This document shows positions 1 to 64,000 of a stretch of 64,000 nucleotides of DNA, in pieces (within the stretch, counting starts at the first letter, position 1; each line of letters begins with the position of its first letter). Below the pieces are notes generated by a model, which saw nothing but the letters and a program-made list of their open reading frames with translations, was not told where the DNA came from and searched no databases. Made by a program: the position numbers and the translations under genes. This stretch comes from Candidatus Latescibacterota bacterium. GTDB lineage: Bacteria; Latescibacterota; CBDEFO01. The stretch lies in contig CBDEFO010000006.1 of assembly GCA_965237525.1 (NCBI GenBank), positions 352,001 through 416,000 on the forward strand, written 5' to 3'.

Positions 1-2
1 CT

Positions 3-176
3 GCTCATTCTAAACCCCGTGAGGAAAAGGTCCTGATTTGTCATAAACCCGGGACAAGTGCTGAAAAAGAGCTGCTGGTGGCAGCAAGTGCAGTCGACGG
101 ACATTTGGACCCCGGTGATTTTATCGGCACATGTGCTGATAACCCTGGTAACCTCCCTCCCTCCAAAGGACTTTAA
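3..176 (+). CDS. 3' end of a protein running off the window edge, with a KVxICH...HLxxGDxxGxC module
   Basis: Manual translation of frame 3: AHSKPREEKVLICHKPGTSAEKELLVAASAVDGHLDPGDFIGTC...KGL*, TAA at 174-176. Confidence 0.6.
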   Translation, partial: AHSKPREEKVLICHKPGTSAEKELLVAASAVDGHLDPGDFIGTCADNPGNLPPSKGL

Positions 177-193
177 TAAAGAATAAATTTCTG

Positions 194-232
194 GTGACAG
201 GCACGGATTATTTTAACAAGCGTGCCTGTCAC
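194..232. terminator. Hairpin between convergent genes, probable terminator
   Basis: Perfect 12-bp stem GTGACAGGCACG / CGTGCCTGTCAC. Confidence 0.6.
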
Positions 233-293
233 TATTCTTTATAGCAAATCGAATATTTCCCCTGCGAAGTCTGCTCCATCCTCTTGTTAGGCA

Positions 294-1415
294 TTATCTA
301 CTTTTCTCATTTACTGAGAAATTTGGTATAGAGGGATACTTATCTAGTAAATAGAGGTACAACACAGCCATAGAATCTTGGTCTTCAGATGATGTATTAT
401 TGTAAACACTAACTATTTCATACTCATGATCGGGATAAACAGGGATGCCCTCATCACTTGAGAAGTAATCTACGTGCTCTAATCCAATTTTAGCTGATGC
501 ATTTCGGGCATGACTTTTGAAGAGTGTTTTTTCTTCTGTTAAGTCAACTAATTCTAACGATTCGGCAAAGGGGTGCAGGTGTACGGCAATATAATGGATG
601 GTTGTATCAAAAGGAATATTCATGATGGTGGTAACACGCGTATGATTTTCCTCTCTGCCTGGTTTCACCACCCAATGTCCTGTAAATATACGTGCCTGTG
701 GATCCTTAAGAGTATGCTCTGAAGCATTTAGACCAGGAAGGCATCCTGGTCCATGTGGTTTTTCATCAGAACTTTTTACTCCAAAATGACCATCCTGGCC
801 TTCGAGAAGCTTCAGGCCGAAGGCCCCGCTTGTAAATAAAGGTCGAAAAGGTATCTTTGTATCCCTGTCGCGAACGAAATTAATTTTGACCTCATGTCTT
901 ACCTCTATGGATTGGTTTTCAATGTTCAGATTTAATACTTGAGTTGTTAATGACAGTGGCTGGTCAGACACTACCGGGATAGCAAATCCTTTAGGGAATT
1001 GAATAGAAAATTGACCTTGCGAAAGTGTAAATAATCGTTCATCGCCATAGTTACTTTGATGAGGGTTTTCACGATGAGAACTAGGGTTAAAATCTAAACT
1101 ACTATGACACATAAATTCTTGAGACATAGGATCAAGCCCATCGCCGCTTTTCATGACGGCAGCATATCCTGTTACCCAAAGAAGCTCTGGGGTATCACTT
1201 TCAATAAGATATATCTTCTGCGTACTCTGTGGGCCCTTCATGGATTTGTATTTTTGATTAATGAAATAAGGTTTTGAGAGTACGACTTTAGTTTGGATAT
1301 CGTAATTTGTTTGGTAAGTTGGGACTTCATCTGTTAGCCCAACATTGGTATGGGCTAAAAGGCTGACAAAGGTGATCCAAATCAATTTATGGCTTTTCAA
1401 TGGTGTTCCTTTCAT
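294..1415 (-). CDS. Secreted protein with a copper type II monooxygenase (PHM/DBH)-like C-terminal region
   Basis: ORF 294-1436, ATG at 1415 preferred; hydrophobic N-terminus; HYIAVHLHP (HxH) and YNNTS...DSMA. Confidence 0.55.
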   Translation of the reverse strand: MKGTPLKSHKLIWITFVSLLAHTNVGLTDEVPTYQTNYDIQTKVVLSKPYFINQKYKSMKGPQSTQKIYLIESDTPELLWVTGYAAVMKSGDGLDPMSQEFMCHSSLDFNPSSHRENPHQSNYGDERLFTLSQGQFSIQFPKGFAIPVVSDQPLSLTTQVLNLNIENQSIEVRHEVKINFVRDRDTKIPFRPLFTSGAFGLKLLEGQDGHFGVKSSDEKPHGPGCLPGLNASEHTLKDPQARIFTGHWVVKPGREENHTRVTTIMNIPFDTTIHYIAVHLHPFAESLELVDLTEEKTLFKSHARNASAKIGLEHVDYFSSDEGIPVYPDHEYEIVSVYNNTSSEDQDSMAVLYLYLLDKYPSIPNFSVNEKSR

Positions 1416-1443
1416 ATGGAAAGGCAGCAAAGGCAATCATCCC

Positions 1444-3257
1444 TCAGAGATTCTGTTTGGCCCAGATCAGAAAGCTGAGAAGGAGCTTAGGTCCAGGTGC
1501 ATCCCAAAGCGCACTGTCAGACCCTAGCGGCTGATCAGGTGGCGGCAGGACTTCGTCAAACACACTGCGGTTGAAATATGTGTTGGCATACTGCCGGTGT
1601 TTCTCGGCCTCTCGTCGCACGGAAACCCATCCCGGATTATTGAAATTCCAGATGCGGTAGTAGTAACGCTGTTCTTTCCTTATTCTTCTCCCATCTCGAC
1701 CCCTAGAAAGACCAAACCGGTTTAAGAGCGATTGCAGCCATAACTGCAGCAACGGACCTGTTCCCAATAGCAGAGGCGTTGTTTCATAGCTGTTGCGGTC
1801 CAGCGGCAATGATGCCAGTTTTCTGAAGCGTGAGCAGAGGATACTATCCTGTAGCCGACGCTCGGCCAGGGAAGCGGCTGGCATGCCGCCGCCGACATCC
1901 AGCAATGCAAGATCACAAAAGGGTAACACCGGCCAAGCCGAGAATGAGCAGACCCAGGCCATGCTGCCCACTTGGAACCGCTCCTGATGCTCGAGACTAA
2001 AATAAAAAACCCGTTGGGCTTCATGCTCCGAGGTGCCATTGTACAACTCCTGGCAGCGGGCAAGCGTCTCATCCACTAGATCACCAAACACCTCTCGACG
2101 CAGCAGACTCCGTAAAACGTTTAGCGGGACACCCCTCCAGTTAATGCTTTCAAAAAGCCGATCAAAGGACAATTTCCCCCTCTCTTTCGAATAGGCAGAA
2201 ACAATGTTAGATCCACCGACAATGGCGTCGGACAAGGCCCCTAGCACAAAACGCGGGGCGGTTCCTCGAAATTTTTCATAAGCCGACCAAGCTGTAACAT
2301 TGTTAAGGCCGTTTGCCAAATGTTCCCATTGAACACTCATTTGCATGCAACGCGCATAGTCAGTGTAGTCGACGTCAGTGCATTTGTGCTCGAAACCGAG
2401 ACATTCCGCGACACGACGCGCGCACTGTATGTCGATGTCGGTAGCTTGACCAAAGGTCAAGGCAATGACATCGGCGTTGTTTTGCTTGAGATAACCCCCC
2501 AGCATACGGGAATCACGTCCTCCCGACAAGAGTAATCCTACGCGTTGGGCACTGGTCACATAGCGTCGCACAACGGCGTCCAGTGTATCGTGCATAAGTT
2601 CCGTGTGCGCCGAAAACGGGAGGTCATAGTATCTCTCATTGATAGCGGACGCTCAAATTGCACGATTTCCTTAGCTTCCGTTTGTTTTTGCCAATACAAG
2701 ATTGAACGGGATGACAAGCGGGAAACGCCGCGGAAAACTGTTTGACCATCAACAAGCCCGTTAGTAAGCAGAATCCCTACCAAGCCAGCGGGATTCAATT
2801 CCAGTCTGAATACAGGATGGTGACGAAATAACTCGGGACTGGATCCCAGCAATAACACTTCGTCAGTTGCGTAGTAGTACACTGGAAACAGCCCTAACGG
2901 ATCCGCTCCGATGACGATTCCACGCGATGATTTATAAACAAGACTGACATGGAAACCGTCACAAACCTCTAGAACTTTTTCTTCTACGGGGGCGAAGTGG
3001 GCGCGTATCTTTTTTGCATCGAGCTGAACGCCTGTGCCCTGTTGTATAGCTTCCCCCAGGATGACCGAGAGCCCCTCATCGTCAGCAACAGAATCAATAG
3101 GCGCGGACTCATGGGCAGCCCATATCACACAACAGTCCCCGGCGTTGATTTGGCCATCAATCAAACCATCAACGAGCGGCAGCTTAGGCTCGACAACACG
3201 AACAAATCGCTTTCGTCGATCAACATCAGGATCGATCACTCCAATAAAATTAGCCAT
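1444..3257 (-). pseudogene. Asparagine synthase-related protein split by a frameshift
   Basis: GATase-like N-half (2556-3257, DPLGLFPVYY, no N-terminal Cys) and synthetase half (LLLSGGRDSR) join if one GA is removed from ATGAGAGATAC near 2632-2637. Confidence 0.75.
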
Positions 3258-3512
3258 ATGCTCCTAACCTTCCCCCTAAAACTGTACCAAAGTTCGTGAT
3301 ATAATCATACTATCAGAAAAGTGAAGGGGAAGAATCTCTTATGGAAGATCCTTCGTACTCGATTTCCTTATAATCTTAGATGAAACGAGTACAGTGCCCG
3401 CTGCTGCTTACAAATTTAAGGAAAGCGAGTACGTCACAAAAAGCGTTCCTCAGAATGGGCAGTGGGTTAAACGAATGCTTATACCTAATTTTCCCTATCT
3501 ATTTACCTATGA

Positions 3513-4217
3513 TCAAATTGCGTTAAATCCAGAAGTTTCTGAATTATGGCAGTTAAATACTCTCCCTATACTTTCGATCACGCTGTCCTCTACGTCCTGC
3601 ATATTGACGCTGGGAGAAAGTTGCTCCATCGAAATGGCATCGCATGCGTCTATCCCGCAGGGATTAATGTACTTAAACCCCTCTAAGGCCTCCTTTTTCA
3701 CGTTCAGGGCAAAACCATGAAAGGTCACCCACTTTCTGACGCCGACCCCTATTGAGCATATCTTTTTATCCTCACTGAGTCGACGTTCGACCACCCACAC
3801 GCCCGTCAATCCCTCTTTCCTCTTTCCTGCGATTCCAAATCGGCTCAGAGATAGCATGATAGCCTCTTCTATCTTTCGCAGATAGAGGTGCAGATCCCTT
3901 TCCTCATCTTCCAAACGCAAGATAGGATAGCCCACCAGTTGCCCCGGACCGTGATAGGTCACATCCCCACCTCTGTCAGTCCGGCAGAGAGGTATCCCTT
4001 TCAAGTCCAGTACCTCCTTCGGAACCAGGACATTTCTATCTTTGCCTCTATGTCCCAGAGTGATCACGGAGTTGTGCTCGCACAGGATCAAAGAGTCGCT
4101 GGAGTTATCGGGATTCGCTATCCTGCTTCGGACAATTTCTTGCTGAATTTTATACGCGTCGTCAAACGATATAGTGCCCAGTCTGATGACGTGAAATTCT
4201 TTCATCGGAGATCTCAC
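3513..4217 (-). CDS. lipB: Lipoyl(octanoyl) transferase
   Basis: LCEHxxVITLG, DRGGDVTYHGPGQLVGYPI, KICSIG, FHGFALNV, INPCG. Confidence 0.95.
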   Translation of the reverse strand: MRSPMKEFHVIRLGTISFDDAYKIQQEIVRSRIANPDNSSDSLILCEHNSVITLGHRGKDRNVLVPKEVLDLKGIPLCRTDRGGDVTYHGPGQLVGYPILRLEDEERDLHLYLRKIEEAIMLSLSRFGIAGKRKEGLTGVWVVERRLSEDKKICSIGVGVRKWVTFHGFALNVKKEALEGFKYINPCGIDACDAISMEQLSPSVNMQDVEDSVIESIGRVFNCHNSETSGFNAI

Positions 4218-4290
4218 AATAACGGGATCGAAAAAAGTTGAGTGGAAGGTGCATGTGCCCTCTTTATCTTCTACGAGATTGCTTCGCTCC

Positions 4291-4328
4291 CCCGACCCCC
4301 AATTGAATCTCTTGGGGGCTGAATCGGG
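4291..4328. repeat. Two nested 19-bp palindromic micro-elements
   Basis: CCCAATTGAATCTCTTGGG inside CCCGACC|GGCTGAATCGGG. Confidence 0.8.
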
Positions 4329-4388
4329 GACTCAAGCAAGGAGAGGAGTCCACTGACTGCTGTCTTTCTACTTGTTATCCTCTTCCCC

Positions 4389-4760
4389 CTAGGGCCAGGG
4401 CTTGAACCACTGTACGATCTCGATCCTGTTGCCGTCGGGGTCTGCTACGAAGAAGCGGTCGGCTCCCGGGATTGGAACCGTCTCTTGCACTTCTACTCCT
4501 TTCTCTCGAAAGACATTCCGTGCGTTTTTAGCGTCCTCCACTTGCAGCGCTAAATGACGGGGAGAGATCGTATCTACACGATCTTTCGGCATGAGATGGA
4601 TATGCTCTTCCCCCACCTGAAACCAGACCACTTCAAACTCAAACGTAGAGGGTGTGGGTATCTCCTCTAAACCTAATACCTGTGAGTAAAACCGCGATGC
4701 CCTTTCTAAATCCGTCACTACGATAGAGCAGTGATGTAAGCCTGTGCAGGAAATTTCCAT
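4389..4760 (-). CDS. VOC (glyoxalase/bleomycin resistance) family protein
   Basis: LHHxSIVVTDLERASRFY..VLGL, HLAL, FFVADPDGNRIE. Confidence 0.9.
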   Translation of the reverse strand: MEISCTGLHHCSIVVTDLERASRFYSQVLGLEEIPTPSTFEFEVVWFQVGEEHIHLMPKDRVDTISPRHLALQVEDAKNARNVFREKGVEVQETVPIPGADRFFVADPDGNRIEIVQWFKPWP

Positions 4761-4954
4761 GTCCGGGTCTCCTTATGTTCTGCCCCCATGGGATAAGAAA
4801 ACAATTGGACAAGACAGTAAGAAGAAAGGATAGGGAATCCTCCCCTGCTTGTCCAATCTCTGCTGAATATTCCTTAGATCCCTTCCCCCACTGCGCGGCT
4901 TGCTGCTACCCCGGCAAAGCGGAGACTTTGTGCTTTGCCCCCACGTTCGTATTC

Positions 4955-5003
4955 GTAGGGGCAGGGTAACCCTGACCTTGGGGCGAGTGAACCTCGCCCC
5001 TAC
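4955..5003. repeat. GTAG-type REP-like doublet
   Basis: GTAGGGGCAGGGT..ACCCTG and GGGGCGAGTGAACCTCGCCCCTAC; related units at 9006, 9121, 9222-9247, ~17397, ~50686. Confidence 0.65.
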
Positions 5004-5163
5004 ATTTAATTTAAGGTTGTAAGGGCAAGAAGGTACTCCAATGTGTGACAAATTCTTGAGAAGAGCAACCTTTCCAAATCACAACTGAACAACTGTCTAG
5101 CGCTCTCATTTCATTTGATATTCAACCACCACTACTGTCTACTTTCCTATACTGCCTACTTCT

Positions 5164-5610
5164 TTATAATAAGCCTTCCTTAAGGGCCTCCTGAGCTGTT
5201 TTTCCCCCTGCCATCTTAATTATCTCCACATCGTAGTGATCTGCGATTTGAGCTACAGTCTTGATCGTAGCCTCGAACTCGTTTTGATCCATGTTCACCC
5301 CAGCTATCGAATGGCTAAACTTTATGGTATCGTCAAAAGTCAGCGAGAAGGCCCCAAAGTGGATGTTTGCGTTCTCGTTGAGGAGATAACGCATCAGATC
5401 CTCCGTTATAGTTGCTTCGTAGACCAGGAAGCTGAAGCAGTCCACTATAGCGTCATCTTTGTGCCAGGCCCTCACAAGGAGTTGAACCACGGTAGTCCCC
5501 ACCATGATAATATACCTGCCGTCCTCGAACTTTTCAAACTCATCCCCGTGGGTCCCCTCTAAATATTCCTCCACCCTCTTTGTCACCTTTTCCAGGATGT
5601 CTTCGGACAT
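5164..5610 (-). CDS. YbjN / type III chaperone-like domain protein
   Basis: 148 aa acidic protein, LMRYLLNEN..HFGAF, VAQIADHYD pattern; AGGAGG RBS. Confidence 0.75.
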   Translation of the reverse strand: MSEDILEKVTKRVEEYLEGTHGDEFEKFEDGRYIIMVGTTVVQLLVRAWHKDDAIVDCFSFLVYEATITEDLMRYLLNENANIHFGAFSLTFDDTIKFSHSIAGVNMDQNEFEATIKTVAQIADHYDVEIIKMAGGKTAQEALKEGLL

Positions 5611-5688
5611 TCTTATCCTCCTCCTTTTTGAGTCGATATGGATGTTCGTAGAGCTGGGTTCCCCAGCACTACATTTAATTCAGTAAGG

Positions 5689-6789
5689 CTATAGGAGATG
5701 ATCTTGCCCACGAGTGAGCCATTCAATATCGAACTGCGATAAGGTCAGCTTCTCGTAGGGATCCTCTTTGCCTGCTTCGTAAAGACAGCAGATGCTCATA
5801 TCGGGGGAAACAGCCAGGTCTGAATATGCAGAAGGACCCTCGCAGAGCAACCTGGAGACGGACCAGGTCCGGCACTCATCGTAGCTGACCCTGACCGTCA
5901 TCTTCTCCCTTTCGGTGCTGGCAGGATTCGAAAAGAGGACACGATTCTTGTCGTGGCGGCCCACCTGTGCCAAGCGAGCTAAACTGCCCTGGCACATCGG
6001 TTCAACGAGTGTTTCATCCCAGCCTAACTTTGAGAATGTCTGGCCGTTGTCGTAGCTCCATGCGTATCCGCGCCTCTTGGCGCCTCTGTAGTTGCGACAA
6101 TTGATATACACAGCACCGTCGCCGGTCTGGACGACTGCAGATTCGTTCGTGCCCTCATCCACAATTCCGCCGATCTTCCAACTTTCACCGTGGTCATCGC
6201 TGTAGATTATGTGCGAATGATAAGGATCGTTGCGATTGAAATTCACCCCCACGATGTGGTCGCAGGGGATCACCATCCTCCCATTTTCAAGTTGAATTCC
6301 ATGTCCGGGTCCCGTCGCATACCACGTCCAGGAGTCGTCTTTCACGTCCTGGGTGATCTCCTGTGGTTCAGCCCATGTTTCACCGTCGTCCGCGCTCTTG
6401 GTGATCCAGACCGTGCGCAGCGCTTTACCTTCGACAATCATGCTCTCAGGCCCATCCCCCAGGTTCTTGCAGAAGGGCAGCCAGATCGTGCCGTCGCTTC
6501 GATCTACGACCGGACACGGATTCCCGCATGTCATATCGCCGTCGGAGACGACAAGCTGCGTATCCTGCCATGTCTTCCCGCTGTCGAAACTCCGCTTCAA
6601 CAGGAGATCGATCTTGCCCGCATCGTCCCTTCCGTACTTTCTCCCCTCGCAAAAGGCCAGTATCGTCCCCACAGTGGAGACCACAAGGGCGGGGATCCTA
6701 TAAGTATGGTATCCTTCTTGACCCCCTATGAAGAGATCCCTCTGCTTGAGACGACCGCTATCTTCGGTCGGTATATCCTTTTCTGTCAT
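5689..6789 (-). CDS. Sialidase (BNR/Asp-box, GH33-like)
   Basis: YRIP motif; Asp-boxes SFDSGKTW, SADDGETW, SDDHGESW, SYDNGQTF, SYDECRTW; AYS motif. Confidence 0.9.
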   Translation of the reverse strand: MTEKDIPTEDSGRLKQRDLFIGGQEGYHTYRIPALVVSTVGTILAFCEGRKYGRDDAGKIDLLLKRSFDSGKTWQDTQLVVSDGDMTCGNPCPVVDRSDGTIWLPFCKNLGDGPESMIVEGKALRTVWITKSADDGETWAEPQEITQDVKDDSWTWYATGPGHGIQLENGRMVIPCDHIVGVNFNRNDPYHSHIIYSDDHGESWKIGGIVDEGTNESAVVQTGDGAVYINCRNYRGAKRRGYAWSYDNGQTFSKLGWDETLVEPMCQGSLARLAQVGRHDKNRVLFSNPASTEREKMTVRVSYDECRTWSVSRLLCEGPSAYSDLAVSPDMSICCLYEAGKEDPYEKLTLSQFDIEWLTRGQDHLL

Positions 6790-6874
6790 CTCTTTTTCTC
6801 CGCGACGTGCTGACCGGGCAAATTCGCCGAGTCGTCCTGATCCTTTTTCAGATGTCTGTCACTTGGGCGAGACG

Positions 6875-7558
6875 CTAAAACTTTTCTCCATCTGCCGGCG
6901 CGATGCATTCAGGCGAATCGTTCAGCGGATTATTGACAAAGTGTGACACAGGATAAGCGGTCATGTCCTCAGCGGGGTACGGGCCGAGAAGTTCGTCCAG
7001 CTCATCGGGACGTCGCTCCTGAGGGTCGAGCCAGCTCTCGTAAGCTTCTGGCTTCAGGATAGCCGGCATACGGTTGTGAATCTGTTCCATCATCTGATTG
7101 GGTTCGGTTGTGATAATCGTACACGAAAGGAGAGGAGCATCGTCCCTTGGTCGCCACATTTCCCATAGCCCTGCAAAGGCAAAGGGAGTTCCAGACTTCA
7201 ATCGAATGTAAATCGGCACTTTGGTCTTGCTCCCCGGCTTCTGGCGCCACTCGTAGAATCCGTCTGCCAGGATTAAGCAACGGCGTCGCAGATAGGCGGT
7301 TCGGAAGGACGACTTCTCAGATAGAGTTTCAGAGCGAGCGTTGATCATACGATAGCCGATTTTGGGATCCTTCGCCCAGGATGGGATCAAGCCCCATCTG
7401 AAATCTTCCACTTTGTTCTGGCCGGTATTTGCAACTACAGCGACATTCTGAGATGGGGCGATGTTGTATCTGGGCTTAAACTCGTCTGGCATCACAAATT
7501 CGGGAAAAGCCTCCATCACATCAATAGTGTCCGTTGCCAGTGAAAATCGTCCGCACAT
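6875..7558 (-). CDS. SOS response-associated peptidase (SRAP/YedK/HMCES family)
   Basis: MCGRF start, RYNIAP, WGLIPSW, INARSET, GFYEW, IHNRMP. Confidence 0.95.
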   Translation of the reverse strand: MCGRFSLATDTIDVMEAFPEFVMPDEFKPRYNIAPSQNVAVVANTGQNKVEDFRWGLIPSWAKDPKIGYRMINARSETLSEKSSFRTAYLRRRCLILADGFYEWRQKPGSKTKVPIYIRLKSGTPFAFAGLWEMWRPRDDAPLLSCTIITTEPNQMMEQIHNRMPAILKPEAYESWLDPQERRPDELDELLGPYPAEDMTAYPVSHFVNNPLNDSPECIAPADGEKF

Positions 7559-8008
7559 AGCATCTCCTCTTAATCCTCTCTCCTATGCCGCCGAGAAGCG
7601 GTGTCGTCAGGAGGCATGTGGAGCTGGTAGAATCCTTTAGTTGACATCTGCTACGCAGGCCTGAAGAATGACTGCCTCAAAAGAGCCTTATCCCCAAGTC
7701 CCTGGGGTTATTCTCCTTTTCAGATCGCCCGAACTTAATAGACCGATGGATTAGGAAGATACAAAGAAAAATGTTAGATGTCAATGAAGATTTCTCAGTG
7801 CCTGTGATTCTGAACGGTCGCATTGTCTGGGAAAGTTTTCCCACATCAGGCAAGCTCGAAGCTTCTATGAAAGCAACTTAAATCAAATGTAATACCAAAT
7901 TCTATTTAAGATGCTGCTAAGTCTCCCGGCCCAAGGGCGAGTGGACCCCCGATAAAGTCATTCGGGGGCAGGCCTCGCCCCTGCATTGTATCATCGAGAT
8001 CGGTTCCT

Positions 8009-8065
8009 CCCGATCCCCCCCGATAGATTCAATCGGGGGTAGAATCAATCGGGGATTCATTCGGG
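8009..8065. repeat. Three nested 19-bp micro-elements (57 bp)
   Basis: Peels into CCCGATAGATTCAATCGGG, CCCGGTAGAATCAATCGGG and CCCGATCGATTCATTCGGG. Confidence 0.85.
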
Positions 8066-8300
8066 AGCGCTCGCAATGACAGAGCCCGACTTAGGTCATT
8101 GTGAGGTGGATGAAATCCCCCGAAGCAATCTTTCCCTCTGCTTATCGGGCGGAGAACGCTCATGCCATATCAGACAGTGCTCATCCGTGAGTGGAGAGTG
8201 TCTTTGGGACTCTGTCGCCGATTTCTTTTGAATTGGGAAAGGTACCTGCACCTCATCGGAATTCCCAATAGAGTTTTTTAGAGTTTCTTCATTTTTTTTC

Positions 8301-8341
8301 TTGACATCTGAACTGTTGAATACTATTATTGTGTATAGTAT
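8301..8341 (+). promoter_or_regulatory. Sigma70-type promoter overlapped by a palindromic operator
   Basis: TTGACA(8301)-17 bp-TATTAT(8324); inverted repeat ATACTAT-N8-ATAGTAT at 8320-8341. Confidence 0.7.
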
Positions 8342-8415
8342 ATGCTAATCAGTGACGTGGCAATTGACATAGCTTCCTTTCGAAGCGGAGGATAAAAGAG
8401 GAGAAGGAGGTAACT

Positions 8416-8832
8416 ATGGAGTACGCACATATCAGGAGGAGGCTTCCCCACGAGCGGAATGCGATCACGCACAAGTTCAGTGTGGGCGGACACGAAGGGT
8501 ACATCACTGTGGGGATGTACGAGGACGGATCTCCCGGGGAGATATTCTTACTGGGAGCAAAGGAGGGCTCCGTAGTATCGGGTCTTATGACTTCCTTTGC
8601 GACGGCGATCTCAATAGCGCTTCAGTACGGGGTTCCTTTGAAGATGTTGGTGGACAAGTTCAGCCACATGCGCTTTGATCCTGCGGGCTTTACTAACAAC
8701 CCTGACATCCCGATGGCAGAGTCTATTATAGATTATATCTTCAGATGGTTGGGGAAAAAGTTCCTGCCCCAAGAAGATCAGAAGCCGGGCGATAACGGGA
8801 AGAATACCGCATCCAATCTCTTGCGCGAATAG
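8416..8832 (+). CDS. Stand-alone TSCPD domain protein (C-terminal part of class II ribonucleotide reductase, NrdJb-like)
   Basis: RRRLPxER.AITHKFSVGGHEGYITVGMYEDGSPGEIF, SIALQYGVPL, SIIDYIFRWL; AAGGAGGT RBS. Confidence 0.85.
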   Translation: MEYAHIRRRLPHERNAITHKFSVGGHEGYITVGMYEDGSPGEIFLLGAKEGSVVSGLMTSFATAISIALQYGVPLKMLVDKFSHMRFDPAGFTNNPDIPMAESIIDYIFRWLGKKFLPQEDQKPGDNGKNTASNLLRE

Positions 8833-8860
8833 AACGGGATGACGATGAAAAAAAGTTGAG

Positions 8861-8989
8861 ATGCGTGGAAAGCAGGTGTTACTGACTCTGGCCGACGCCC
8901 TTGCCTGCTACGAGTGCGGGGCGAAAATGGTCAGGAACGGATCTTGCTCTAAATGCCTTAACTGCGGGGCTACGAACAGCTGTTCGTAG
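8861..8989 (+). CDS. Small zinc ribbon equivalent to the NrdJ C-terminal Cys tail (not in ORF track)
   Basis: Manual translation MRGKQVLLTLADALACYECGAKMVRNGSCSKCLNCGATNSCS*. Confidence 0.65.
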   Translation: MRGKQVLLTLADALACYECGAKMVRNGSCSKCLNCGATNSCS

Positions 8990-9502
8990 GAACAGCAGGC
9001 GGTATGTAGGGGCGAGGAGCCATGGGCGCTTTGTTGGGGAGCCACAAGCCACGAAGTGGTCACCCCAAGGTCAGACACACGTCCCCGATAGAAGCAATCT
9101 CGTTTTTTAATATACAGAATGTAGGGGCGAGGCCTGCCCCCGAATGATTGATCCCCGACCCCCGATCCAGTCGGGGGCTCAATCGGGGAGGGTCCACTCG
9201 CCCGCAGGGGCACTGGTCTGTGTAGGGGCGAACCCACGTGTTCGCCCAGTAGTCAGCAGACAGAGGTAACCCCCTACTCAAAGGGGACATATTTGGATCT
9301 CTTAAAGTAGCCGAGGAGACTGCTTCTGGGCAGAAGGTACTGTTTGCCCGGCTTATAGGCTGTGACCAATCCGAAGTGTATTAACTAACGCAGGTGCCTA
9401 CCCTCCCTGACTGCCAGCAGGCAATTTTGTGATTGATATCCTCGGGGAAGTTTGTATCGTCCGGGGGAAGAATCGGAAGTTGTTCAGTAAGTTTTTCCTG
9501 TA

Positions 9503-10771
9503 ATGTCCATGCATCGTAAAATATTACACTTTGATCTGGATGCCTTTTTCTGCGCTGTGGAAGAGCAGCGCGATCCGTCCCTTAAGGGTGTGGCCTTCGC
9601 TGTAGGTGCACAGCCGCATAGCCGAGGGATTGTTGCTTCCTGCTCGTATGCAGCTCGAAAGTTCGGTATACGCTCAGGGATACCGATGGCTCAAGCTGTC
9701 AAATTGTGTCCAGGGTTAGTAATCGTTCCCCGGCGACACCTCATATATGGGAAAACCTCCGAACAGTGTATGGAGCACCTCTATGCATTGACGCCTGTTG
9801 TTGAGAAATTCTCGGTAGATGAAGCGTTTCTGGATTTAACACATAGCGCAGAGCCGGCAGGAGTGTTAGCTCGGAAATTACAGACCTCAATCCGGGACAA
9901 CATGGGATTACCATGTTCATTGGGCGTTGCTACCAACAAGATAGTTGCAAAGATCGCTAACAATGTCGGTAAAGCATCGGTTCAGACGGACGGTCCGCAG
10001 GGAATGGTCGAACCACCCAATGCCATTACGGTGGTGCCGCCTGGTAAGGAGGCGGCCTTCCTTGCACCTCTTCCAATCAGTGCGCTGTGGGGGGTCGGAA
10101 CAAAAACAGCCCGTTACCTGCGAAAACTTGGGGTCCGCACAATAGGGGATCTTGCCAGATGGCCTGAGGAATACCTCGGTCGCCGTTTCGGGGTGAACGG
10201 GTGGAGGTTAGCGCTCTATGCTAGAGGCATTGACGACAGCCCGGTTGAAACCATAAGGGAAGAAAAGTCCATGAGCAAGGAGACGACCTTCTCACACGAC
10301 GTTCCTGACAGGGATATACTGCAGGGAACTCTCTTTGTCTTGTCTGAGGTAGTGGGAAGGAGACTTAGATGGAAGGGCGTAAGTTGCCGTAAAGTAATGT
10401 TGAAGTTGCGCTGGCCCGATTTTACAACCTTAACGCGGCAAGTTGCATTGAGAGATCCAACCGATCTGGACTACAGGATTTACAATGAGGCGATGGCTCT
10501 CTTTGAACAGCTATGGCGTCCGGGACAGGCGGTGCGACTCTTGGGTGTAGGTGCCAGCAACCTGAGCCCTGCCGCCCGACAGTTGTGCTTGTGGAATAAG
10601 GAAACTGAAAAAAAGGAACGCTTTCAAGGAGCAGTAGACTCTCTGCGAGAGCGATTTGGATACCAAGCGGTGAGATCGGGAAGAGACATACTGAGGGAGA
10701 GAAACTCACCCTCAATGTCAGATCTGGATATTTCACGTTCACTGTCCGATTCAGAGGCGTCTCAAGATTAA
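9503..10771 (+). CDS. dinB: DNA polymerase IV (Y family)
   Basis: ILHFDLDAFFCAVE, CSYAARKFGIRSG, SVDEAFLD, LWGVG, little finger KSMSKETTF and VRLLGVG. Confidence 0.95.
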   Translation: MSMHRKILHFDLDAFFCAVEEQRDPSLKGVAFAVGAQPHSRGIVASCSYAARKFGIRSGIPMAQAVKLCPGLVIVPRRHLIYGKTSEQCMEHLYALTPVVEKFSVDEAFLDLTHSAEPAGVLARKLQTSIRDNMGLPCSLGVATNKIVAKIANNVGKASVQTDGPQGMVEPPNAITVVPPGKEAAFLAPLPISALWGVGTKTARYLRKLGVRTIGDLARWPEEYLGRRFGVNGWRLALYARGIDDSPVETIREEKSMSKETTFSHDVPDRDILQGTLFVLSEVVGRRLRWKGVSCRKVMLKLRWPDFTTLTRQVALRDPTDLDYRIYNEAMALFEQLWRPGQAVRLLGVGASNLSPAARQLCLWNKETEKKERFQGAVDSLRERFGYQAVRSGRDILRERNSPSMSDLDISRSLSDSEASQD

Positions 10772-11216
10772 CGTGCTGTTCCTCGACAGCATACCGGGGT
10801 GGGAGGAGTTTCCCTGTCTACTCTCTTCCGGGCAGGTCTGCCCTTGCCTTTCCCTGTCTACTGTCTACTGTTTACCGGTTGAATATCAAATGAAATCGGT
10901 GCACCTAATTTGATCTTTGTTTAGAGTATTAGTAGATTAAGTTGAGTTGATTGTCTTAACTTTAATCTACGGAGTCCTATGGACAAAGAGAGATTGGCCG
11001 TATTAAGACAAGAAGTCAACGAGATGTATTTTAAGAAAGAAATGTCAAAGCGAGAAGTTATCAAACAAGCGAGAGTTTCCAATGATTTCGTTACGGCTTG
11101 GACTAAATCTCCGGATCAGGATTTTGCCATAGATAATCGGGGTTGGCCAAAAGGAAAAAGGCGAAAATTGGCTAAAGTTGACGAACAGAGAATCAAAGAG
11201 ATTTACCATAGCTTAG

Positions 11217-12735
11217 AAGCCTTGTGAAATAGTTATGTCCCAGGCAGCGTCTGAAGCGCCGATTATGGGTCAAAGAGTAGCATATCGTATCGTTTTGCTG
11301 TGGAATAAGCAAAATAGTCTTATCAGAGTTCTGGTCAGCAAGGAATAGGAGCTGTTTGAAGAACAGGATGCACTGTCTTTGACAGACAGGGCACACATAG
11401 ACGCTTTCCCCCTTCTTATGAAAGATACAAGCCTCTTGAGATTCTGTACTGTTGCAACAAGATTCAACTGTTCATTCAGTGAGGCTGGTCCTCTGTAACG
11501 GGCTCGTCCCATACCGTGTTGTTGCCTGGCTTCAGCAAAGATATGTTCACTGCGTTTACGGAGTCTCCGGGAGAGTTTGTAGTCAGCTGTTAATGAGATA
11601 GACCGTGCATGATTTCTGGCTTTCGCCTCTCGCACTTTTCTATCCCGTTCGGCCTGAATATGTGCTGAATTTGTCTTGTTTTTCCATGTAGGAATCGGTT
11701 CAATCTTCTCATCGGCTCGCAGAGGAATATGGGGTATGATTCCCCGGTCAAGTACATCAGCGATAAAATTACCAGAACCGTAACCGGTATCGGCACTAAG
11801 TGTCTGAATGTCTTTGGGCATGGTGTATGTTTCAAGGTCATCTACCATCTTAAGGGCACTTTCGGGCTCTGCTGTCCCTGTCGCCTGCGTGCCCTGAGTC
11901 TCAAGGATTACTCTGCTTTTTGTGTCGATCAGATCATGGCCCATAAACGAGAGAAAAGCCCCTTTGCCCTTCGATTTGCTGTATAAGCGCGCGTCGGGGT
12001 CTGTAGTCGAACGGTGTGTTTGGTTCGTCCACTTTTCACCATGAAAGTCTTTATCCTGAGGATGCCCGGACCTACCCTTTGTCTTATCACCTTCAAAACC
12101 GATTCCCTTGAGATAATCATCAAGAGAAACAGGGGGTTCTATCGGCTCAATACTTTTCACTGAAGCATCAGCTTGTATCTGAGTGCCGTCGACACTAAGG
12201 TGTTTACCGCTTACAAGACCGACATCTATGCAACACTGGACTACCTGACGCATTATCCGTTCAAACAACCCACTGGATGCCCACTTGTGATTGCGAAGCT
12301 TGTTGATCGTGCTCCTATCCGGAACCGCATCATCAAATGTCTGATGACAAAACAACCGATATGCCGCATGCATCCCCACTTCCTGACAGAGCCGATTCTC
12401 ACTCAAATTATACAGATAGCCAATAAGGATCATTCGAACAACTAATTCAGGATCAATACCGGGTCTGCCATTGTCAGGGCAATAACAATCTGATACAACG
12501 TCTCGTACAAATGAAAAATCAACTGCCTCATCAATCTGACGAAGGATATGATCCTCGGGAACTAAATCCTCCATCTGAAAATAGTGAAACATCGGATTTG
12601 TCTGTTCCTGCTCTTGTGGGGTCATTGTTTCCTCCATGTATAATATTATCAATAACATAATATAATACATCGGAACTGCTTTATCAATGCTTGTTCTATA
12701 CTACTTTCTGAATCTAAGGGTTTTTCACAAGGCTT
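11217..12735 (-). mobile_element. IS1182-family element, copy 1 (1519 bp)
   Basis: 13-bp IRs AAGCCTTGTGAAA; TTAG at 11213-16 and 12736-39. Confidence 0.9.
11270..12670 (-). CDS. IS1182-family transposase (start may be ATG 12637 or 12625)
   Basis: LEDLVPxDH-like, GRPGIDP, PDRSTI, VDGTQIQADAS, TTDPDARLY, ADTGYG, RSEHIFAE. Confidence 0.9.
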   Translation of the reverse strand: MYYIMLLIILYMEETMTPQEQEQTNPMFHYFQMEDLVPEDHILRQIDEAVDFSFVRDVVSDCYCPDNGRPGIDPELVVRMILIGYLYNLSENRLCQEVGMHAAYRLFCHQTFDDAVPDRSTINKLRNHKWASSGLFERIMRQVVQCCIDVGLVSGKHLSVDGTQIQADASVKSIEPIEPPVSLDDYLKGIGFEGDKTKGRSGHPQDKDFHGEKWTNQTHRSTTDPDARLYSKSKGKGAFLSFMGHDLIDTKSRVILETQGTQATGTAEPESALKMVDDLETYTMPKDIQTLSADTGYGSGNFIADVLDRGIIPHIPLRADEKIEPIPTWKNKTNSAHIQAERDRKVREAKARNHARSISLTADYKLSRRLRKRSEHIFAEARQQHGMGRARYRGPASLNEQLNLVATVQNLKRLVSFIRRGKASMCALSVKDSASCSSNSSYSLLTRTLIRLFCLFHSKTIRYATL

Positions 12736-12739
12736 TTAG

Positions 12740-14258
12740 AAGCCTTGTGAAATAGTTATGTCCCAGGCAGCGTCTGAAGCGCCGATTATGGGTCAAAGAG
12801 TAGCATATCGTATCGTTTTGCTGTGGAATAAGCAAAATAGTCTTATCAGAGTTCTGGTCAGCAAGGAACAGGAGCTGTTTGAAGAACAGGATGCACTGTC
12901 TTTGACAGACAGGGCACACATAGACGCTTTCCCCCTTCTTATGAAAGATACAAGCCTCTTGAGATTCTGTGCTGTTGCAACAAGATTCAACTGTTCATTC
13001 AGTGAGGCTGGTCCTCTGTAACGGGCTCGTCCCATACCGTGTTGTTGCCTGGCTTCAGCAAAGATATGTTCACTGCGTTTACGGAGTCTCCGGGAGAGTT
13101 TGTAGTCAGCTGTTAATGAGATAGACCGTGCATGATTTCTGGCTTTCGCCTCTCGCACTTTTCTATCCCGTTCGGCCTGAATATGTGCTGAATTTGTCTT
13201 GTTTTTCCATGTAGGAATCGGTTCAATCTTCTCATCGGCTCGCAGAGGAATATGGGGTATGATTCCCCGGTCAAGTACATCAGCGATAAAATTACCAGAA
13301 CCGTAACCGGTATCGGCACTAAGTGTCTGAATGTCTTTGGGCATGGTGTATGTTTCAAGGTCATCTACCATCTTAAGGGCACTTTCGGGCTCTGCTGTCC
13401 CTGTCGCCTGCGTGCCCTGAGTCTCAAGGATTACTCTGCTTTTTGTGTCGATCAGATCATGGCCCATAAACGAGAGAAAAGCCCCTTTGCCCTTCGATTT
13501 GCTGTATAAGCGCGCGTCGGGGTCTGTAGTCGAACGGTGTGTTTGGTTCGTCCACTTTTCACCATGAAAGTCTTTATCCTGAGGATGCCCGGACCTACCC
13601 TTTGTCTTATCACCTTCAAAACCGATTCCCTTGAGATAATCATCAAGAGAAACAGGGGGTTCTATCGGCTCAATACTTTTCACTGAAGCATCAGCTTGTA
13701 TCTGAATGCCGTCGACACTAAGGTGTTTACCGCTCACAAGACCGACATCTATGCAACACTGGACTACCTGACGCATTATCCGTTCAAACAACCCACTGGA
13801 TGCCCACTTGTGATTGCGAAGCTTGTTGATCGTGCTCCTATCCGGAACCGCATCATCAAATGTCTGATGACAAAACAACCGATATGCCGCATGCATCCCC
13901 ACTTCCTGACAGAGCCGATTCTCACTCAAATTATACAGATAGCCAATAAGGATCATTCGAACAACTAATTCAGGATCAATACCGGGTCTGCCATTGTCAG
14001 GGCAATAACAATCTGATACAACGTCTCGTACAAATGAAAAATCAACTGCCTCATCAATCTGACGAAGGATATGATCCTCGGGAACTAAATCCTCCATCTG
14101 AAAATAGTGAAACATCGGATTTGTCTGTTCCTGCTCTTGTGGGGTCATTGTTTCCTCCATGTATAATATTATCAATAACATAATATAATACATCGGAGCT
14201 GCTTTATCAATGCTTGTTCTATACTACTTTCTGAATCTAAGGGTTTTTCACAAGGCTT
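12740..14258 (-). mobile_element. IS1182-family element, copy 2 (1519 bp), tandem to copy 1
   Basis: Same IRs; TTAG at 12736-39 and 14259-62; a few SNPs versus copy 1. Confidence 0.9.
12793..14193 (-). CDS. IS1182-family transposase
   Basis: Near-identical to 11270-12670; differs at DGIQ/DGTQ, ATAQ/ATVQ, SSCS/SSYS. Confidence 0.9.
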   Translation of the reverse strand: MYYIMLLIILYMEETMTPQEQEQTNPMFHYFQMEDLVPEDHILRQIDEAVDFSFVRDVVSDCYCPDNGRPGIDPELVVRMILIGYLYNLSENRLCQEVGMHAAYRLFCHQTFDDAVPDRSTINKLRNHKWASSGLFERIMRQVVQCCIDVGLVSGKHLSVDGIQIQADASVKSIEPIEPPVSLDDYLKGIGFEGDKTKGRSGHPQDKDFHGEKWTNQTHRSTTDPDARLYSKSKGKGAFLSFMGHDLIDTKSRVILETQGTQATGTAEPESALKMVDDLETYTMPKDIQTLSADTGYGSGNFIADVLDRGIIPHIPLRADEKIEPIPTWKNKTNSAHIQAERDRKVREAKARNHARSISLTADYKLSRRLRKRSEHIFAEARQQHGMGRARYRGPASLNEQLNLVATAQNLKRLVSFIRRGKASMCALSVKDSASCSSNSSCSLLTRTLIRLFCLFHSKTIRYATL

Positions 14259-15244
14259 TTAGAGGACGATCCTTATCAGTTCTATTCAGGAGCCACTGTT
14301 ATTGAACAAGAATGGAGGAATCGATATTCTAGCACCCCTCCTCCGTCGTTGCCGACTATCGGCAGAATGCTTTCAGATTTAGGACTTTCCCAGAGAAGGA
14401 AGAAAGGTAAAAACAAGGGTGCATCTCGTTATCTTTGTTATCCAGAGTATACCATTTACTATCTTTTAGGAGGCAGAGTCCTAGAATCAGACTTTATTGG
14501 TAAAAAGTATCTTACCGGCAGAACTGAGCCGGTCAACTTCGTTGGATTTTCCTTTAAGAAAGAGCCTAAGTTAAGGTATTTTCGGCGGGTTGACGGTCAA
14601 ACAGCAACTAACTTTATCGAGAAGTGTCAGTCTTTCTTTGACAGGTTTGAAAAACCAGATTTCGTTAAGGTGGACAATTGCTCGGCGACTATTGGCAGTG
14701 TTTCAGGTAAAAGGAATGTCAGCAAAGCAATGCAGTTTCTCTTGAAAAATCAAGTGATTCCGATATTTGCCGTTCCCAGAAGGCCCTTTTCTCAAGCATC
14801 TATAGAAGGCAACAATTCTGTATTTTCAAGGAAGTTCTGGAACAGAATTCAGTTCAAAAGCTTACAAGAAGTTGATCAGAAGTTAGAATGGTTTAATCTT
14901 TCATCACAGAGATACACCGGCTACCGTCCACCTAAGCAAGAGAAGTCAAACGAGAAAGATTTCATTCCCAAGACCTATTTTATCAGACAAGTCAAACAGG
15001 ACACAGAACAGACAGATAAAGCCTTTATCGATGTCCTAAATGAGAAAGTATCTCTTCCCTCCTCTTACACCAACTACTTTGTCCTGGCTGAATGGAACCT
15101 AAAAGAAGAACAATTATACATCCATTTTGAAAAAGAACAGAAACCAAAGATTGTCGAAAACCTATCATTCAAGATCAATCAAAGATCGAAAGAGAAGTGC
15201 ACCGATTTCATTTGATAAATAACCTCTACTGTCTACTTATCTTG

Positions 15245-15964
15245 TCAGACCCTCCCGTAGACGGGGATCGAAGCGCCATTTATGTCCTTCGATGCGTCTG
15301 ATGACAAGAACAGGAGAACACGAGCGAGGTCTTCCGGTTTGACCCACTTATCGAAATCGGCCTTCGGCATAGATCTTCTATTCTGTACTGTGTCTATAAT
15401 GCTGGGCATAACGCAGTTTGCGGTAACGCCGCTGTCTTTGACCTCATCAGCTATGGTTCTGACCAACGTTATAATTCCCACCTTAGCCACAGAGTAAGCC
15501 GAAGCTCCGGCAAATGGCTGTTCTGCCGCTTTAGATGAAATCATCGTGATCCTGCCGCTTTCTTGCCCTATCATTGTCGGTAAAACTGTGTTTGCGCACA
15601 GGAAGGCCGACTTCAGATTCAGATTCAACATACTATCCCAATCATCCTGTGACATCTCTGCCACAGGATTATCCCCTCTGAAGCCCCCCACTAAATGCAC
15701 AAGTGCATCTATCCTCCCGAACTTATCCAGGACCTCCTCTACCATCTCCAGTACACTTTCCCGAGACAGCACATCTACCTTCACAATCAGAGGCTGATTT
15801 TCCATATGCTCAAGCCTGGAACGCAAATCCACTGCCTCTTCATCTATGATATATGTCACTACAGTTTTAGCTCCAGAATCTAAGAAGGCCTCAGTTACCG
15901 CCTTTCCCAAATTGCCCGTCCCTCCCGTTATTATAACAACTCTATCTTTAAGATCCATTAGCAT
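15245..15964 (-). CDS. SDR family oxidoreductase
   Basis: TGGTGNLG, GRIDALV, YSVAK. Confidence 0.9.
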   Translation of the reverse strand: MLMDLKDRVVIITGGTGNLGKAVTEAFLDSGAKTVVTYIIDEEAVDLRSRLEHMENQPLIVKVDVLSRESVLEMVEEVLDKFGRIDALVHLVGGFRGDNPVAEMSQDDWDSMLNLNLKSAFLCANTVLPTMIGQESGRITMISSKAAEQPFAGASAYSVAKVGIITLVRTIADEVKDSGVTANCVMPSIIDTVQNRRSMPKADFDKWVKPEDLARVLLFLSSDASKDINGASIPVYGRV

Positions 15965-16299
15965 CCCCCTGTAGATTAGGAAAGAGTAGGTAGTAAACAG
16001 GGGTACTATCTACCACCTCACCAGATTGCTTCGGGGCATTTCATGCCCCTGGCAATGACTGAAGAACAGGTAGCTGTCATTGCCAAACCCCGATTGAGTC
16101 TACCCCCGATTGAATCTATCGGGGGGGATCGGGGGAAGGCCACGAGCCTTTAGCCCAGAGCGAAGCGAAGGGTCTTAGAAGCAATCTGGCTGTATAGCGT
16201 CTATTTAAGTGTATTACGATCAAGATAGCAATAATGTGGGGATGATACAACTACTTTTTTGCTCCCCACAGGAACTTTGTAACTCTGCCAAATAATTTC

Positions 16300-16327
16300 T
16301 TGACTGAAAGCAGTGTTTTGCTATATT
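16300..16327 (+). promoter_or_regulatory. Candidate sigma70 promoter
   Basis: TTGACT-16 bp-TATATT with TG extension. Confidence 0.45.
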
Positions 16328-16343
16328 CTTCTGACCTTTTGAA

Positions 16344-17399
16344 TTGGAGCATACGATTTTCAACAAGGTGATCCAATTGAAGACTAAAGTAGCCATAGTA
16401 GGGGCAAGCGGAATTGGAAAGCACCACGCAAAGTGGTACAACTTGGTCGAATGTGATGTGGTCGCCTTTGTGGGCACATCCCGAAGGAGCACACAGAATA
16501 CGGCGTCCGTACTCCATGATCTCTTCGGCTTCCAGGGAGTGGCTTACTGGGATGTAGATGAGATGTTAAATGACCAGAAGCCCGACATAGTAGGGGTCTG
16601 TTCCCCCTATCGTCTACATAAAGAACATACTCTCAAGAGCCTGGAAGCTGGGGCTTGTGTCCTCTGTGAAAAACCGCTGACCTGGGATCGGAACAAGTCG
16701 TTTGAACAGATACTCTCAGACGGAGAGGAGATGGTAAGATCAGCAGAGGAAAAGGCTTTGACTGTAGGCGTCTCCACACAGTATGTCGCTCTTCCCCGAA
16801 ACTATAAAGAGATATATGAAAGAGAAGTGGGAAACCTTGAAAATATAGAAAGATTCTATGTAGAATTAGAGTCAAGGGGAGACACTGTAAGCTGCAGTTA
16901 TGAAGATATACTCGTTGACCTTATGCCGCATGCTTTGAGCCTATTGCTGACGCTCATGCCCGACGGCAAGATAGATCCGCAGACGCTAAGCTGTACGGTA
17001 AAAAGGACTGAGAGTATCATAGAATTTGACTGGGTCGGACCTCAAGGTGGTGCGACCACTGCGAATCATGCGACCAGCCCGTGGCGCTGCTCTGTTGAGA
17101 TTATGCTCAGAAAGAGTATGCTCAGAAATAGAACAGATGGCGAACTCAGGAGAAAGTTCGGCGTCAATGGATTCATCGTGGATATAGGAGCGAAAGATGT
17201 GGGCGGAGTCTATAAATCAGTCTTGAATTATGGGGGAAAGGATGAGGTATTCGACGACCTTTTGCACATGCTGATCTTTGATTTCGTAAAGTCTGTCACA
17301 ACAGAAGAGCCAGAAATACCCTCAGTTGGCGAAAGAGCGCTGAAGAATATGAGACTTCAGGTGGAGATACTCCGATCAAAATTAGGAGATGGAACCTAG
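16344..17399 (+). CDS. Gfo/Idh/MocA family oxidoreductase (start probably ~16368-16377)
   Basis: VAIVGASGIGKHH, PDIVGVCSP, VLCEKP. Confidence 0.85.
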   Translation: MEHTIFNKVIQLKTKVAIVGASGIGKHHAKWYNLVECDVVAFVGTSRRSTQNTASVLHDLFGFQGVAYWDVDEMLNDQKPDIVGVCSPYRLHKEHTLKSLEAGACVLCEKPLTWDRNKSFEQILSDGEEMVRSAEEKALTVGVSTQYVALPRNYKEIYEREVGNLENIERFYVELESRGDTVSCSYEDILVDLMPHALSLLLTLMPDGKIDPQTLSCTVKRTESIIEFDWVGPQGGATTANHATSPWRCSVEIMLRKSMLRNRTDGELRRKFGVNGFIVDIGAKDVGGVYKSVLNYGGKDEVFDDLLHMLIFDFVKSVTTEEPEIPSVGERALKNMRLQVEILRSKLGDGT

Positions 17400-17654
17400 G
17401 GGCGAGGGCCACTTGCCCAGTACACATCCAAGCTTCTCCCCTCACGGGACGCTTTCTACAAGATTGCTTCCCCCCGACCCCCCCGATAGATTCAATCGGG
17501 GGTTCAATCGGTTGCGCTTGCAATGGCTAAAGGCGGATGCTCTCTTCCTTAATATGAGGTGCCAAAGCTCCGAAAAGACGCGAAGCGGAACCAATCTCTT
17601 CTGCTTTATGGTTAATAACCCTTAATGTCTAAATGTTATCTCAAGGCAAAGTAT

Positions 17655-18152
17655 ATGATAAGCCAATACAATTTTTGCCCCGAATGCGGAGGCAAGATGC
17701 AAAAAGGGACGATAGCGGGGGTAGAACGACCCGTCTACAAGCTCTGCGGCGGCACAGTCTACCTTGATCCCAAGGTCGCATCGTGCGCCCTCGTTGAGGA
17801 TGACGGAGAAATTATCCTGGTAAGGCGCGGTATAGAACCTGCGCTGGGAAAGTGGACGTTCCCCGGAGGATACATCGACAGAGGAGAAGGTACCGAAAAC
17901 GCCGCAATCAGACAGACGAAGGAAGAAGCAAATATAGACGTTCGGATAACGTCTCTTTTAGGAGTGTACTCCTATCCCAACAATCCAGTTGTCGTTATCG
18001 TTTATATTGCTGAAGCTGTAGGAGGCAATATCGAAGCAGGGCCTGAGTGTCTGGAGATCAGAAAGTTCCAGCCTGCCAATGTGCCCTGGGATCAGATAGC
18101 CTTCAAGAGCACCGAGCAGGCTCTCTTGGATTGGATTAAATTGAGGAGATAA
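17655..18152 (+). CDS. NUDIX hydrolase with N-terminal zinc ribbon (degenerate motifs)
   Basis: FCPECG, YKLCG, YLDPKV, PGGYIDRGEGTENAAIRQTKEE; ATG 17655 preferred over 17625. Confidence 0.8.
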   Translation: MISQYNFCPECGGKMQKGTIAGVERPVYKLCGGTVYLDPKVASCALVEDDGEIILVRRGIEPALGKWTFPGGYIDRGEGTENAAIRQTKEEANIDVRITSLLGVYSYPNNPVVVIVYIAEAVGGNIEAGPECLEIRKFQPANVPWDQIAFKSTEQALLDWIKLRR

Positions 18153-18153
18153 A

Positions 18154-19609
18154 ATGCCGCAACAAGAGAACAGAGATGAAGTAACACTCGGAAAAACAGG
18201 TCCGCTCAAGATACTCCCTGTCCCGATGTTTATGGGGTTATTTGCCTATTTAGGCCCTGGAATCGTGTGGGCACGACTGGCCCAGGGTAGCGGAGAGCTT
18301 ATATGGTGGCTCTACCTTACCGCTAAATACGGCGCGGCATTTCTGGGACTTTTAATTCCTGCTTGTTTTCTCCAATTCTGGGTCAATCTGGAGATCATAA
18401 GGTACACCGCCGCTACAGGCGAGACGATGATGGCGGGATTCAGCAGGATAGGGAAGTGGTACGCCACATTGATCTGGATCGGAATCTTCGTAGAGAACGT
18501 CTGGTTCGGGGCGTACGCCTCCGCTGGACGCACTGCCCTTGCTGAGCTTACCGGGCTGCCTTCAGGATGGTCTCAAAGGGGACAATCCCTCTTTTGGGGA
18601 TAGTTCACGATAGCTGTGTATCTCTTTGCGCTCTTCTTTGGAAAAGTGGTCTATAAGGTAATAGAAAGATTCACCATAGCTATCGTAGTCATAACTCATC
18701 GGTGGAGTCATTGCGGCCGTTCTGCAATCCAAGGTCTTAGCGGTTGGTGGAGAGTTCTTCAGTGCACTTATAAAGCCACACTTTTACGTCCCCGACAACT
18801 GGGAAGCTGGCGATACGAAGGTGGTAATCACAGCTATAGCCTTTGCAGGAGCCGGGGGATTTGGACAGTTTTTCTTCGCCTACTGGATGAGAGACAAGGG
18901 CGTGGGAATGGGTAAATACATAGGCAGGGTCACAAGTCCTATCACAGGGGAGGCAGAATCTATACCCTCCACAGGGTACGCCTTTTCTGATACGCAGGAG
19001 AACAGGAAGAACTACAAAGGCTTTGTCAGATACCTATCGTTTGAGAATGGATTAGGAGTTATTCTAAACCTTATAACTACGGTATTTATGTGCTGGCTCG
19101 CATGGGCGCTCCTTATGCCCGAAGGCAAAGTGCCTGAGGGCTGGCAGATAGCTGTAGTTCAATCGGCCTTCTTCGAGGTCGCCTGGGGACCCATCGGCAA
19201 GGCCGTTTTCCTCGTAGTAGCTGCCGCCTTCCTGTGCGATGCGTGGCTTCAGCTTACAGACGGGTATTCCAGAATACAGGCGGACTACTTCTGCTCCAAC
19301 TTCCAGTGGGCCAAAAGATTCCACTTCAGGACGTGGTACTACATGTTCGTAGTCCTCTTTACCGTCCTGACTGCAATAACCATCCTCCTTGCGCAGCCCG
19401 GAGCCCTTATAATCATAAGAGGGGTGATCGCCTTCCTATCTATGGGCATATACTGTCCCGCTCTGATATACCTGAACTTCTATATGTTGCCCAAAGCCTT
19501 CCCCGCATGGGTGAAGCCTCACTGGGCAGTCAGGACTATGATGTTTATAGTCACGGCGATATATATAGGAGTCGGATTGTGGTATGTGTGGATACTTATA
19601 AAAGGCTAA
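18154..19609 (+). pseudogene. Nramp-like membrane transporter, disrupted
   Basis: LGPGIVW..LAQGSGELIWW, RYTAATGET; in-frame TAG at 18601 and a frameshift near 18700. Confidence 0.8.
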
Positions 19610-19642
19610 TAAGTGATTGTTAGCACCCTGCAGAAGGAACAT

Positions 19643-21844
19643 CTAACGGTTAGCACCGTGCTTTCGCAGGATCTCGGCGATCTCGGTGTGGACGTTCTTT
19701 TCTGCCCAAGCCAGAGGTGTGGCCCACGGCTCGTCGTCGGGTAGGTTAGTTGCGGCGCCGCGTTCGAGCAGAAATCCAACCATTTCCTTTCGACCCCTTC
19801 GGGCGGCAAGACCGAGTGGTGTAGAGCAATATTCCTCGTCTCTGGGGTTGATGTCTGCGCCAAAATCGAGCAAAAGTTTGGCCTTATCGAAATTTCCGGC
19901 AGCCGCCATATCGTGGAGAAGTGTGATCTGCAGCCAGTTCCTGTGGTTGGGATTCATGCCGTTTTCAAGGAGAAACTTGGCCACATCGTAGTGGTTGAAA
20001 TAGTAGGACTGGCCCCATTTGCTCACATCAGGCACTCTAGCCCCGTAGCGCAGGAGAAGATTTAGCATGTCGAACTGAGCCCGCTTAGCTGGCAAACTCA
20101 TAACGCCTTCACCCCAGAAGAAGTCGTCCCGGTTTACCAGGTCTAGATTTTCTTTGAGCAGCTGTTCGGCGGCAGCCACATCGTGATCTAATACAGCAGT
20201 GAAAAAGGGATGAGGCTCTTGGGCTCCATGCTCCAGGAGTAGTTCGTACATGTCACCTTCGGCGTGCGCTAGGGGAGGGCCAGATGATTCGACGACGGCA
20301 TTGGGATCGGCCCCGTGCTCGAGCAGTGCCCGGGCAATGTCGATTTGATTACCCCTTACGGCAGCCCAGAGGGTATATCCTTTAGGAGCCTGTGCCTCAG
20401 GTGCATTGGGATCTGCCCTGTGTTCTAAAAGCAACTTGACGATCTCCGCGTACCCTCGTTCTGCGGCTGCGGATATCGGCCTTTTTCTGCAAGAGTCGTT
20501 GAAGTTTGCCAGAGAGGGATCATCTTGCAGGAATTCTCGGACCTGCTGGAGATCACCCAGCGCCGCGGCAGTATTAATGTTATACTCTGCACCTTTAGCC
20601 AGCAGATAGCCCACCATTAGCAAATTGTCTTTCCGCACCCAATAGTTGTTGCGGTAAAACGCCAGGTGAATTGGTCTGAACCCGTCACTGCGCTGGGCAT
20701 TGACATCCGCCCCCTTGTCGATCAGGTAGCGGACCATGTAGAAATGATCGTCGTTCACGGCTCGATGCAGCGGAGTTGCCCCGTCCGGATCACTTGCATT
20801 CACCAGTTGGGGTGATTCTCCAAGGATCGCTCTGACCTTCCCATGATCTCTACCAGACACTGCTTCGACCAGATCTGCAGCCTGGGCTGAGAACCCTTTG
20901 TCCCGCTTCCGCAGTGCTTCCTCGAGGATCTGGACAACTGCATCATGGCCTCGGTCGGCGGCCAGCGTCAACAGCGAGTCTCCAAAGAAGTACGTGCGAT
21001 AGGAGGGGTTAGCGCCGTGCTCAAGTAGGTAGCTCACCACGTCAACGTGGCCCTCTCTGACAGCAAAGTGTATCGGCTGCGTATAATTATATTGGCATTC
21101 AACCAGGTCAGGGTTTTTCTCCACGAGTTGCTGGATCGTCTGCAAATCGCCCTTCAGTGCTGCGCAGAGCATTTCCCATATATCTGTCCCTGCAACCTTT
21201 CCAAACAGCCTAAACTCGGTGGTCTTGAGCACCCTCGGTTTAATCATTCGCTTGATCTTACTGGCAAACTTCTCGTCCCGCGAAGGAGTTTCTTCACGAA
21301 GTTTCTTCTTCGCCATATATATCATCCTTTTCTTCAGCCGCTTCCGGGAGGCGCGAAGCCGGTGATCGACCGTCGTTCGGGGAATCTCCAGGAACTCGGC
21401 AATTTCGTTTTGTGAATACCCATTACTATAGAAGAGCGTTGTGACCATCCGCTGGTTTTCTGGCAGTGCCCCAATTGCTGCTAAGACCGCGTCCTTCATC
21501 TCCTGTTCAAGCACAGCCTCTGCAGGATCTTTCGCCTCTGAAGACATTTCGACCGCCGCTTCCAGTGGGACGGTCTCAATGCGCATTCCCCGTGTGAGCC
21601 GGTCGCAGTGTTTGAAGATAATCTTGCGAAACCAGCCCGGGAAGGCATCAGGTTCGCGAAGCTGAGGCAAGTCACTCCAGGCTCCGATAAATGCCTCCTG
21701 GGCAGCATCCTCAGCCAGATGAAAATTGCCCAGAATCGAGTATGCATAGCCCACGGCCATGTCTTGAAAACGTTGGACAATCGCGCCGAAAGCGTCCAGG
21801 TCACCTGCTTGTGCGCAAATGATGAGTGATTTCAAATCTTCCAT
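19643..21844 (-). CDS. ECF sigma-70 factor fused to a long ankyrin-repeat domain
   Basis: AEDAAQEAFI..W, FPGWFR (sigma2); YSQNEIAEFLEIP..TV..RL (sigma4); many TPLHxA..LLEHGADPN repeats; ATG 21844 (MEDLKS) preferred. Confidence 0.9.
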   Translation of the reverse strand: MEDLKSLIICAQAGDLDAFGAIVQRFQDMAVGYAYSILGNFHLAEDAAQEAFIGAWSDLPQLREPDAFPGWFRKIIFKHCDRLTRGMRIETVPLEAAVEMSSEAKDPAEAVLEQEMKDAVLAAIGALPENQRMVTTLFYSNGYSQNEIAEFLEIPRTTVDHRLRASRKRLKKRMIYMAKKKLREETPSRDEKFASKIKRMIKPRVLKTTEFRLFGKVAGTDIWEMLCAALKGDLQTIQQLVEKNPDLVECQYNYTQPIHFAVREGHVDVVSYLLEHGANPSYRTYFFGDSLLTLAADRGHDAVVQILEEALRKRDKGFSAQAADLVEAVSGRDHGKVRAILGESPQLVNASDPDGATPLHRAVNDDHFYMVRYLIDKGADVNAQRSDGFRPIHLAFYRNNYWVRKDNLLMVGYLLAKGAEYNINTAAALGDLQQVREFLQDDPSLANFNDSCRKRPISAAAERGYAEIVKLLLEHRADPNAPEAQAPKGYTLWAAVRGNQIDIARALLEHGADPNAVVESSGPPLAHAEGDMYELLLEHGAQEPHPFFTAVLDHDVAAAEQLLKENLDLVNRDDFFWGEGVMSLPAKRAQFDMLNLLLRYGARVPDVSKWGQSYYFNHYDVAKFLLENGMNPNHRNWLQITLLHDMAAAGNFDKAKLLLDFGADINPRDEEYCSTPLGLAARRGRKEMVGFLLERGAATNLPDDEPWATPLAWAEKNVHTEIAEILRKHGANR

Positions 21845-22122
21845 ATACGAAAAATTCCCTGTCAAAAGCTCTTCTATAAGTACAGACCCAACTTGACAAG
21901 GAAACCCGCACAAAAAATTTAGAAAATCTCTATTCCTATCAAGAAACTGACGGTGTTCTTGCACCTACTAACATAAAAGGCCGGTAAAGTCAAGGATGGA
22001 AATCATTTTCGGAGGTGAAGAAACTGGAACTATATCACTCATCGATGTCCAGGGAGGATTAGTAGCAATAAAGCGCATCGAGTCCTGATGATTTTTTTGG
22101 GCTTGCGTCTTTCTCGACTCCT

Positions 22123-22449
22123 TTAGTAGGTGGGTAGATCAATCGCTGAGATCCAGATCTCCTCGTAATTCCTCAAAGCCTCCCTCCAGCTATCTATATT
22201 TCCTTTTCCATCCTGAAGGCTCTGCGCCTCCCTATCTATTCTTTCTTGGGGCTGTGCTATTCTCTCTATTATCTCAGGATGACGCCGGTCTATAATCTCC
22301 TCTGTCGATGGATGGAATCTTGCTTTGACTGCATCTACCACCTCGCAAAATTGGGAGCTTAAGATCTCAATCGAGTACGTAACCTCGAAATCACGTGGGT
22401 CAGAGCGATCTCTTCTGTGATCTGTCCTTTTCAAGGCCGGAAGAGCCAT
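22123..22449 (-). CDS. Hypothetical protein
   Basis: 108-aa ORF with GAGGTG RBS. Confidence 0.55.
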   Translation of the reverse strand: MALPALKRTDHRRDRSDPRDFEVTYSIEILSSQFCEVVDAVKARFHPSTEEIIDRRHPEIIERIAQPQERIDREAQSLQDGKGNIDSWREALRNYEEIWISAIDLPTY

Positions 22450-22696
22450 TTATAACACCTCCTCTGATGCATATCGTTAAATGATGAAGACAAATTTACG
22501 CTGTTCATATATTACTGAACATAATAATAGCATACAACAGTGCAGATGTCAAGCAAAACATTGGAGAATTGCAAAACGCCTTATTGTCGAGTCTGCTGAG
22601 GAGATGTCTGTGTTGCCTATCTTTTTCGAAATTCCCTTGACAGAGAGATGTGTTGGCATTAAGTTATACTTAAAATCAGCGCGGAGGTAGCAGTAC

Positions 22697-22918
22697 ATGA
22701 ATAAAAGATCTCGGAAAACTACTGAATCTTCCTTTCCTATAAACTGGACCTTCCTCTTAATTGGCATTGCAACAATAATCGTTGGATATATCTTACTGAG
22801 TATTCCTCCGGCTGAAGGGTTTTGGTCGTTGACAGCGGCTCCTATTGTGCTGATAACCGGATACTGCGTTATTATACCTATAGCTCTTTTGAAAGGGAAA
22901 GAAAGGAAAAGTGAATAG
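22697..22918 (+). CDS. Small two-helix membrane protein (DUF3098-like)
   Basis: NWTFLLIGIATIIVGYILL..SLTAAPIVLITGY; GGAGG RBS; TTGACA at 22637. Confidence 0.7.
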   Translation: MNKRSRKTTESSFPINWTFLLIGIATIIVGYILLSIPPAEGFWSLTAAPIVLITGYCVIIPIALLKGKERKSE

Positions 22919-22990
22919 GGAAGAGGCTGGCTCTGTCCTCCTTACGAGCACTCTGTGTTAGACCTTTAATAGACATAAGACTGATAAACA

Positions 22991-23023
22991 AAGGGGATTA
23001 CAGTTGATTTCTGTAATCCCCTT
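22991..23023. terminator. Intrinsic terminator-like hairpin
   Basis: 13-bp stem AAGGGGATTACAG / CTGTAATCCCCTT, 7-nt loop, between convergent genes. Confidence 0.7.
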
Positions 23024-23173
23024 ACCTATGAGATTACTTCGGGGGGGAAGCAATCTCAATTCCGTAGTTGAAACGATCATTCCTTACCACTGTGCCGTTG
23101 TCAGGGATAGACTGTGCGGGAACAGACAAGAATCACTGTTCAACTAAGAGAGATTCGCCGGTTCGACACCAGC

Positions 23174-25486
23174 TCAAATCATCCCGAACGTCCTGAGTAA
23201 CTTTGACACGCGCTTGGGCTCATCAGTCGGCGGAGCGCAGGCCGTTCCAGCGCATATATAAGCCTGCGGACCCGACTCTATATCGGCGTATTTGACTATC
23301 AGAGCCACAGTCTCAGGGAACTTCTTGTCCTTAACCTCAAAAGGGTCGTAGTTGATCACTATCTTTCCCGGCCTGTAGGTCTTGTGGCCTGCCCTCATAA
23401 GCTCCAAAGTACGACCGTCGTCCTTCTTACCCACTACCACAGCCTGAGCTGGATGGTTCAGATGATAATCCACACCTAAGGCATACGATGAGGCAAAGGC
23501 CCCATAGGCCGCAGCAGCCCCCGCGAATGCCTCAAGCGTCTTTTGCGCCCAGTTCCTGTACTTTTCCTCATCGGTCAGATAGTATATCCTGTCCAGAACC
23601 ATGGCCGCTATGGAGTTTGCCGCAGGATATGGTGAATCTTCAAAGGCCTTGCGCTTCATCTTCAACAATCCCAAAGCCTCTTGGGAGGGATTTGAATCCC
23701 AAAAGCCTCCATTTTCACCGTCCCAGAATTCCCGATGAGAGTAGTCCATAAGGTCCATAGCTATCTCCAGATGCTGGAAATCCCCCGTCACTTCAAAGGC
23801 GTCTAAGAGGGCGTAAGCCATCCATACCTGATCTTCCAGGAGCCCTTCGACCCTCGCCTTTCCGTCTAAATAGATGTGCCTTACGCCCTTTGGGGGCGTG
23901 TAGGACTTTTCCAGCACGAACGAAAGGCTCCTCAGCGCAAAATCCCTTATATCGTCCCTACCCAGCACCCTGGAAGCCTCAAGATAGGCTGAAATCATCA
24001 TACCATTGTAATTTGAGAAAATATTCTTATCCACAAAGGGAGGCTTCCGCTTATTCCTGATTTCAAGGAGCCTCTCTTTGCCGCTTTCTATGAGCCTATC
24101 GGCTTCGGCCAGGGACACAGCTAACTTTGATGCCACCTCTTCAAGGGGCAAGGCTTCGTACAGAACGTTTCTTTCCGGCGCGCTCTCAAGATCGTGAGGA
24201 ATCTCCCTGACTCCGTAGTGGAGAATCGAGGCCTTTCGTTCATTATCGCTCAATGCGTTTTCTATTTCCTTTTGAGTCCACGTGAAATAATCCCCGTCGT
24301 CCTCCAAACTCACGTCCGCATCTTGATGTCCGTAAAAGCCGCCATTTTCCCGATCGGACAGAACTCTGTCAACATATTCTACAATGCCTTCTGCTATCTG
24401 TTTGAAGTACTCGTCACCGCTTATCTGATACGCGTGCAAGTAGTTCTTTAGGAGTCCGGCGTTCACGTAGGACATCTTCTCAAAGTGCGGGACGTTCCAC
24501 TTGCGATCTACCGAATATCTGTGAAACCCCCCACCTATGTGATCCCGTATTCCCCCCTTTGCCATCACCTTGAGGGTCTTGAGGGCTATCTCGAGCATCT
24601 GATCATCTTGGTTCTTAAAATACTCCAACATAGCCAATTCCATAGCCCCTGAGTTGGGGAATTTGGGACCATTTCCTTGTCCGAATCCCCCGTACTCGTC
24701 ATCAAACGCCTGCTGCAAAGCAAAGGCCAGGGAATCCACCAAGCTTTCTGACAGTTCCCCGGTCTTAATCTGCAAATCTCCGAGAGTCTCTAAATGTCTA
24801 TATATTCTGTCCGCCCCCTGCAGGACTTGATCTCTATCATCTTTGTACATCTGTGCGATATTCGGCAGAAGGCTCCTCATACCTGGCCTTCCCAATCTGT
24901 CTGAAGGGGGAAAATACGTTCCGCCGAAGAAGAGCTTTCCCTCAGGAGTCAAGAACGCCGTAAGGGGCCATCCTCCTCCGCCCGTTATCGCTCTTACTGC
25001 CCTCTGATATCTCCTGTCCACGTCGGGCCTTTCGTCCATGTCCACCTTGACGGGTATAAAATACTCATTTATGATCTCTGCAATCTCCTCATTTTCGTAG
25101 GTCTCCCTGTCCATCACGTGGCACCAGTGACACCAGACGGCTCCTATGTCCAGAAGAATGGGTCTGTCCAGTTCCTTTGCTGCCTGGAAGGCCTCTTGGT
25201 CCCATGGATACCAGTTGACCGGCTGATGCGCTGCGCTCTTTAGATAGGCGCTGGAAGATCCAGCCAGGCGGTTTACCCGTGGAGAGTCTTCCGACCGATT
25301 GCGACTCTCGTTTACATCTCCACTGTCCCCTGAGCTGCAGCTTATCATTATGCTCAAGGCAGCGACGGCTAAATAGCAGCAGACAGGTCTCCGATTGAAT
25401 CCCCGATTGAGTCTATCGGGGATCGGGACAGAGGCTTTCCTTCTGCTCCGAACTAAACTGAAGGAGGCTTTCCGTAATCTATTCAC
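23174..25486 (-). CDS. Thioredoxin domain-containing protein (DUF255/YyaL/SPATA20-like), probable lipoprotein
   Basis: NRLA..SSAYL..AHQPVNWYPW, WCHWCHVM, GGWPLT, HFEKM; lipobox-like MISC; start uncertain. Confidence 0.9.
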   Translation of the reverse strand: MNRLRKASFSLVRSRRKASVPIPDRLNRGFNRRPVCCYLAVAALSIMISCSSGDSGDVNESRNRSEDSPRVNRLAGSSSAYLKSAAHQPVNWYPWDQEAFQAAKELDRPILLDIGAVWCHWCHVMDRETYENEEIAEIINEYFIPVKVDMDERPDVDRRYQRAVRAITGGGGWPLTAFLTPEGKLFFGGTYFPPSDRLGRPGMRSLLPNIAQMYKDDRDQVLQGADRIYRHLETLGDLQIKTGELSESLVDSLAFALQQAFDDEYGGFGQGNGPKFPNSGAMELAMLEYFKNQDDQMLEIALKTLKVMAKGGIRDHIGGGFHRYSVDRKWNVPHFEKMSYVNAGLLKNYLHAYQISGDEYFKQIAEGIVEYVDRVLSDRENGGFYGHQDADVSLEDDGDYFTWTQKEIENALSDNERKASILHYGVREIPHDLESAPERNVLYEALPLEEVASKLAVSLAEADRLIESGKERLLEIRNKRKPPFVDKNIFSNYNGMMISAYLEASRVLGRDDIRDFALRSLSFVLEKSYTPPKGVRHIYLDGKARVEGLLEDQVWMAYALLDAFEVTGDFQHLEIAMDLMDYSHREFWDGENGGFWDSNPSQEALGLLKMKRKAFEDSPYPAANSIAAMVLDRIYYLTDEEKYRNWAQKTLEAFAGAAAAYGAFASSYALGVDYHLNHPAQAVVVGKKDDGRTLELMRAGHKTYRPGKIVINYDPFEVKDKKFPETVALIVKYADIESGPQAYICAGTACAPPTDEPKRVSKLLRTFGMI

Positions 25487-25539
25487 TTTGAATCATCCTC
25501 TCTATGTGCTAATCTCAGGCTGCGAAGCTGATAATAGCG

Positions 25540-26130
25540 TTATTTGATGCTATCCCGACCAATTCTAGCCCTTATTCTACACCACGTCCATATAACGGTG
25601 TATGAACATAGCGAACCTAATATCGCCCCTCCTAAAATATCTGAGGGATAGTGCACACCGACATAGACTCTTGAGTATGCGACAGAAGAAGCTATGATAA
25701 GGGACGGAACAGTCACGCGGCGGTAGTAGTAAGAAAATAGCAGCGCACCGGCGAATATATTTGCCGCATGCCCCGACGGAAAGGAGAACGAACCCTTCAG
25801 TATCCGAGAGACGACGGGGGGTGTATATATCCAGCCTTCGGAGGAGCTCCAAAAATGAACGCTTCCCAAAACGTTGCAGGGCCTAATCCTCCCGACCAAA
25901 GGCTTTATTAGGCTGCTGGTGAGTTGATCTGAGATTGTAATTATGGCTACCGCCAATATCGCTACCTCCCTTCCCTTTGGCCCTCCCTTGAATATCAACA
26001 ACAACCAGACCGCTCCCAATGGGATAAACCAATACTCCCGCGTCGTGAGTACAGGTATTAACACATCAAACAGGGGGTTCTGAAGCGCAAAATTAAGAAG
26101 ATAGAATATCTGGATGTCTAACCAATCCAT
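25540..26130 (-). CDS. PAP2 family phosphatase
   Basis: KPLVGRIRP, SFPSGHA, SRVYVGVHYPSD; ATG 26130 with GGGTGG upstream. Confidence 0.9.
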   Translation of the reverse strand: MDWLDIQIFYLLNFALQNPLFDVLIPVLTTREYWFIPLGAVWLLLIFKGGPKGREVAILAVAIITISDQLTSSLIKPLVGRIRPCNVLGSVHFWSSSEGWIYTPPVVSRILKGSFSFPSGHAANIFAGALLFSYYYRRVTVPSLIIASSVAYSRVYVGVHYPSDILGGAILGSLCSYTVIWTWCRIRARIGRDSIK

Positions 26131-26141
26131 ATTCCCACCCT

Positions 26142-27042
26142 TTAGTCTATTGAACCTGTCTCTACAACTCTTTGATAGTAATCCAGGTACTTTTTCGCCA
26201 TTATGTCTGACGTGAAGTTCTCCAACACTCTCTGTCTGCACTTATGCGGATCGATGCTATCCACGTTCTGAATCGCGCTTTTCATCTCCTCGAAGCTGTC
26301 GCACATAAAGCCCACGTCCTGAGTTACTATCTCCGGCATAGCGCCCATCCTTCCTGGTGGTAATCACAGGAGTGCCACTTAGCAGAGCCTCTGCGGTCAC
26401 AAGGCCGAAGGGCTCACCCCATCTGATCGGAAAGATCAGCGCTCTTGCTTTGGCAAGGAGCTGGGCCTTATGTTCTCCTCCCACCTCTCCGAGGGAGCTT
26501 ATGTTTCTGTCTAAGCAGAACTTCCTGCCCCCTGCTATTATAAGCTTGAACTTCATCTTTCTGGCTAACTCAATAGCTGTATCTACGCCCTTGCTGCTTC
26601 TGGAGACCTTTGACAGGAACAAAAAATAATCGTCCTTTTTATCGCTGAACGTGTATTCGTTCGGGTCTATCCCGTTGTAGACAAAATGTCCGCTGTTGTA
26701 CCTTGCAGCGTGCGATCTGCTCAAGAAAATCGTGTTTTTGTGATGTTGGAATTCGGGCGATGTAACTCCATGCATCGTAACTAGAACCGGCTTCGTGAAT
26801 TCCTCGTCCACGTTGAAATGGAGGTGAACCACGTCCACGTCCGACGGCAACACATCCTCTATTTTGTGTCCCTTCTTGATGTGAATTACCTCGCCCTTTG
26901 GGAAAGTCAAGCCCTTGGGAGCCAAAAGATATATTTTACATGCCATATCGGCAAGGGCGTTGCTCAACCAGGTTACCACCCTTTGGGCCTCGCCGTATTT
27001 TTTTACAGGCACGCGTTTGTACATGCACTGCGCTATTTTCAT
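26142..27042 (-). pseudogene. GT4 glycosyltransferase with a frameshift near 26350
   Basis: MKIAQ..VP.KKYG, EPFGLVTAEALLSGTPVI; continues GAMPEIV..GF in another frame. Confidence 0.8.
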
Positions 27043-27300
27043 AGGACTTCGGCCTGCCAGTCCCTCAAGCACACCCGATACAGTTCTATCACCTGTTGGC
27101 CATTCTTTTCCCAACTGAACGATTTAGCTGTCGTTAAGGCCCTCCTTGCGTACTGCTCTTTGAGATTTTTATTAGCCAGAAGGTTTCCCATAGCCTGTAC
27201 GACTTCCTCCTCGCTATACGGTTCGACTGTGATAGCGGCAGCGCCGCCAGCAGGTAGTGATCCCCCGAAACGTCACAGCAGAGCGCCAGAGGATATTCTC
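27039..27300 (-). pseudogene. C-terminal remnant of a further GT4 glycosyltransferase
   Basis: Manual translation SLPAGGAAAITVEPYSEEEVVQAMGNLLANKNLKEQYARRALTTAKSFSWEKNGQQVIELY...EVL*; stop overlaps the next ATG. Confidence 0.7.
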
Positions 27301-28293
27301 CCAAATTGCGATAGCTCTTTCATGCCAGGACTCTTTTCTTGGGCGAGTGCAAGGAGAGGAAGTTCGGGTCTGTAACATCCTACGGATGGTGGTCCAAAAG
27401 AGGGCTGGAGACTTAGCTATCACATCTTTAGCTTTTTCAGGGTCGAGCAAGTAAAAGTCAAAAGTCGCACTGCCTACATGGTCGTTTATATCCATCTTGC
27501 AACCTGAAAGAAAGGCCTCCATCGCTGAGCGGCCACCCGGCTCAGGCCAGAGCGGTTTGAAGAAGAATCTCTCACACCAGGACAATAGATTCAACACTTC
27601 CTCGTTAGAGACCTCGCCCAGCATCTGAACGTTGGGGGGCCACTTTTTGCCCGACCGGTCGGATCCGCAGACAAAAAAAGATAGATCAGTACGCGATACC
27701 GCATAGCGATAGAGCTCAGCATCTCCTTTAAGAGCGTCAATTTTTCCTACAAAGGCCACGGTTCCGGGCTCCTTAGGAGCGACGTGAATTTTGTCTACAG
27801 AGATAGGGGGTGGAAAGACTAATGTAGGCTCTATAGCGTCCCCGTAAATTTCGTAGTGGATCTTCAAATGCAGTGGCGACTGGAATACATTCAATAAAGC
27901 GCTGGCAAAAAGGTCGCGGTAGCAGTGAAAACGAACGCCCTTGCGACAGCCCGCTGCATTGGGATCCGTAAAACAAATAGCAGAGCGCTCCGTGCAGAAA
28001 CCATAATCATGTTCCCATCGAACGTAGGGTCTTGCGCCTTTGATCAGCCATCCGATCAGCTCGTATTCGTACCGACAGCCAAAGATGCTATTCACTATCA
28101 TAAGGTCACAGTGATCAATCAGGGCCCTCGTGGCCCTAAAACTCTTCAGCGCATCCGGGAAGACCTCAAAGCCGTGCTTTGCACCCGCCTGAATAACGGA
28201 CAGATTACTTAACTCGGCGCCTCCGACAAAATTCAGATCGGTATCGTGCAGGAACGCGACTTTTATGAGATCTCTCCGAGTTTCCTGTTTCAT
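27214..28293 (-). CDS. Glycosyltransferase-like protein; C-terminus probably truncated or fused
   Basis: GGAELS, FVGKIDALKG, PLWPEPGGRSAMEAFLSGC. Confidence 0.65.
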   Translation of the reverse strand: MKQETRRDLIKVAFLHDTDLNFVGGAELSNLSVIQAGAKHGFEVFPDALKSFRATRALIDHCDLMIVNSIFGCRYEYELIGWLIKGARPYVRWEHDYGFCTERSAICFTDPNAAGCRKGVRFHCYRDLFASALLNVFQSPLHLKIHYEIYGDAIEPTLVFPPPISVDKIHVAPKEPGTVAFVGKIDALKGDAELYRYAVSRTDLSFFVCGSDRSGKKWPPNVQMLGEVSNEEVLNLLSWCERFFFKPLWPEPGGRSAMEAFLSGCKMDINDHVGSATFDFYLLDPEKAKDVIAKSPALFWTTIRRMLQTRTSSPCTRPRKESWHERAIAIWENILWRSAVTFRGITTCWRRCRYHSRTV

Positions 28294-28351
28294 CTTATTG
28301 TCTTACAGCAACATCCGGCCATAATTAGGAGAAGCTCCATAGTGATCTTGC

Positions 28352-29503
28352 TCAGCTTGCCCGTAAGGACGCCTCATATACCCCTAATGTCTCCTGGGCA
28401 GTCTTTTCCCAACTGAATAGCTTAGCCCTCTCTACAGCCCTCTTAGCGTACTCCTCTTTCAGATCATCACTATCCAAAAGATCTTCCACAGCCCCTGCTA
28501 TCTCCTCCACATTATACGGATCCACCAGGATAGCGGCGTCCCCAGTCACTTCAGGCATCGACGATACATTCGACGTAATCGTAGGCACTCCGCAGCTCAG
28601 GGCCTCCAGGACAGGTATCCCGAATCCCTCAAAAAGAGATGGATATACGAAAAGGGACGCCCCGTTGTATATATGAACCAGAGAGTCAGGGTCCACGTAG
28701 CCCAAGAGCTTAACGTACTTTTCTATCCCGAGCTCACAGACAGAGTTCTTCAGCTCACCTAAAGACTCCTTATCCCTCGGATTCCCCGCCAAAGCTACGT
28801 CAAAACTATCTTTCAATCTCAGTGGGAGCACAGAATATGCCTGCAAAAGGCGTTTCAGATTCTTCCTCGGCTGAAGGGAGCCTACATACAGAATATAATC
28901 CTTAAAGAGACCCACTTTGTGAAGCAGGGACCTATCCGGATCAAGGGGTCCGAAGTTCTTGTCTGCAGCCTCTAAAATTACACTGATCTTATCCTTAGAT
29001 ACCTTGAAATTATCTAAAATATCCTCCTTCGTGCTCAGGGAGACCGCTATGATAAGGCGGGAGCTCTGCAGGACACGCTGGATATTCTCCCTGAAAAATC
29101 TTATGGTTCCGTCGCCCGCCCACCTGTTTCCCTTTAGATATGCAAGATCGTGAATAGTCACAATCACATTTTCAAGAGGAATTCTCGGAAAATTGAGGGG
29201 ATTGGTACAGTGAAAGACCTCCACAGAGTCCGACTTTAAGGAAAAAGAGAGTATTCTATCGTTTAGGCCTTTGCAGAATCCCTTGAGCAGATCTCCAAAA
29301 GTAAGCAGATGGAGATACACGCCTTTGTACTTAAAATTGTCCCTCTGTATTGGTCTTGCCTGTCTATATTTCTTTCTAACTCGCGTGTAGAGATAGTAGG
29401 TATTATCTGAATCCAGGTGGGAGAGCCCCTGGACCAACTGGCTCGTATAGACCCCGTTGCCCCCGCTGCCTAACGCAGCTACAAAATCTATACCTATCCT
29501 CAT
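28352..29503 (-). CDS. GT4 glycosyltransferase
   Basis: VTIHDL, YVGSLQPRKN, PSLFEGFGIPVLEA, FSWEKTA. Confidence 0.95.
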   Translation of the reverse strand: MRIGIDFVAALGSGGNGVYTSQLVQGLSHLDSDNTYYLYTRVRKKYRQARPIQRDNFKYKGVYLHLLTFGDLLKGFCKGLNDRILSFSLKSDSVEVFHCTNPLNFPRIPLENVIVTIHDLAYLKGNRWAGDGTIRFFRENIQRVLQSSRLIIAVSLSTKEDILDNFKVSKDKISVILEAADKNFGPLDPDRSLLHKVGLFKDYILYVGSLQPRKNLKRLLQAYSVLPLRLKDSFDVALAGNPRDKESLGELKNSVCELGIEKYVKLLGYVDPDSLVHIYNGASLFVYPSLFEGFGIPVLEALSCGVPTITSNVSSMPEVTGDAAILVDPYNVEEIAGAVEDLLDSDDLKEEYAKRAVERAKLFSWEKTAQETLGVYEASLRAS

Positions 29504-30537
29504 AAACCTTCAACCCGGCTGAACTTTGACACGACGCTTTCTATCTTCTCTAAAACCCTCTCCTTGGATATGTCCTCCATACAGAAGCGCCTTTCCATTC
29601 TGCATTTCTTCTCCCCGTGGAGACTGCACGGACTGCACGGAACGTCCAGACTTACGGTTATATCCTTCTCTCCTACCGGGGCAAATCCCAACCTGGGATG
29701 GGTCGGCCCAAAGATTGCCACGACGGGAACCCCTAATGCCGAAGCTATGTGCATAGGCCCGCTGTCGTTGGTCAACAAAACACTGCACCTTTCTATCAGG
29801 GCCGCCAAACCCCTCATATCTACTTTCCCCGCACACACTGCCGGTTTTCTATCCATCTTTGACAATATTTCATTCACAAAGTCCGTATCGTTTTGGTTCC
29901 CCAGCATCGCTACCTTTATCCTATCATGCTCAAGGAGCCGATCCGCCACATATGCAAACCCATCGGACGTCCACCTCTTCGTCTCCCATCTTGATCCCGG
30001 ACTTATCCCTACAACTGTGTCATCTGAATCTACGCCGTCATTGGATAGCAAGGAACTGACCAGTTCTTGGGATCCTTTATCCACGAACAACCGGGGAACC
30101 CATCCGTCCTTCTTTAACCCTAATTTGTTCAATGTCTCTAAGTACATCTCCAACGTAGATTTATGACTCACAGGAATCCACTTTGCGTAGACCGTAACCA
30201 TTCTTTGAAGCCGACGTTTTTTGTATCTCAACTTAATATCAGCCCTGGCTAGACGCCTTATTAGAAAGCTTCTCATATTCCCCTGCAGGTCCACTATCAC
30301 ATCTAAACTCATATCGTTCATTTCGGACACGAGAGTACATAATCCCCTGATACCGCTGGCAGGATCCGGAGTTATAATCCCTGATAACCTGGGATCCCCT
30401 TCAAATAACCCTTGGTACTCTTCTTTCAACAGCATAAACAGTTCAGAGAAAGGGTAGCTTTCCTTCAAAGCGTCTATCACCGCTGAAGCTAACACTACGT
30501 CCCCCAATGAACTTGTTCGGATGACCAATATTTTCAT
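29500..30537 (-). CDS. GT9 LPS heptosyltransferase (WaaF-like)
   Basis: MKILVIRTSSLGDVV, TKRW, NDSGPMHIASALGVPVVAIFGPT, CSPC. Confidence 0.9.
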   Translation of the reverse strand: MKILVIRTSSLGDVVLASAVIDALKESYPFSELFMLLKEEYQGLFEGDPRLSGIITPDPASGIRGLCTLVSEMNDMSLDVIVDLQGNMRSFLIRRLARADIKLRYKKRRLQRMVTVYAKWIPVSHKSTLEMYLETLNKLGLKKDGWVPRLFVDKGSQELVSSLLSNDGVDSDDTVVGISPGSRWETKRWTSDGFAYVADRLLEHDRIKVAMLGNQNDTDFVNEILSKMDRKPAVCAGKVDMRGLAALIERCSVLLTNDSGPMHIASALGVPVVAIFGPTHPRLGFAPVGEKDITVSLDVPCSPCSLHGEKKCRMERRFCMEDISKERVLEKIESVVSKFSRVEGL

Positions 30538-30544
30538 ATCTTAG

Positions 30545-32064
30545 AAGCCTTGTGAAATAGTTATGTCCCAGGCAGCGTCTGAAGCGCCGATTATGGGTCA
30601 AAGAGTAGCATATCGTATCGTTTTGCTGTGGAATAAGCAAAATAGTCTTATCAGAGTTCTGGTCAGCAAGGAACAGGAGCTGTTTGAAGAACAGGATGCA
30701 CTGTCTTTGACAGACAGGGCACACATAGACGCTTTCCCCCTTCTTATGAAAGATACAAGCCTCTTGAGATTCTGTACTGTTGCAACAAGATTCAACTGTT
30801 CATTCAGTGAGGCTGGTCCTCTGTAACGGGCTCGTCCCATACCGTGTTGTTGCCTGGCTTCAGCAAAGATATGTTCACTGCGTTTACGGAGTCTCCGGGA
30901 GAGTTTGTAGTCAGCTGTTAATGAGATAGACCGTGCATGATTTCTGGCTTTCGCCTCTCGCACTTTTCTATCCCGTTCGGCCTGAATATGTGCTGGATTT
31001 GTCTTGTTTTTCCATGTAGGAATCGGTTCAATCTTCTCATCGGCTCGCAGAGGAATATGGGGTATGATTCCCCGGTCAAGTACATCAGCGATAAAATTAC
31101 CAGAACCGTAACCGGTATCGGCACTAAGTGTCTGAATGTCTTTGGGCATGGTGTATGTTTCAAGGTCATCTACCATCTTAAGGGCACTTTCGGGCTCTGC
31201 TGTCCCTGTCGCCTGCGTGCCCTGAGTCTCAAGGATTACTCTGCTTTTTGTGTCGATCAGATCATGGCCCATAAACGAGAGAAAAGCCCCTTTGCCCTTC
31301 GATTTGCTGTATAAGCGCGCGTCGGGGTCTGTAGTCGAACGGTGTGTTTGGTTCGTCCACTTTTCACCATGAAAGTCTTTATCCTGAGGATGCCCGGACC
31401 TACCCTTTGTCTTATCACCTTCAAAACCGATTCCCTTGAGATAATCATCAAGAGAAACAGGGGGTTCTATCGGCTCAATACTTTTCACTGAAGCATCAGC
31501 TTGTATCTGAGTGCCGTCGACACTAAGGTGTTTACCGCTCACAAGACCGACATCTATGCAACACTGGACTACCTGACGCATTATCCGTTCAAACAACCCA
31601 CTGGATGCCCACTTGTGATTGCGAAGCTTGTTGATCGTGCTCCTATCCGGAACCGCATCATCCAAATGTCTGATGACAAAACAACCGATATGCCGCATGC
31701 ATCCCCACTTCCTGACAGAGCCGATTCTCACTCAAATTATACAGATAGCCAATAAGGATCATTCGAACAACTAATTCAGGATCAATACCGGGTCTGCCAT
31801 TGTCAGGGCAATAACAATCTGATACAACGTCTCGTACAAATGAAAAATCAACTGCCTCATCAATCTGACGAAGGATATGATCCTCGGGAACTAAATCCTC
31901 CATCTGAAAATAGTGAAACATCGGATTTGTCTGTTCCTGCTTTTGTGGGGTCATTATTTCCTCCATGTATAATATTATCAATAACATAATATAATACATC
32001 GGAGCTGCTTTATCAATGCTTGTTCTATACTACTTTCTGAATCTAAGGGTTTTTCACAAGGCTT
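30545..32064 (-). mobile_element. IS1182-family element, copy 3 (1520 bp), frameshifted transposase
   Basis: Same IRs; TTAG at 30541-44 and 32065-68; extra C near 31662 splits the transposase ORF. Confidence 0.9.
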
Positions 32065-32244
32065 TTAGTATCGTGCCAAAATAGAATTATAGAGAGCCAA
32101 AACAGTAGACAGCAAAGAGTATATCTAAGTGAGATTGCTTCCCTCCGACCCCCCCCACAGGTTCAATCGGGGGCGCTCGCAATGACGGTTTATGGAGGAG
32201 AGGCAGTACCCCTGTCTACTGTCTGCTGACTACTGTCTACTTAC

Positions 32245-32817
32245 TTAGCGTTCCGCTTCGCCGGCGCACATAAGATAGATCACCTCGGCCAGGTCCCTGT
32301 AAATCTCCTCTGTCCCCTTGCCGTTATACTTGGGGACATACTCCACGTTGAAAAAGGCGCTGCTGCTCTGGCTCTTGAATCCCACCTTCACATCAGCCCT
32401 GCTGGCAGCGCAAAGATACGCCGTGGTGAGACAGAAATCCCTGTGAAAATCGAGGGAGATGTCTACATTCTCCAGTCCCACCTTCTGTCTGAGGTCTCCC
32501 TTGGGAAGGAGGAAGAAGCCGAGATCATCCTCTAAATAGAGGACAGATCTCTCCAGAGATGCATCCTCCGGCAGAAACTCCACTTCGCTTCGCCTCCCCA
32601 GAATTACCATGCTTGCGAGAGATAAGCTGTCGGAAAGGTCCCTGGCGACCCTATATGCCCTCCGAGCTTCTTCTATTCCAAAGGGAAGGCAAATCATGAT
32701 TATCCTTGCCGATCCCACAGCTCTGTTTACGCAAACCTGCTTCCTCTTCCAGGTCCGCAGTTTCAGCTTTGCTATCTTTACCCCTATTCGGACCTTCCAT
32801 TTTGCCGACATGTTCAT
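32245..32817 (-). CDS. Hypothetical protein (resembles the N-lobe of GT9-like proteins)
   Basis: 190-aa ORF overlapping operon context downstream of pheA; DISLDF..SRADVKVGF. Confidence 0.6.
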   Translation of the reverse strand: MNMSAKWKVRIGVKIAKLKLRTWKRKQVCVNRAVGSARIIMICLPFGIEEARRAYRVARDLSDSLSLASMVILGRRSEVEFLPEDASLERSVLYLEDDLGFFLLPKGDLRQKVGLENVDISLDFHRDFCLTTAYLCAASRADVKVGFKSQSSSAFFNVEYVPKYNGKGTEEIYRDLAEVIYLMCAGEAER

Positions 32818-32824
32818 CTGTTAT

Positions 32825-33670
32825 CTATACGGAACCTACCGTCCGCCCCTTTTGATAAGAACCTAAGACCTTTACAAATCCCGCAATCTCCTTTAGGTGA
32901 CTCATAGCGTTTGAGCATCTTCCGTCTTTTACATCTCCGTCAAAATCCAGATAAAACAGGTACTCCCACAGCTTACCTTTCAAGGGGCGCGACTCTATCT
33001 TTAGAAGATTAACATCCCGCAGTGCAAATACACCTAAGCTCTTAAACAGAGCCCCGGGGACACTTTCTATTGAAAAGACGATAGAGGTCTTCGGATCGGG
33101 CCTATCCTGGATCTCCTCTTTCGACACTACAAGGAACCTGGTGAAGTTCTGTTGGTCGCTCTCAATGCCAGTCTTTAGTATCTCCAGGTCGTAATCTGCC
33201 GCTGCCTGAGCGCTCGCTATCGCCGCAGCGTCAGTGGAACGACCCTCTTTGATCATCTTTGCAGCCCCCGCCGTATCGTAGAGCGGCAGAGCCTCTGCGC
33301 CTTTCAAACTGCCAATAAAGTCCTCACACTGCGACAGCGCCTGCGGATGGGAATATACTTTCTTGACATCTTTGAGCCTGACTCCCTTGTTTACAATCAG
33401 ATTATGGCTTATTCTAAGCATTATCTCCCCGGCGATCACCAGACTGTAGTTCATCAACAGGTCGTAGTTTTGATGTATGCTCCCGGTCAGCGAGTTTTCA
33501 ATCGGGATCATCCCGTACTCACAACTTCCCTCCTGTGTGGACTCAAAGACCATCTTGAAGGTCGGACAGGGGAGTAGATCTATGTCCCTTTTGAAGAACT
33601 CTCTTGCTGCAAGCTCGCTGTAAGCCCCTAACTCCCCCTGAAATGCCACTCTGATCCTGTCCTTGTTCAC
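32825..33670 (-). CDS. pheA: Prephenate dehydratase
   Basis: VAFQGELGAYSE, PIENSLTG, SHPQALSQC, NFTRF, IESRP; GTG 33670 with AGGAG RBS. Confidence 0.95.
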   Translation of the reverse strand: MNKDRIRVAFQGELGAYSELAAREFFKRDIDLLPCPTFKMVFESTQEGSCEYGMIPIENSLTGSIHQNYDLLMNYSLVIAGEIMLRISHNLIVNKGVRLKDVKKVYSHPQALSQCEDFIGSLKGAEALPLYDTAGAAKMIKEGRSTDAAAIASAQAAADYDLEILKTGIESDQQNFTRFLVVSKEEIQDRPDPKTSIVFSIESVPGALFKSLGVFALRDVNLLKIESRPLKGKLWEYLFYLDFDGDVKDGRCSNAMSHLKEIAGFVKVLGSYQKGRTVGSV

Positions 33671-33696
33671 TCTGTATCTCCTATCTGACTGACTAC

Positions 33697-33724
33697 GAGA
33701 TTGCTTCGCTTTGCTCGCAATGAC
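33697..33724. repeat. GAGATTGCTTCG...CGCAATGAC palindromic REP-like family (representative copy)
   Basis: Related copies near 4275, 8095, 16022, 16076, 17461, 23030, 32131, 50921, 51008, 53027, 60144, 60419, 61820. Confidence 0.75.
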
Positions 33725-33821
33725 ATTGATTGGTTTCAACCTTGGGTCATTCCGAGGGGATGAAACTCCGAATCCCGATTGAACCTATCGGGGACTCATG
33801 GGATGCGAGGCAGTGCCCTGT

Positions 33822-34877
33822 CTACTGTTTGCTATCTACTGCCTTTTTGAGGTACTCCGATAAGAGCCACCCAACGTTCAGAATTCCCTCTACGGAGCAT
33901 ATTTCATATCCATGCGTATTTTCAGCGGGATAGCATACGCAGGCGGCCGCGGCTGCAGCCCCGTACTTGTTAGCATAGCTGGCGTCACTGCCGAAAGATG
34001 AGACACACGCCCTTTGAACTCTTAGCCCCAAACCCTCCGCCACTTTTGCTAAACTGGCGTTGATCCTCTCGCTATAGACGACATGCCTGTCCTGGTACAA
34101 CAGGATAGGATGAGGGCTATTTGTCGTCCCAAACTCCTCTAGGACAGGCCCAACTTCCACAGCTATTATCTCGTCTACAGGGAGGGTCCTGGCGCTGTAT
34201 ACAGCTCCTATTGCACCTATCTCCTCAGATGAACTTGCCACAAGATACACGTCAACTGGGAAGTCCTCTCCTTTGAGATTCTCCATGATTCCCACTAAAA
34301 TCGTCACAGCTGCCTTACAATCTAAACCGTAGCCGCATATATAATCTCCCATCACAAAGGGACGCTTCCTGTGTTTACCTATGACTACTTTGCTGCCTAC
34401 ATGCACTCCCGCTTTTTCTAACTCCTCTTTTTTCATCTTGGTCTCGATCCACACCATATCCCAGGACAGCCCCTTTTCTCCCATCTTAAGATCGGACATA
34501 TGTTCTGACAGAGTATGCCTGGATCCCGCTGAGAGCACTCCGCTTATGGTACGATTATCCCCAAGCACGTCCACAACGCCTTCGCCGTAGACCCAAGGGT
34601 AGGCCCCCCCGATATTTTTGACGATCAAAGCGCCATCTTCATCTATTCCGCTCACGATCATTCCTATCTCGTCCTTGTGACCCGTCAGGCATATAGCCCC
34701 TTCTGATGATCTTCCCCTTAAGAGAGCCACTATATTGCCCGCCTGATCCTGCCAGACATCGTCGGAAAGGGTTCTGAACTCCTCAATTATGATGCTATCT
34801 ACCTCTTGTTCATTCCCGCTCGGAGAATGAGCCATAACTAACCTATCTATCAGCCGAATCAGACGATCCCTGTTCAT
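33822..34877 (-). CDS. M42 family metallopeptidase
   Basis: SPSGNE, GHKDEIG, LDCK, EEIGAIGA, GSDA, NTHGYE. Confidence 0.9.
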   Translation of the reverse strand: MNRDRLIRLIDRLVMAHSPSGNEQEVDSIIIEEFRTLSDDVWQDQAGNIVALLRGRSSEGAICLTGHKDEIGMIVSGIDEDGALIVKNIGGAYPWVYGEGVVDVLGDNRTISGVLSAGSRHTLSEHMSDLKMGEKGLSWDMVWIETKMKKEELEKAGVHVGSKVVIGKHRKRPFVMGDYICGYGLDCKAAVTILVGIMENLKGEDFPVDVYLVASSSEEIGAIGAVYSARTLPVDEIIAVEVGPVLEEFGTTNSPHPILLYQDRHVVYSERINASLAKVAEGLGLRVQRACVSSFGSDASYANKYGAAAAAACVCYPAENTHGYEICSVEGILNVGWLLSEYLKKAVDSKQ

Positions 34878-35003
34878 GGAGTTTCCTAAAGTTAAGGGGA
34901 TTCACGGGCCTGCCCCGAGCGTTCACCTTATGTCTCACAACTCCCAAATATATTCACTTTCTCCCTTTATGTCAATAATGAAAGCCCGACGTGGACATTT
35001 TCC

Positions 35004-35032
35004 TTGACTTTGATCCCGCCTTTTTGTATTTT
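35004..35032 (+). promoter_or_regulatory. Candidate sigma70 promoter
   Basis: TTGACT-17 bp-TATTTT upstream of the site-2 protease gene. Confidence 0.4.
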
Positions 35033-35129
35033 CTCCATAAGGTTGGATCGAGTATAATAGGCGTCGGTGATGTGTATGTAGCCGGCGGCGCTACTTTTGC
35101 CAAAATTGCTAATTTTGAGGATGTAGCAA

Positions 35130-35735
35130 ATGGAAATGGCGTTCATACTCACAGTACTTTTCTTTTCGGTGGTAGTACACGAATTTGCGCACGGTTACGT
35201 AGCTCTTTTGAGGGGAGATACGACTGCAAGAGATGCAGGGAGGCTAACGCTAAATCCGGTACCGCACATAGATATAGTAGGAACGATAATTCTGCCGCTA
35301 GTGCTGGTCATATCAAATTCGAGTTTCTTCATAGGATGGGCAAAGCCCGTGCCTGTGAACCCGTATAATCTGCGCAACAGAGAAAAGGATATGATGCTGG
35401 TGGCAGCGGCAGGTCCAGCGACTAATATCGCGATGGCGTTGGTCTCAGCTATCCTTATCGGCCAGATCGGATACGGAAATGCCGTTGTGGATCAGATCCT
35501 CTTCCCCGCTTGTTATATCAACGTCATACTTGCAGTCTTTAATCTTATGCCGATCCCGCCTCTGGACGGATCCAAGATACTGATGGGGATATTGCCCAGG
35601 GATATTGCAACGTCCTATGCCCGGCTGGAACGGTACGGGATGTTGATAATCTTTGCGGCTCTAGTTTTAGGACTTATACATAAGGTAGTTGTTCCGATCC
35701 GCGATGCAGTCCTTAGTCTCCTGCTTCCGTCTTAG
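35130..35735 (+). CDS. Site-2 protease (M50) family protein
   Basis: HEFAH, GRLTLNP, AAGP, FNLMPIPPLDG. Confidence 0.95.
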   Translation: MEMAFILTVLFFSVVVHEFAHGYVALLRGDTTARDAGRLTLNPVPHIDIVGTIILPLVLVISNSSFFIGWAKPVPVNPYNLRNREKDMMLVAAAGPATNIAMALVSAILIGQIGYGNAVVDQILFPACYINVILAVFNLMPIPPLDGSKILMGILPRDIATSYARLERYGMLIIFAALVLGLIHKVVVPIRDAVLSLLLPS

Positions 35736-35755
35736 AGGCATCTTTTGATTATATT

Positions 35756-36634
35756 TTGAATGATGGAGAAGACCCTAACCCAGAGGAGGTGATCTGTAGT
35801 ATAGTTAATCGAATTCTTCTCGTTTTTTATATCTGTGCAGTGTGGCTGTCATTCAGTTCTCGGGCGTTTGCCGGCGCGTGGACTCAGCAGAAGAACGGCT
35901 ATTACTTCAAGATTGCAACAAATTACCTGAAATCAACGGATAACCTCGATTCAGATGGAAATGAGGTTCCAAAGCCGGGGATGGGGACACTGAAGGACCT
36001 TAATTTCTCGGCATATCTAGAATACGGGGTTCTGGACCATCTGACCCTTGTTGCTACGATACCCTACAAACGACTATCCGATACCCGCACCTTTACAGGA
36101 GGTATCGGGAAAGAGAGAGTCACCGGTTTCAGCGATCTGGAAGTGAGACTTCGACGGGGATTGATGAACCAGGCGCTTGTCACTTCGATTGCCCTGGGGG
36201 GCAAGTTCCCTGCGGGGTACGAAGTAGATGACGACACCCGTGTACCCCTGGGCACCACCAAAGTGGATGCGGACATCCGTCTCCTCGTAGGACGGTCCTT
36301 TTATCCCGTTCCAGGATACTCGACCGGAGAGTTCGGTTACCGGATCCGGGGCGGCCAGTTCAGCGATGAAATTTTCTACGCCCTGGAGGCGGGTCTTGCA
36401 GTAAATCGCTTTCTGTTAAAAGGGCTGGTAACGGGTGTAAGAACACTTGGTACGTGCGGAGCGGTAGGACAGGCCAATCTGATCGGGGACCAGAACATCC
36501 TGAAACTGTCGCCCGGCGTGACATATCTTTTAAGAGATAACGTCGAGCTAAGTTTGGAAATCGTTCATACTGCATCCGGCTGCAACACAACCGCAGGGAG
36601 CACCATGTCGCTGGGGGTGGCTCTTAAGAGGTAA
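35756..36634 (+). CDS. Exported, probably outer-membrane beta-barrel hypothetical protein; start uncertain
   Basis: Signal peptide ending AFA-GAWTQ; YLEYG; alternating beta-strand pattern. Confidence 0.65.
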   Translation: MNDGEDPNPEEVICSIVNRILLVFYICAVWLSFSSRAFAGAWTQQKNGYYFKIATNYLKSTDNLDSDGNEVPKPGMGTLKDLNFSAYLEYGVLDHLTLVATIPYKRLSDTRTFTGGIGKERVTGFSDLEVRLRRGLMNQALVTSIALGGKFPAGYEVDDDTRVPLGTTKVDADIRLLVGRSFYPVPGYSTGEFGYRIRGGQFSDEIFYALEAGLAVNRFLLKGLVTGVRTLGTCGAVGQANLIGDQNILKLSPGVTYLLRDNVELSLEIVHTASGCNTTAGSTMSLGVALKR

Positions 36635-36939
36635 GATTAAGCGTCCGGTCTTAACAAGTAGCCAGCATTAATTGCCTCGAATCGTCCAAAGCTTTCTCAC
36701 ACGCCTGGAAAACGGTGGCAGAAACACATTCGGGCATAACCTCGCTTATTTAGTGTCTTCAAGGTCTCTCAATATGTCAGGAATGCGAAGAAAATGCAAC
36801 CTTTCGCCATTCCAGGTATCTTATCTTTTGAGGAGATCGTCGCCTAGTGAGAAGATGCGTTTTTGATACGTCTCTACCTCAATCTGCATGTTAATCTGCA
36901 TCAGCCATAGCAGCTGAGATCATATAAAAGGAGTGCAAC

Positions 36940-37932
36940 ATGCCACGAAAAGGCTGGGAGATTCCAGAAAGAGAAGCCACACCGGAAGATGTCTACATAA
37001 ATAGGCGGCGTTTTCTCAAGGCCATGGGGATTACGAGTCTGGGTGCTGCGGGACTGTGGACGGGGTGCAGCAGCGAAAGTAGTTTTGAACCGTTTGTAGA
37101 ATCCCCCGGTAGCTCCAGAGAAGAAGAGGGCTCTTCCGAGGTCGAAGAGAGTCTCTATCCTGCGCCTCATAACGAGGTCTATACGCTGGATCGCCCCCTG
37201 ACCTTAGAAAACGTGGCCGCCACATACAACAACTTCTACGAATTTTCCTTTGGTAAAGCTGTATGGAAGAATGTGGGCAAGTTTACTATCGATCCCTGGA
37301 AGGTCGAAGTGACGGGGAAGGTCAATAACCCGAAGACTTATGATATCGACGATCTCATCCGTAAAATGCCGTTGGAAGAGCGGCTCTATCGCCTCCGTTG
37401 TGTGGAGGCATGGTCTATGGCCCTGCCGTGGACAGGTTTTCCTATGACGGCCCTTATTAAGGAGGTAGAACCCCTATCTTCCGCCAGCTATGTCAAAATG
37501 ACGACCTTCCTCAATCCAAGAGAGGCGGATGGACAGTGGAACCGTCCCGAATATCCCTGGCCTTACCAGGAAGGGCTGACTATGGAAGAGGCTATGAACG
37601 AATTGACACTACTGGCAACGGGCATCTATGGCCACGAACTGCCCAAACAGCACGGCGCACCCATCCGGCTGGTCGTACCCTGGAAGTACGGTTTCAAGAG
37701 CATAAAATCGATCGTACGCATTGAGTTTACTGAGTATATGCCCGCAACTATGTGGAATACTTTAGTCCCTCGGGAGTACGACTTCTGGGCCAATGTCAAT
37801 CCGAATGTGCCACACCCCCGGTGGTCCCAGGCGGAAGAACGTTTTATCGTGAACAACATTTCGGGCAACGATTTAATACCTACGCAGTTGTACAACGGCT
37901 ACGCGGATTATGTGGCTCATCTATATTTATAA
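36940..37932 (+). CDS. msrP: Protein-methionine-sulfoxide reductase catalytic subunit
   Basis: TPEDVYINRRRFLK (Tat), YNNFYEF, RLRCVEAWSM, PWKYGFKSIKSI, HPRWSQA. Confidence 0.95.
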   Translation: MPRKGWEIPEREATPEDVYINRRRFLKAMGITSLGAAGLWTGCSSESSFEPFVESPGSSREEEGSSEVEESLYPAPHNEVYTLDRPLTLENVAATYNNFYEFSFGKAVWKNVGKFTIDPWKVEVTGKVNNPKTYDIDDLIRKMPLEERLYRLRCVEAWSMALPWTGFPMTALIKEVEPLSSASYVKMTTFLNPREADGQWNRPEYPWPYQEGLTMEEAMNELTLLATGIYGHELPKQHGAPIRLVVPWKYGFKSIKSIVRIEFTEYMPATMWNTLVPREYDFWANVNPNVPHPRWSQAEERFIVNNISGNDLIPTQLYNGYADYVAHLYL

Positions 37933-38158
37933 GATGCTACATCGGTCCCGCCATTCCAGGCTTGTCCCCGATTGCTTCTATCGGGGACTTGGAGAGCTAC
38001 GGCGGATTGTGAAGTTTACGGATCCGTATTGGGCATCTTCCTGTGGCTACGGTTCTTAGCACCTAACTCAAGCAGACCAGCTATATTCGAACCCCGACAG
38101 ATTCGTTCGAAGGTCAAGTTCCGTGCCACTGTCTTCCCTATTTTAGCCACAATACCAT

Positions 38159-39664
38159 ATGGAACACCCAGAGAACACATCACTGAGAGTCTGCTTCGCC
38201 TCCGCTGAGGCGGCTCCCTTTGCGAAGGCAGGCGGGCTTGCGGATGTAGCAGGCGCGCTTCCGAAGGCCTTGAAGGTGTCAGGCGCGGCAATAATCATCT
38301 TCATACCTAAGTACGGTTCTATCGACGATGAGGAGTTCGAGCTTTCTAAAGTTGATGAGATCCCTGATACTAAGATAGCTATGGGTTCTAAACACACGTC
38401 TGCTTCCCTTTGGAAGGCACAATTGCCCGGCTCTTGTGTTGAGACGTATTTCATCGGAAACACGGAGTACTTCTCCAGAAAGGGCATTTACAACGATCCC
38501 AAGACTGGGGAGGGTTATAGAGACAACCACGAAAGATATATATTCTTTATGCGCGCCCTTCTGTCCTTTATCGAGGCTCTGGACTGGAAGCCCGATGTTA
38601 TTCACTGCAACGATTACCAGACGGGATTGATCCCGGCGTATCTCAAAACCCTTTACAGCGATAACCCGTTCTACAGGGACGTCTCAACACTCTACACCAT
38701 TCACAATCTCCAATATCAGGGGATCTATCCGAAAAAAGCGCTGTCCCTTACTGGCTTTCCAGAGGACGCGTTCTATCCCCTGAGTCCTTTCGAGTTCTGG
38801 GGAAACGTAAACTTTATGAAGGCGGGCATAGTCTATGCCGATGTCTTGAACACCGTAAGCCAGCGCTACGCAGAGGAGATTCAAACGGCAGAGGAGTTCG
38901 GGTACGGTCTGGAGGGCCTGCTTAAGGACAGGTCTGAGGACCTGCACGGGATAGTGAACGGGATCGACTACTCTATCTGGAATCCGGCGACAGATGAACT
39001 GATACCTTTCAGCTACACGCCGGACGATCTTTCGGGAAAGAGGAAAAACAAAGAGGAACTGTTAAAGCAGAACGGCTTGCCGATCTTAAAGGAAGACGTG
39101 CCACTTATCGGAATAATATCCAGACTGGCGGATCAGAAGGGATTCGATCTTATAGAGAAGGCCGCCGATAAGATGATGTCGCTGGATTTGCAGGTGGTAG
39201 TCCTCGGGACAGGGCAGAAGAAGTACCACGACATGCTGCAAATGCTTGAGAAGGAGTACCCAGAGAAGATCAAAGTAAATCTGGCCTTCGACAATAGATT
39301 AGCTCACCTGATAGAGGCTGGATCCGATATGTTTTTGATGCCTTCCAGATTTGAACCGTGCGGCCTGAACCAGCTCTACAGCCTCAAATACGGGACGATT
39401 CCGATAGTCAGGAGGACGGGAGGACTCGCCGATACGATAGACGATTACGATCAAAAGACAGGAAAGGGCACTCGCTTTGTCTTCAGCGACTATTCTCCCG
39501 ATGCGATGTTGGAGGCAATATGTAGGGCTGTCGGGACTTATCAGAATAAGGATGAGTGGACAAACATAATGCAAAGCACTATGTCGAAAGATTTCTCGTG
39601 GGAATCCTCCGCCAAGAAGTACATCCAACTCTATGGAAAGGCCATATCGAAAAGAAGGGCATAA
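38159..39664 (+). CDS. glgA: Glycogen synthase
   Basis: KAGGLADV, HCNDYQT, NGID, SRLADQKG, PSRFEPCGLNQL. Confidence 0.95.
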   Translation: MEHPENTSLRVCFASAEAAPFAKAGGLADVAGALPKALKVSGAAIIIFIPKYGSIDDEEFELSKVDEIPDTKIAMGSKHTSASLWKAQLPGSCVETYFIGNTEYFSRKGIYNDPKTGEGYRDNHERYIFFMRALLSFIEALDWKPDVIHCNDYQTGLIPAYLKTLYSDNPFYRDVSTLYTIHNLQYQGIYPKKALSLTGFPEDAFYPLSPFEFWGNVNFMKAGIVYADVLNTVSQRYAEEIQTAEEFGYGLEGLLKDRSEDLHGIVNGIDYSIWNPATDELIPFSYTPDDLSGKRKNKEELLKQNGLPILKEDVPLIGIISRLADQKGFDLIEKAADKMMSLDLQVVVLGTGQKKYHDMLQMLEKEYPEKIKVNLAFDNRLAHLIEAGSDMFLMPSRFEPCGLNQLYSLKYGTIPIVRRTGGLADTIDDYDQKTGKGTRFVFSDYSPDAMLEAICRAVGTYQNKDEWTNIMQSTMSKDFSWESSAKKYIQLYGKAISKRRA

Positions 39665-40065
39665 GTTCGATCCGCCTGAAAAGAAAAACTCCTCTTGGGT
39701 AGACCCTGGAACCAGCGCGAAGAACTTGCTTAACTTGTCCGATTTCATGCTCAGACAAATGGGTTCACGTTACACCATAGAGCCACCTCCTTAATTATTA
39801 CACATAAATTATACACAAAGGAATTCACAGTGGCAACAATTTTTTTCACTTTTTGAGGTGACACAGAAGTTGCCGAAGCCCCCCTTACGGACGAAGGTTT
39901 CGAGAGATTGTGGGACGACTGGATAAGCCGGAAGGAGAGGAGTTCATGGGAGTAAGGGGGCTATTCGTCCACATATGACAGCTAGCATCAGGCACTTACG
40001 AGATCAGTTTGAGAGACGTTTTACACACACGCTTCTTTACATATCTCATGAAAGATAAAGTGAGC

Positions 40066-40782
40066 TTAACTATCCTGACTAGACCTATTCTTTGTTAGAT
40101 TAGAATCGTTAAAGTAACTCATGAATATTTCCCTGAGGCGCGGGAGAACTCCTTCATCGCTGGAAATATCTGTCGGAAATATGCGTCGCAGAGCACGATA
40201 GAAAAGACAAAAGTCGAGCGCAGGCATCAGCTTACCTTTAAAAGTCGTTCTGTCAAAACTCATGCTTGCCTGTGCAATCATCTCGTGGACAAGAGGGTTG
40301 CGTATTCCTTTGTACGCCAGAGCCGCTAAGGTTCCTCCCCAGATATTATCCTTTATCTTGGCAAGCTCTTTTGCGTCTACATCTGGCTCTACAAAGTTCA
40401 GAATCTGTTCCTCGGTGTAGAGCTTTCCCTCAGCCCTTGTCAACACACCCGTAAGCTTGCTTCCGATTTGCTGAAGCCATTTTTCCTTGGCGTCTGCAAT
40501 CCATGTTCGTAATTGCTTTGGATGGATGTGCCAGAGCATCTCCTCTCTACCATATTCTCTTAAGATGCGCACAAACTTCCAACGGTTCCCTTTCTTCTGC
40601 TGGTACAATGTGTTTGCTAGACTCTCTATGTAGCAACAGCACAAAAGTAAAGCCTCCTTTTCGTGACCGTCTTCGTATAGCTCATCGAGGAATGCCACTC
40701 TCTCATTAAACTCCTCAAGAGTCGCCTCAATACATAGTAGCTTAAACTTCCTGTTGTCTTCTTTCTCCAACTTTGCTTTCAC
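40066..40782 (-). CDS. Hypothetical protein
   Basis: 238-aa ORF; IRNPLVHE resembles a HEPN-type RxxxxH motif. Confidence 0.6.
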   Translation of the reverse strand: MKAKLEKEDNRKFKLLCIEATLEEFNERVAFLDELYEDGHEKEALLLCCCYIESLANTLYQQKKGNRWKFVRILREYGREEMLWHIHPKQLRTWIADAKEKWLQQIGSKLTGVLTRAEGKLYTEEQILNFVEPDVDAKELAKIKDNIWGGTLAALAYKGIRNPLVHEMIAQASMSFDRTTFKGKLMPALDFCLFYRALRRIFPTDISSDEGVLPRLREIFMSYFNDSNLTKNRSSQDS

Positions 40783-40879
40783 TTATTGAACACTTCCTTT
40801 TGGTGTGTCAGTCTTTTTGGCAGTCCAGCAGTACGCAAAAAACTCATCATTTGTCATTACTCTAAAACCATTGACTTAC

Positions 40880-41003
40880 TCACTCCTCCGGCTTCCATCT
40901 GACAATAGGCTCCTTAACAGCCATGGCGTCATCCAGCCTTCCTATGGGAGCATTGTGCGGAGCAGACCTCACCGATTCGGGATCACCTTACACTTCCTCG
41001 TAT
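40880..41003 (-). pseudogene. Diverged duplicate of the 3' end of gcvPB
   Basis: Aligns by eye to 41891-42015; encodes DPESVRSAPHNAPIGRLDDAMAVKEPIVRWKPEE*. Confidence 0.85.
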
Positions 41004-41031
41004 ATTAAATTGATTGATGTCCATAATGTTA

Positions 41032-41784
41032 TCATTGGTCTTTTATTAATGCACGATATGTAAATTTTGTTTTTTCTGTTGAATTAAAATTCTTTATTGA
41101 TTTTTTCAAACTTTCTTTCGAAAAATGTTGTTTATTCTCTTCAATGAATGTCATCACTATATCTTTGTTAGATTTGGACAATTCCCTGAGAATCCAACCA
41201 ACACCTGTTTTTGCAAAACGTTCATCTCTTTTAATCAATGCTGAACAAGATCTCAACAGTAAAGGAGTAAATTCTCTTTCTTTGGTTAGATTAGCAAAAG
41301 CTACCAAGGATGCTCTGGCTTGCCAAACATTTCTTGAAGTTCTCCATTTTGCAATGGCTTTGGCACAAGGCAAGCCATTCTCTTTTATCATTGGTCCTAA
41401 CACTCTAACGCAAAACCAATCGCAAATATTCCAATCGTAGATATAATTCTTCTGGAAAAGTTCCCCAAATTTTGGAATAAGTGTTTTCCAATCAAATTTT
41501 TTAGAAAGATGGTCTTGTAAAAACAAGACGCCTGCAAGTTTATCCTCCGCATATTTTTCAGCAAAAAATGAGAGAGCTAAGTCTAATTGAGTATTGAGTG
41601 CCAATTTCTCGATGTGTTCGCTTTTATACCATTTTTTTAGTTCCTCTCTGATTTTGACTAGATTTACTCCTCTAAATTCAATACTATTCTTGAGGTATTT
41701 TTCCCACCAATCTTTAGTCCTGTTGTCAGCAATTTTATCAAGTCTTGATTCAAGAGATTGTATTGACTGTTTATGAGAAATCAT
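41032..41784 (-). CDS. DNA alkylation repair protein (AlkD-like), AT-rich
   Basis: FRGV, WNICDWFC, NVWQARAS, KTGVGWILRELSK. Confidence 0.85.
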   Translation of the reverse strand: MISHKQSIQSLESRLDKIADNRTKDWWEKYLKNSIEFRGVNLVKIREELKKWYKSEHIEKLALNTQLDLALSFFAEKYAEDKLAGVLFLQDHLSKKFDWKTLIPKFGELFQKNYIYDWNICDWFCVRVLGPMIKENGLPCAKAIAKWRTSRNVWQARASLVAFANLTKEREFTPLLLRSCSALIKRDERFAKTGVGWILRELSKSNKDIVMTFIEENKQHFSKESLKKSIKNFNSTEKTKFTYRALIKDQ

Positions 41785-41887
41785 ATTAAATTCAATACAT
41801 TAGATCGTTATAAAATGTACGTCTCTTATAGGAAAATGCAGACAGAGCAGTTGGTAGCTGTGAACATCTGTGCTGCGCGTTACAGAA

Positions 41888-43417
41888 TTAGTCATTCTCC
41901 GGCTTCCATCTCACAACCGGCTCCTTAACAGCCTTGGCGTCATCCAGCCTTCCTATGGGAGCGTTGTGCGGAGCAGACCTCACCAATTCGGGATCACTTT
42001 CCACTTCCTGGGCTATCTTGATCATAGCCTCTGCAAAAGCGTCCAGAGTCTCAAGCGTCTCCGTCTCTGTAGGTTCGATCATCATCGCCTCTCTGACGAT
42101 CAGTGGGAAATAGACTGTGGGCGGATGATAGCCGTAGTCCATAATCCTCTTGGCGATGTGCAGCGCAGTGGCGCCCTTTTCTCTTTTCTGCCTTGCGGCG
42201 GACAGGACAAACTCATGCATAGGCTGAGTATCGTATTCTATGTCCTCGTGATTCAAATTAAGCTTCCTGTCGAAGTGGCCTTTCATCTTCTTGAAGAGAT
42301 AATTGGCATTTAAGACCGCGGCTTCACCTGTCCTTTTGAGACCCTCATATCCGAGCATCCTTATGTAGACGTAGGCCCTGATGAGGACTCCAATATTGCC
42401 GTAAAAAGTGCCCACCTTTCCTATCGTTGAGGGACGGTCGAAATCGAGATGGAACTTATCTTCATGTTGAGTTGCGGCGGCATAGTTGACAATTCTGGGA
42501 ACGGGCAGAAACCTCTCAAGTTCCGATTTGACGCCCACAGGGCCAGCTCCGGGGCCTCCCCCACCGTGAGGTGTGGAGAAGGATTTATGGAGGTTGAGAT
42601 GTACTACGTCGAAGCCCATATCCCCCGGCCGGCACTTCCCCAGGAGGGCGTTCAAGTTGGCCCCGTCGTAGTATAAGAGACCGCCTTTGCTGTGGACTAT
42701 ATCGGCGATCTCTAATATATCCTCCTCAAATATGCCGAGCGTGTTGGGATTGGTGAGCATCAAGGCTGCACTATCAGAATCGCAGGAACTCTTCAGATCG
42801 TCTAAATCCACCATCCCCCTTTTGTTAGACTTTACCTCCTTAACCCTGTATCCGCACATAGCCGCGCTTGAGGGATTAGTCCCGTGCGCAGAATCAGGTA
42901 TAAGGACAGTAGTCTTATTTTGCCCCGCTTCTATATGGTAAGCCCTTATAATGAGCATCCCGGTGAGCTCTCCGTGCGCCCCTGCCGATGGCTGAAGAGA
43001 AAAATTAGAGACGCCCGTAATCTGACACAAAAATTCTTCCAACTCCCAGCATATCTGCAAGAGGGGCTGACAGAGGCTCTCCGGCCACATAGGATGAGCT
43101 TCCGCAAAGCCCGCCAGCTTTGCAATCTCATCGTTGATCTTGGGGTTGTACTTCATCGTGCACGAGCCGAGGGGATAAAAGCCTGTATCTATGCTGTGAT
43201 TGAGTTGAGAGACGTTGGTATAGTGCCTTACGAGTTCAAGTTCGTTCACCTCCGGGAGAGAAAGAGGCGATTTTCTCCTCATATCTTCGGGAATAGACTC
43301 TAGAGAGTACACTTCGGGGTTGCTTGCCGAGCCACTGTCCGTTCTGTGCCTATTAAGTTTGGGCGGGACTGCCGAGCGGCGCCCGGCTCTTCCTTTTTCA
43401 AATATGGTAGTCTCCAC
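41888..43417 (-). CDS. gcvPB: Glycine dehydrogenase subunit 2
   Basis: YPLGSCTMKYNPK, QPSAGAHGE, HLNLHKSFSTPHGGGGPG. Confidence 0.97.
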   Translation of the reverse strand: METTIFEKGRAGRRSAVPPKLNRHRTDSGSASNPEVYSLESIPEDMRRKSPLSLPEVNELELVRHYTNVSQLNHSIDTGFYPLGSCTMKYNPKINDEIAKLAGFAEAHPMWPESLCQPLLQICWELEEFLCQITGVSNFSLQPSAGAHGELTGMLIIRAYHIEAGQNKTTVLIPDSAHGTNPSSAAMCGYRVKEVKSNKRGMVDLDDLKSSCDSDSAALMLTNPNTLGIFEEDILEIADIVHSKGGLLYYDGANLNALLGKCRPGDMGFDVVHLNLHKSFSTPHGGGGPGAGPVGVKSELERFLPVPRIVNYAAATQHEDKFHLDFDRPSTIGKVGTFYGNIGVLIRAYVYIRMLGYEGLKRTGEAAVLNANYLFKKMKGHFDRKLNLNHEDIEYDTQPMHEFVLSAARQKREKGATALHIAKRIMDYGYHPPTVYFPLIVREAMMIEPTETETLETLDAFAEAMIKIAQEVESDPELVRSAPHNAPIGRLDDAKAVKEPVVRWKPEND

Positions 43418-44761
43418 CTATAGTACCTCCCTCCACACTTGACCTAATCGGTCAATATCGTCTTCGGTCTTTGTCTCGGTTGTGCAAACTAAGATAGCGT
43501 CCTCCATATCCGGGAAGAATCTCCCCAGGTCTATGCCCGCTTCGATCCCCTTTGCTCTCAATTTCGGCAGAAGATGAGAAGCAGGAGACGGGCAAGATAC
43601 CACAAATTCGTTGAAGAAAGGAGCAGAGAATCTCAACTTCAGCCCATCTATCTGGGATAATCTTTGGGCGCAGGCGTGGCTCCTTTGCCAGTTCAATTCT
43701 GCAATCTCTACCAGACCCTGGGGTCCTAAAGAAGATAGGTAGACCCCTGCTGCAAGGGCGCAGAGTGCCTGATTTGTGCAGATGTTGGAGGTAGCCCTTT
43801 CGCGCCTTATGTGCTGTTCTCTGGTCTGGAAGGTCAGGACATATCCCTGCTTGCCATTTACGTCCTCTGTCCGTCCCGCTATCCTTCCGGGCATACGTCT
43901 TATGTATTTCTCCAGGGAGGCGAAGAACCCTAAATAGGGTCCTCCAAACGAAAGGGGAACGCCTAAGGGCTGTCCTTCGCCTGTGGCGATGTCGGCCCCA
44001 TATTCGCCCGGCGGAGCTATAACGCCCAGCGAGATGGGATTCACAGAGGCGGCAAAGAGAGCGTCTGCCTCCTTTACTATCTCCTTGATCCGATGCATCG
44101 GCTCCAAGCACCCGAAGAAATTGGGATTCTGAATCAGTACACACGCAGTGTCCTGTGCCGTTGAATCGCCGAGGGCATCCAGATCGACAGAACCGTCCTG
44201 CTTCCACGGCACACTTACGACCTCCACACCTAGACCTTGAAGATAGGTATCAACTGCACTTCGGTAGAAGGGATGTAGGCTCTTTTGAAGGACGACCCTT
44301 TTGGCTCTGGGATTGATGCTCAGGGCCATCAGAACCGCTTCAGCAGCGGCAGACGCACCGTCGTACATAGATGCGTTGGCTACCTCCATCTTGGTCAGGT
44401 CAGAGATCATAGTCTGGAACTCGAATATAGTCTGAAGCGTGCCCTGACTGATCTCGGCCTGGTATGGAGTATAAGCGCTGTAGAACTCGCTCCTTGAGAT
44501 TATGTGCCCGACCACGCTGGGGATGTAGTGCTCGTAGGCTCCCCCTCCTGCAAAGGACAGATCGGGCTTTACACGCCTCATCTGGTCTTCGAGCCCTCGC
44601 ATAAACCTCCTTACATCCATCTCGGACATAGGAGGAGGAAGATCTAATTTTCCTATCCTGAGCTCCTGCGGTATCGTCTCAAAGAGCTGGTCCAGAGAGC
44701 TTATGCCCAACTCCTGGATCATATGCGCAATATCTGCTTCTGTGTGTGGAACGTAATCCAT
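43418..44761 (-). CDS. gcvPA: Glycine dehydrogenase subunit 1
   Basis: YTPYQAEISQGTLQ, REQHIRRERATSNICTNQ. Confidence 0.97.
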   Translation of the reverse strand: MDYVPHTEADIAHMIQELGISSLDQLFETIPQELRIGKLDLPPPMSEMDVRRFMRGLEDQMRRVKPDLSFAGGGAYEHYIPSVVGHIISRSEFYSAYTPYQAEISQGTLQTIFEFQTMISDLTKMEVANASMYDGASAAAEAVLMALSINPRAKRVVLQKSLHPFYRSAVDTYLQGLGVEVVSVPWKQDGSVDLDALGDSTAQDTACVLIQNPNFFGCLEPMHRIKEIVKEADALFAASVNPISLGVIAPPGEYGADIATGEGQPLGVPLSFGGPYLGFFASLEKYIRRMPGRIAGRTEDVNGKQGYVLTFQTREQHIRRERATSNICTNQALCALAAGVYLSSLGPQGLVEIAELNWQRSHACAQRLSQIDGLKLRFSAPFFNEFVVSCPSPASHLLPKLRAKGIEAGIDLGRFFPDMEDAILVCTTETKTEDDIDRLGQVWREVL

Positions 44762-44796
44762 CTATTATTCTCCTCAAGTTTCCGTAGAGACTGTCA

Positions 44797-45768
44797 TCAA
44801 TATCTGCGTCCGGCTTGCGTCAACACAGACAGTGCGTCCGCCGTCACAAACTCGTTCATACGCCTCTTGCTCGTACCTCCACAGTCGACAAAGGAGTAAC
44901 CTGAGATTCTATTCACGCCAACCCGACCTCGCACGTAGTACTTCTTTTCCACAGGGAAGCCCCCGTCGGGAAGTCGCTTCGACTCCAGCAGATCCAGAGC
45001 GTCGGAAGAACGCTCTGCCTGGATGAGGCCCGCCTCCGCCAGGACCTTCAACCCAAACAGGATATCATAATTCCAATAGCACGGGTAGTGAAGTATCGCG
45101 AAGTTATTTCTAATGATACGACCGTCCCGTAGTCTTTTGTACAATCTGCGCTTGAGGAAAACCTCCGCAGCACGCTCCGTAGCAGCTTTTGACTCAGGGC
45201 TTCCGGTCCTCTTTGCGTGAAGCGCTAGTCCCCGGAGGGGAATCAGGCTCTCCATAAAGGACGAGTTTACGGCTTCCGGTCTTTTGTCGCAGTTCCAACC
45301 GCCGTAGGGCCACTGCCACTTAAGGAGTCGCTTTACCAGCTCATCGCACTTCGAATCGGCCAATCCAAGGGCGTGTAGATAGTAGAGGGCGTTCCCCTCC
45401 TGAGATGCACACCTCCTGACGCGGCCTTCTATCGACCTTATGGCATTTTCGTGCCGCTCTGAAAGGAGCCATCCCAGGATTTGCTCCCGAAGCGGAACCA
45501 GCGACCGATCGCCCTCAGGATAGCCGATATCAGCCAGATTCGCAAGCACCCAGCGAGCTCCGTACCATTCTTGTACGGATGAAAGGGGATCGCTCCGTCC
45601 TCGTCTCTCTCAGACAGGAGGGCATGCACCCGAGGGGAAGACCTTATCTCCTCTCTCACACCCACAACCTGGACCGATCCCAACTCCTGGCCCAGGACAT
45701 TGACCCTTACCTTGAACCGAACCGCAGGTTCCGTCCGACCCCAGCAGTTTCTCGATTACGTTTTGCAT
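44797..45768 (-). pseudogene. Alpha/alpha-toroid (prenyltransferase-repeat-like) hypothetical protein with two frameshifts
   Basis: MQNVIEKLLGSD / EPAVRFKV..HPYK / WVLANLADIGYP..GGWNC..YDILFGL lie in successive frames. Confidence 0.65.
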
Positions 45769-45780
45769 CGTCTCAGATCC

Positions 45781-48264
45781 TCACAGGCCCTGTTCCACGA
45801 GTTCATGGTGACCCGCTCTGCGAGACTCCCATACCGATGCCCCAAAAGCGACAGCATAACACGAAAAACCAGTCCAGAAGGACGTGGAAATACCAGAACT
45901 CAAAGCTATCACAACAGCAAAGACTGAGGCACAGACGGATGTCGCGCCATTTATGCCCCATAGCCAGGGGGTCAGAGAGGCCGACCTGGCGGACGCCATC
46001 TTCATCCCAAGAGGAAATGCCATTCCCATAAATAGCCCTAAGGGGAAAAGCATTAGTGTGGCGACAGAGATGCGCAGCATCGTTATTGACCCCTGGAACA
46101 TGCTGGTAACGTACGGTGTAAGTATTCCAAAAACAAGGAGTGCACATAGAAGGAGAGACAGACGCATAATCGCTGATCTTGTCAGACCAGGATAGCTTAT
46201 CTTCTTAGTTAAATAACTCCCGAGACCGCTGGATAAGAGCAGGGCAAAAAGCACAACTGATAGAGCATAAACAGGATGCCCCAAGAAAATGATGAATCTC
46301 TGCATCTGTGAAATCTCAACCAGCATAAAGCCTAATCCTATACACGAAAAGAATATGAAAAGAGGCAAAGATCCCCTTAATGTAGATTTGTCAGTTGTTA
46401 AGATGAGAGGAACGATGATCCATAGGAACGTCAGCCCCAGGACGGTTATCAGTAGAGCACCCAAGACGAAAACCGCTCTCATGTTGAAGCCCATCGTGCC
46501 CTGCTTCCACAGTTCCCGATTAAACATATCTCGAAGCCTAAGCATGTGAAAGAAGAACGGACTATCGTCAGTAGGTGCAGCGATATTTATGGGGAACTCT
46601 GCCGTGAACGTATCCAGGTCTACTCCGGAGGCAATAGTTGCAAAAGTAGAATCCAGTGAGAATCTTGGGCTGAGAACCAGGTCAAATTGCATCTTGGCAG
46701 TGATCTCTTCCAGGATATCCAGATCCTTATCTGAAAATGGCTCCTTGCTCACCAGTATCGTTCCAATACCGTTAGCCATAGCTAATTCCAGGCCATTATC
46801 TCCATCTCCAGTGTCCCTCCGCGGCATATGTCTCACAATGACAATATGTTCTCGGGGATTCTCCACACCTAACTGCATCAAGGAGGCGCTGGCCAGGGAA
46901 GTCAGTCTGTAGACCTCACCGGGTCTATTCTGAAAGTACCATCGGGAGAACGTTAAGACGCCATCGGGGGTCAAGTGCTCTAAGAAATCCTCCCATGCCT
47001 CGAGGGTGTAAAGCGAGTTCTCTGTGAGCACAAATGCCCCCGCTGCAGTTGCAGCCCACGTGTCTATCATCGAGACTTGAATGATATCGAACGTATCCTT
47101 TAATCTTGCAATGTAGCTTCGCGCCTCATCGTTGACGAAAGTGACTTTAGGGTCTCTGTCCAGATGACCGCTAAATGCGCCGAATCTCCCGTTGACCGTG
47201 TCGATTATGTCTTCATTAATTTCAACTCCCAGAACTGACTTTTGCTCGAATACTAACGCGGAGAGGATATCCTTTCCGCCTCCTGTCCCGATAACCAGGA
47301 CCTTTGAATTCCTCCGTACATAGTGCGCCAGATTGGTGACATCGTACTTGAGATGTTCTAACGCTGTCAAGTTGCCATCAAATGCAGTTAGAACTGTCCC
47401 CGCTCTGGCGTCTATATTCATATATAGTTGATCGACTTTCCGGTCGGAAGGATAAGTAGAACTAAGACCCCATCCAAAGGGCGTTTTTGATCCGTCCGGA
47501 TCAGCATAGACCTTAATACGTGAGAATGAATTCCACTTCTCATAAAGAGGTCGAGATTCAAGCCTGCCTTTCACCCATATCAACCGGAGTAAGGGCATCT
47601 GCTTGATGGCAAGAACTGTGTGAACAACCGCGAAGGAGGCAAATAAGAGGCTGCAAATAAGGGCAACTGTTCTCAGCTTCTCAAGGCCTGCATCTGCAGC
47701 GAAAAAAACTGTGCCGACACTGGCAAGAAAGGCTACTACTATCACCGCGGTTGGACCATCGGTAATCCTGAGAGTGTATATCAGCACTATACATCCGATC
47801 GCTGCACCTGCAAGGTCAGCAGCGTATAGTTTGCTCACCTGTCGCGGGAATTTCGTCAGTGCCAGACAGACACATATCCCGCTGAATACGAAAGGGATTG
47901 ATATTACCACATATGTCAAAGCGATCAGGAACAAGCCCACAATCGATCTGTGGATATCAAACGGGATACTCAGATGCACCAAGAAGCTGATAACGATCGA
48001 TACCGCGAACAACAGGGAATTAAGAGTAAGATGATACTTTGCCCGTTCGCAAGTGAAATAGCCGGGAAGTAGATAGACTAATATTGCACCCACCGTCATC
48101 CCAAACATGGCCATAGATATAGCCATAAACGCGTAGTGATACCACATGGTCACACTGAAGATGCGCGTAAGGAGGATTTCGTACATCAAAGTGGCAAGCG
48201 CGACCATGAACAGACCTGCGTAAGCGCCTTTTCTAACCACAACTTCTGCACTCATAATCCTCAT
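45781..48264 (-). CDS. Membrane protein with spermidine synthase-like SAM-binding domain
   Basis: YEILLTRIFS, YAADLAGAA, VIGTGGGKD, VEIN, ENSLYTLEA, TDDSPFF, WGING. Confidence 0.85.
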   Translation of the reverse strand: MRIMSAEVVVRKGAYAGLFMVALATLMYEILLTRIFSVTMWYHYAFMAISMAMFGMTVGAILVYLLPGYFTCERAKYHLTLNSLLFAVSIVISFLVHLSIPFDIHRSIVGLFLIALTYVVISIPFVFSGICVCLALTKFPRQVSKLYAADLAGAAIGCIVLIYTLRITDGPTAVIVVAFLASVGTVFFAADAGLEKLRTVALICSLLFASFAVVHTVLAIKQMPLLRLIWVKGRLESRPLYEKWNSFSRIKVYADPDGSKTPFGWGLSSTYPSDRKVDQLYMNIDARAGTVLTAFDGNLTALEHLKYDVTNLAHYVRRNSKVLVIGTGGGKDILSALVFEQKSVLGVEINEDIIDTVNGRFGAFSGHLDRDPKVTFVNDEARSYIARLKDTFDIIQVSMIDTWAATAAGAFVLTENSLYTLEAWEDFLEHLTPDGVLTFSRWYFQNRPGEVYRLTSLASASLMQLGVENPREHIVIVRHMPRRDTGDGDNGLELAMANGIGTILVSKEPFSDKDLDILEEITAKMQFDLVLSPRFSLDSTFATIASGVDLDTFTAEFPINIAAPTDDSPFFFHMLRLRDMFNRELWKQGTMGFNMRAVFVLGALLITVLGLTFLWIIVPLILTTDKSTLRGSLPLFIFFSCIGLGFMLVEISQMQRFIIFLGHPVYALSVVLFALLLSSGLGSYLTKKISYPGLTRSAIMRLSLLLCALLVFGILTPYVTSMFQGSITMLRISVATLMLFPLGLFMGMAFPLGMKMASARSASLTPWLWGINGATSVCASVFAVVIALSSGISTSFWTGFSCYAVAFGASVWESRRAGHHELVEQGL

Positions 48265-48416
48265 CTTCCCCCTTCAATGCGCAGATTCCGTAACTGTAGC
48301 TCTGCGTCCGTTAAACGAGATCTTTGTTCAAAAAGTTCTTCGACCCCCTCCGGGTTCCCTCCGGGCCTAAGGGATAACGGTAACACAACGATCAGAGAGA
48401 TCGAGCATAGATACCT

Positions 48417-49436
48417 TTATATTCTGGCTTGCTTTTTCCATCCGATCACCACCGATTGCTCGTGATCGATTGATCTGCACTCCATCTCGTGGAAACCAGC
48501 TTTTTCCATCAGCGTCTCGATCTCCTCAGCATTTCGCTGATCCCCGATGGTGCCATATATCAGGCCGAACCACTGGAACACGCCGATCAAACTGCCGCTC
48601 TTATCCTCATTGAGCAGAAACTCCTGTACGAGCACCGGCGATCCCTCAGGCAAAGCTTCGCGACACCGTCGCAGCAGATGTACACAGTGCTCGTCATCCC
48701 AGTCGTGAATCACGTGTGAAATGAAAAAAGCATCCACCCCCGGCGGGAGCGGATCTTCGAAGAAATCGGCCGTATAAAAGCTTACTCGTTTCTCCGCACT
48801 GCTCTTTCGGATTGCGGCTTCCGCTGTCTTTCTGCTATATGGTAAATCCACCACGATACCCTTCAGGTGCGGGTACTTACCCATGAGTCCGACCAGTACT
48901 CCTCCGGTTGCGCCACCCAGATCAGCTACCAAGTGAAACGGACTGAAGTCGAACACAGCCGCCAGGGATTCTCCCCATAGGATGCGCCATCCGTGACGCT
49001 CCGGAGCAAAAGCTTCGGTGTCTACTTCACTATTGGGGTTAGCCAGCCACGGCGGCAGAGCTTCCGGCACGATTTCGTTGGTCAGGAGCGCCTGCTTCAT
49101 CGTCTTATACCACCAATCCTTCTCGGGATCGGGCTGCCGAGGAGTAATTCGGGCCCGTCCTCCCTCCAGTACCATTTCTCGCATGATGTCGTAGATAAAG
49201 TATCTCTCATCCTGAATGCCTATTACCCCTAAACAGGCATTGGCCGCCAGTAAGACTGCCGCAGGACGTTCCTGAAAACCGATTCGCCGACTCACCTCAG
49301 CGACGGTCGCCGGTCCTGCGCGCAGAGCCTCGTAGATCCCGAATTCCTCGGACAGAATCCAGGCCACTCTAGCTCGCTCAACATGGTGAATTTTATATGC
49401 GAAATAAGGATCTGCACCAGGACCGATCGTTAGCAT
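48417..49436 (-). CDS. O-methyltransferase with dimerisation domain
   Basis: ADLGGATG, VDLP, DFF, VIHDWDD. Confidence 0.9.
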   Translation of the reverse strand: MLTIGPGADPYFAYKIHHVERARVAWILSEEFGIYEALRAGPATVAEVSRRIGFQERPAAVLLAANACLGVIGIQDERYFIYDIMREMVLEGGRARITPRQPDPEKDWWYKTMKQALLTNEIVPEALPPWLANPNSEVDTEAFAPERHGWRILWGESLAAVFDFSPFHLVADLGGATGGVLVGLMGKYPHLKGIVVDLPYSRKTAEAAIRKSSAEKRVSFYTADFFEDPLPPGVDAFFISHVIHDWDDEHCVHLLRRCREALPEGSPVLVQEFLLNEDKSGSLIGVFQWFGLIYGTIGDQRNAEEIETLMEKAGFHEMECRSIDHEQSVVIGWKKQARI

Positions 49437-49754
49437 GATAGCACCCCTTTGTTGTCTTGAGGATAATAGACTCTCAATTGACTTTCCTAAACTCGTATTG
49501 GCGCCCGGGCAATAAGCTCGTCTTTCATGCCTTGCACATAACGTCTTGCCGCTGCTAACAGAACGTCACTTTCAGTGGTAGGCCTCTGTGGCTGGTTGCC
49601 GAATCCGGCTGGGCACACTCTTGTCAAATCTCGTCGAATTACTCTTCATCTTCACTACATCAGGATACTATTTGTGCCTTGATGCCTCCCCTGCAAGAAA
49701 CAGTAACAGCAACGCACGCACTGCCCACGCCACCTCTTTGGGGGCCCACTTTCG

Positions 49755-50645
49755 TTATTGTGGTTCGCACGCCATCTGCGCCGCTTTGAGCGTATTGCTC
49801 AACAGCATAGCGATAGTCATAGGTCCTACCCCACCGGGAACAGGAGATATGGCGCTCGCCTTATCTTTGACGCTTTCGAAGTTGACGTCTCCAACGAGCC
49901 TGTAACCGCTCTTTCGGGACGGGTCTTTCACGCTGTTTATGCCCACATCTATCACCACGGTTCCCTCCGAGACCATATCTGCGGCGATCATTCTGGGTCT
50001 GCCCGCTGCCACGATTAGGATATCCGCCTGTCTGGTGTGGTAGCCCAAGTCTTTTGTGCCTGTGTGGCAGACAGTTACGGTGGCATTGGCACCTTCGGCC
50101 TTCTGGACGAGGAGATTGACCATCGGCTTTCCGACGATCTTGCTCCTTCCGACTACGACCGCGTGTCTTCCGGACGGGTCCACACCTTCGTGTCTTAACA
50201 TCTCCATCACGCCTGACGGAGTTGCGGGAACAAAGCGGGGGTTCCCCATAACCAAAAGTCCCACGTTTACGGGATGGAAGCCATCCACATCCTTTTTCGG
50301 GTGGATCAGGGACATAAGATAGTCCTCGTCAAGGTGTTCGGGGAGCGGAGATTGAACGAGAATACCGTGGATATTTTCGTCCACGTTGAGCTTTTCGATA
50401 TGGTCTATTACCTGGTCTTGGGACGAGTCAGCGGGGATATTGATGACCTGCGAGCGTATGCGGACTTCGGAGGACTTTTTGGCTTTGTTTTTGACATAGA
50501 TGTGCGAAGCGGGGTTGTCTCCCACAAGGATGACACCGAGTCCAGGGGTCACTCCACAAGATACTTTAAGCTCTTCGACCCCGCTGCTGACTCTTTTTTC
50601 AACTTCTGCGGCTATTGCTTTTCCGTCGATTATCTTGGCTGACAT
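49755..50645 (-). CDS. folD: Methylenetetrahydrofolate dehydrogenase/cyclohydrolase
   Basis: KDVDGFHP, GRSKIVGKP, VIDVG, PVPGGVGPMTI. Confidence 0.97.
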   Translation of the reverse strand: MSAKIIDGKAIAAEVEKRVSSGVEELKVSCGVTPGLGVILVGDNPASHIYVKNKAKKSSEVRIRSQVINIPADSSQDQVIDHIEKLNVDENIHGILVQSPLPEHLDEDYLMSLIHPKKDVDGFHPVNVGLLVMGNPRFVPATPSGVMEMLRHEGVDPSGRHAVVVGRSKIVGKPMVNLLVQKAEGANATVTVCHTGTKDLGYHTRQADILIVAAGRPRMIAADMVSEGTVVIDVGINSVKDPSRKSGYRLVGDVNFESVKDKASAISPVPGGVGPMTIAMLLSNTLKAAQMACEPQ

Positions 50646-50889
50646 TTTTTGTCTCTTTCCTCGCCAGGTGTACAGCAGGACAGGGCATCCTCGCCCCGTC
50701 TACCGAACAGAGGTGAATGTCTCTTCTAACTGCTGGACGAGGTAGCCTCTTCCAAAGAAAGTATGGTGGGTTAGACATTCCTGTCTGATATGGATACGAG
50801 CCCCCTACATTCTAGCTACTTCGAAAGTCCGACTATCTGTCCATCTTTGTCAATGTACCAGGTGCAAGTTTTCTACTGCATTACCTTCT

Positions 50890-51067
50890 ATTATAGTTAT
50901 CCCGTTTAACCACCTTTGGTGTCATTGCGAGCCGAAGGCGAAGCAATCTCGATTCTGTGGTAGATGTAATACTCTCCGGCTCTCATAGGAGACCACTATA
51001 ATACCTTGAGATTGCTTTGTCGCTTTGCTCCTCGCAATGACTCCACCAAGCTTATGAATTAATGGGG
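50890..51067. repeat. Partial copy of the MITE at 52945-53193, lacking the 19-bp insert
   Basis: Near-identical to ~52995-53193; ends ATGAATTAATGGGG followed by TTAG. Confidence 0.75.
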
Positions 51068-51537
51068 TTAGGTGAGAAAATATGAAATTAGATGCTGAAT
51101 GTCAATGAAAAAGTCTACTGTAAACATCACATGGCGCCTAGCTCTGAAGAAGATAGAATTTTGGCAGAACAATTTTGAAGAGAGATTGGTGACAGCATAT
51201 ACCACTGCACTATAATAACTCAGGATTCACCACTGTATCTTAATTTACTCAACACCTAGTAATCTCTCAGAACTTCTTTCTCTAACCTCTCTACCAGCAA
51301 TCTGCACCAGAGGCCGCAGCTTCTGCTCTGTGATTACCCTGAGACCCTCATCAGAGTTCTGCCGATTGAGAATAACAGACTGGACCTCTCCATCCTGCTT
51401 CAAGAGATTTAACATCTGCCTCACCTGCGGCCCGGGATAATCCACTTATGTTAGTACCGTTATACTAAAGCTCCTTTCTCTCCTCGTAAGGTTTGGGTTT
51501 GGGAATTTCGAACATATCCCTTCTTGCGTTTAAATGA

Positions 51538-52171
51538 GGTAATACTACAACATCATACACCTTAATATCTTGCGAAGAGTCAAGTATTACTTCCTATTAC
51601 CATATGCGAAAATGCAACTACTGTAGGTGCACCAGATTTTGGAAATTATCAGGTGGTAGATATCGTTGTCAAGGGTGTCGTAGCTACTACCATTTTCGAA
51701 CCAATACCTACTGGTCCAAGAGCAAGATTTCTCCTTACTGTAAGGAGAGGCTCCTTGAGTTCGAGTGTCTCGCGGTTTCTGCTTACCCGATAAAGTTCCG
51801 GATCCCAACACACTTACATACTATTAAACGTTTCTACCGCATAGTCCGCCTTGCTATCTATCAGAACTCCGTCGAAGAACTCAATCCCCTTTCTGGACAG
51901 ATAGAGATGGATGAGACTATGTTTGGTGGACGTTCTGGCCAACGAAGACAAACGACATCTCAATAGTAGAGACCATCTAAATGGAATCGAAGGCTTTTTT
52001 GTCATACGCTAAGCACTTTCTATGTTCTTATGCAGGTGTACCCAACCAATATTTCCGCCTCTACCTTAAGGAAACAGAATGGAGATTCAACCATAAACGC
52101 CAGGGCCTAAGAGAGATAGCCAGACACCTTATGGTCGCCACTCTCAAAGGGTATGACGTTGTGGCATTACC
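51538..52171 (+). mobile_element. IS1595-family remnant, internally deleted
   Basis: Imperfect IRs GGTAATACTACAACATCATAC / GTATGACGTTGTGGCATTACC; Zn ribbon, IEMDETMFGG, HLNGIEG, YLKETEWRFN. Confidence 0.85.
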
Positions 52172-52211
52172 TTTTGTTCTGACAGATCAAGTATTTGAGT
52201 GTCGCCTTCTA

Positions 52212-52540
52212 CGTGACACACTGTAATGTGTTACGTGACATCTTTTTATGGAGTCGCCCCCGATTGAATCTATCGGGGCTCAACCTTTGCGGAAATCCTC
52301 AGGCGAGATGCTGTACCTGCATATCATGCTGTGGAAACTTTGACGTTCATTACGTACCCTCTTAGCTGCTTCGGTAACGATGCCTGCTGTAGCCCATAGG
52401 GCCTCACGAACGACTCTCTTCCCCAGGGCGCTTCCGGGGCACTTTGCCGCCCCCACTCGAGGTTACTGTGTACTTTGGTCTCAGCCCTTGTTCCAGCAGA
52501 AAGAGCCAAGCACCGGCAAGCCTTCTTGAGTCATCGTTCG
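52212..52540 (-). pseudogene. Diverged duplicate of the 3' end and downstream region of the NtrC-type gene
   Basis: 52212-52412 aligns by eye to 54042-54243, including the HTH-coding part; upper boundary approximate. Confidence 0.75.
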
Positions 52541-52944
52541 CCTCCCCAACAGTTTGATCTGCGATGTATCGATGATCTATCGCATTTCTCATAACGCTCA
52601 AGAAGAATAGCCCGCCATTTCTGACGGGACGTGCCCTGGAGAGAGGAAGGAACAGAGATAGAGATTCCCACTCTCGAGGCTCATCTGCTTGCTCCCATTA
52701 TCACTTCACGCTATGTCTGGCCCGCACAGTTCCTCAATCCAATATAGTTAGCTAATGCCACAACATTGTACACCTCGAAAGGGTAGATTCATAATGTGTC
52801 TGACCATCTCTACTATGTCCTGATCTTGGTGGGTGAACCTCCATTCTGTCTCCTTTAAGGAGAGATGGAAATATTGCTTGGCTACACCTCGAAAAGATAT
52901 AGAAAGTGCTTAGCGTATGACCAAAAGCCATCAATTCCATTTAG

Positions 52945-53193
52945 CCCGAATAATTCACAAAAAAACGACGTGTATTAATTAAGCGATTGTATTATATTAT
53001 AGTTATGCGGTTTAACCACCTTCGGTATCATTGCGAGCCGAAGGCGAAGCAATCTCGATTCTGTGGTAGACGTAATACTCTCCGGCTCTCATAGGAGACC
53101 ACTATAAAACCTTGAGATTGCTTCCCCTATAGACTCAATCGGGGACCGCTTTGCTCCTCGCAATGACTCCACCAAGTTTATGAATTAATCGGG
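52945..53193. mobile_element. MITE (249 bp) with TTAG target duplication
   Basis: 17-bp IRs CCCGAATAATTCACAAA / TTTATGAATTAATCGGG (2 mismatches); TTAG at 52941-44 and 53194-97. Confidence 0.8.
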
Positions 53194-53404
53194 TTAGATG
53201 GTCTCTACTATTGGTATGTCCTTTGTCTACCTCGACTAGAGCCTGCTTACCACGGATAGATACAGAAACGTAAGCATGCCAATCATCCGTATAGCAGAGA
53301 CTACCCGGCTTAGTATGTTGGGTAATGCGGAGAACGATTACTTGTCTACTTCGAGACGGGACAGGAGAAGTCGATACTTTCCCATTTGTCTGATACATTC
53401 CATC

Positions 53405-53460
53405 CCCGACCCTCCCCGATTGAATCTATCGGGGATCAGTCAATCGGGGGTTCAATCGGG
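53405..53460. repeat. Three nested micro-elements (19+18+19 bp)
   Basis: Removal leaves ATC|GAC and restores the transposase frame. Confidence 0.85.
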
Positions 53461-53651
53461 GACAGTAACCTTACCTTCAGAACCCCAACCTGGCTTACCT
53501 GATCTCTTGCCACCAAACCTAGTCCCATCCATCTCTATCTCTCCACAAAGGAGTCTCAGTTCTTCCAGGGAGTCCTGATAGATATCAAGGTGAACTACGC
53601 GGTAGACACGTTCAATAGTATGTAGGTGTATTGGAACTCGGAACCTTAACC

Positions 53652-53670
53652 CCCGATAGATTCAATCGGG
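53652..53670. repeat. Single 19-bp micro-element in a CC|GG site
   Basis: CCCGATAGATTCAATCGGG; absent at the homologous position ~51787. Confidence 0.9.
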
Positions 53671-54109
53671 GGTAAGCCGGAACCGCAAGACAAAAAGACT
53701 CAAGCAACCTTCCCTTCCAATAAGGAGACACTTTGCTCCTGGACCAGTAGGCTTTAGTTCGGAAATGATAGTCTCTACGACACGCTTGACAACCATAGCG
53801 ACCATCCGATAATTTCCAAAATTCGATACACCTGCAGCAGCTGCATTTTCGCACATCATAATACGCAGTAATACTCGATTATTCGCAAGATATTGAGGTC
53901 TATGATGTTGTAGTCTTACCAACAAATAAGCCGCTTAACCAGATCAACTCTTAAGGTAAGTGGCTTATAATCAGGCTGTTATCTTATATTAGTATATGTA
54001 AGCTATTCTTCTGTTTCGGGAGACCGCATATTTACACTCATCGTGACACACTGTAACGTCTTACGTGACATCTCTTTAAGGAGTCGCCCCCGATTGCATC
54101 TATCGGGGG

Positions 54110-55531
54110 TCAAGCTTTGCGGAAGTCCTCAGGTGACATGCCGTACTTGCTTATCATCCTGTGGAAACTTTGACGCTCAATACCTGCCCTTTTAGCTGCT
54201 TCGGTGACGTTGCCTGCTGTAGCTCTTAGGGCCTCACGAACGAATTTCTTTTCAAAGGCTTCAAGGACGCTTTTTCTTGCCTGCTTCAAATTGGTGCTCA
54301 CCAAGGGAATGTCCATTTCAACCGTTCTGTCCTCCGATCTTACCCTTTCAGGGAGAGATCTGGGTAGGATCACCTCCCCCTTTTCTATAACGACACACCT
54401 TTGAATGACATTTTTCAGTTCTCGCACATTGCCAGGCCAATCATACCCAAGGAGAATCTCCAACGTTTCATCGGACATGAGCTTAATTTTCTTCCTTAAG
54501 CTGCTCTTATATTTGGTCAGAAAATGGTCGGCTAGAAGTGTGATGTCATCCCGCCTTTCCCTTAAAGGTGGAAGATAAATCGGTATCACGTTGACTCGAA
54601 AATAAAGGTCTTCCCTGAAATTACCCTTTTTCACCTCGCTTTCCAAATCCTTATTGGTCGCCACAATAAACCGGGCATCGACTTTGAGAGTCTGATTGCC
54701 TCCGAGTCTTTGAAACTCTCTTTCTTGAAGGACCCGAAGGAGTTTCTGCTGCAGGTTTAAAGAGAAGCCGGCTATTTCATCCAGGAATATCGTCCCGTCT
54801 TTTGCCACTTCAAACTTCCCCGCTTTCCTGGCTGTCGCTCCTGTGAACGCCCCTGTCTCATATCCAAACAGCTCGCTTTCCAGAAGTTCGCTGGGCAAAG
54901 CTGTGCACTTAATCGCCACGAATGGTCCCGAAGACGACTCGCTGTTGTTATGGATCGCCCTTGCCACCAATTCCTTGCCAGTGCCGCTTTCCCCCTGAAT
55001 CAAAACGGTCGTGGCGTTTGGCGTCGCGGTTACAGCGCCCATGGTCTTGCAAACCTCCTGCATCCCAGGATCGTTGCCGATCAAGGTATCTTCAGAGTAA
55101 TATGAATCAAGCTTGGCGCGAAGGTCTTTGATCTCCTCTCTCATACGTCGGGCTTCCAAAGCTCGCCGCGCGGTGATCCTGACCTTATCCACATCCAGAG
55201 GCTTGGTGATATACTCGTAAGCTCCAAGTTGCACAGCCCTTATTGCCGTTTGCATCGTTCCGAAGCCCGTGATGATTACCACCGGGACGTCCAACCCCAT
55301 CTTCTTGATCTTCTCCAGTACCTCTAAGCCGTCCATCTTCGGCATAGACACGTCCATGAACGCAAGGTCCGGCTCTTCTTTCTGTATAGCCTCCAGCCCT
55401 CCAACACCGTCCCCTTCCGAGATGGTTCGATAGCCCTCCTTTTCAAACATCTTTTTAAAGGCGAAGACTATATTGGGGTCGTCGTCAACGATGAGTATCT
55501 TTTTCCTGCTCATTATGAATACAACCTCCAA
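54110..55531 (-). CDS. Sigma-54-dependent response regulator (NtrC family)
   Basis: Receiver VDDD..D..MPKMDG; GESGTGKE, GAFTGA, FLDEI, WPGNVREL; Fis HTH. Confidence 0.95.
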   Translation of the reverse strand: MEVVFIMSRKKILIVDDDPNIVFAFKKMFEKEGYRTISEGDGVGGLEAIQKEEPDLAFMDVSMPKMDGLEVLEKIKKMGLDVPVVIITGFGTMQTAIRAVQLGAYEYITKPLDVDKVRITARRALEARRMREEIKDLRAKLDSYYSEDTLIGNDPGMQEVCKTMGAVTATPNATTVLIQGESGTGKELVARAIHNNSESSSGPFVAIKCTALPSELLESELFGYETGAFTGATARKAGKFEVAKDGTIFLDEIAGFSLNLQQKLLRVLQEREFQRLGGNQTLKVDARFIVATNKDLESEVKKGNFREDLYFRVNVIPIYLPPLRERRDDITLLADHFLTKYKSSLRKKIKLMSDETLEILLGYDWPGNVRELKNVIQRCVVIEKGEVILPRSLPERVRSEDRTVEMDIPLVSTNLKQARKSVLEAFEKKFVREALRATAGNVTEAAKRAGIERQSFHRMISKYGMSPEDFRKA

Positions 55532-56514
55532 AGGGCAGAAAGACTATATCTTTCTGTTTGTGGCTGTATTGTCAGCCCTTAGTATCTGCTGTTGGCTACA
55601 ATGGATTTCTTCTGAGTTGTCAAGACATTTTTGGCATCAGCTCAAGGCAAGTGTCAGGCCGCCTTTCCATAGGTAATTCTCTAAAATGTCTGATGCCGAT
55701 GTGTTTCCAATGGAAGCTGTCGGGCCTGTCCCTACTGCGTCCTCTTCACTATCTCTTTATCGTTTGAAGATGTCTGGCTCATGCTCACATGACCTCCTTC
55801 GGGTATAGGTACTGATAAGTATGCATCTTCTTACCCCTCCCAGATTCTGTCCGGCGAACTCAGACAAAATATAAGGTTCATCCTCTGACTCCATAAGTCT
55901 AATTGAGCTGGCAGCACAAAGACGCAGTTTCTGTATTGACTTCCATAGGAATCTAAGTAGTTTTATCAGTCAGGTCAACAAAAATCAGAATCGTCAACAA
56001 GAGCCAGTGCGTAGCGTCGAATTTCTGGTGCTGTTGGCCTTCGTGATGATTGGCGTATTGTCCATCTCCAGAAGCTTCTTGGATAAGCACGTTAAAGATG
56101 GCGGGCTGTGTCTTCGAGGGCAGCCAGTTCTTTTTTCTTGACCCTTCTGGGCTATAAGTACACGTAACGCGTCCAAACTGATTGTAATCCCACCATTGTG
56201 GAACGTGTCCACGTAAAACACTTTGAGCAGGTGCTTGGTCAACTGCTGTATCACCTCGAAAACTGAAAACTGTTGGCAATGTAAATTATGCTGTGTCTAA
56301 TTTAAGTGTATAAATAAAGAAGGTAGTTCTATGGCGAATCGTAATAAAAGAAGACAGGTGGATATCTAATTGCAGGAGAAAAGCACCAGGCTGCCTGACG
56401 ATATCTGGCCGCAAGAGGGATGCAGGTCCCGTAGCGCATTTGTAGACCAGCCAGCGCAGCGGTACGCAATACGGCTGCGCAATACGGCTACAAAAGGCGA
56501 ATGTTAAGTACAGT

Positions 56515-56880
56515 TTAAGGCTGGCTATCGGGATAGCGCCGAGCGGGATCTGCAGGTGGGGGACAAGTGAGAAGCTACAGGCACGGAGGTTTTATATGAG
56601 AAAGCAGAGAAGAAGATGACGAGAGATCAATGGGCTATCCTAAAGGTGGGGCTGTGTACTTTGTGAACCTCGACCCCACTATTGGTTCAGAGATCAAAGA
56701 GACTCAGCCTGCTGTTATTAGCCATAACGACGTCGGCAATCAGTGCAGCCCTGCAAATATTATAACGGCCATTATCAGCAGCGAAAAGCAGCCCAACCGG
56801 TATAAGTTGAGGTGAAAGCCCGGGAAGGAGGTTCGGACGATGATTCACTGATCTTACTACGTCAGATCAGGTCCAGCGAA
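56515..56880 (+). pseudogene. Decayed MazF/PemK toxin with upstream antitoxin remnant
   Basis: YFVNLDPTIGSEIKETQPAVI..NDVGN, then frameshifted EVKAREGG..DSLILLRQIRS; upstream GYRDSAERDL..*E. Confidence 0.75.
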
Positions 56881-56900
56881 TCGCGTTTGACAAATTCTTT

Positions 56901-57323
56901 TCATCTGTAGACAAGCGAGGAAACTATCCCGGAACCCAGGCCTTTGAGCATTCCAGCCGCAACCCAACCCAGTGTGAGCACAAGAGGTATGGGCATATAG
57001 CAGTAGGTCGCCAATTGGACTGACCCCAGAACCAATCCCACATATAAACCGTAGCGGAACCCTTCGCCAATCCCCTTTCCTTCATAGTTGCGGGTAAAGA
57101 TAAAGGCCGCGATAACAGAAAAGCATATCTGGCCCAGGAACAGGTAGACCATTTTGTGTTCTCCCTCCGGGCGCCACAGTTGCGCTGTTTGGTCATAAAT
57201 ACCCTTTAAGATAACACCATGGAATAGCCACTCGAACAAAAACACGAATACAAATACAGCAATTGAAGAAATTATGAAACGTTTAACATTCATGATTCCC
57301 TCCCTTAATATATCTGCTGCCAC
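56901..57323 (-). CDS. Four-helix membrane protein (DUF1761-like); start probably ATG 57293
   Basis: EWLFHGVILKGIY..LWRP, EGFRYGLYVG. Confidence 0.7.
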   Translation of the reverse strand: MAADILREGIMNVKRFIISSIAVFVFVFLFEWLFHGVILKGIYDQTAQLWRPEGEHKMVYLFLGQICFSVIAAFIFTRNYEGKGIGEGFRYGLYVGLVLGSVQLATYCYMPIPLVLTLGWVAAGMLKGLGSGIVSSLVYR

Positions 57324-57615
57324 CTCCCAGCAACATAGCCTTGTACATTAAGAATCCCCTCAAAAGAGTCTCTTATCTTTATAAATATTCAGACCGGCAC
57401 AACAGACCAGCCAGCGCCAGATCAGTCATGCTGTCCCGAGTTTATGGAACAAATTCCCAGTTGCTTTCGTCGATTATACTATTTAGTTTACCCAGGTAGA
57501 AGACTCACCTGGTCTTAAATCAAGATAGACCTAATTAAGGGTCAATATACTTGGGTAGCCTGGATTCAGCGGCTATGCTGCGGGTCGATCAGGAAATCTT
57601 GAGAAACCTGGATTT

Positions 57616-58308
57616 TTATTCCAGTGGACGATGTTTGAGAAGCTTTGGAGGTCTTACGATAGTCCTCTGCTCCCAGCTGTTCCAGTCGTCCAAGAATCTT
57701 TTCAATCCTATGTCCGTAAGCGGGTGCTTTGTCAACTTCCGTATCACATCAAGGGACATTGTGGCAATATGTGCTCCCATCAGTGCTGCCTCTACCACGT
57801 GTTTGGAGGACCTTATGCTCGCCACTATCACCTCACAGGGAAAGTCGTAGTTGTCTATAATGGCCACAGACTGCTCGACAAGCTCCATCCCAGAATGACC
57901 TATGTCGTCCAGTCTCCCCACAAATGGACTCACGTAAGATGCCCCTGCTTTCATAGCTACTAGTGCCTGAGTTGCCGAGAAGATCAGCGTTGTATTGATA
58001 CCTATCCCTTCGGAAGAGAGCTTCTTTATCGCCTTTAGTCCCTCTTCCCCTATGGGAACCTTAACGCATATCTTCTGATGGAGTTTTGCCAACCTTCTGC
58101 CCTCTTCGATCATCCCCTCGGCGTCTGTACTTACCACCTCTGCGTTGACAGGACCGTTCACTATATCACAGATCGTAAGGAGTATCTCCTCGAATGTGCC
58201 CTCTTCCTTGGACATCAGAGATGGATTCGTAGTAACACCGTCCAAAATGCCCAAAGCGGCCGCCTGTTTAATATCATCTATACTGGCTGTGTCTATGAAG
58301 AATTTCAT
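57616..58308 (-). CDS. fsa: Transaldolase / fructose-6-phosphate aldolase family
   Basis: [40 protein letters not shown]. Confidence 0.93.
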
Positions 58309-58466
58309 AGCTTTCTCCTATCTACAAGTAGACAGTAGGTATTTGCAGGGGCTGGGTAATCTATAGGATTACACAAGAATTCCCCTCTACTGTTTAAGCA
58401 AACACGTGGGCCTGTCCCCGAATGGCTTAATCGGGGATCGCCCCAACATTCCGTCTCTCTGGCCAC

Positions 58467-59672
58467 TTATGAACTTTCCTCTCCTTCTTCGTCTGAACCC
58501 TTGCCCTCTTCTTCTTTTGATTCTGTATCCGTTGATTCTGTATCCGTTGTCTCAACCGGTTCTTCCTGTTCCTCTTCTTGCTCCTCTTCTTCCTGTGGCT
58601 CTTTATCCTCCTTTTCCAGCAAGTTATCCTGATCCTTTTTCATCCTCAAAATCAGATATATAATGGCCTGACCGGAACTGAACACGCTCAAGGAATAGGA
58701 ATATACTATTCCTATGACTGTCAAAAGCATAATAGCTAATATTCTGCCCGACCAGAGCAGGACTCCCGTCGGATCAGTCTGAGCGTCGGGAAGGCATGTC
58801 CGCAGGCTGAGATACGCCGGGCCACCCTTGAAAAAGCAAAAGAGATTCTCGGGGACATACCAAAGGGCTGCTTGCATCATGAGCGACAACTTCTCATCCA
58901 TGAAAAGGCCGAGCGCTCCGTTGATAAGGATCAGAGCCTGAAGGACGAAAAAACCGAATATGACCGTCACAAGAACGACGACGAACTTAAGCCAACCCCC
59001 GTACAGGATCAGCCTCCAAGGTTGGCTCCACACTGTCGAGAAGGACTCTATAACGGTACCTATGGTGTCCTCCTCAGCAGTCCCGACTATGGCGGGGGCA
59101 AGAAAGAGGGATGCCAAGAAGACAAGCACCATGTAGATAGTTATCAAAGATACAAGGAATATCGGCAAAAGGAAGACTGCAAAGGCTACCTCGCCCACAT
59201 ACGGTATATAGTGTGCGATGACACCTATTATTATAGCGCATACCACCAAGAAAGCGATCATAAAGAGTACGAAAAACGGGGAAAGGATGGCAGCTCTCCA
59301 GTTTCCTCTGGCAAATTTAAAGGCGTCTCCTGAAGAATAGAAGTCGTCCCCCTTGAGCTGTTGATAGGCTACCTTGCATATCATAGCTGATGTAAAGAGC
59401 AGAATGGCCAGGACAATCACATACCCCAAAATGATGAAGACGCAGCCGTGCCAGCTCAAGTCCATCCCGATCACTCTGGGAAAGAGGCCGTAGGTATCCC
59501 AAATTGTGCCGATTGACTTTGAGCTGCCAGCTAGGATGGCTATGTGCGTAAGGATGAAGTGGACGACATAACCAGCGGCGATGCCGAGGAATGCTATCCA
59601 GATCTTCTTACCGCTTGAGCCGAGCCGAGAAGCGCTGAAGATGTCCCGAATGTCGAAGCGTAAATCTTGCAA
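58467..59672 (-). CDS. Multi-pass membrane protein with acidic C-terminal tail
   Basis: 401-aa hydrophobic ORF, E/D-rich tail. Confidence 0.75.
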   Translation of the reverse strand: MQDLRFDIRDIFSASRLGSSGKKIWIAFLGIAAGYVVHFILTHIAILAGSSKSIGTIWDTYGLFPRVIGMDLSWHGCVFIILGYVIVLAILLFTSAMICKVAYQQLKGDDFYSSGDAFKFARGNWRAAILSPFFVLFMIAFLVVCAIIIGVIAHYIPYVGEVAFAVFLLPIFLVSLITIYMVLVFLASLFLAPAIVGTAEEDTIGTVIESFSTVWSQPWRLILYGGWLKFVVVLVTVIFGFFVLQALILINGALGLFMDEKLSLMMQAALWYVPENLFCFFKGGPAYLSLRTCLPDAQTDPTGVLLWSGRILAIMLLTVIGIVYSYSLSVFSSGQAIIYLILRMKKDQDNLLEKEDKEPQEEEEQEEEQEEPVETTDTESTDTESKEEEGKGSDEEGEESS

Positions 59673-59880
59673 TGTTCCCCCCCCTTTTTGTAAGCAGACA
59701 GCAGCAGTAAAGAGGGTTTCCTCTCCTCCCTATCTACTGTCTGTCTACTTCGATACTTTTGGAAACTTACTGTTGCAGTTTGTTGTAAAGAGTTACACTT
59801 GATGATCGATTTGCACAAAATATAGCCACTTATCTAAGATATGTCAACACATTTTTGAAGAGACGCTTTCTGCAAAAGGG

Positions 59881-60365
59881 CTAATTACCCAAATAGGCCT
59901 CCTTAACGCGACTGTCTTGTGCAAGGTCTGATACCTTGCCTTTTATAGCTATTCTGGCCGTCTCAAGGACATATCCTCTGTTAGCAAGGTGCCAGGCTAA
60001 AGTTGCGTTCTGTTCGACGAGCAAAACCGTGATACCTCTTTTATGTATCTGATTTATAATATCTGCTATCCTCGACACAAATTTGGGACCCAATCCCATG
60101 TGGGACCTAATCCCACTCTCACAGGAGACCACTATAAAAACTTGAGATTGCTTCCCCGATAGACTCAATCGGGGACCGCTTTGCTCCTCGCAATGACTCC
60201 AGCAAGTTTATGAATTAATCGGGTTAAATAGGTTGTTCTTTCCAGCTCCGTTTGGACCTATCAAACTGACGGTGTTCCCTTTTTTACGTCCACACTTGTG
60301 TCGCTTATCGCGCTTAAGCCCTCGAACTTTTTCGTTATGTTTTTTACGCTCAGAATAGGCAAGTC
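59881..60365 (-). pseudogene. Remnants of branched-chain amino acid ABC ATPases (LivG N-terminus, LivF C-terminus) joined through a partial MITE at ~60113-60223
   Basis: ILSVKNITKKFEGLSAI; MGLGP..LLVEQNA..RGYVLETARI..VKEAYLG. Confidence 0.75.
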
Positions 60366-60514
60366 GTTTCTCAAGTAAATAGTGGTCAGTAGACAGGGCA
60401 CTTCCCTCATCCTAAACTGCCATTGCCAGCACCCCCGATTGACTCTATCGGGAGGATGCAATCTCACTTAGACTGGCTATTTCCGTACGCTGTCTGCTAC
60501 CTTGTCAGTCCTAT

Positions 60515-61741
60515 TCAGTTATCAGCTACCTTCTCGATCTTGTTTGATGCCCACTCAGCATAGTAGGAAACGCTCTTGTCGTTATCGTTGAGGTGGTCTC
60601 GAAGGGGTTCTAAGGCCTGCTTATCGCCTATCTTTCCTAATGCCAGGGCCGCATTCCAGCGGACAGCAGCAGATGTGTCGCCAAGAGCCTCGATAAGTGC
60701 AAAGACAGCGCCTTTTGCCGAAATTCTCCCCAGAGCCTGCGCGGCAGATGAGCGGATCAGCGCATCACTATCCTTCAGTGTACTTATCAACTGCTGTTCT
60801 AAAGTACTCCCGGCCTCTATTAAAGCATCTATAGCGCTGAACCTGCTTATATTATCCTGGCTTTTGAGGGCGTTCAAGAGGTAGTCTGTTCCCTTCTTGT
60901 TGCCAAGCTGGCTGAGCGAAGTAGCGGCCCACAGCTGAACCATGTTCTCCTCGTCGTTCAGAAGAGGTAGTAGAGGATCCAATGCGGACATGTCTCCTAT
61001 AGGCCCAAGCGCCCTGGCGGAGTTTCTGCGAACTGAATCATCGTCACTCTTGAGATCTGTTATCAGGGCGTCCTTCATATCACGTAAAATATCTTGAATG
61101 TTTTCTTTAATTTCCTTATTTTCTTTATCCCCTAAAGACGATACAAGAGCCCGCACAGAATGATGTCCCGCATCTTTGATCCCATCCGACGCTATCCTGG
61201 ACTCGTTGGGGTCTTCTCTCTTTAGGCCCTCTATCAGCGCCTCACATCCGTATTCGTATCCTAACTTGCACAGGGCTACAGCTGCAGCCATGTGGAGTTC
61301 GTAGTTGTCGCTTTTAAAAAGGGCATCTACATTCTCCGGTTCTGTAGCCTCATTTTCTATCTCCCCAAGCGCCCACGCCATCTTTTTGCGTACATCGTCG
61401 GGATATGCATCTGAAAGGTACGACACCAGCGTAGCAGCGGCAGGTTTATATCTTATCGTGCCTAACAGAGTAGCTGCCGCAAGTCGGATATTGTTCCTTT
61501 CACCTTTGTGCTCTCTGAAGTTCTTGCCTGTGTACCACGCGTCTGGAAGCCAGACGATTATCTTTCTGGCCGATGTCCTGTCAAATTCGATCAGTTTTTG
61601 CATCGTTTTGTTCCACACATCTGATCCTTTTGGAGCCCAGGCTGCTCTGTCTATTTCATTCCTTATCTGCTCATCGGTGGTGGCACATCCAGATGCCAAC
61701 AAAACGACAGAAAGGAACATCAACACTTTAAATGTGGGCAT
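60515..61741 (-). CDS. HEAT-repeat lipoprotein
   Basis: Lipobox LASGC; repeated VRxxAAxALGxIGD. Confidence 0.85.
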   Translation of the reverse strand: MPTFKVLMFLSVVLLASGCATTDEQIRNEIDRAAWAPKGSDVWNKTMQKLIEFDRTSARKIIVWLPDAWYTGKNFREHKGERNNIRLAAATLLGTIRYKPAAATLVSYLSDAYPDDVRKKMAWALGEIENEATEPENVDALFKSDNYELHMAAAVALCKLGYEYGCEALIEGLKREDPNESRIASDGIKDAGHHSVRALVSSLGDKENKEIKENIQDILRDMKDALITDLKSDDDSVRRNSARALGPIGDMSALDPLLPLLNDEENMVQLWAATSLSQLGNKKGTDYLLNALKSQDNISRFSAIDALIEAGSTLEQQLISTLKDSDALIRSSAAQALGRISAKGAVFALIEALGDTSAAVRWNAALALGKIGDKQALEPLRDHLNDNDKSVSYYAEWASNKIEKVADN

Positions 61742-61951
61742 ATCTTCCTCCTTAAAGAAGTAGACAGTAGGCAGCAGACAGTAGACAGGGGAACACTTCC
61801 CCTCCCTGGAGATTGTCCCCGATTGCTTCGCTTGGCTGGCAATGACAGTCGTAAGGGACTTACAGTGACGTTGCTTAGGTCTGTCATTTCCAAGGGTGTC
61901 CTCAGCGTCATAGCAAGGGCGCTCGCCCCGAAGTAATCTCCCCGTATCCTG

Positions 61952-62893
61952 TCAAACAGCCTTCTTATAGATTTCCAGCCGGGTGCCTTTAAAAGGCTCC
62001 AGTCTCTTTACTAGAGCGTCCATTTCCTCTTTTGACATCGGGCTGAAAGATTTAGCAGAGTTTACGTTCTCCTCTAAAAACCGCACCTTTTCGCACCCGG
62101 ATATAATCATTGACACAGGGAGACTCCAGACATATCTGAGACATTCTCCAGCGGTCGCCGCGCCCTTTGTGACCAGATTGCCCCCTGCTGTGGTCTTCAT
62201 AGCCAAAACGCCTACGTCATTCTTGACCAGCTCCGGAAGGATATGCTCTATAAAGCTTAAATAGTAAGGATCTACGGGGTTTATGGGCATCTGGAAGGTG
62301 GATAGATGCTCGAGGTACTTCAGGGCCTCCAAGAACGCCTGTGGATCGCGATGACCTGTTATTCCTATATACCTTATCTTTCCCTCTCTTTTTGCCCTAT
62401 CGGCGGCCTCCATCGCTCCGCCGGGCCCGAAGATGGTTTGCACCTCTCCAGGGGTATCTATCCCGTGAAACTGCCAGAGGTCTATGTAATCGGTATTGAG
62501 GCGTCTCAGGCTCTCGTGGATGTGATCCCACGCCACTTTTTGCCCTCTGTTCGTATCTTTGCTCATCACGAAGACATCTTTCCTTCTTTTCCCCAGTGCC
62601 CTGCCCAACCTCTCCTCGCTTAGGCCGCGGCCGTAGTTCCAGGCGTTGTCGAAGAAGTTGACCCCCAAGTCCAGGGCCTTATGCACGATCCTCTGTGCCC
62701 CCTCCTCATCGGGCTGGCTCAAATGGGCTCCGCCGAGTCCGATTATGGTCACCATCTGGTCGGTCTTTCCGAGACGCCTTTTAGGTATCTCGTCTCCCCC
62801 GAGCTGGCTTTCGGCGAAGCTCTCCGCATAACTGCCGAGTCCGATGCCGACCGACCCGGTAAGGGTGCTTTTAAGAAAATCTCTTCTGTCCAT
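61952..62893 (-). CDS. Aldo/keto reductase with Tat-like leader
   Basis: MDRRDFLK, FFDNAWNYG, SLRRLNTDYIDL, IRYIGITGH. Confidence 0.92.
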   Translation of the reverse strand: MDRRDFLKSTLTGSVGIGLGSYAESFAESQLGGDEIPKRRLGKTDQMVTIIGLGGAHLSQPDEEGAQRIVHKALDLGVNFFDNAWNYGRGLSEERLGRALGKRRKDVFVMSKDTNRGQKVAWDHIHESLRRLNTDYIDLWQFHGIDTPGEVQTIFGPGGAMEAADRAKREGKIRYIGITGHRDPQAFLEALKYLEHLSTFQMPINPVDPYYLSFIEHILPELVKNDVGVLAMKTTAGGNLVTKGAATAGECLRYVWSLPVSMIISGCEKVRFLEENVNSAKSFSPMSKEEMDALVKRLEPFKGTRLEIYKKAV

Positions 62894-62941
62894 TTGTTTC
62901 CCCTTTCGTAGAAGAGATGTAACCTTGCCCTTACTTCGCCA

Positions 62942-63661
62942 TTATAATATCCCTAACGGCGGCGTCATCCATATCTCGTCTGTAGTTATCCCCTCGCTCT
63001 GGTATAGCACAAATAGGACGGTCTCAGCCACCCTTTCTGGCGGCGTCATATCTTCTCTTGAGGGCTTTTCTTCTATGCTATCCCAAAAGGGGGTATCCGT
63101 GGCTCCGGGGCACACAGCTGTGACCCTTATGCCTTTGTCTCTTACCTCCTCTGACAAAACCTTTGTAAATCCCAAAGCACCGAACTTGGAGGCGCAGTAT
63201 CCACTGGCAAATTTGAAGGGCACTCTCGCCGCGATGGAGATGACGTTCACGATGTGCCCTTTCCCTCTTTCGAGCATAGGCACAAGGCCGTATTTGGAGC
63301 AAAGATACATTCCCTTTAAATTTGCGTCCATCATCCTGTCCCAGTCCTCCGTCTTCGACTCTGTGATAGAGCCAAAGACTCCGAATCCGGCAGAGTTGCA
63401 AAGGAAGTTGATGCGGCCGTAGCGCGAAATAGCTCTTTCTATGAGATTTTCCACCTGGTTTTCATCTGTTATATCCGTGCGGACAGGAAAAGCGTCTCCC
63501 CCTTTACTCTGTATCTCATCTGCCGTCAGTGCAAGATCCTGCTCAGTCCGAGCCGCAAGGACTACACTTGCACCCTCTTGAGCCAGGAGCACGGCGACCT
63601 GCCTGCCTATCCCCCTGCTTGCTCCCGTCACCACTGCTACTTTACCCGCAAGGTCACCCAT
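62942..63661 (-). CDS. SDR family oxidoreductase
   Basis: TGASRGIG, NSAG, YCASK. Confidence 0.92.
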   Translation of the reverse strand: MGDLAGKVAVVTGASRGIGRQVAVLLAQEGASVVLAARTEQDLALTADEIQSKGGDAFPVRTDITDENQVENLIERAISRYGRINFLCNSAGFGVFGSITESKTEDWDRMMDANLKGMYLCSKYGLVPMLERGKGHIVNVISIAARVPFKFASGYCASKFGALGFTKVLSEEVRDKGIRVTAVCPGATDTPFWDSIEEKPSREDMTPPERVAETVLFVLYQSEGITTDEIWMTPPLGIL

Positions 63662-63666
63662 ACAAG

Positions 63667-64000
63667 CTATTCTCCCAAATATTCAAAGCAGCTTTTGGGC
63701 GTTTCCCAGAGCCTGATCTTATAGAGCGAACCCCGGGGCATCTGCTCATTTAACAGATCCCATATAACCATAACCACGTTCTCGGACGTCGGGTTCAAAT
63801 CCTTGAACTCTGCCACGTCCATATTCAGATGCTTGTGGTCGAGCCTTTTTATTATCCTGTCCTCGACCACGCTGTCTACATAGCCCAGATCTACTGCCAT
63901 TCCCGTTTTGGGGTCTATCTCTCCCTTAACGAGAACCTCCAAGCGGTAGTTGTGCCCGTGACCGTTGGGGTTGTTGCATTTTCCGAACAACTCTTTGTTC
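63667..64000 (-). CDS. queD: 6-carboxytetrahydropterin / 6-pyruvoyltetrahydropterin synthase (5' end outside the window)
   Basis: CNNPNGHGHNY, GMAVDL, LDHKHLN, PTSEN, WETP. Confidence 0.85.
   Translation of the reverse strand, partial: NKELFGKCNNPNGHGHNYRLEVLVKGEIDPKTGMAVDLGYVDSVVEDRIIKRLDHKHLNMDVAEFKDLNPTSENVVMVIWDLLNEQMPRGSLYKIRLWETPKSCFEYLGE

Follow-up and report, generated by a model that had tools for sequence, protein, structure and literature searches.

A mobile 23-nucleotide hairpin in a Candidatus Latescibacterota genome that resembles the stem-loop of CGTC/Ssn-type REP repeats

The genome of Candidatus Latescibacterota bacterium (GCA_965237525.1) carries a family of non-coding hairpins, YC-CCCGAT-AGANTCA-ATCGGG-GR with an 8-bp stem, which behave as mobile units of 23 nt. 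We analyzed a 64,000-nt window of contig CBDEFO010000006.1 together with the whole host genome and a closed sister genome that is ~95% identical to it. Motif comparison points to a likely origin in an Ssn/CGTC-type REP repeat whose stem-loop arm became detached. The explanation that we favor, at about even confidence, is that this tag-less arm was pasted single-stranded into about 600 sites, guided by its tail and served by an enzyme in trans, with about four target bases replaced. The junction anatomy of the family is new here, and a literature search by sequence, by two of the peptides described below and by wording, with subscription papers outside its scope, found no description of it.

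The original prediction reported more than 20 units in the window, and all 17 of the coordinates that it quoted are right (Table 1). Seventeen cores lie within 3 mismatches of CCCGATAGANTCAATCGGG, and the unit at 58417 is at 4 mismatches; iterative removal exposes 4 further shells, and there is a 15-nt core at 9161. The window contains 14 instances of CCCG-N11-CGGG, against 0-3 for any one of 19 other spacings, and the genome contains 428, against 41-104 for 21 alternative spacings. Genome-wide, 595 copies lie within 3 mismatches, compared to 3 in block-shuffled DNA. ORF cores, which make up 59% of the genome, hold 58 of the 595, a six-fold depletion, and gene-internal in-frame copies persist. 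Another hairpin or heptamer repeat family lies within 60 nt of 259 of the 595 copies, versus 3% of random sites.

Table 1. Hairpin units and empty paralogous sites in the window, with the starts quoted in the original prediction and the class now assigned to each
Positions	Strand	Feature	Quoted start	Sister genome
4289..4330		nested pair, outer from 4291, inner 23-mer core 4298-4316; compensated CCCAA..TTGGG	4291, outer shell	same
7946..7972	-	CCTG-tailed 27-mer, core 7948-7966, within GTAG-type repeat	7948, intact core	empty, net +27
8007..8067	+	triple nest, cores 8009, 8016, 8019, within Ssn-type REP	8009, outer shell	
9082..9104	+	decayed unit with 3 mismatches		
9133..9190	+	CCTG-tailed outer unit (core from 9139) enclosing nested unit and 15-nt-core variant at 9161	9139, outer shell	
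16087..16128	-	nested pair, outer 16089, inner core 16105-16123	16089, outer shell	
17471..17512	+	nested pair, inner core 17482-17500, within Ssn-type REP	17482, intact core	
25388..25429	-	nested pair, outer 25390, inner core 25402-25420	25390, outer shell	
32151..32173	+	decayed 23-mer, 3 mismatches, within Ssn-type REP		
33772..33794	-	23-mer	33774, intact core	in common
37961..37987	+	CTTG-tailed 27-mer, core 37967-37985, then CTTG again	37967, intact core	27 nt shorter
51017..51020	+	paralogous site lacking the unit of 53125/60155; differs by 20 nt net		
51786..51789	-	empty paralogous site of 53652, IS1595-like remnant; 4 nt versus 23 filled		
52257..52279	-	23-mer	52259, intact core	
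53123..53145	+	23-mer within Ssn-type REP family, inherited copy	53125, intact core	
53403..53461		multiply nested cluster, inner core 53415-53433	53405, outer shell	
53650..53672	+	consensus 23-mer in place of 4 nt of IS remnant	53652, intact core	
54087..54109	-	23-mer	54089, intact core	in common
58411..58437	+	CCTG-tailed 27-mer, divergent loop, core 58417-58435, GTAG-type repeat	58417, intact core	
60153..60175	+	23-mer, paralogue of 53125	60155, intact core	
60432..60454	-	23-mer within Ssn-type REP	60434, intact core	in common

The hairpin family is real and is not an adapter or assembly artifact, because few copies sit at contig ends (2 of 527 within 500 nt), contigs from other studies run through copies in the window, and 80 copies are common to the host and sister genomes at the same length. 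Contigs of run X2, whose study is not that of the best holder, X1, span 52259, 53415, 53652 and 54089 with few differences, and an X4 contig spans 53415; the concern that the motif might be a library adapter unspanned by independent reads is thereby answered. The sister genome holds 391 copies within 1 mismatch, as many as the host, including new insertions of its own. Copies are present or absent at orthologous sites, nest within one another and lack coding capacity, all as expected of the very small non-autonomous mobile unit originally proposed.

The unit length was put at 19 nt, which is too short: the YC and GR flanks move together with the core. Positions -2/+2 are paired in 78.7% of 455 de-duplicated copies versus 46% by permutation, whereas -3/+3 are paired in 25.7% versus 35.5%, and the boundary therefore lies at 23 nt. 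Just outside it, R occupies -3 in 348 and Y occupies +3 in 382 of the 455 host copies (32/35 and 29/35 distinct contexts of other lineages). Hairpin structure evidently matters, because the stem pair G6-C18 is altered on both sides in 36 of the 595 copies and all 36 remain Watson-Crick (6.5 expected), about two dozen copies (30 under a looser pattern) have a 15-nt core with the same stem feet, and folding gives a z of -4.9.

Filled and empty paralogous sites both exist in the window, as was claimed, but 53125/60155 differ from 51018 by +20 rather than +19. That pair goes back to a single old insertion that was multiplied along with the repeat hosting it (35 filled and 10 empty sites genome-wide). 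Our junction set comprises 64 de-duplicated filled/empty pairs, most orthologous comparisons being too rearranged to score ("other" in 159/272 and 143/249). Net sizes, given as size:events, were 15:3, 16:1, 18:9, 19:25, 20:5, 21:4, 24:1, 25:2, 26:2 and 27:12; overall they span 15 to 28 and peak at 19 and at 27, and no event is +22 or +23. The commonest outcome, +19, amounts to 23 nt in place of 4 and not to the precise 19-nt insertion first envisaged; the target 4-mer is intact in only 2 of these 25 events. Eleven of the 25 are nested events, which may derive by copying from a small number of composites. In the 14 non-nested events, the lost 4-mer agrees with YC/GR at 30 of 56 positions (p = 4e-6), and 7 lost 4-mers have a central CG (p = 3e-6). 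The second commonest outcome, +27, carries an exact CYTG tail on one side in 7 of 12 events. Across the tailed form, CYTG lies on the left in 17 copies, on the right in 48 and on both sides in none, where about 1.5 would be expected, a deficit that is not significant alone.

Donor-like bases often replace the target sequence 1-4 nt beyond the unit. For net sizes 18-20 (n = 50), the filled/empty mismatch outward from the unit is 0.33, 0.18 and then about 0.1, and for 25-28 (n = 19) it is 0.32-0.39 across four bases. Where 4-base flanks differ, unrelated copies more often carry the word of the filled allele than that of the empty one (44 versus 17 sides, p = 7e-4; 13 versus 12 in a control 11-14 nt out). 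No regular target duplication was found, in agreement with the original prediction: repeats of 3-4 nt occur at only 58 of 455 copies, and TAG or CTA accounts for 20 of the 38 three-base repeats. Empty targets are weakly enriched for a purine-pyrimidine junction step (19/58 versus 0.227), and tailed copies sit mostly at G^T (21/50). Fork-linked single-stranded transposition predicts a strand bias, but there is none after de-duplication (24:15, p = 0.2). Variable-length junctions, which the original prediction had named as grounds for refutation, do occur in part; local slippage is nevertheless opposed by a boundary that is sharp at 23 nt, by the presence of two peaks and by covariation in the stem. 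We also rejected a MITE, since the unit has no terminal inverted repeats in common with an autonomous IS and no fixed target duplication, and a 4-nt loss is its commonest outcome.

The hairpin matches the stem-loop of CGTC/Ssn-type REPs minus the tag, and its core is 0-2 mismatches from tagged REPs at three loci. One of them (L306) has a full tagged REP containing the exact core; at another (L327), an Ssn gene 71% identical to that of the host is flanked by tagged REPs 2 mismatches from the core, and L344 is similar. Within one class, tagged REPs are found in 10 of 15 element-positive and 8 of 81 negative genomes, which are kin and not independent. The two genomes richest in tagged REPs (G075 and G085) carry the matching Ssn and have no tag-less copy within 1 mismatch. 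The host genome contains 43 GTCAT-N-CCCG words, one leading into the hairpin, whose flanks are R..Y or CYTG. The hairpin sequence is near-fixed across phyla, with an identical 23-mer in Deltaproteobacteria and in one Burkholderiales contig, and the tailed element occurs in 3 of 168 genomes of the host's phylum.

No enzyme family co-occurs with the hairpin, which counts against our favored explanation, and no tested family was found in both host and sister genomes. As originally stated, the enzyme gene is not in the window. The host encodes one Ssn nuclease (C4:479842-480120), flanked by a different hairpin, and one RAYT (C8:1476118-1476648), missed by Pfam and flanked by its own GTAG repeats. 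The sister genome has no Ssn, no Y1/RAYT match and no IS110, DUF559 or Cas1; Cas1 is absent from the host as well, and a CRISPR-repeat reading does not apply, nor, with 0 Rfam matches in the window, does that of a structured RNA family. Ssn-like matches occur in 6 of the 15 genomes with the element and in 22 of the 81 without it, and RAYT homologues in 54 of 168 genomes of the phylum. A RAYT, one of the candidates first suggested, is thus encoded elsewhere in the host genome, yet its distribution does not follow that of the hairpin. Another, an oligonucleotide made by a reverse transcriptase (RT), is weakened by the lack of an RT in the host genome. No nuclease gene was present among the unit-bracketed ORFs (32 and 21, sequences read). 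The Ssn-type GIY-YIG nuclease, whose repeats the hairpin resembles, had gone unnamed in the original prediction. Also against our favored explanation, SsnA requires bases upstream of the palindrome for cutting and is not reported to have joining activity (PMC11893778). For RAYTs, the guide rule predicts C|A or C|G cuts with a CYTG guide (PMC8266576), which counts against our favored explanation because tailed copies are mostly at G^T.

Under that explanation, a strand would fold out at the replication fork or in other single-stranded DNA, and a hairpin-binding ssDNA nuclease or strand transferase would cut at or near the purine-pyrimidine steps of the stem feet. We give an Ssn-type GIY-YIG enzyme about half of the weight, a RAYT-type HUH enzyme about a third and some other enzyme the rest. 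The freed hairpin, with 1-6 nt of donor tail, would pair across a partly matching target with its core looped out, and host repair would fix it: a loss of about 4 target bases would give +19, and retention of a 4-nt tail such as CYTG would give +27. The enzyme gene would enter and leave lineages, because such genes are patchy. The hairpin would then be selfish DNA, and copies that alter genes by multiples of three would be tolerated as short peptide loops. A bolder version, which we think rather doubtful, makes it a selfish oligonucleotide of at most 31 nt, freed of the REP tag and moving within genomes and between phyla. As free ssDNA it would be joined to its targets either through tail pairing and host repair with no other help or through borrowed nucleases, and each donor would pass its flanks to the next target.

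The strongest competitor, possible though clearly less probable than our favored explanation, dispenses with a dedicated enzyme: replisome template switching, or oligonucleotide annealing at the fork, would use only 2-6 nt of microhomology, and target preference would reinforce itself as donors transmit their flanks. Tail-target likeness, donor-like flanks, repeat-context lineages such as TAG..TAG, nesting that is always at the outer TAGA, scattered net sizes and the lack of a tested family in both sister genomes all fit. It is opposed by the sharp stem-foot boundary, the lack of +23, the near-fixed sequence across phyla and the conserved non-pairing loop bases, which suggest a sequence-reading protein, and unaided annealing would have to make do with very short arms of 2-6 nt. 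Double-strand cut-and-paste, in which a 23-bp duplex bearing 4-nt overhangs would be joined into a break with a 4-nt stagger, is unlikely. Sticky joining would give +27 (one donor flank, as with coupling sequences) and trimming +19, so that the two peaks become 23 plus 4 and 23 minus 4. Donor 4-mers are one-sided, 4-nt direct repeats are in excess (20/455 versus 3.5 expected; 5-nt, 0), and the 15-nt core equals the 19-nt core minus a TAGA replaced by nested inserts. However, 11 of those 20 repeats are the tail word itself, +27 belongs largely to the tailed subfamily, and the covariation and the loop-shortened family favor a single-strand fold. Moreover, no distal recognition motif was found, the unit's central GANTC is not specially conserved, the host's abundant IS uses YTAR and has other ends, and no long element with matching ends appeared among 119 residual half-sites.

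We regard it as very unlikely that an RT makes the oligonucleotide from a transcript or template RNA for capture at nicks. One template would suit a fixed sequence across phyla, the sister genome has two RT genes, and flank co-conversion is also a mark of intron and GC-cluster insertions (PMC4478555). The host genome has no RT by Pfam, though, and tblastn with the sister's RTs matched only IS fragments; Rfam gave 0 matches in the window, and sense bias vanishes after de-duplication (22:18). That exactly 19 nt were inserted at a blunt YC^GR cut is highly improbable. Excising 19 nt does leave C|G in 545 of 639 cases (TC|GA 280, CC|GG 165), and +19 is the commonest net size, but orthologue comparison largely refutes the idea: empty alleles are YCGR in 3 of 25 events, and 39 of 64 events have other net sizes. 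Equally remote is the idea that mutation and selection built up a site for host protein binding or uptake, or that the motif is a sequencing artifact. With its many copies and near-palindromic form, the hairpin does recall operator, DUS or HIP1 sites; whole-unit gain at orthologous sites refutes this reading, and nesting, in-frame peptide insertions, depletion in ORF cores and the spanning contigs also oppose it.

The way in which REPs, SDRs, RPEs and GC clusters multiply has long been in question, and we know of no mobilizer shown for CGTC-type REPs. The dozens of dated filled/empty junctions provide a signature that any proposed enzyme must reproduce: 23-for-4 replacement, a +27 class with a 4-nt tail, no +23 and donor-like flanks. 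Two testable host proteins, Ssn and RAYT, are named, and one exact 23-mer crosses phyla. Working enzymes gain the peptides SPIDSIGD, SPIESIGD, PDRFNRG and PRLNLSG from in-frame copies, a point to bear in mind when genes are called and start sites annotated in these lineages. If the selfish-oligonucleotide reading were true, the hairpin would be a replicator without a gene or partner enzyme, with heritable target preference, and a steady source of protein loops of 6-9 residues.

Among known systems, the small dispersed repeats SDR1-8 of Nostocaceae, reportedly described by Elhai et al. in 2008, are about 21-27 nt in size. SDRs are very short non-coding repeats without a known enzyme, whose mobility was judged from filled and empty sites, and SDR5 has a short target that it enters at one fixed point (PMC4390886, PMC5861425, PMC3116915). 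The hairpin is likewise very short, dispersed, mobile by the filled/empty standard and found in frame, a comparison made with SDRs by description only; its targets, unlike that of SDR5, are not HIP1. CGTC REPs and Ssn-related motifs (NTS, dRS3, RPE-4/6) share the 8-bp stem hairpin and intragenic copies (PMC3733652, PMC11893778). Our unit differs from them in lacking the CGTC/TGTC-AT tag and the CCA tail, in being single rather than in head-to-head dimers, in occurring in either orientation and entering other REPs, and in neither co-occurring with Ssn nor flanking a cognate ssn gene. GTAG REPs and REPINs with RAYT share a short hairpin and the lack of target duplication, and the CYTG subfamily adds a 4-nt 5' tail, with a RAYT gene in the host genome (PMC3116915, PMC6006769, PMC8266576). 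By contrast, the hairpin has no GTAG guide, is a singlet and not a doublet, and has junctions that do not follow a C|T or C|A rule. Among the outward 4-mers of 754 ends, GTAG- or GTGG-type words are not the norm, CTAC (25) coming from heptamer repeats, and RAYT does not co-occur and is absent from the sister genome. Rickettsia palindromic elements also insert in frame into proteins; they are about 105-146 bp, five times longer, and lineage-restricted (PMC3184786). Yeast mitochondrial GC clusters such as GC42 are short palindromic mobile units with a constrained stem, merged or nested copies and no assigned enzyme, and substitutions directly beside the insert are read as co-conversion tracts (PMC4478555). 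GC42 is organellar, 42 nt long and regularly duplicates an AG target, whereas the hairpin is half that size, bacterial and usually deletes target bases. By analogy with these systems, the hairpin appears to work like cyanobacterial SDRs and yeast GC clusters.

Every position at which the original prediction had placed a 19-nt palindromic unit holds an intact core of the element or, in nested copies, the outer shell. The window contains 14 matches to CCCG-N11-CGGG, versus 0-3 at other spacings, and the 4.58-Mb genome (G000) contains 428, versus 41-104. The genome contains 595 copies with three or fewer mismatches from CCCGATAGANTCAATCGGG, compared to 3 in shuffled DNA, and iterative removal yielded 639 copies (592, 43 and 4 over three rounds). 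The element is real and not an adapter or assembly artefact: just 2 of 527 copies lie near contig ends, four window copies are spanned by contigs from a second study, and the closed sister genome G001 (same genus, ~95% identical) carries 391 copies within one mismatch. At that threshold, 39 other genomes of the phylum contain no copy; the unit does occur in records titled Ca. Latescibacterota. Copy number exceeds the number of insertion events because some copies have multiplied with the sequence that carries them: a host repeat spread one copy (35 sites filled, 10 empty) and an IS leader another (9 filled, 1 empty). Counts are also raised slightly by contig C2 (25 kb), where several genes and element sites are near-identical duplicates of those in part of contig C4; this may be an assembly or strain duplicate.

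We determined the unit boundary from 455 de-duplicated copies. The bases flanking the core at -1 and +1 are C in 428 and G in 420 copies, and positions -2/+2 are Y and R, pairing in 78.7% of copies versus 46% by permutation; pairing at -3/+3 is below chance. The element is 23 nt long, YC-CCCGAT-AGANTCA-ATCGGG-GR, and forms a hairpin of an 8-bp stem and a 7-nt loop that can fold on either strand. Both sides of stem pair 6/18 are changed in 36 of 595 copies, with Watson-Crick pairing every time (6.5 expected). These double changes may stem from a few lineages that have multiplied or from correction of one arm by the other, and the fold is preserved under either origin. A variant with a 15-nt core and identical feet is also present.

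Filled and empty alleles were compared using 2.8 of the 4.54 Mb of G001. Among 272 G000 sites with a two-sided orthologue, 80 carried the element in both genomes at the same length, 33 were cleanly polymorphic and 159 were too rearranged for classing; the reverse comparison of 249 G001 sites gave 80, 26 and 143. An anchor method identified 96 filled/empty pairs, which were reduced to 64 events by retaining net sizes of 15-28 with good flanks and discarding near-duplicates, a few related cases being left. Net sizes were 15 (3 events), 16 (1), 18 (9), 19 (25), 20 (5), 21 (4), 24 (1), 25 (2), 26 (2) and 27 (12), and +23 was absent from both the 96-pair and the 64-pair sets. The direction is gain, because nothing in the empty alleles resembles an excision scar and the inserted peptide is absent from paralogous proteins.

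In the +19 events, 11 of which are nested, 4 nt of target are replaced by 23 nt. The precise 19-nt insertion originally proposed is not borne out, as the 4-mer at the empty site is unchanged in just 2 of 25 events; it reads YCGR in 3, and on these 4-mers we reject a clean insert at YC^GR. Of the 56 positions in the 4-mers lost from the 14 non-nested cases, 30 agree with YC/GR, and 7 of these 4-mers have CG at their centre; targets thus bear a partial likeness to the feet of the element. Filled and empty alleles also differ outside the unit. For net sizes of 18-20 the mismatch is 0.33 and 0.18 at the first two positions, and for 25-28 it is 0.32-0.39 over the first four, versus ~0.08-0.1 further out. 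Where flanks differ, the filled word is the commoner one beside unrelated copies in 44 cases versus 17 (control, 13 versus 12), a result that repeat contexts may inflate. CCTG or CTTG adjoins one side in 7 of 12 net +27 events. This tailed 27-mer is present in 55 copies in G000 and 36 in G001, and the remaining 166 genomes of the phylum together yielded one copy. Its loops are more varied, and 21 of 50 de-duplicated copies lie at G^T. Tailed copies were biased in strand before de-duplication (51:24) but not after it. Direct repeats of three (38 versus 11) and four bases (20 versus 3.5) are enriched, and most consist of the tail word or the TAG of heptamer repeats. Nested inserts hit TAGA of the outer unit in at least 33 of 41 parsed cases.

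The best explanation, which holds about half of our confidence, is that a single strand bearing the hairpin would be released near the stem feet, its tails would pair across the target while the core loops out between them, and host repair would then fix the paired strand into place. This model fits a conserved fold, sharp feet, tails that resemble the target and also overwrite it, and the lack of +23 events. Template switching or oligonucleotide uptake without an enzyme accounts for the flanks just as well but less easily explains a fixed element sequence, and we regard it as rather unlikely. The sizes of 23 plus or minus 4 would be neatly explained by a 4-nt staggered double-strand cut, which leaves the stem covariation and the tailed subfamily unaccounted for and seems improbable. 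Production of the element by a reverse transcriptase (RT) fits poorly and is very improbable, and we find it scarcely credible that the unit is a precise 19-nt insert or a non-mobile site, both of which also fit the data poorly.

The original prediction suggested an enzyme acting in trans, with an HUH/RAYT-type nuclease, an RT-made oligonucleotide or capture at a nuclease cut as candidates. G000 has a single ssn gene, encoding an Ssn-type GIY-YIG nuclease between inverted tagged hairpins that differ from the element. It also has an intact RAYT-like HUH gene (176 aa) with GTAG repeats on both flanks, the downstream repeat containing one element copy. A Pfam Y1_Tnp search returned no match in G000, a false negative, as tblastn recovered this RAYT; it scores 21.3 bits with Pfam, below cut-off, and 63.5 bits with NCBIfam REP_Tyr_transpos (cut-off 80), and its subclass is missed by family searches. 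Neither Ssn nor RAYT was found in G001, and RT, IS110, DUF559 and Cas1 are each absent from at least one of the two sister genomes. Ssn-like matches occur in 6 of 15 element-positive and 22 of 81 negative genomes; across the phylum, 54 of 168 genomes have a RAYT homologue. Co-occurrence with the element was found for none of these six families, nor for a four-helix-bundle protein or a second small GIY-YIG subfamily, although several tests spanned just 2-7 genomes and the Pfam miss of RAYT makes such blanks weak. A RAYT is present in G000, but in these tests neither RAYT nor RT tracks the element. No four-helix-bundle gene (PF05635) was found in G000, and the sister's copy carries an internal TGA. 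Two RT genes occur in G001 only, one of them retron-like with an upstream partner and IS-truncated.

No autonomous partner with identical ends was present among 119 half-sites, no enzyme gene bracketed by element units was recognised, and a motif scan of proteins common to the genomes gave false positives only. A two-sided GANTC(9/13) cutter was rejected: the 23+4 numbers fit, but GANTC is neither specially conserved nor depleted and there is no distal motif. Element-positive Deltaproteobacteria (G041, G042, G133, G135, G136 and G130) have 5-13 Y1_Tnp matches each, the class mostly 0-3; ten Y1 genes inspected in G041 are flanked by other, unrelated repeats and were dismissed as mobilisers. In G133, CCCCGTTAGA..TCTAACGGGG hairpins, one letter off the element's left arm, bracket a small GIY-YIG gene from a different subfamily, which has no close homologue in G000 or in the part of G001 compared. 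SsnA cleaves single-stranded DNA at a short distance (a few bases) upstream of the hairpin that it recognises, and needs the upstream bases (PMC11893778); RAYT cuts at CT or CA as determined by a guide (PMC8266576). The element junctions fit neither rule exactly. An enzyme may have been present in the past, because the candidate genes are patchily distributed and G000 has further repeat families that lack a partner gene.

Coordinates of genes and repeats discussed in the text
Feature	Genome and contig	Position	Strand	Locus
ssn gene	G000, C4	479842-480120	minus	L196
RAYT gene	G000, C8	1476118-1476648		L379:219-746
RT gene	G001, C1	3731484-3733370		
RT gene	G001, C1	3677787-3679310		
Small GIY-YIG gene, other subfamily	G133, C83			L352
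IS1182/IS5-like element	window	11213-12738		
IS1182/IS5-like element	window	12735-14265		
Stretch duplicated on C2	G000, C4	~540-556 kb		
Spurious N-terminal extension				L266:3998-4813
Spurious N-terminal extension				L237
Spurious N-terminal extension				L226

In G000, an Ssn-type REP, a GTAG REP or a GTAGACA heptamer is found no more than 60 nt away from 259 of the 595 copies, compared to 3% of random sites; GTAGACAG heptamer words number 627 genome-wide. ORF cores make up 59% of the genome and hold 58 of the 595 copies. Length changes by a multiple of three in 15 of 16 polymorphic coding cases, and hosts include an ABC transporter, a phosphomannomutase, a hydantoinase-methyltransferase and a propeller-repeat protein. 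Copies directly upstream of genes such as rpsB give rise to spurious N-terminal extensions (for example PPIDSIGG) in gene calls. An IS1182/IS5-like element of ~1.52 kb has ~144 near-identical copies genome-wide (161 ORFs in the cluster). Its flanking 4-mers are YTAR; of 128 scored copies, 95 have the same 4-mer on each side and 33 do not, likely through recombination between copies. It was rejected as a mobiliser on account of its YTAR duplications and ends unrelated to the hairpin.

The exact 23-mer is found in several Deltaproteobacteria MAGs, five of which have 6-37 copies within one mismatch, and among 96 genomes of that class 15 match the element, mostly one block of relatives. A metagenome scan gave at least 120 stretches, including contigs of 59-68% GC, one of which is assigned to Burkholderiales by its EF-Ts cluster. 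Across 35 distinct contexts elsewhere, R occupies -3 in 32 and Y occupies +3 in 29, neither being forced by the search pattern. The tailed form matched 14 viral loci; about six have REP-like loops and the others are likely chance matches. Some viral loci look Mu-like by eye, and such carriers are a possible vehicle. Prophage-like viral contigs (L364, L367, L368 and L358) hold tailed 27-mers, one nested inside another. The exact 21-mer is in no viral contig, the plasmids searched gave nothing above chance-level matches, and no RNA holder was listed. The one archaeal match is a single copy beside an IS-like ORF, from which we claim no archaeal family.

In Deltaproteobacteria, the same hairpin occurs as an arm of CGTC-type REPs. 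REPs of this type flank homologues of the G000 Ssn nuclease; in one genome (G075) they are two mismatches from the element core, and a tagged REP at another locus (L306) contains the exact core. Tagged REPs are present in 10 of 15 element-positive versus 8 of 81 negative genomes, counts taken among kin. From these sequences we infer that the element is probably a REP arm that has lost its tag. REPs flanking Ssn genes contain other short hairpins, several with CCTG-type tails (L344, L337, L342, L354 and L336). Their presence there suggests that REP arms become detached as a general process.

The element is neither a MITE nor a REPIN, and its sequence had no match in the literature searched by sequence. 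The main interest of the finding is that its set of junctions makes an old question testable. The element appears to derive from CGTC/Ssn REPs but falls outside that family as defined, and it works like the small dispersed repeats of Nostocaceae among the cyanobacteria and like the GC clusters of yeast.
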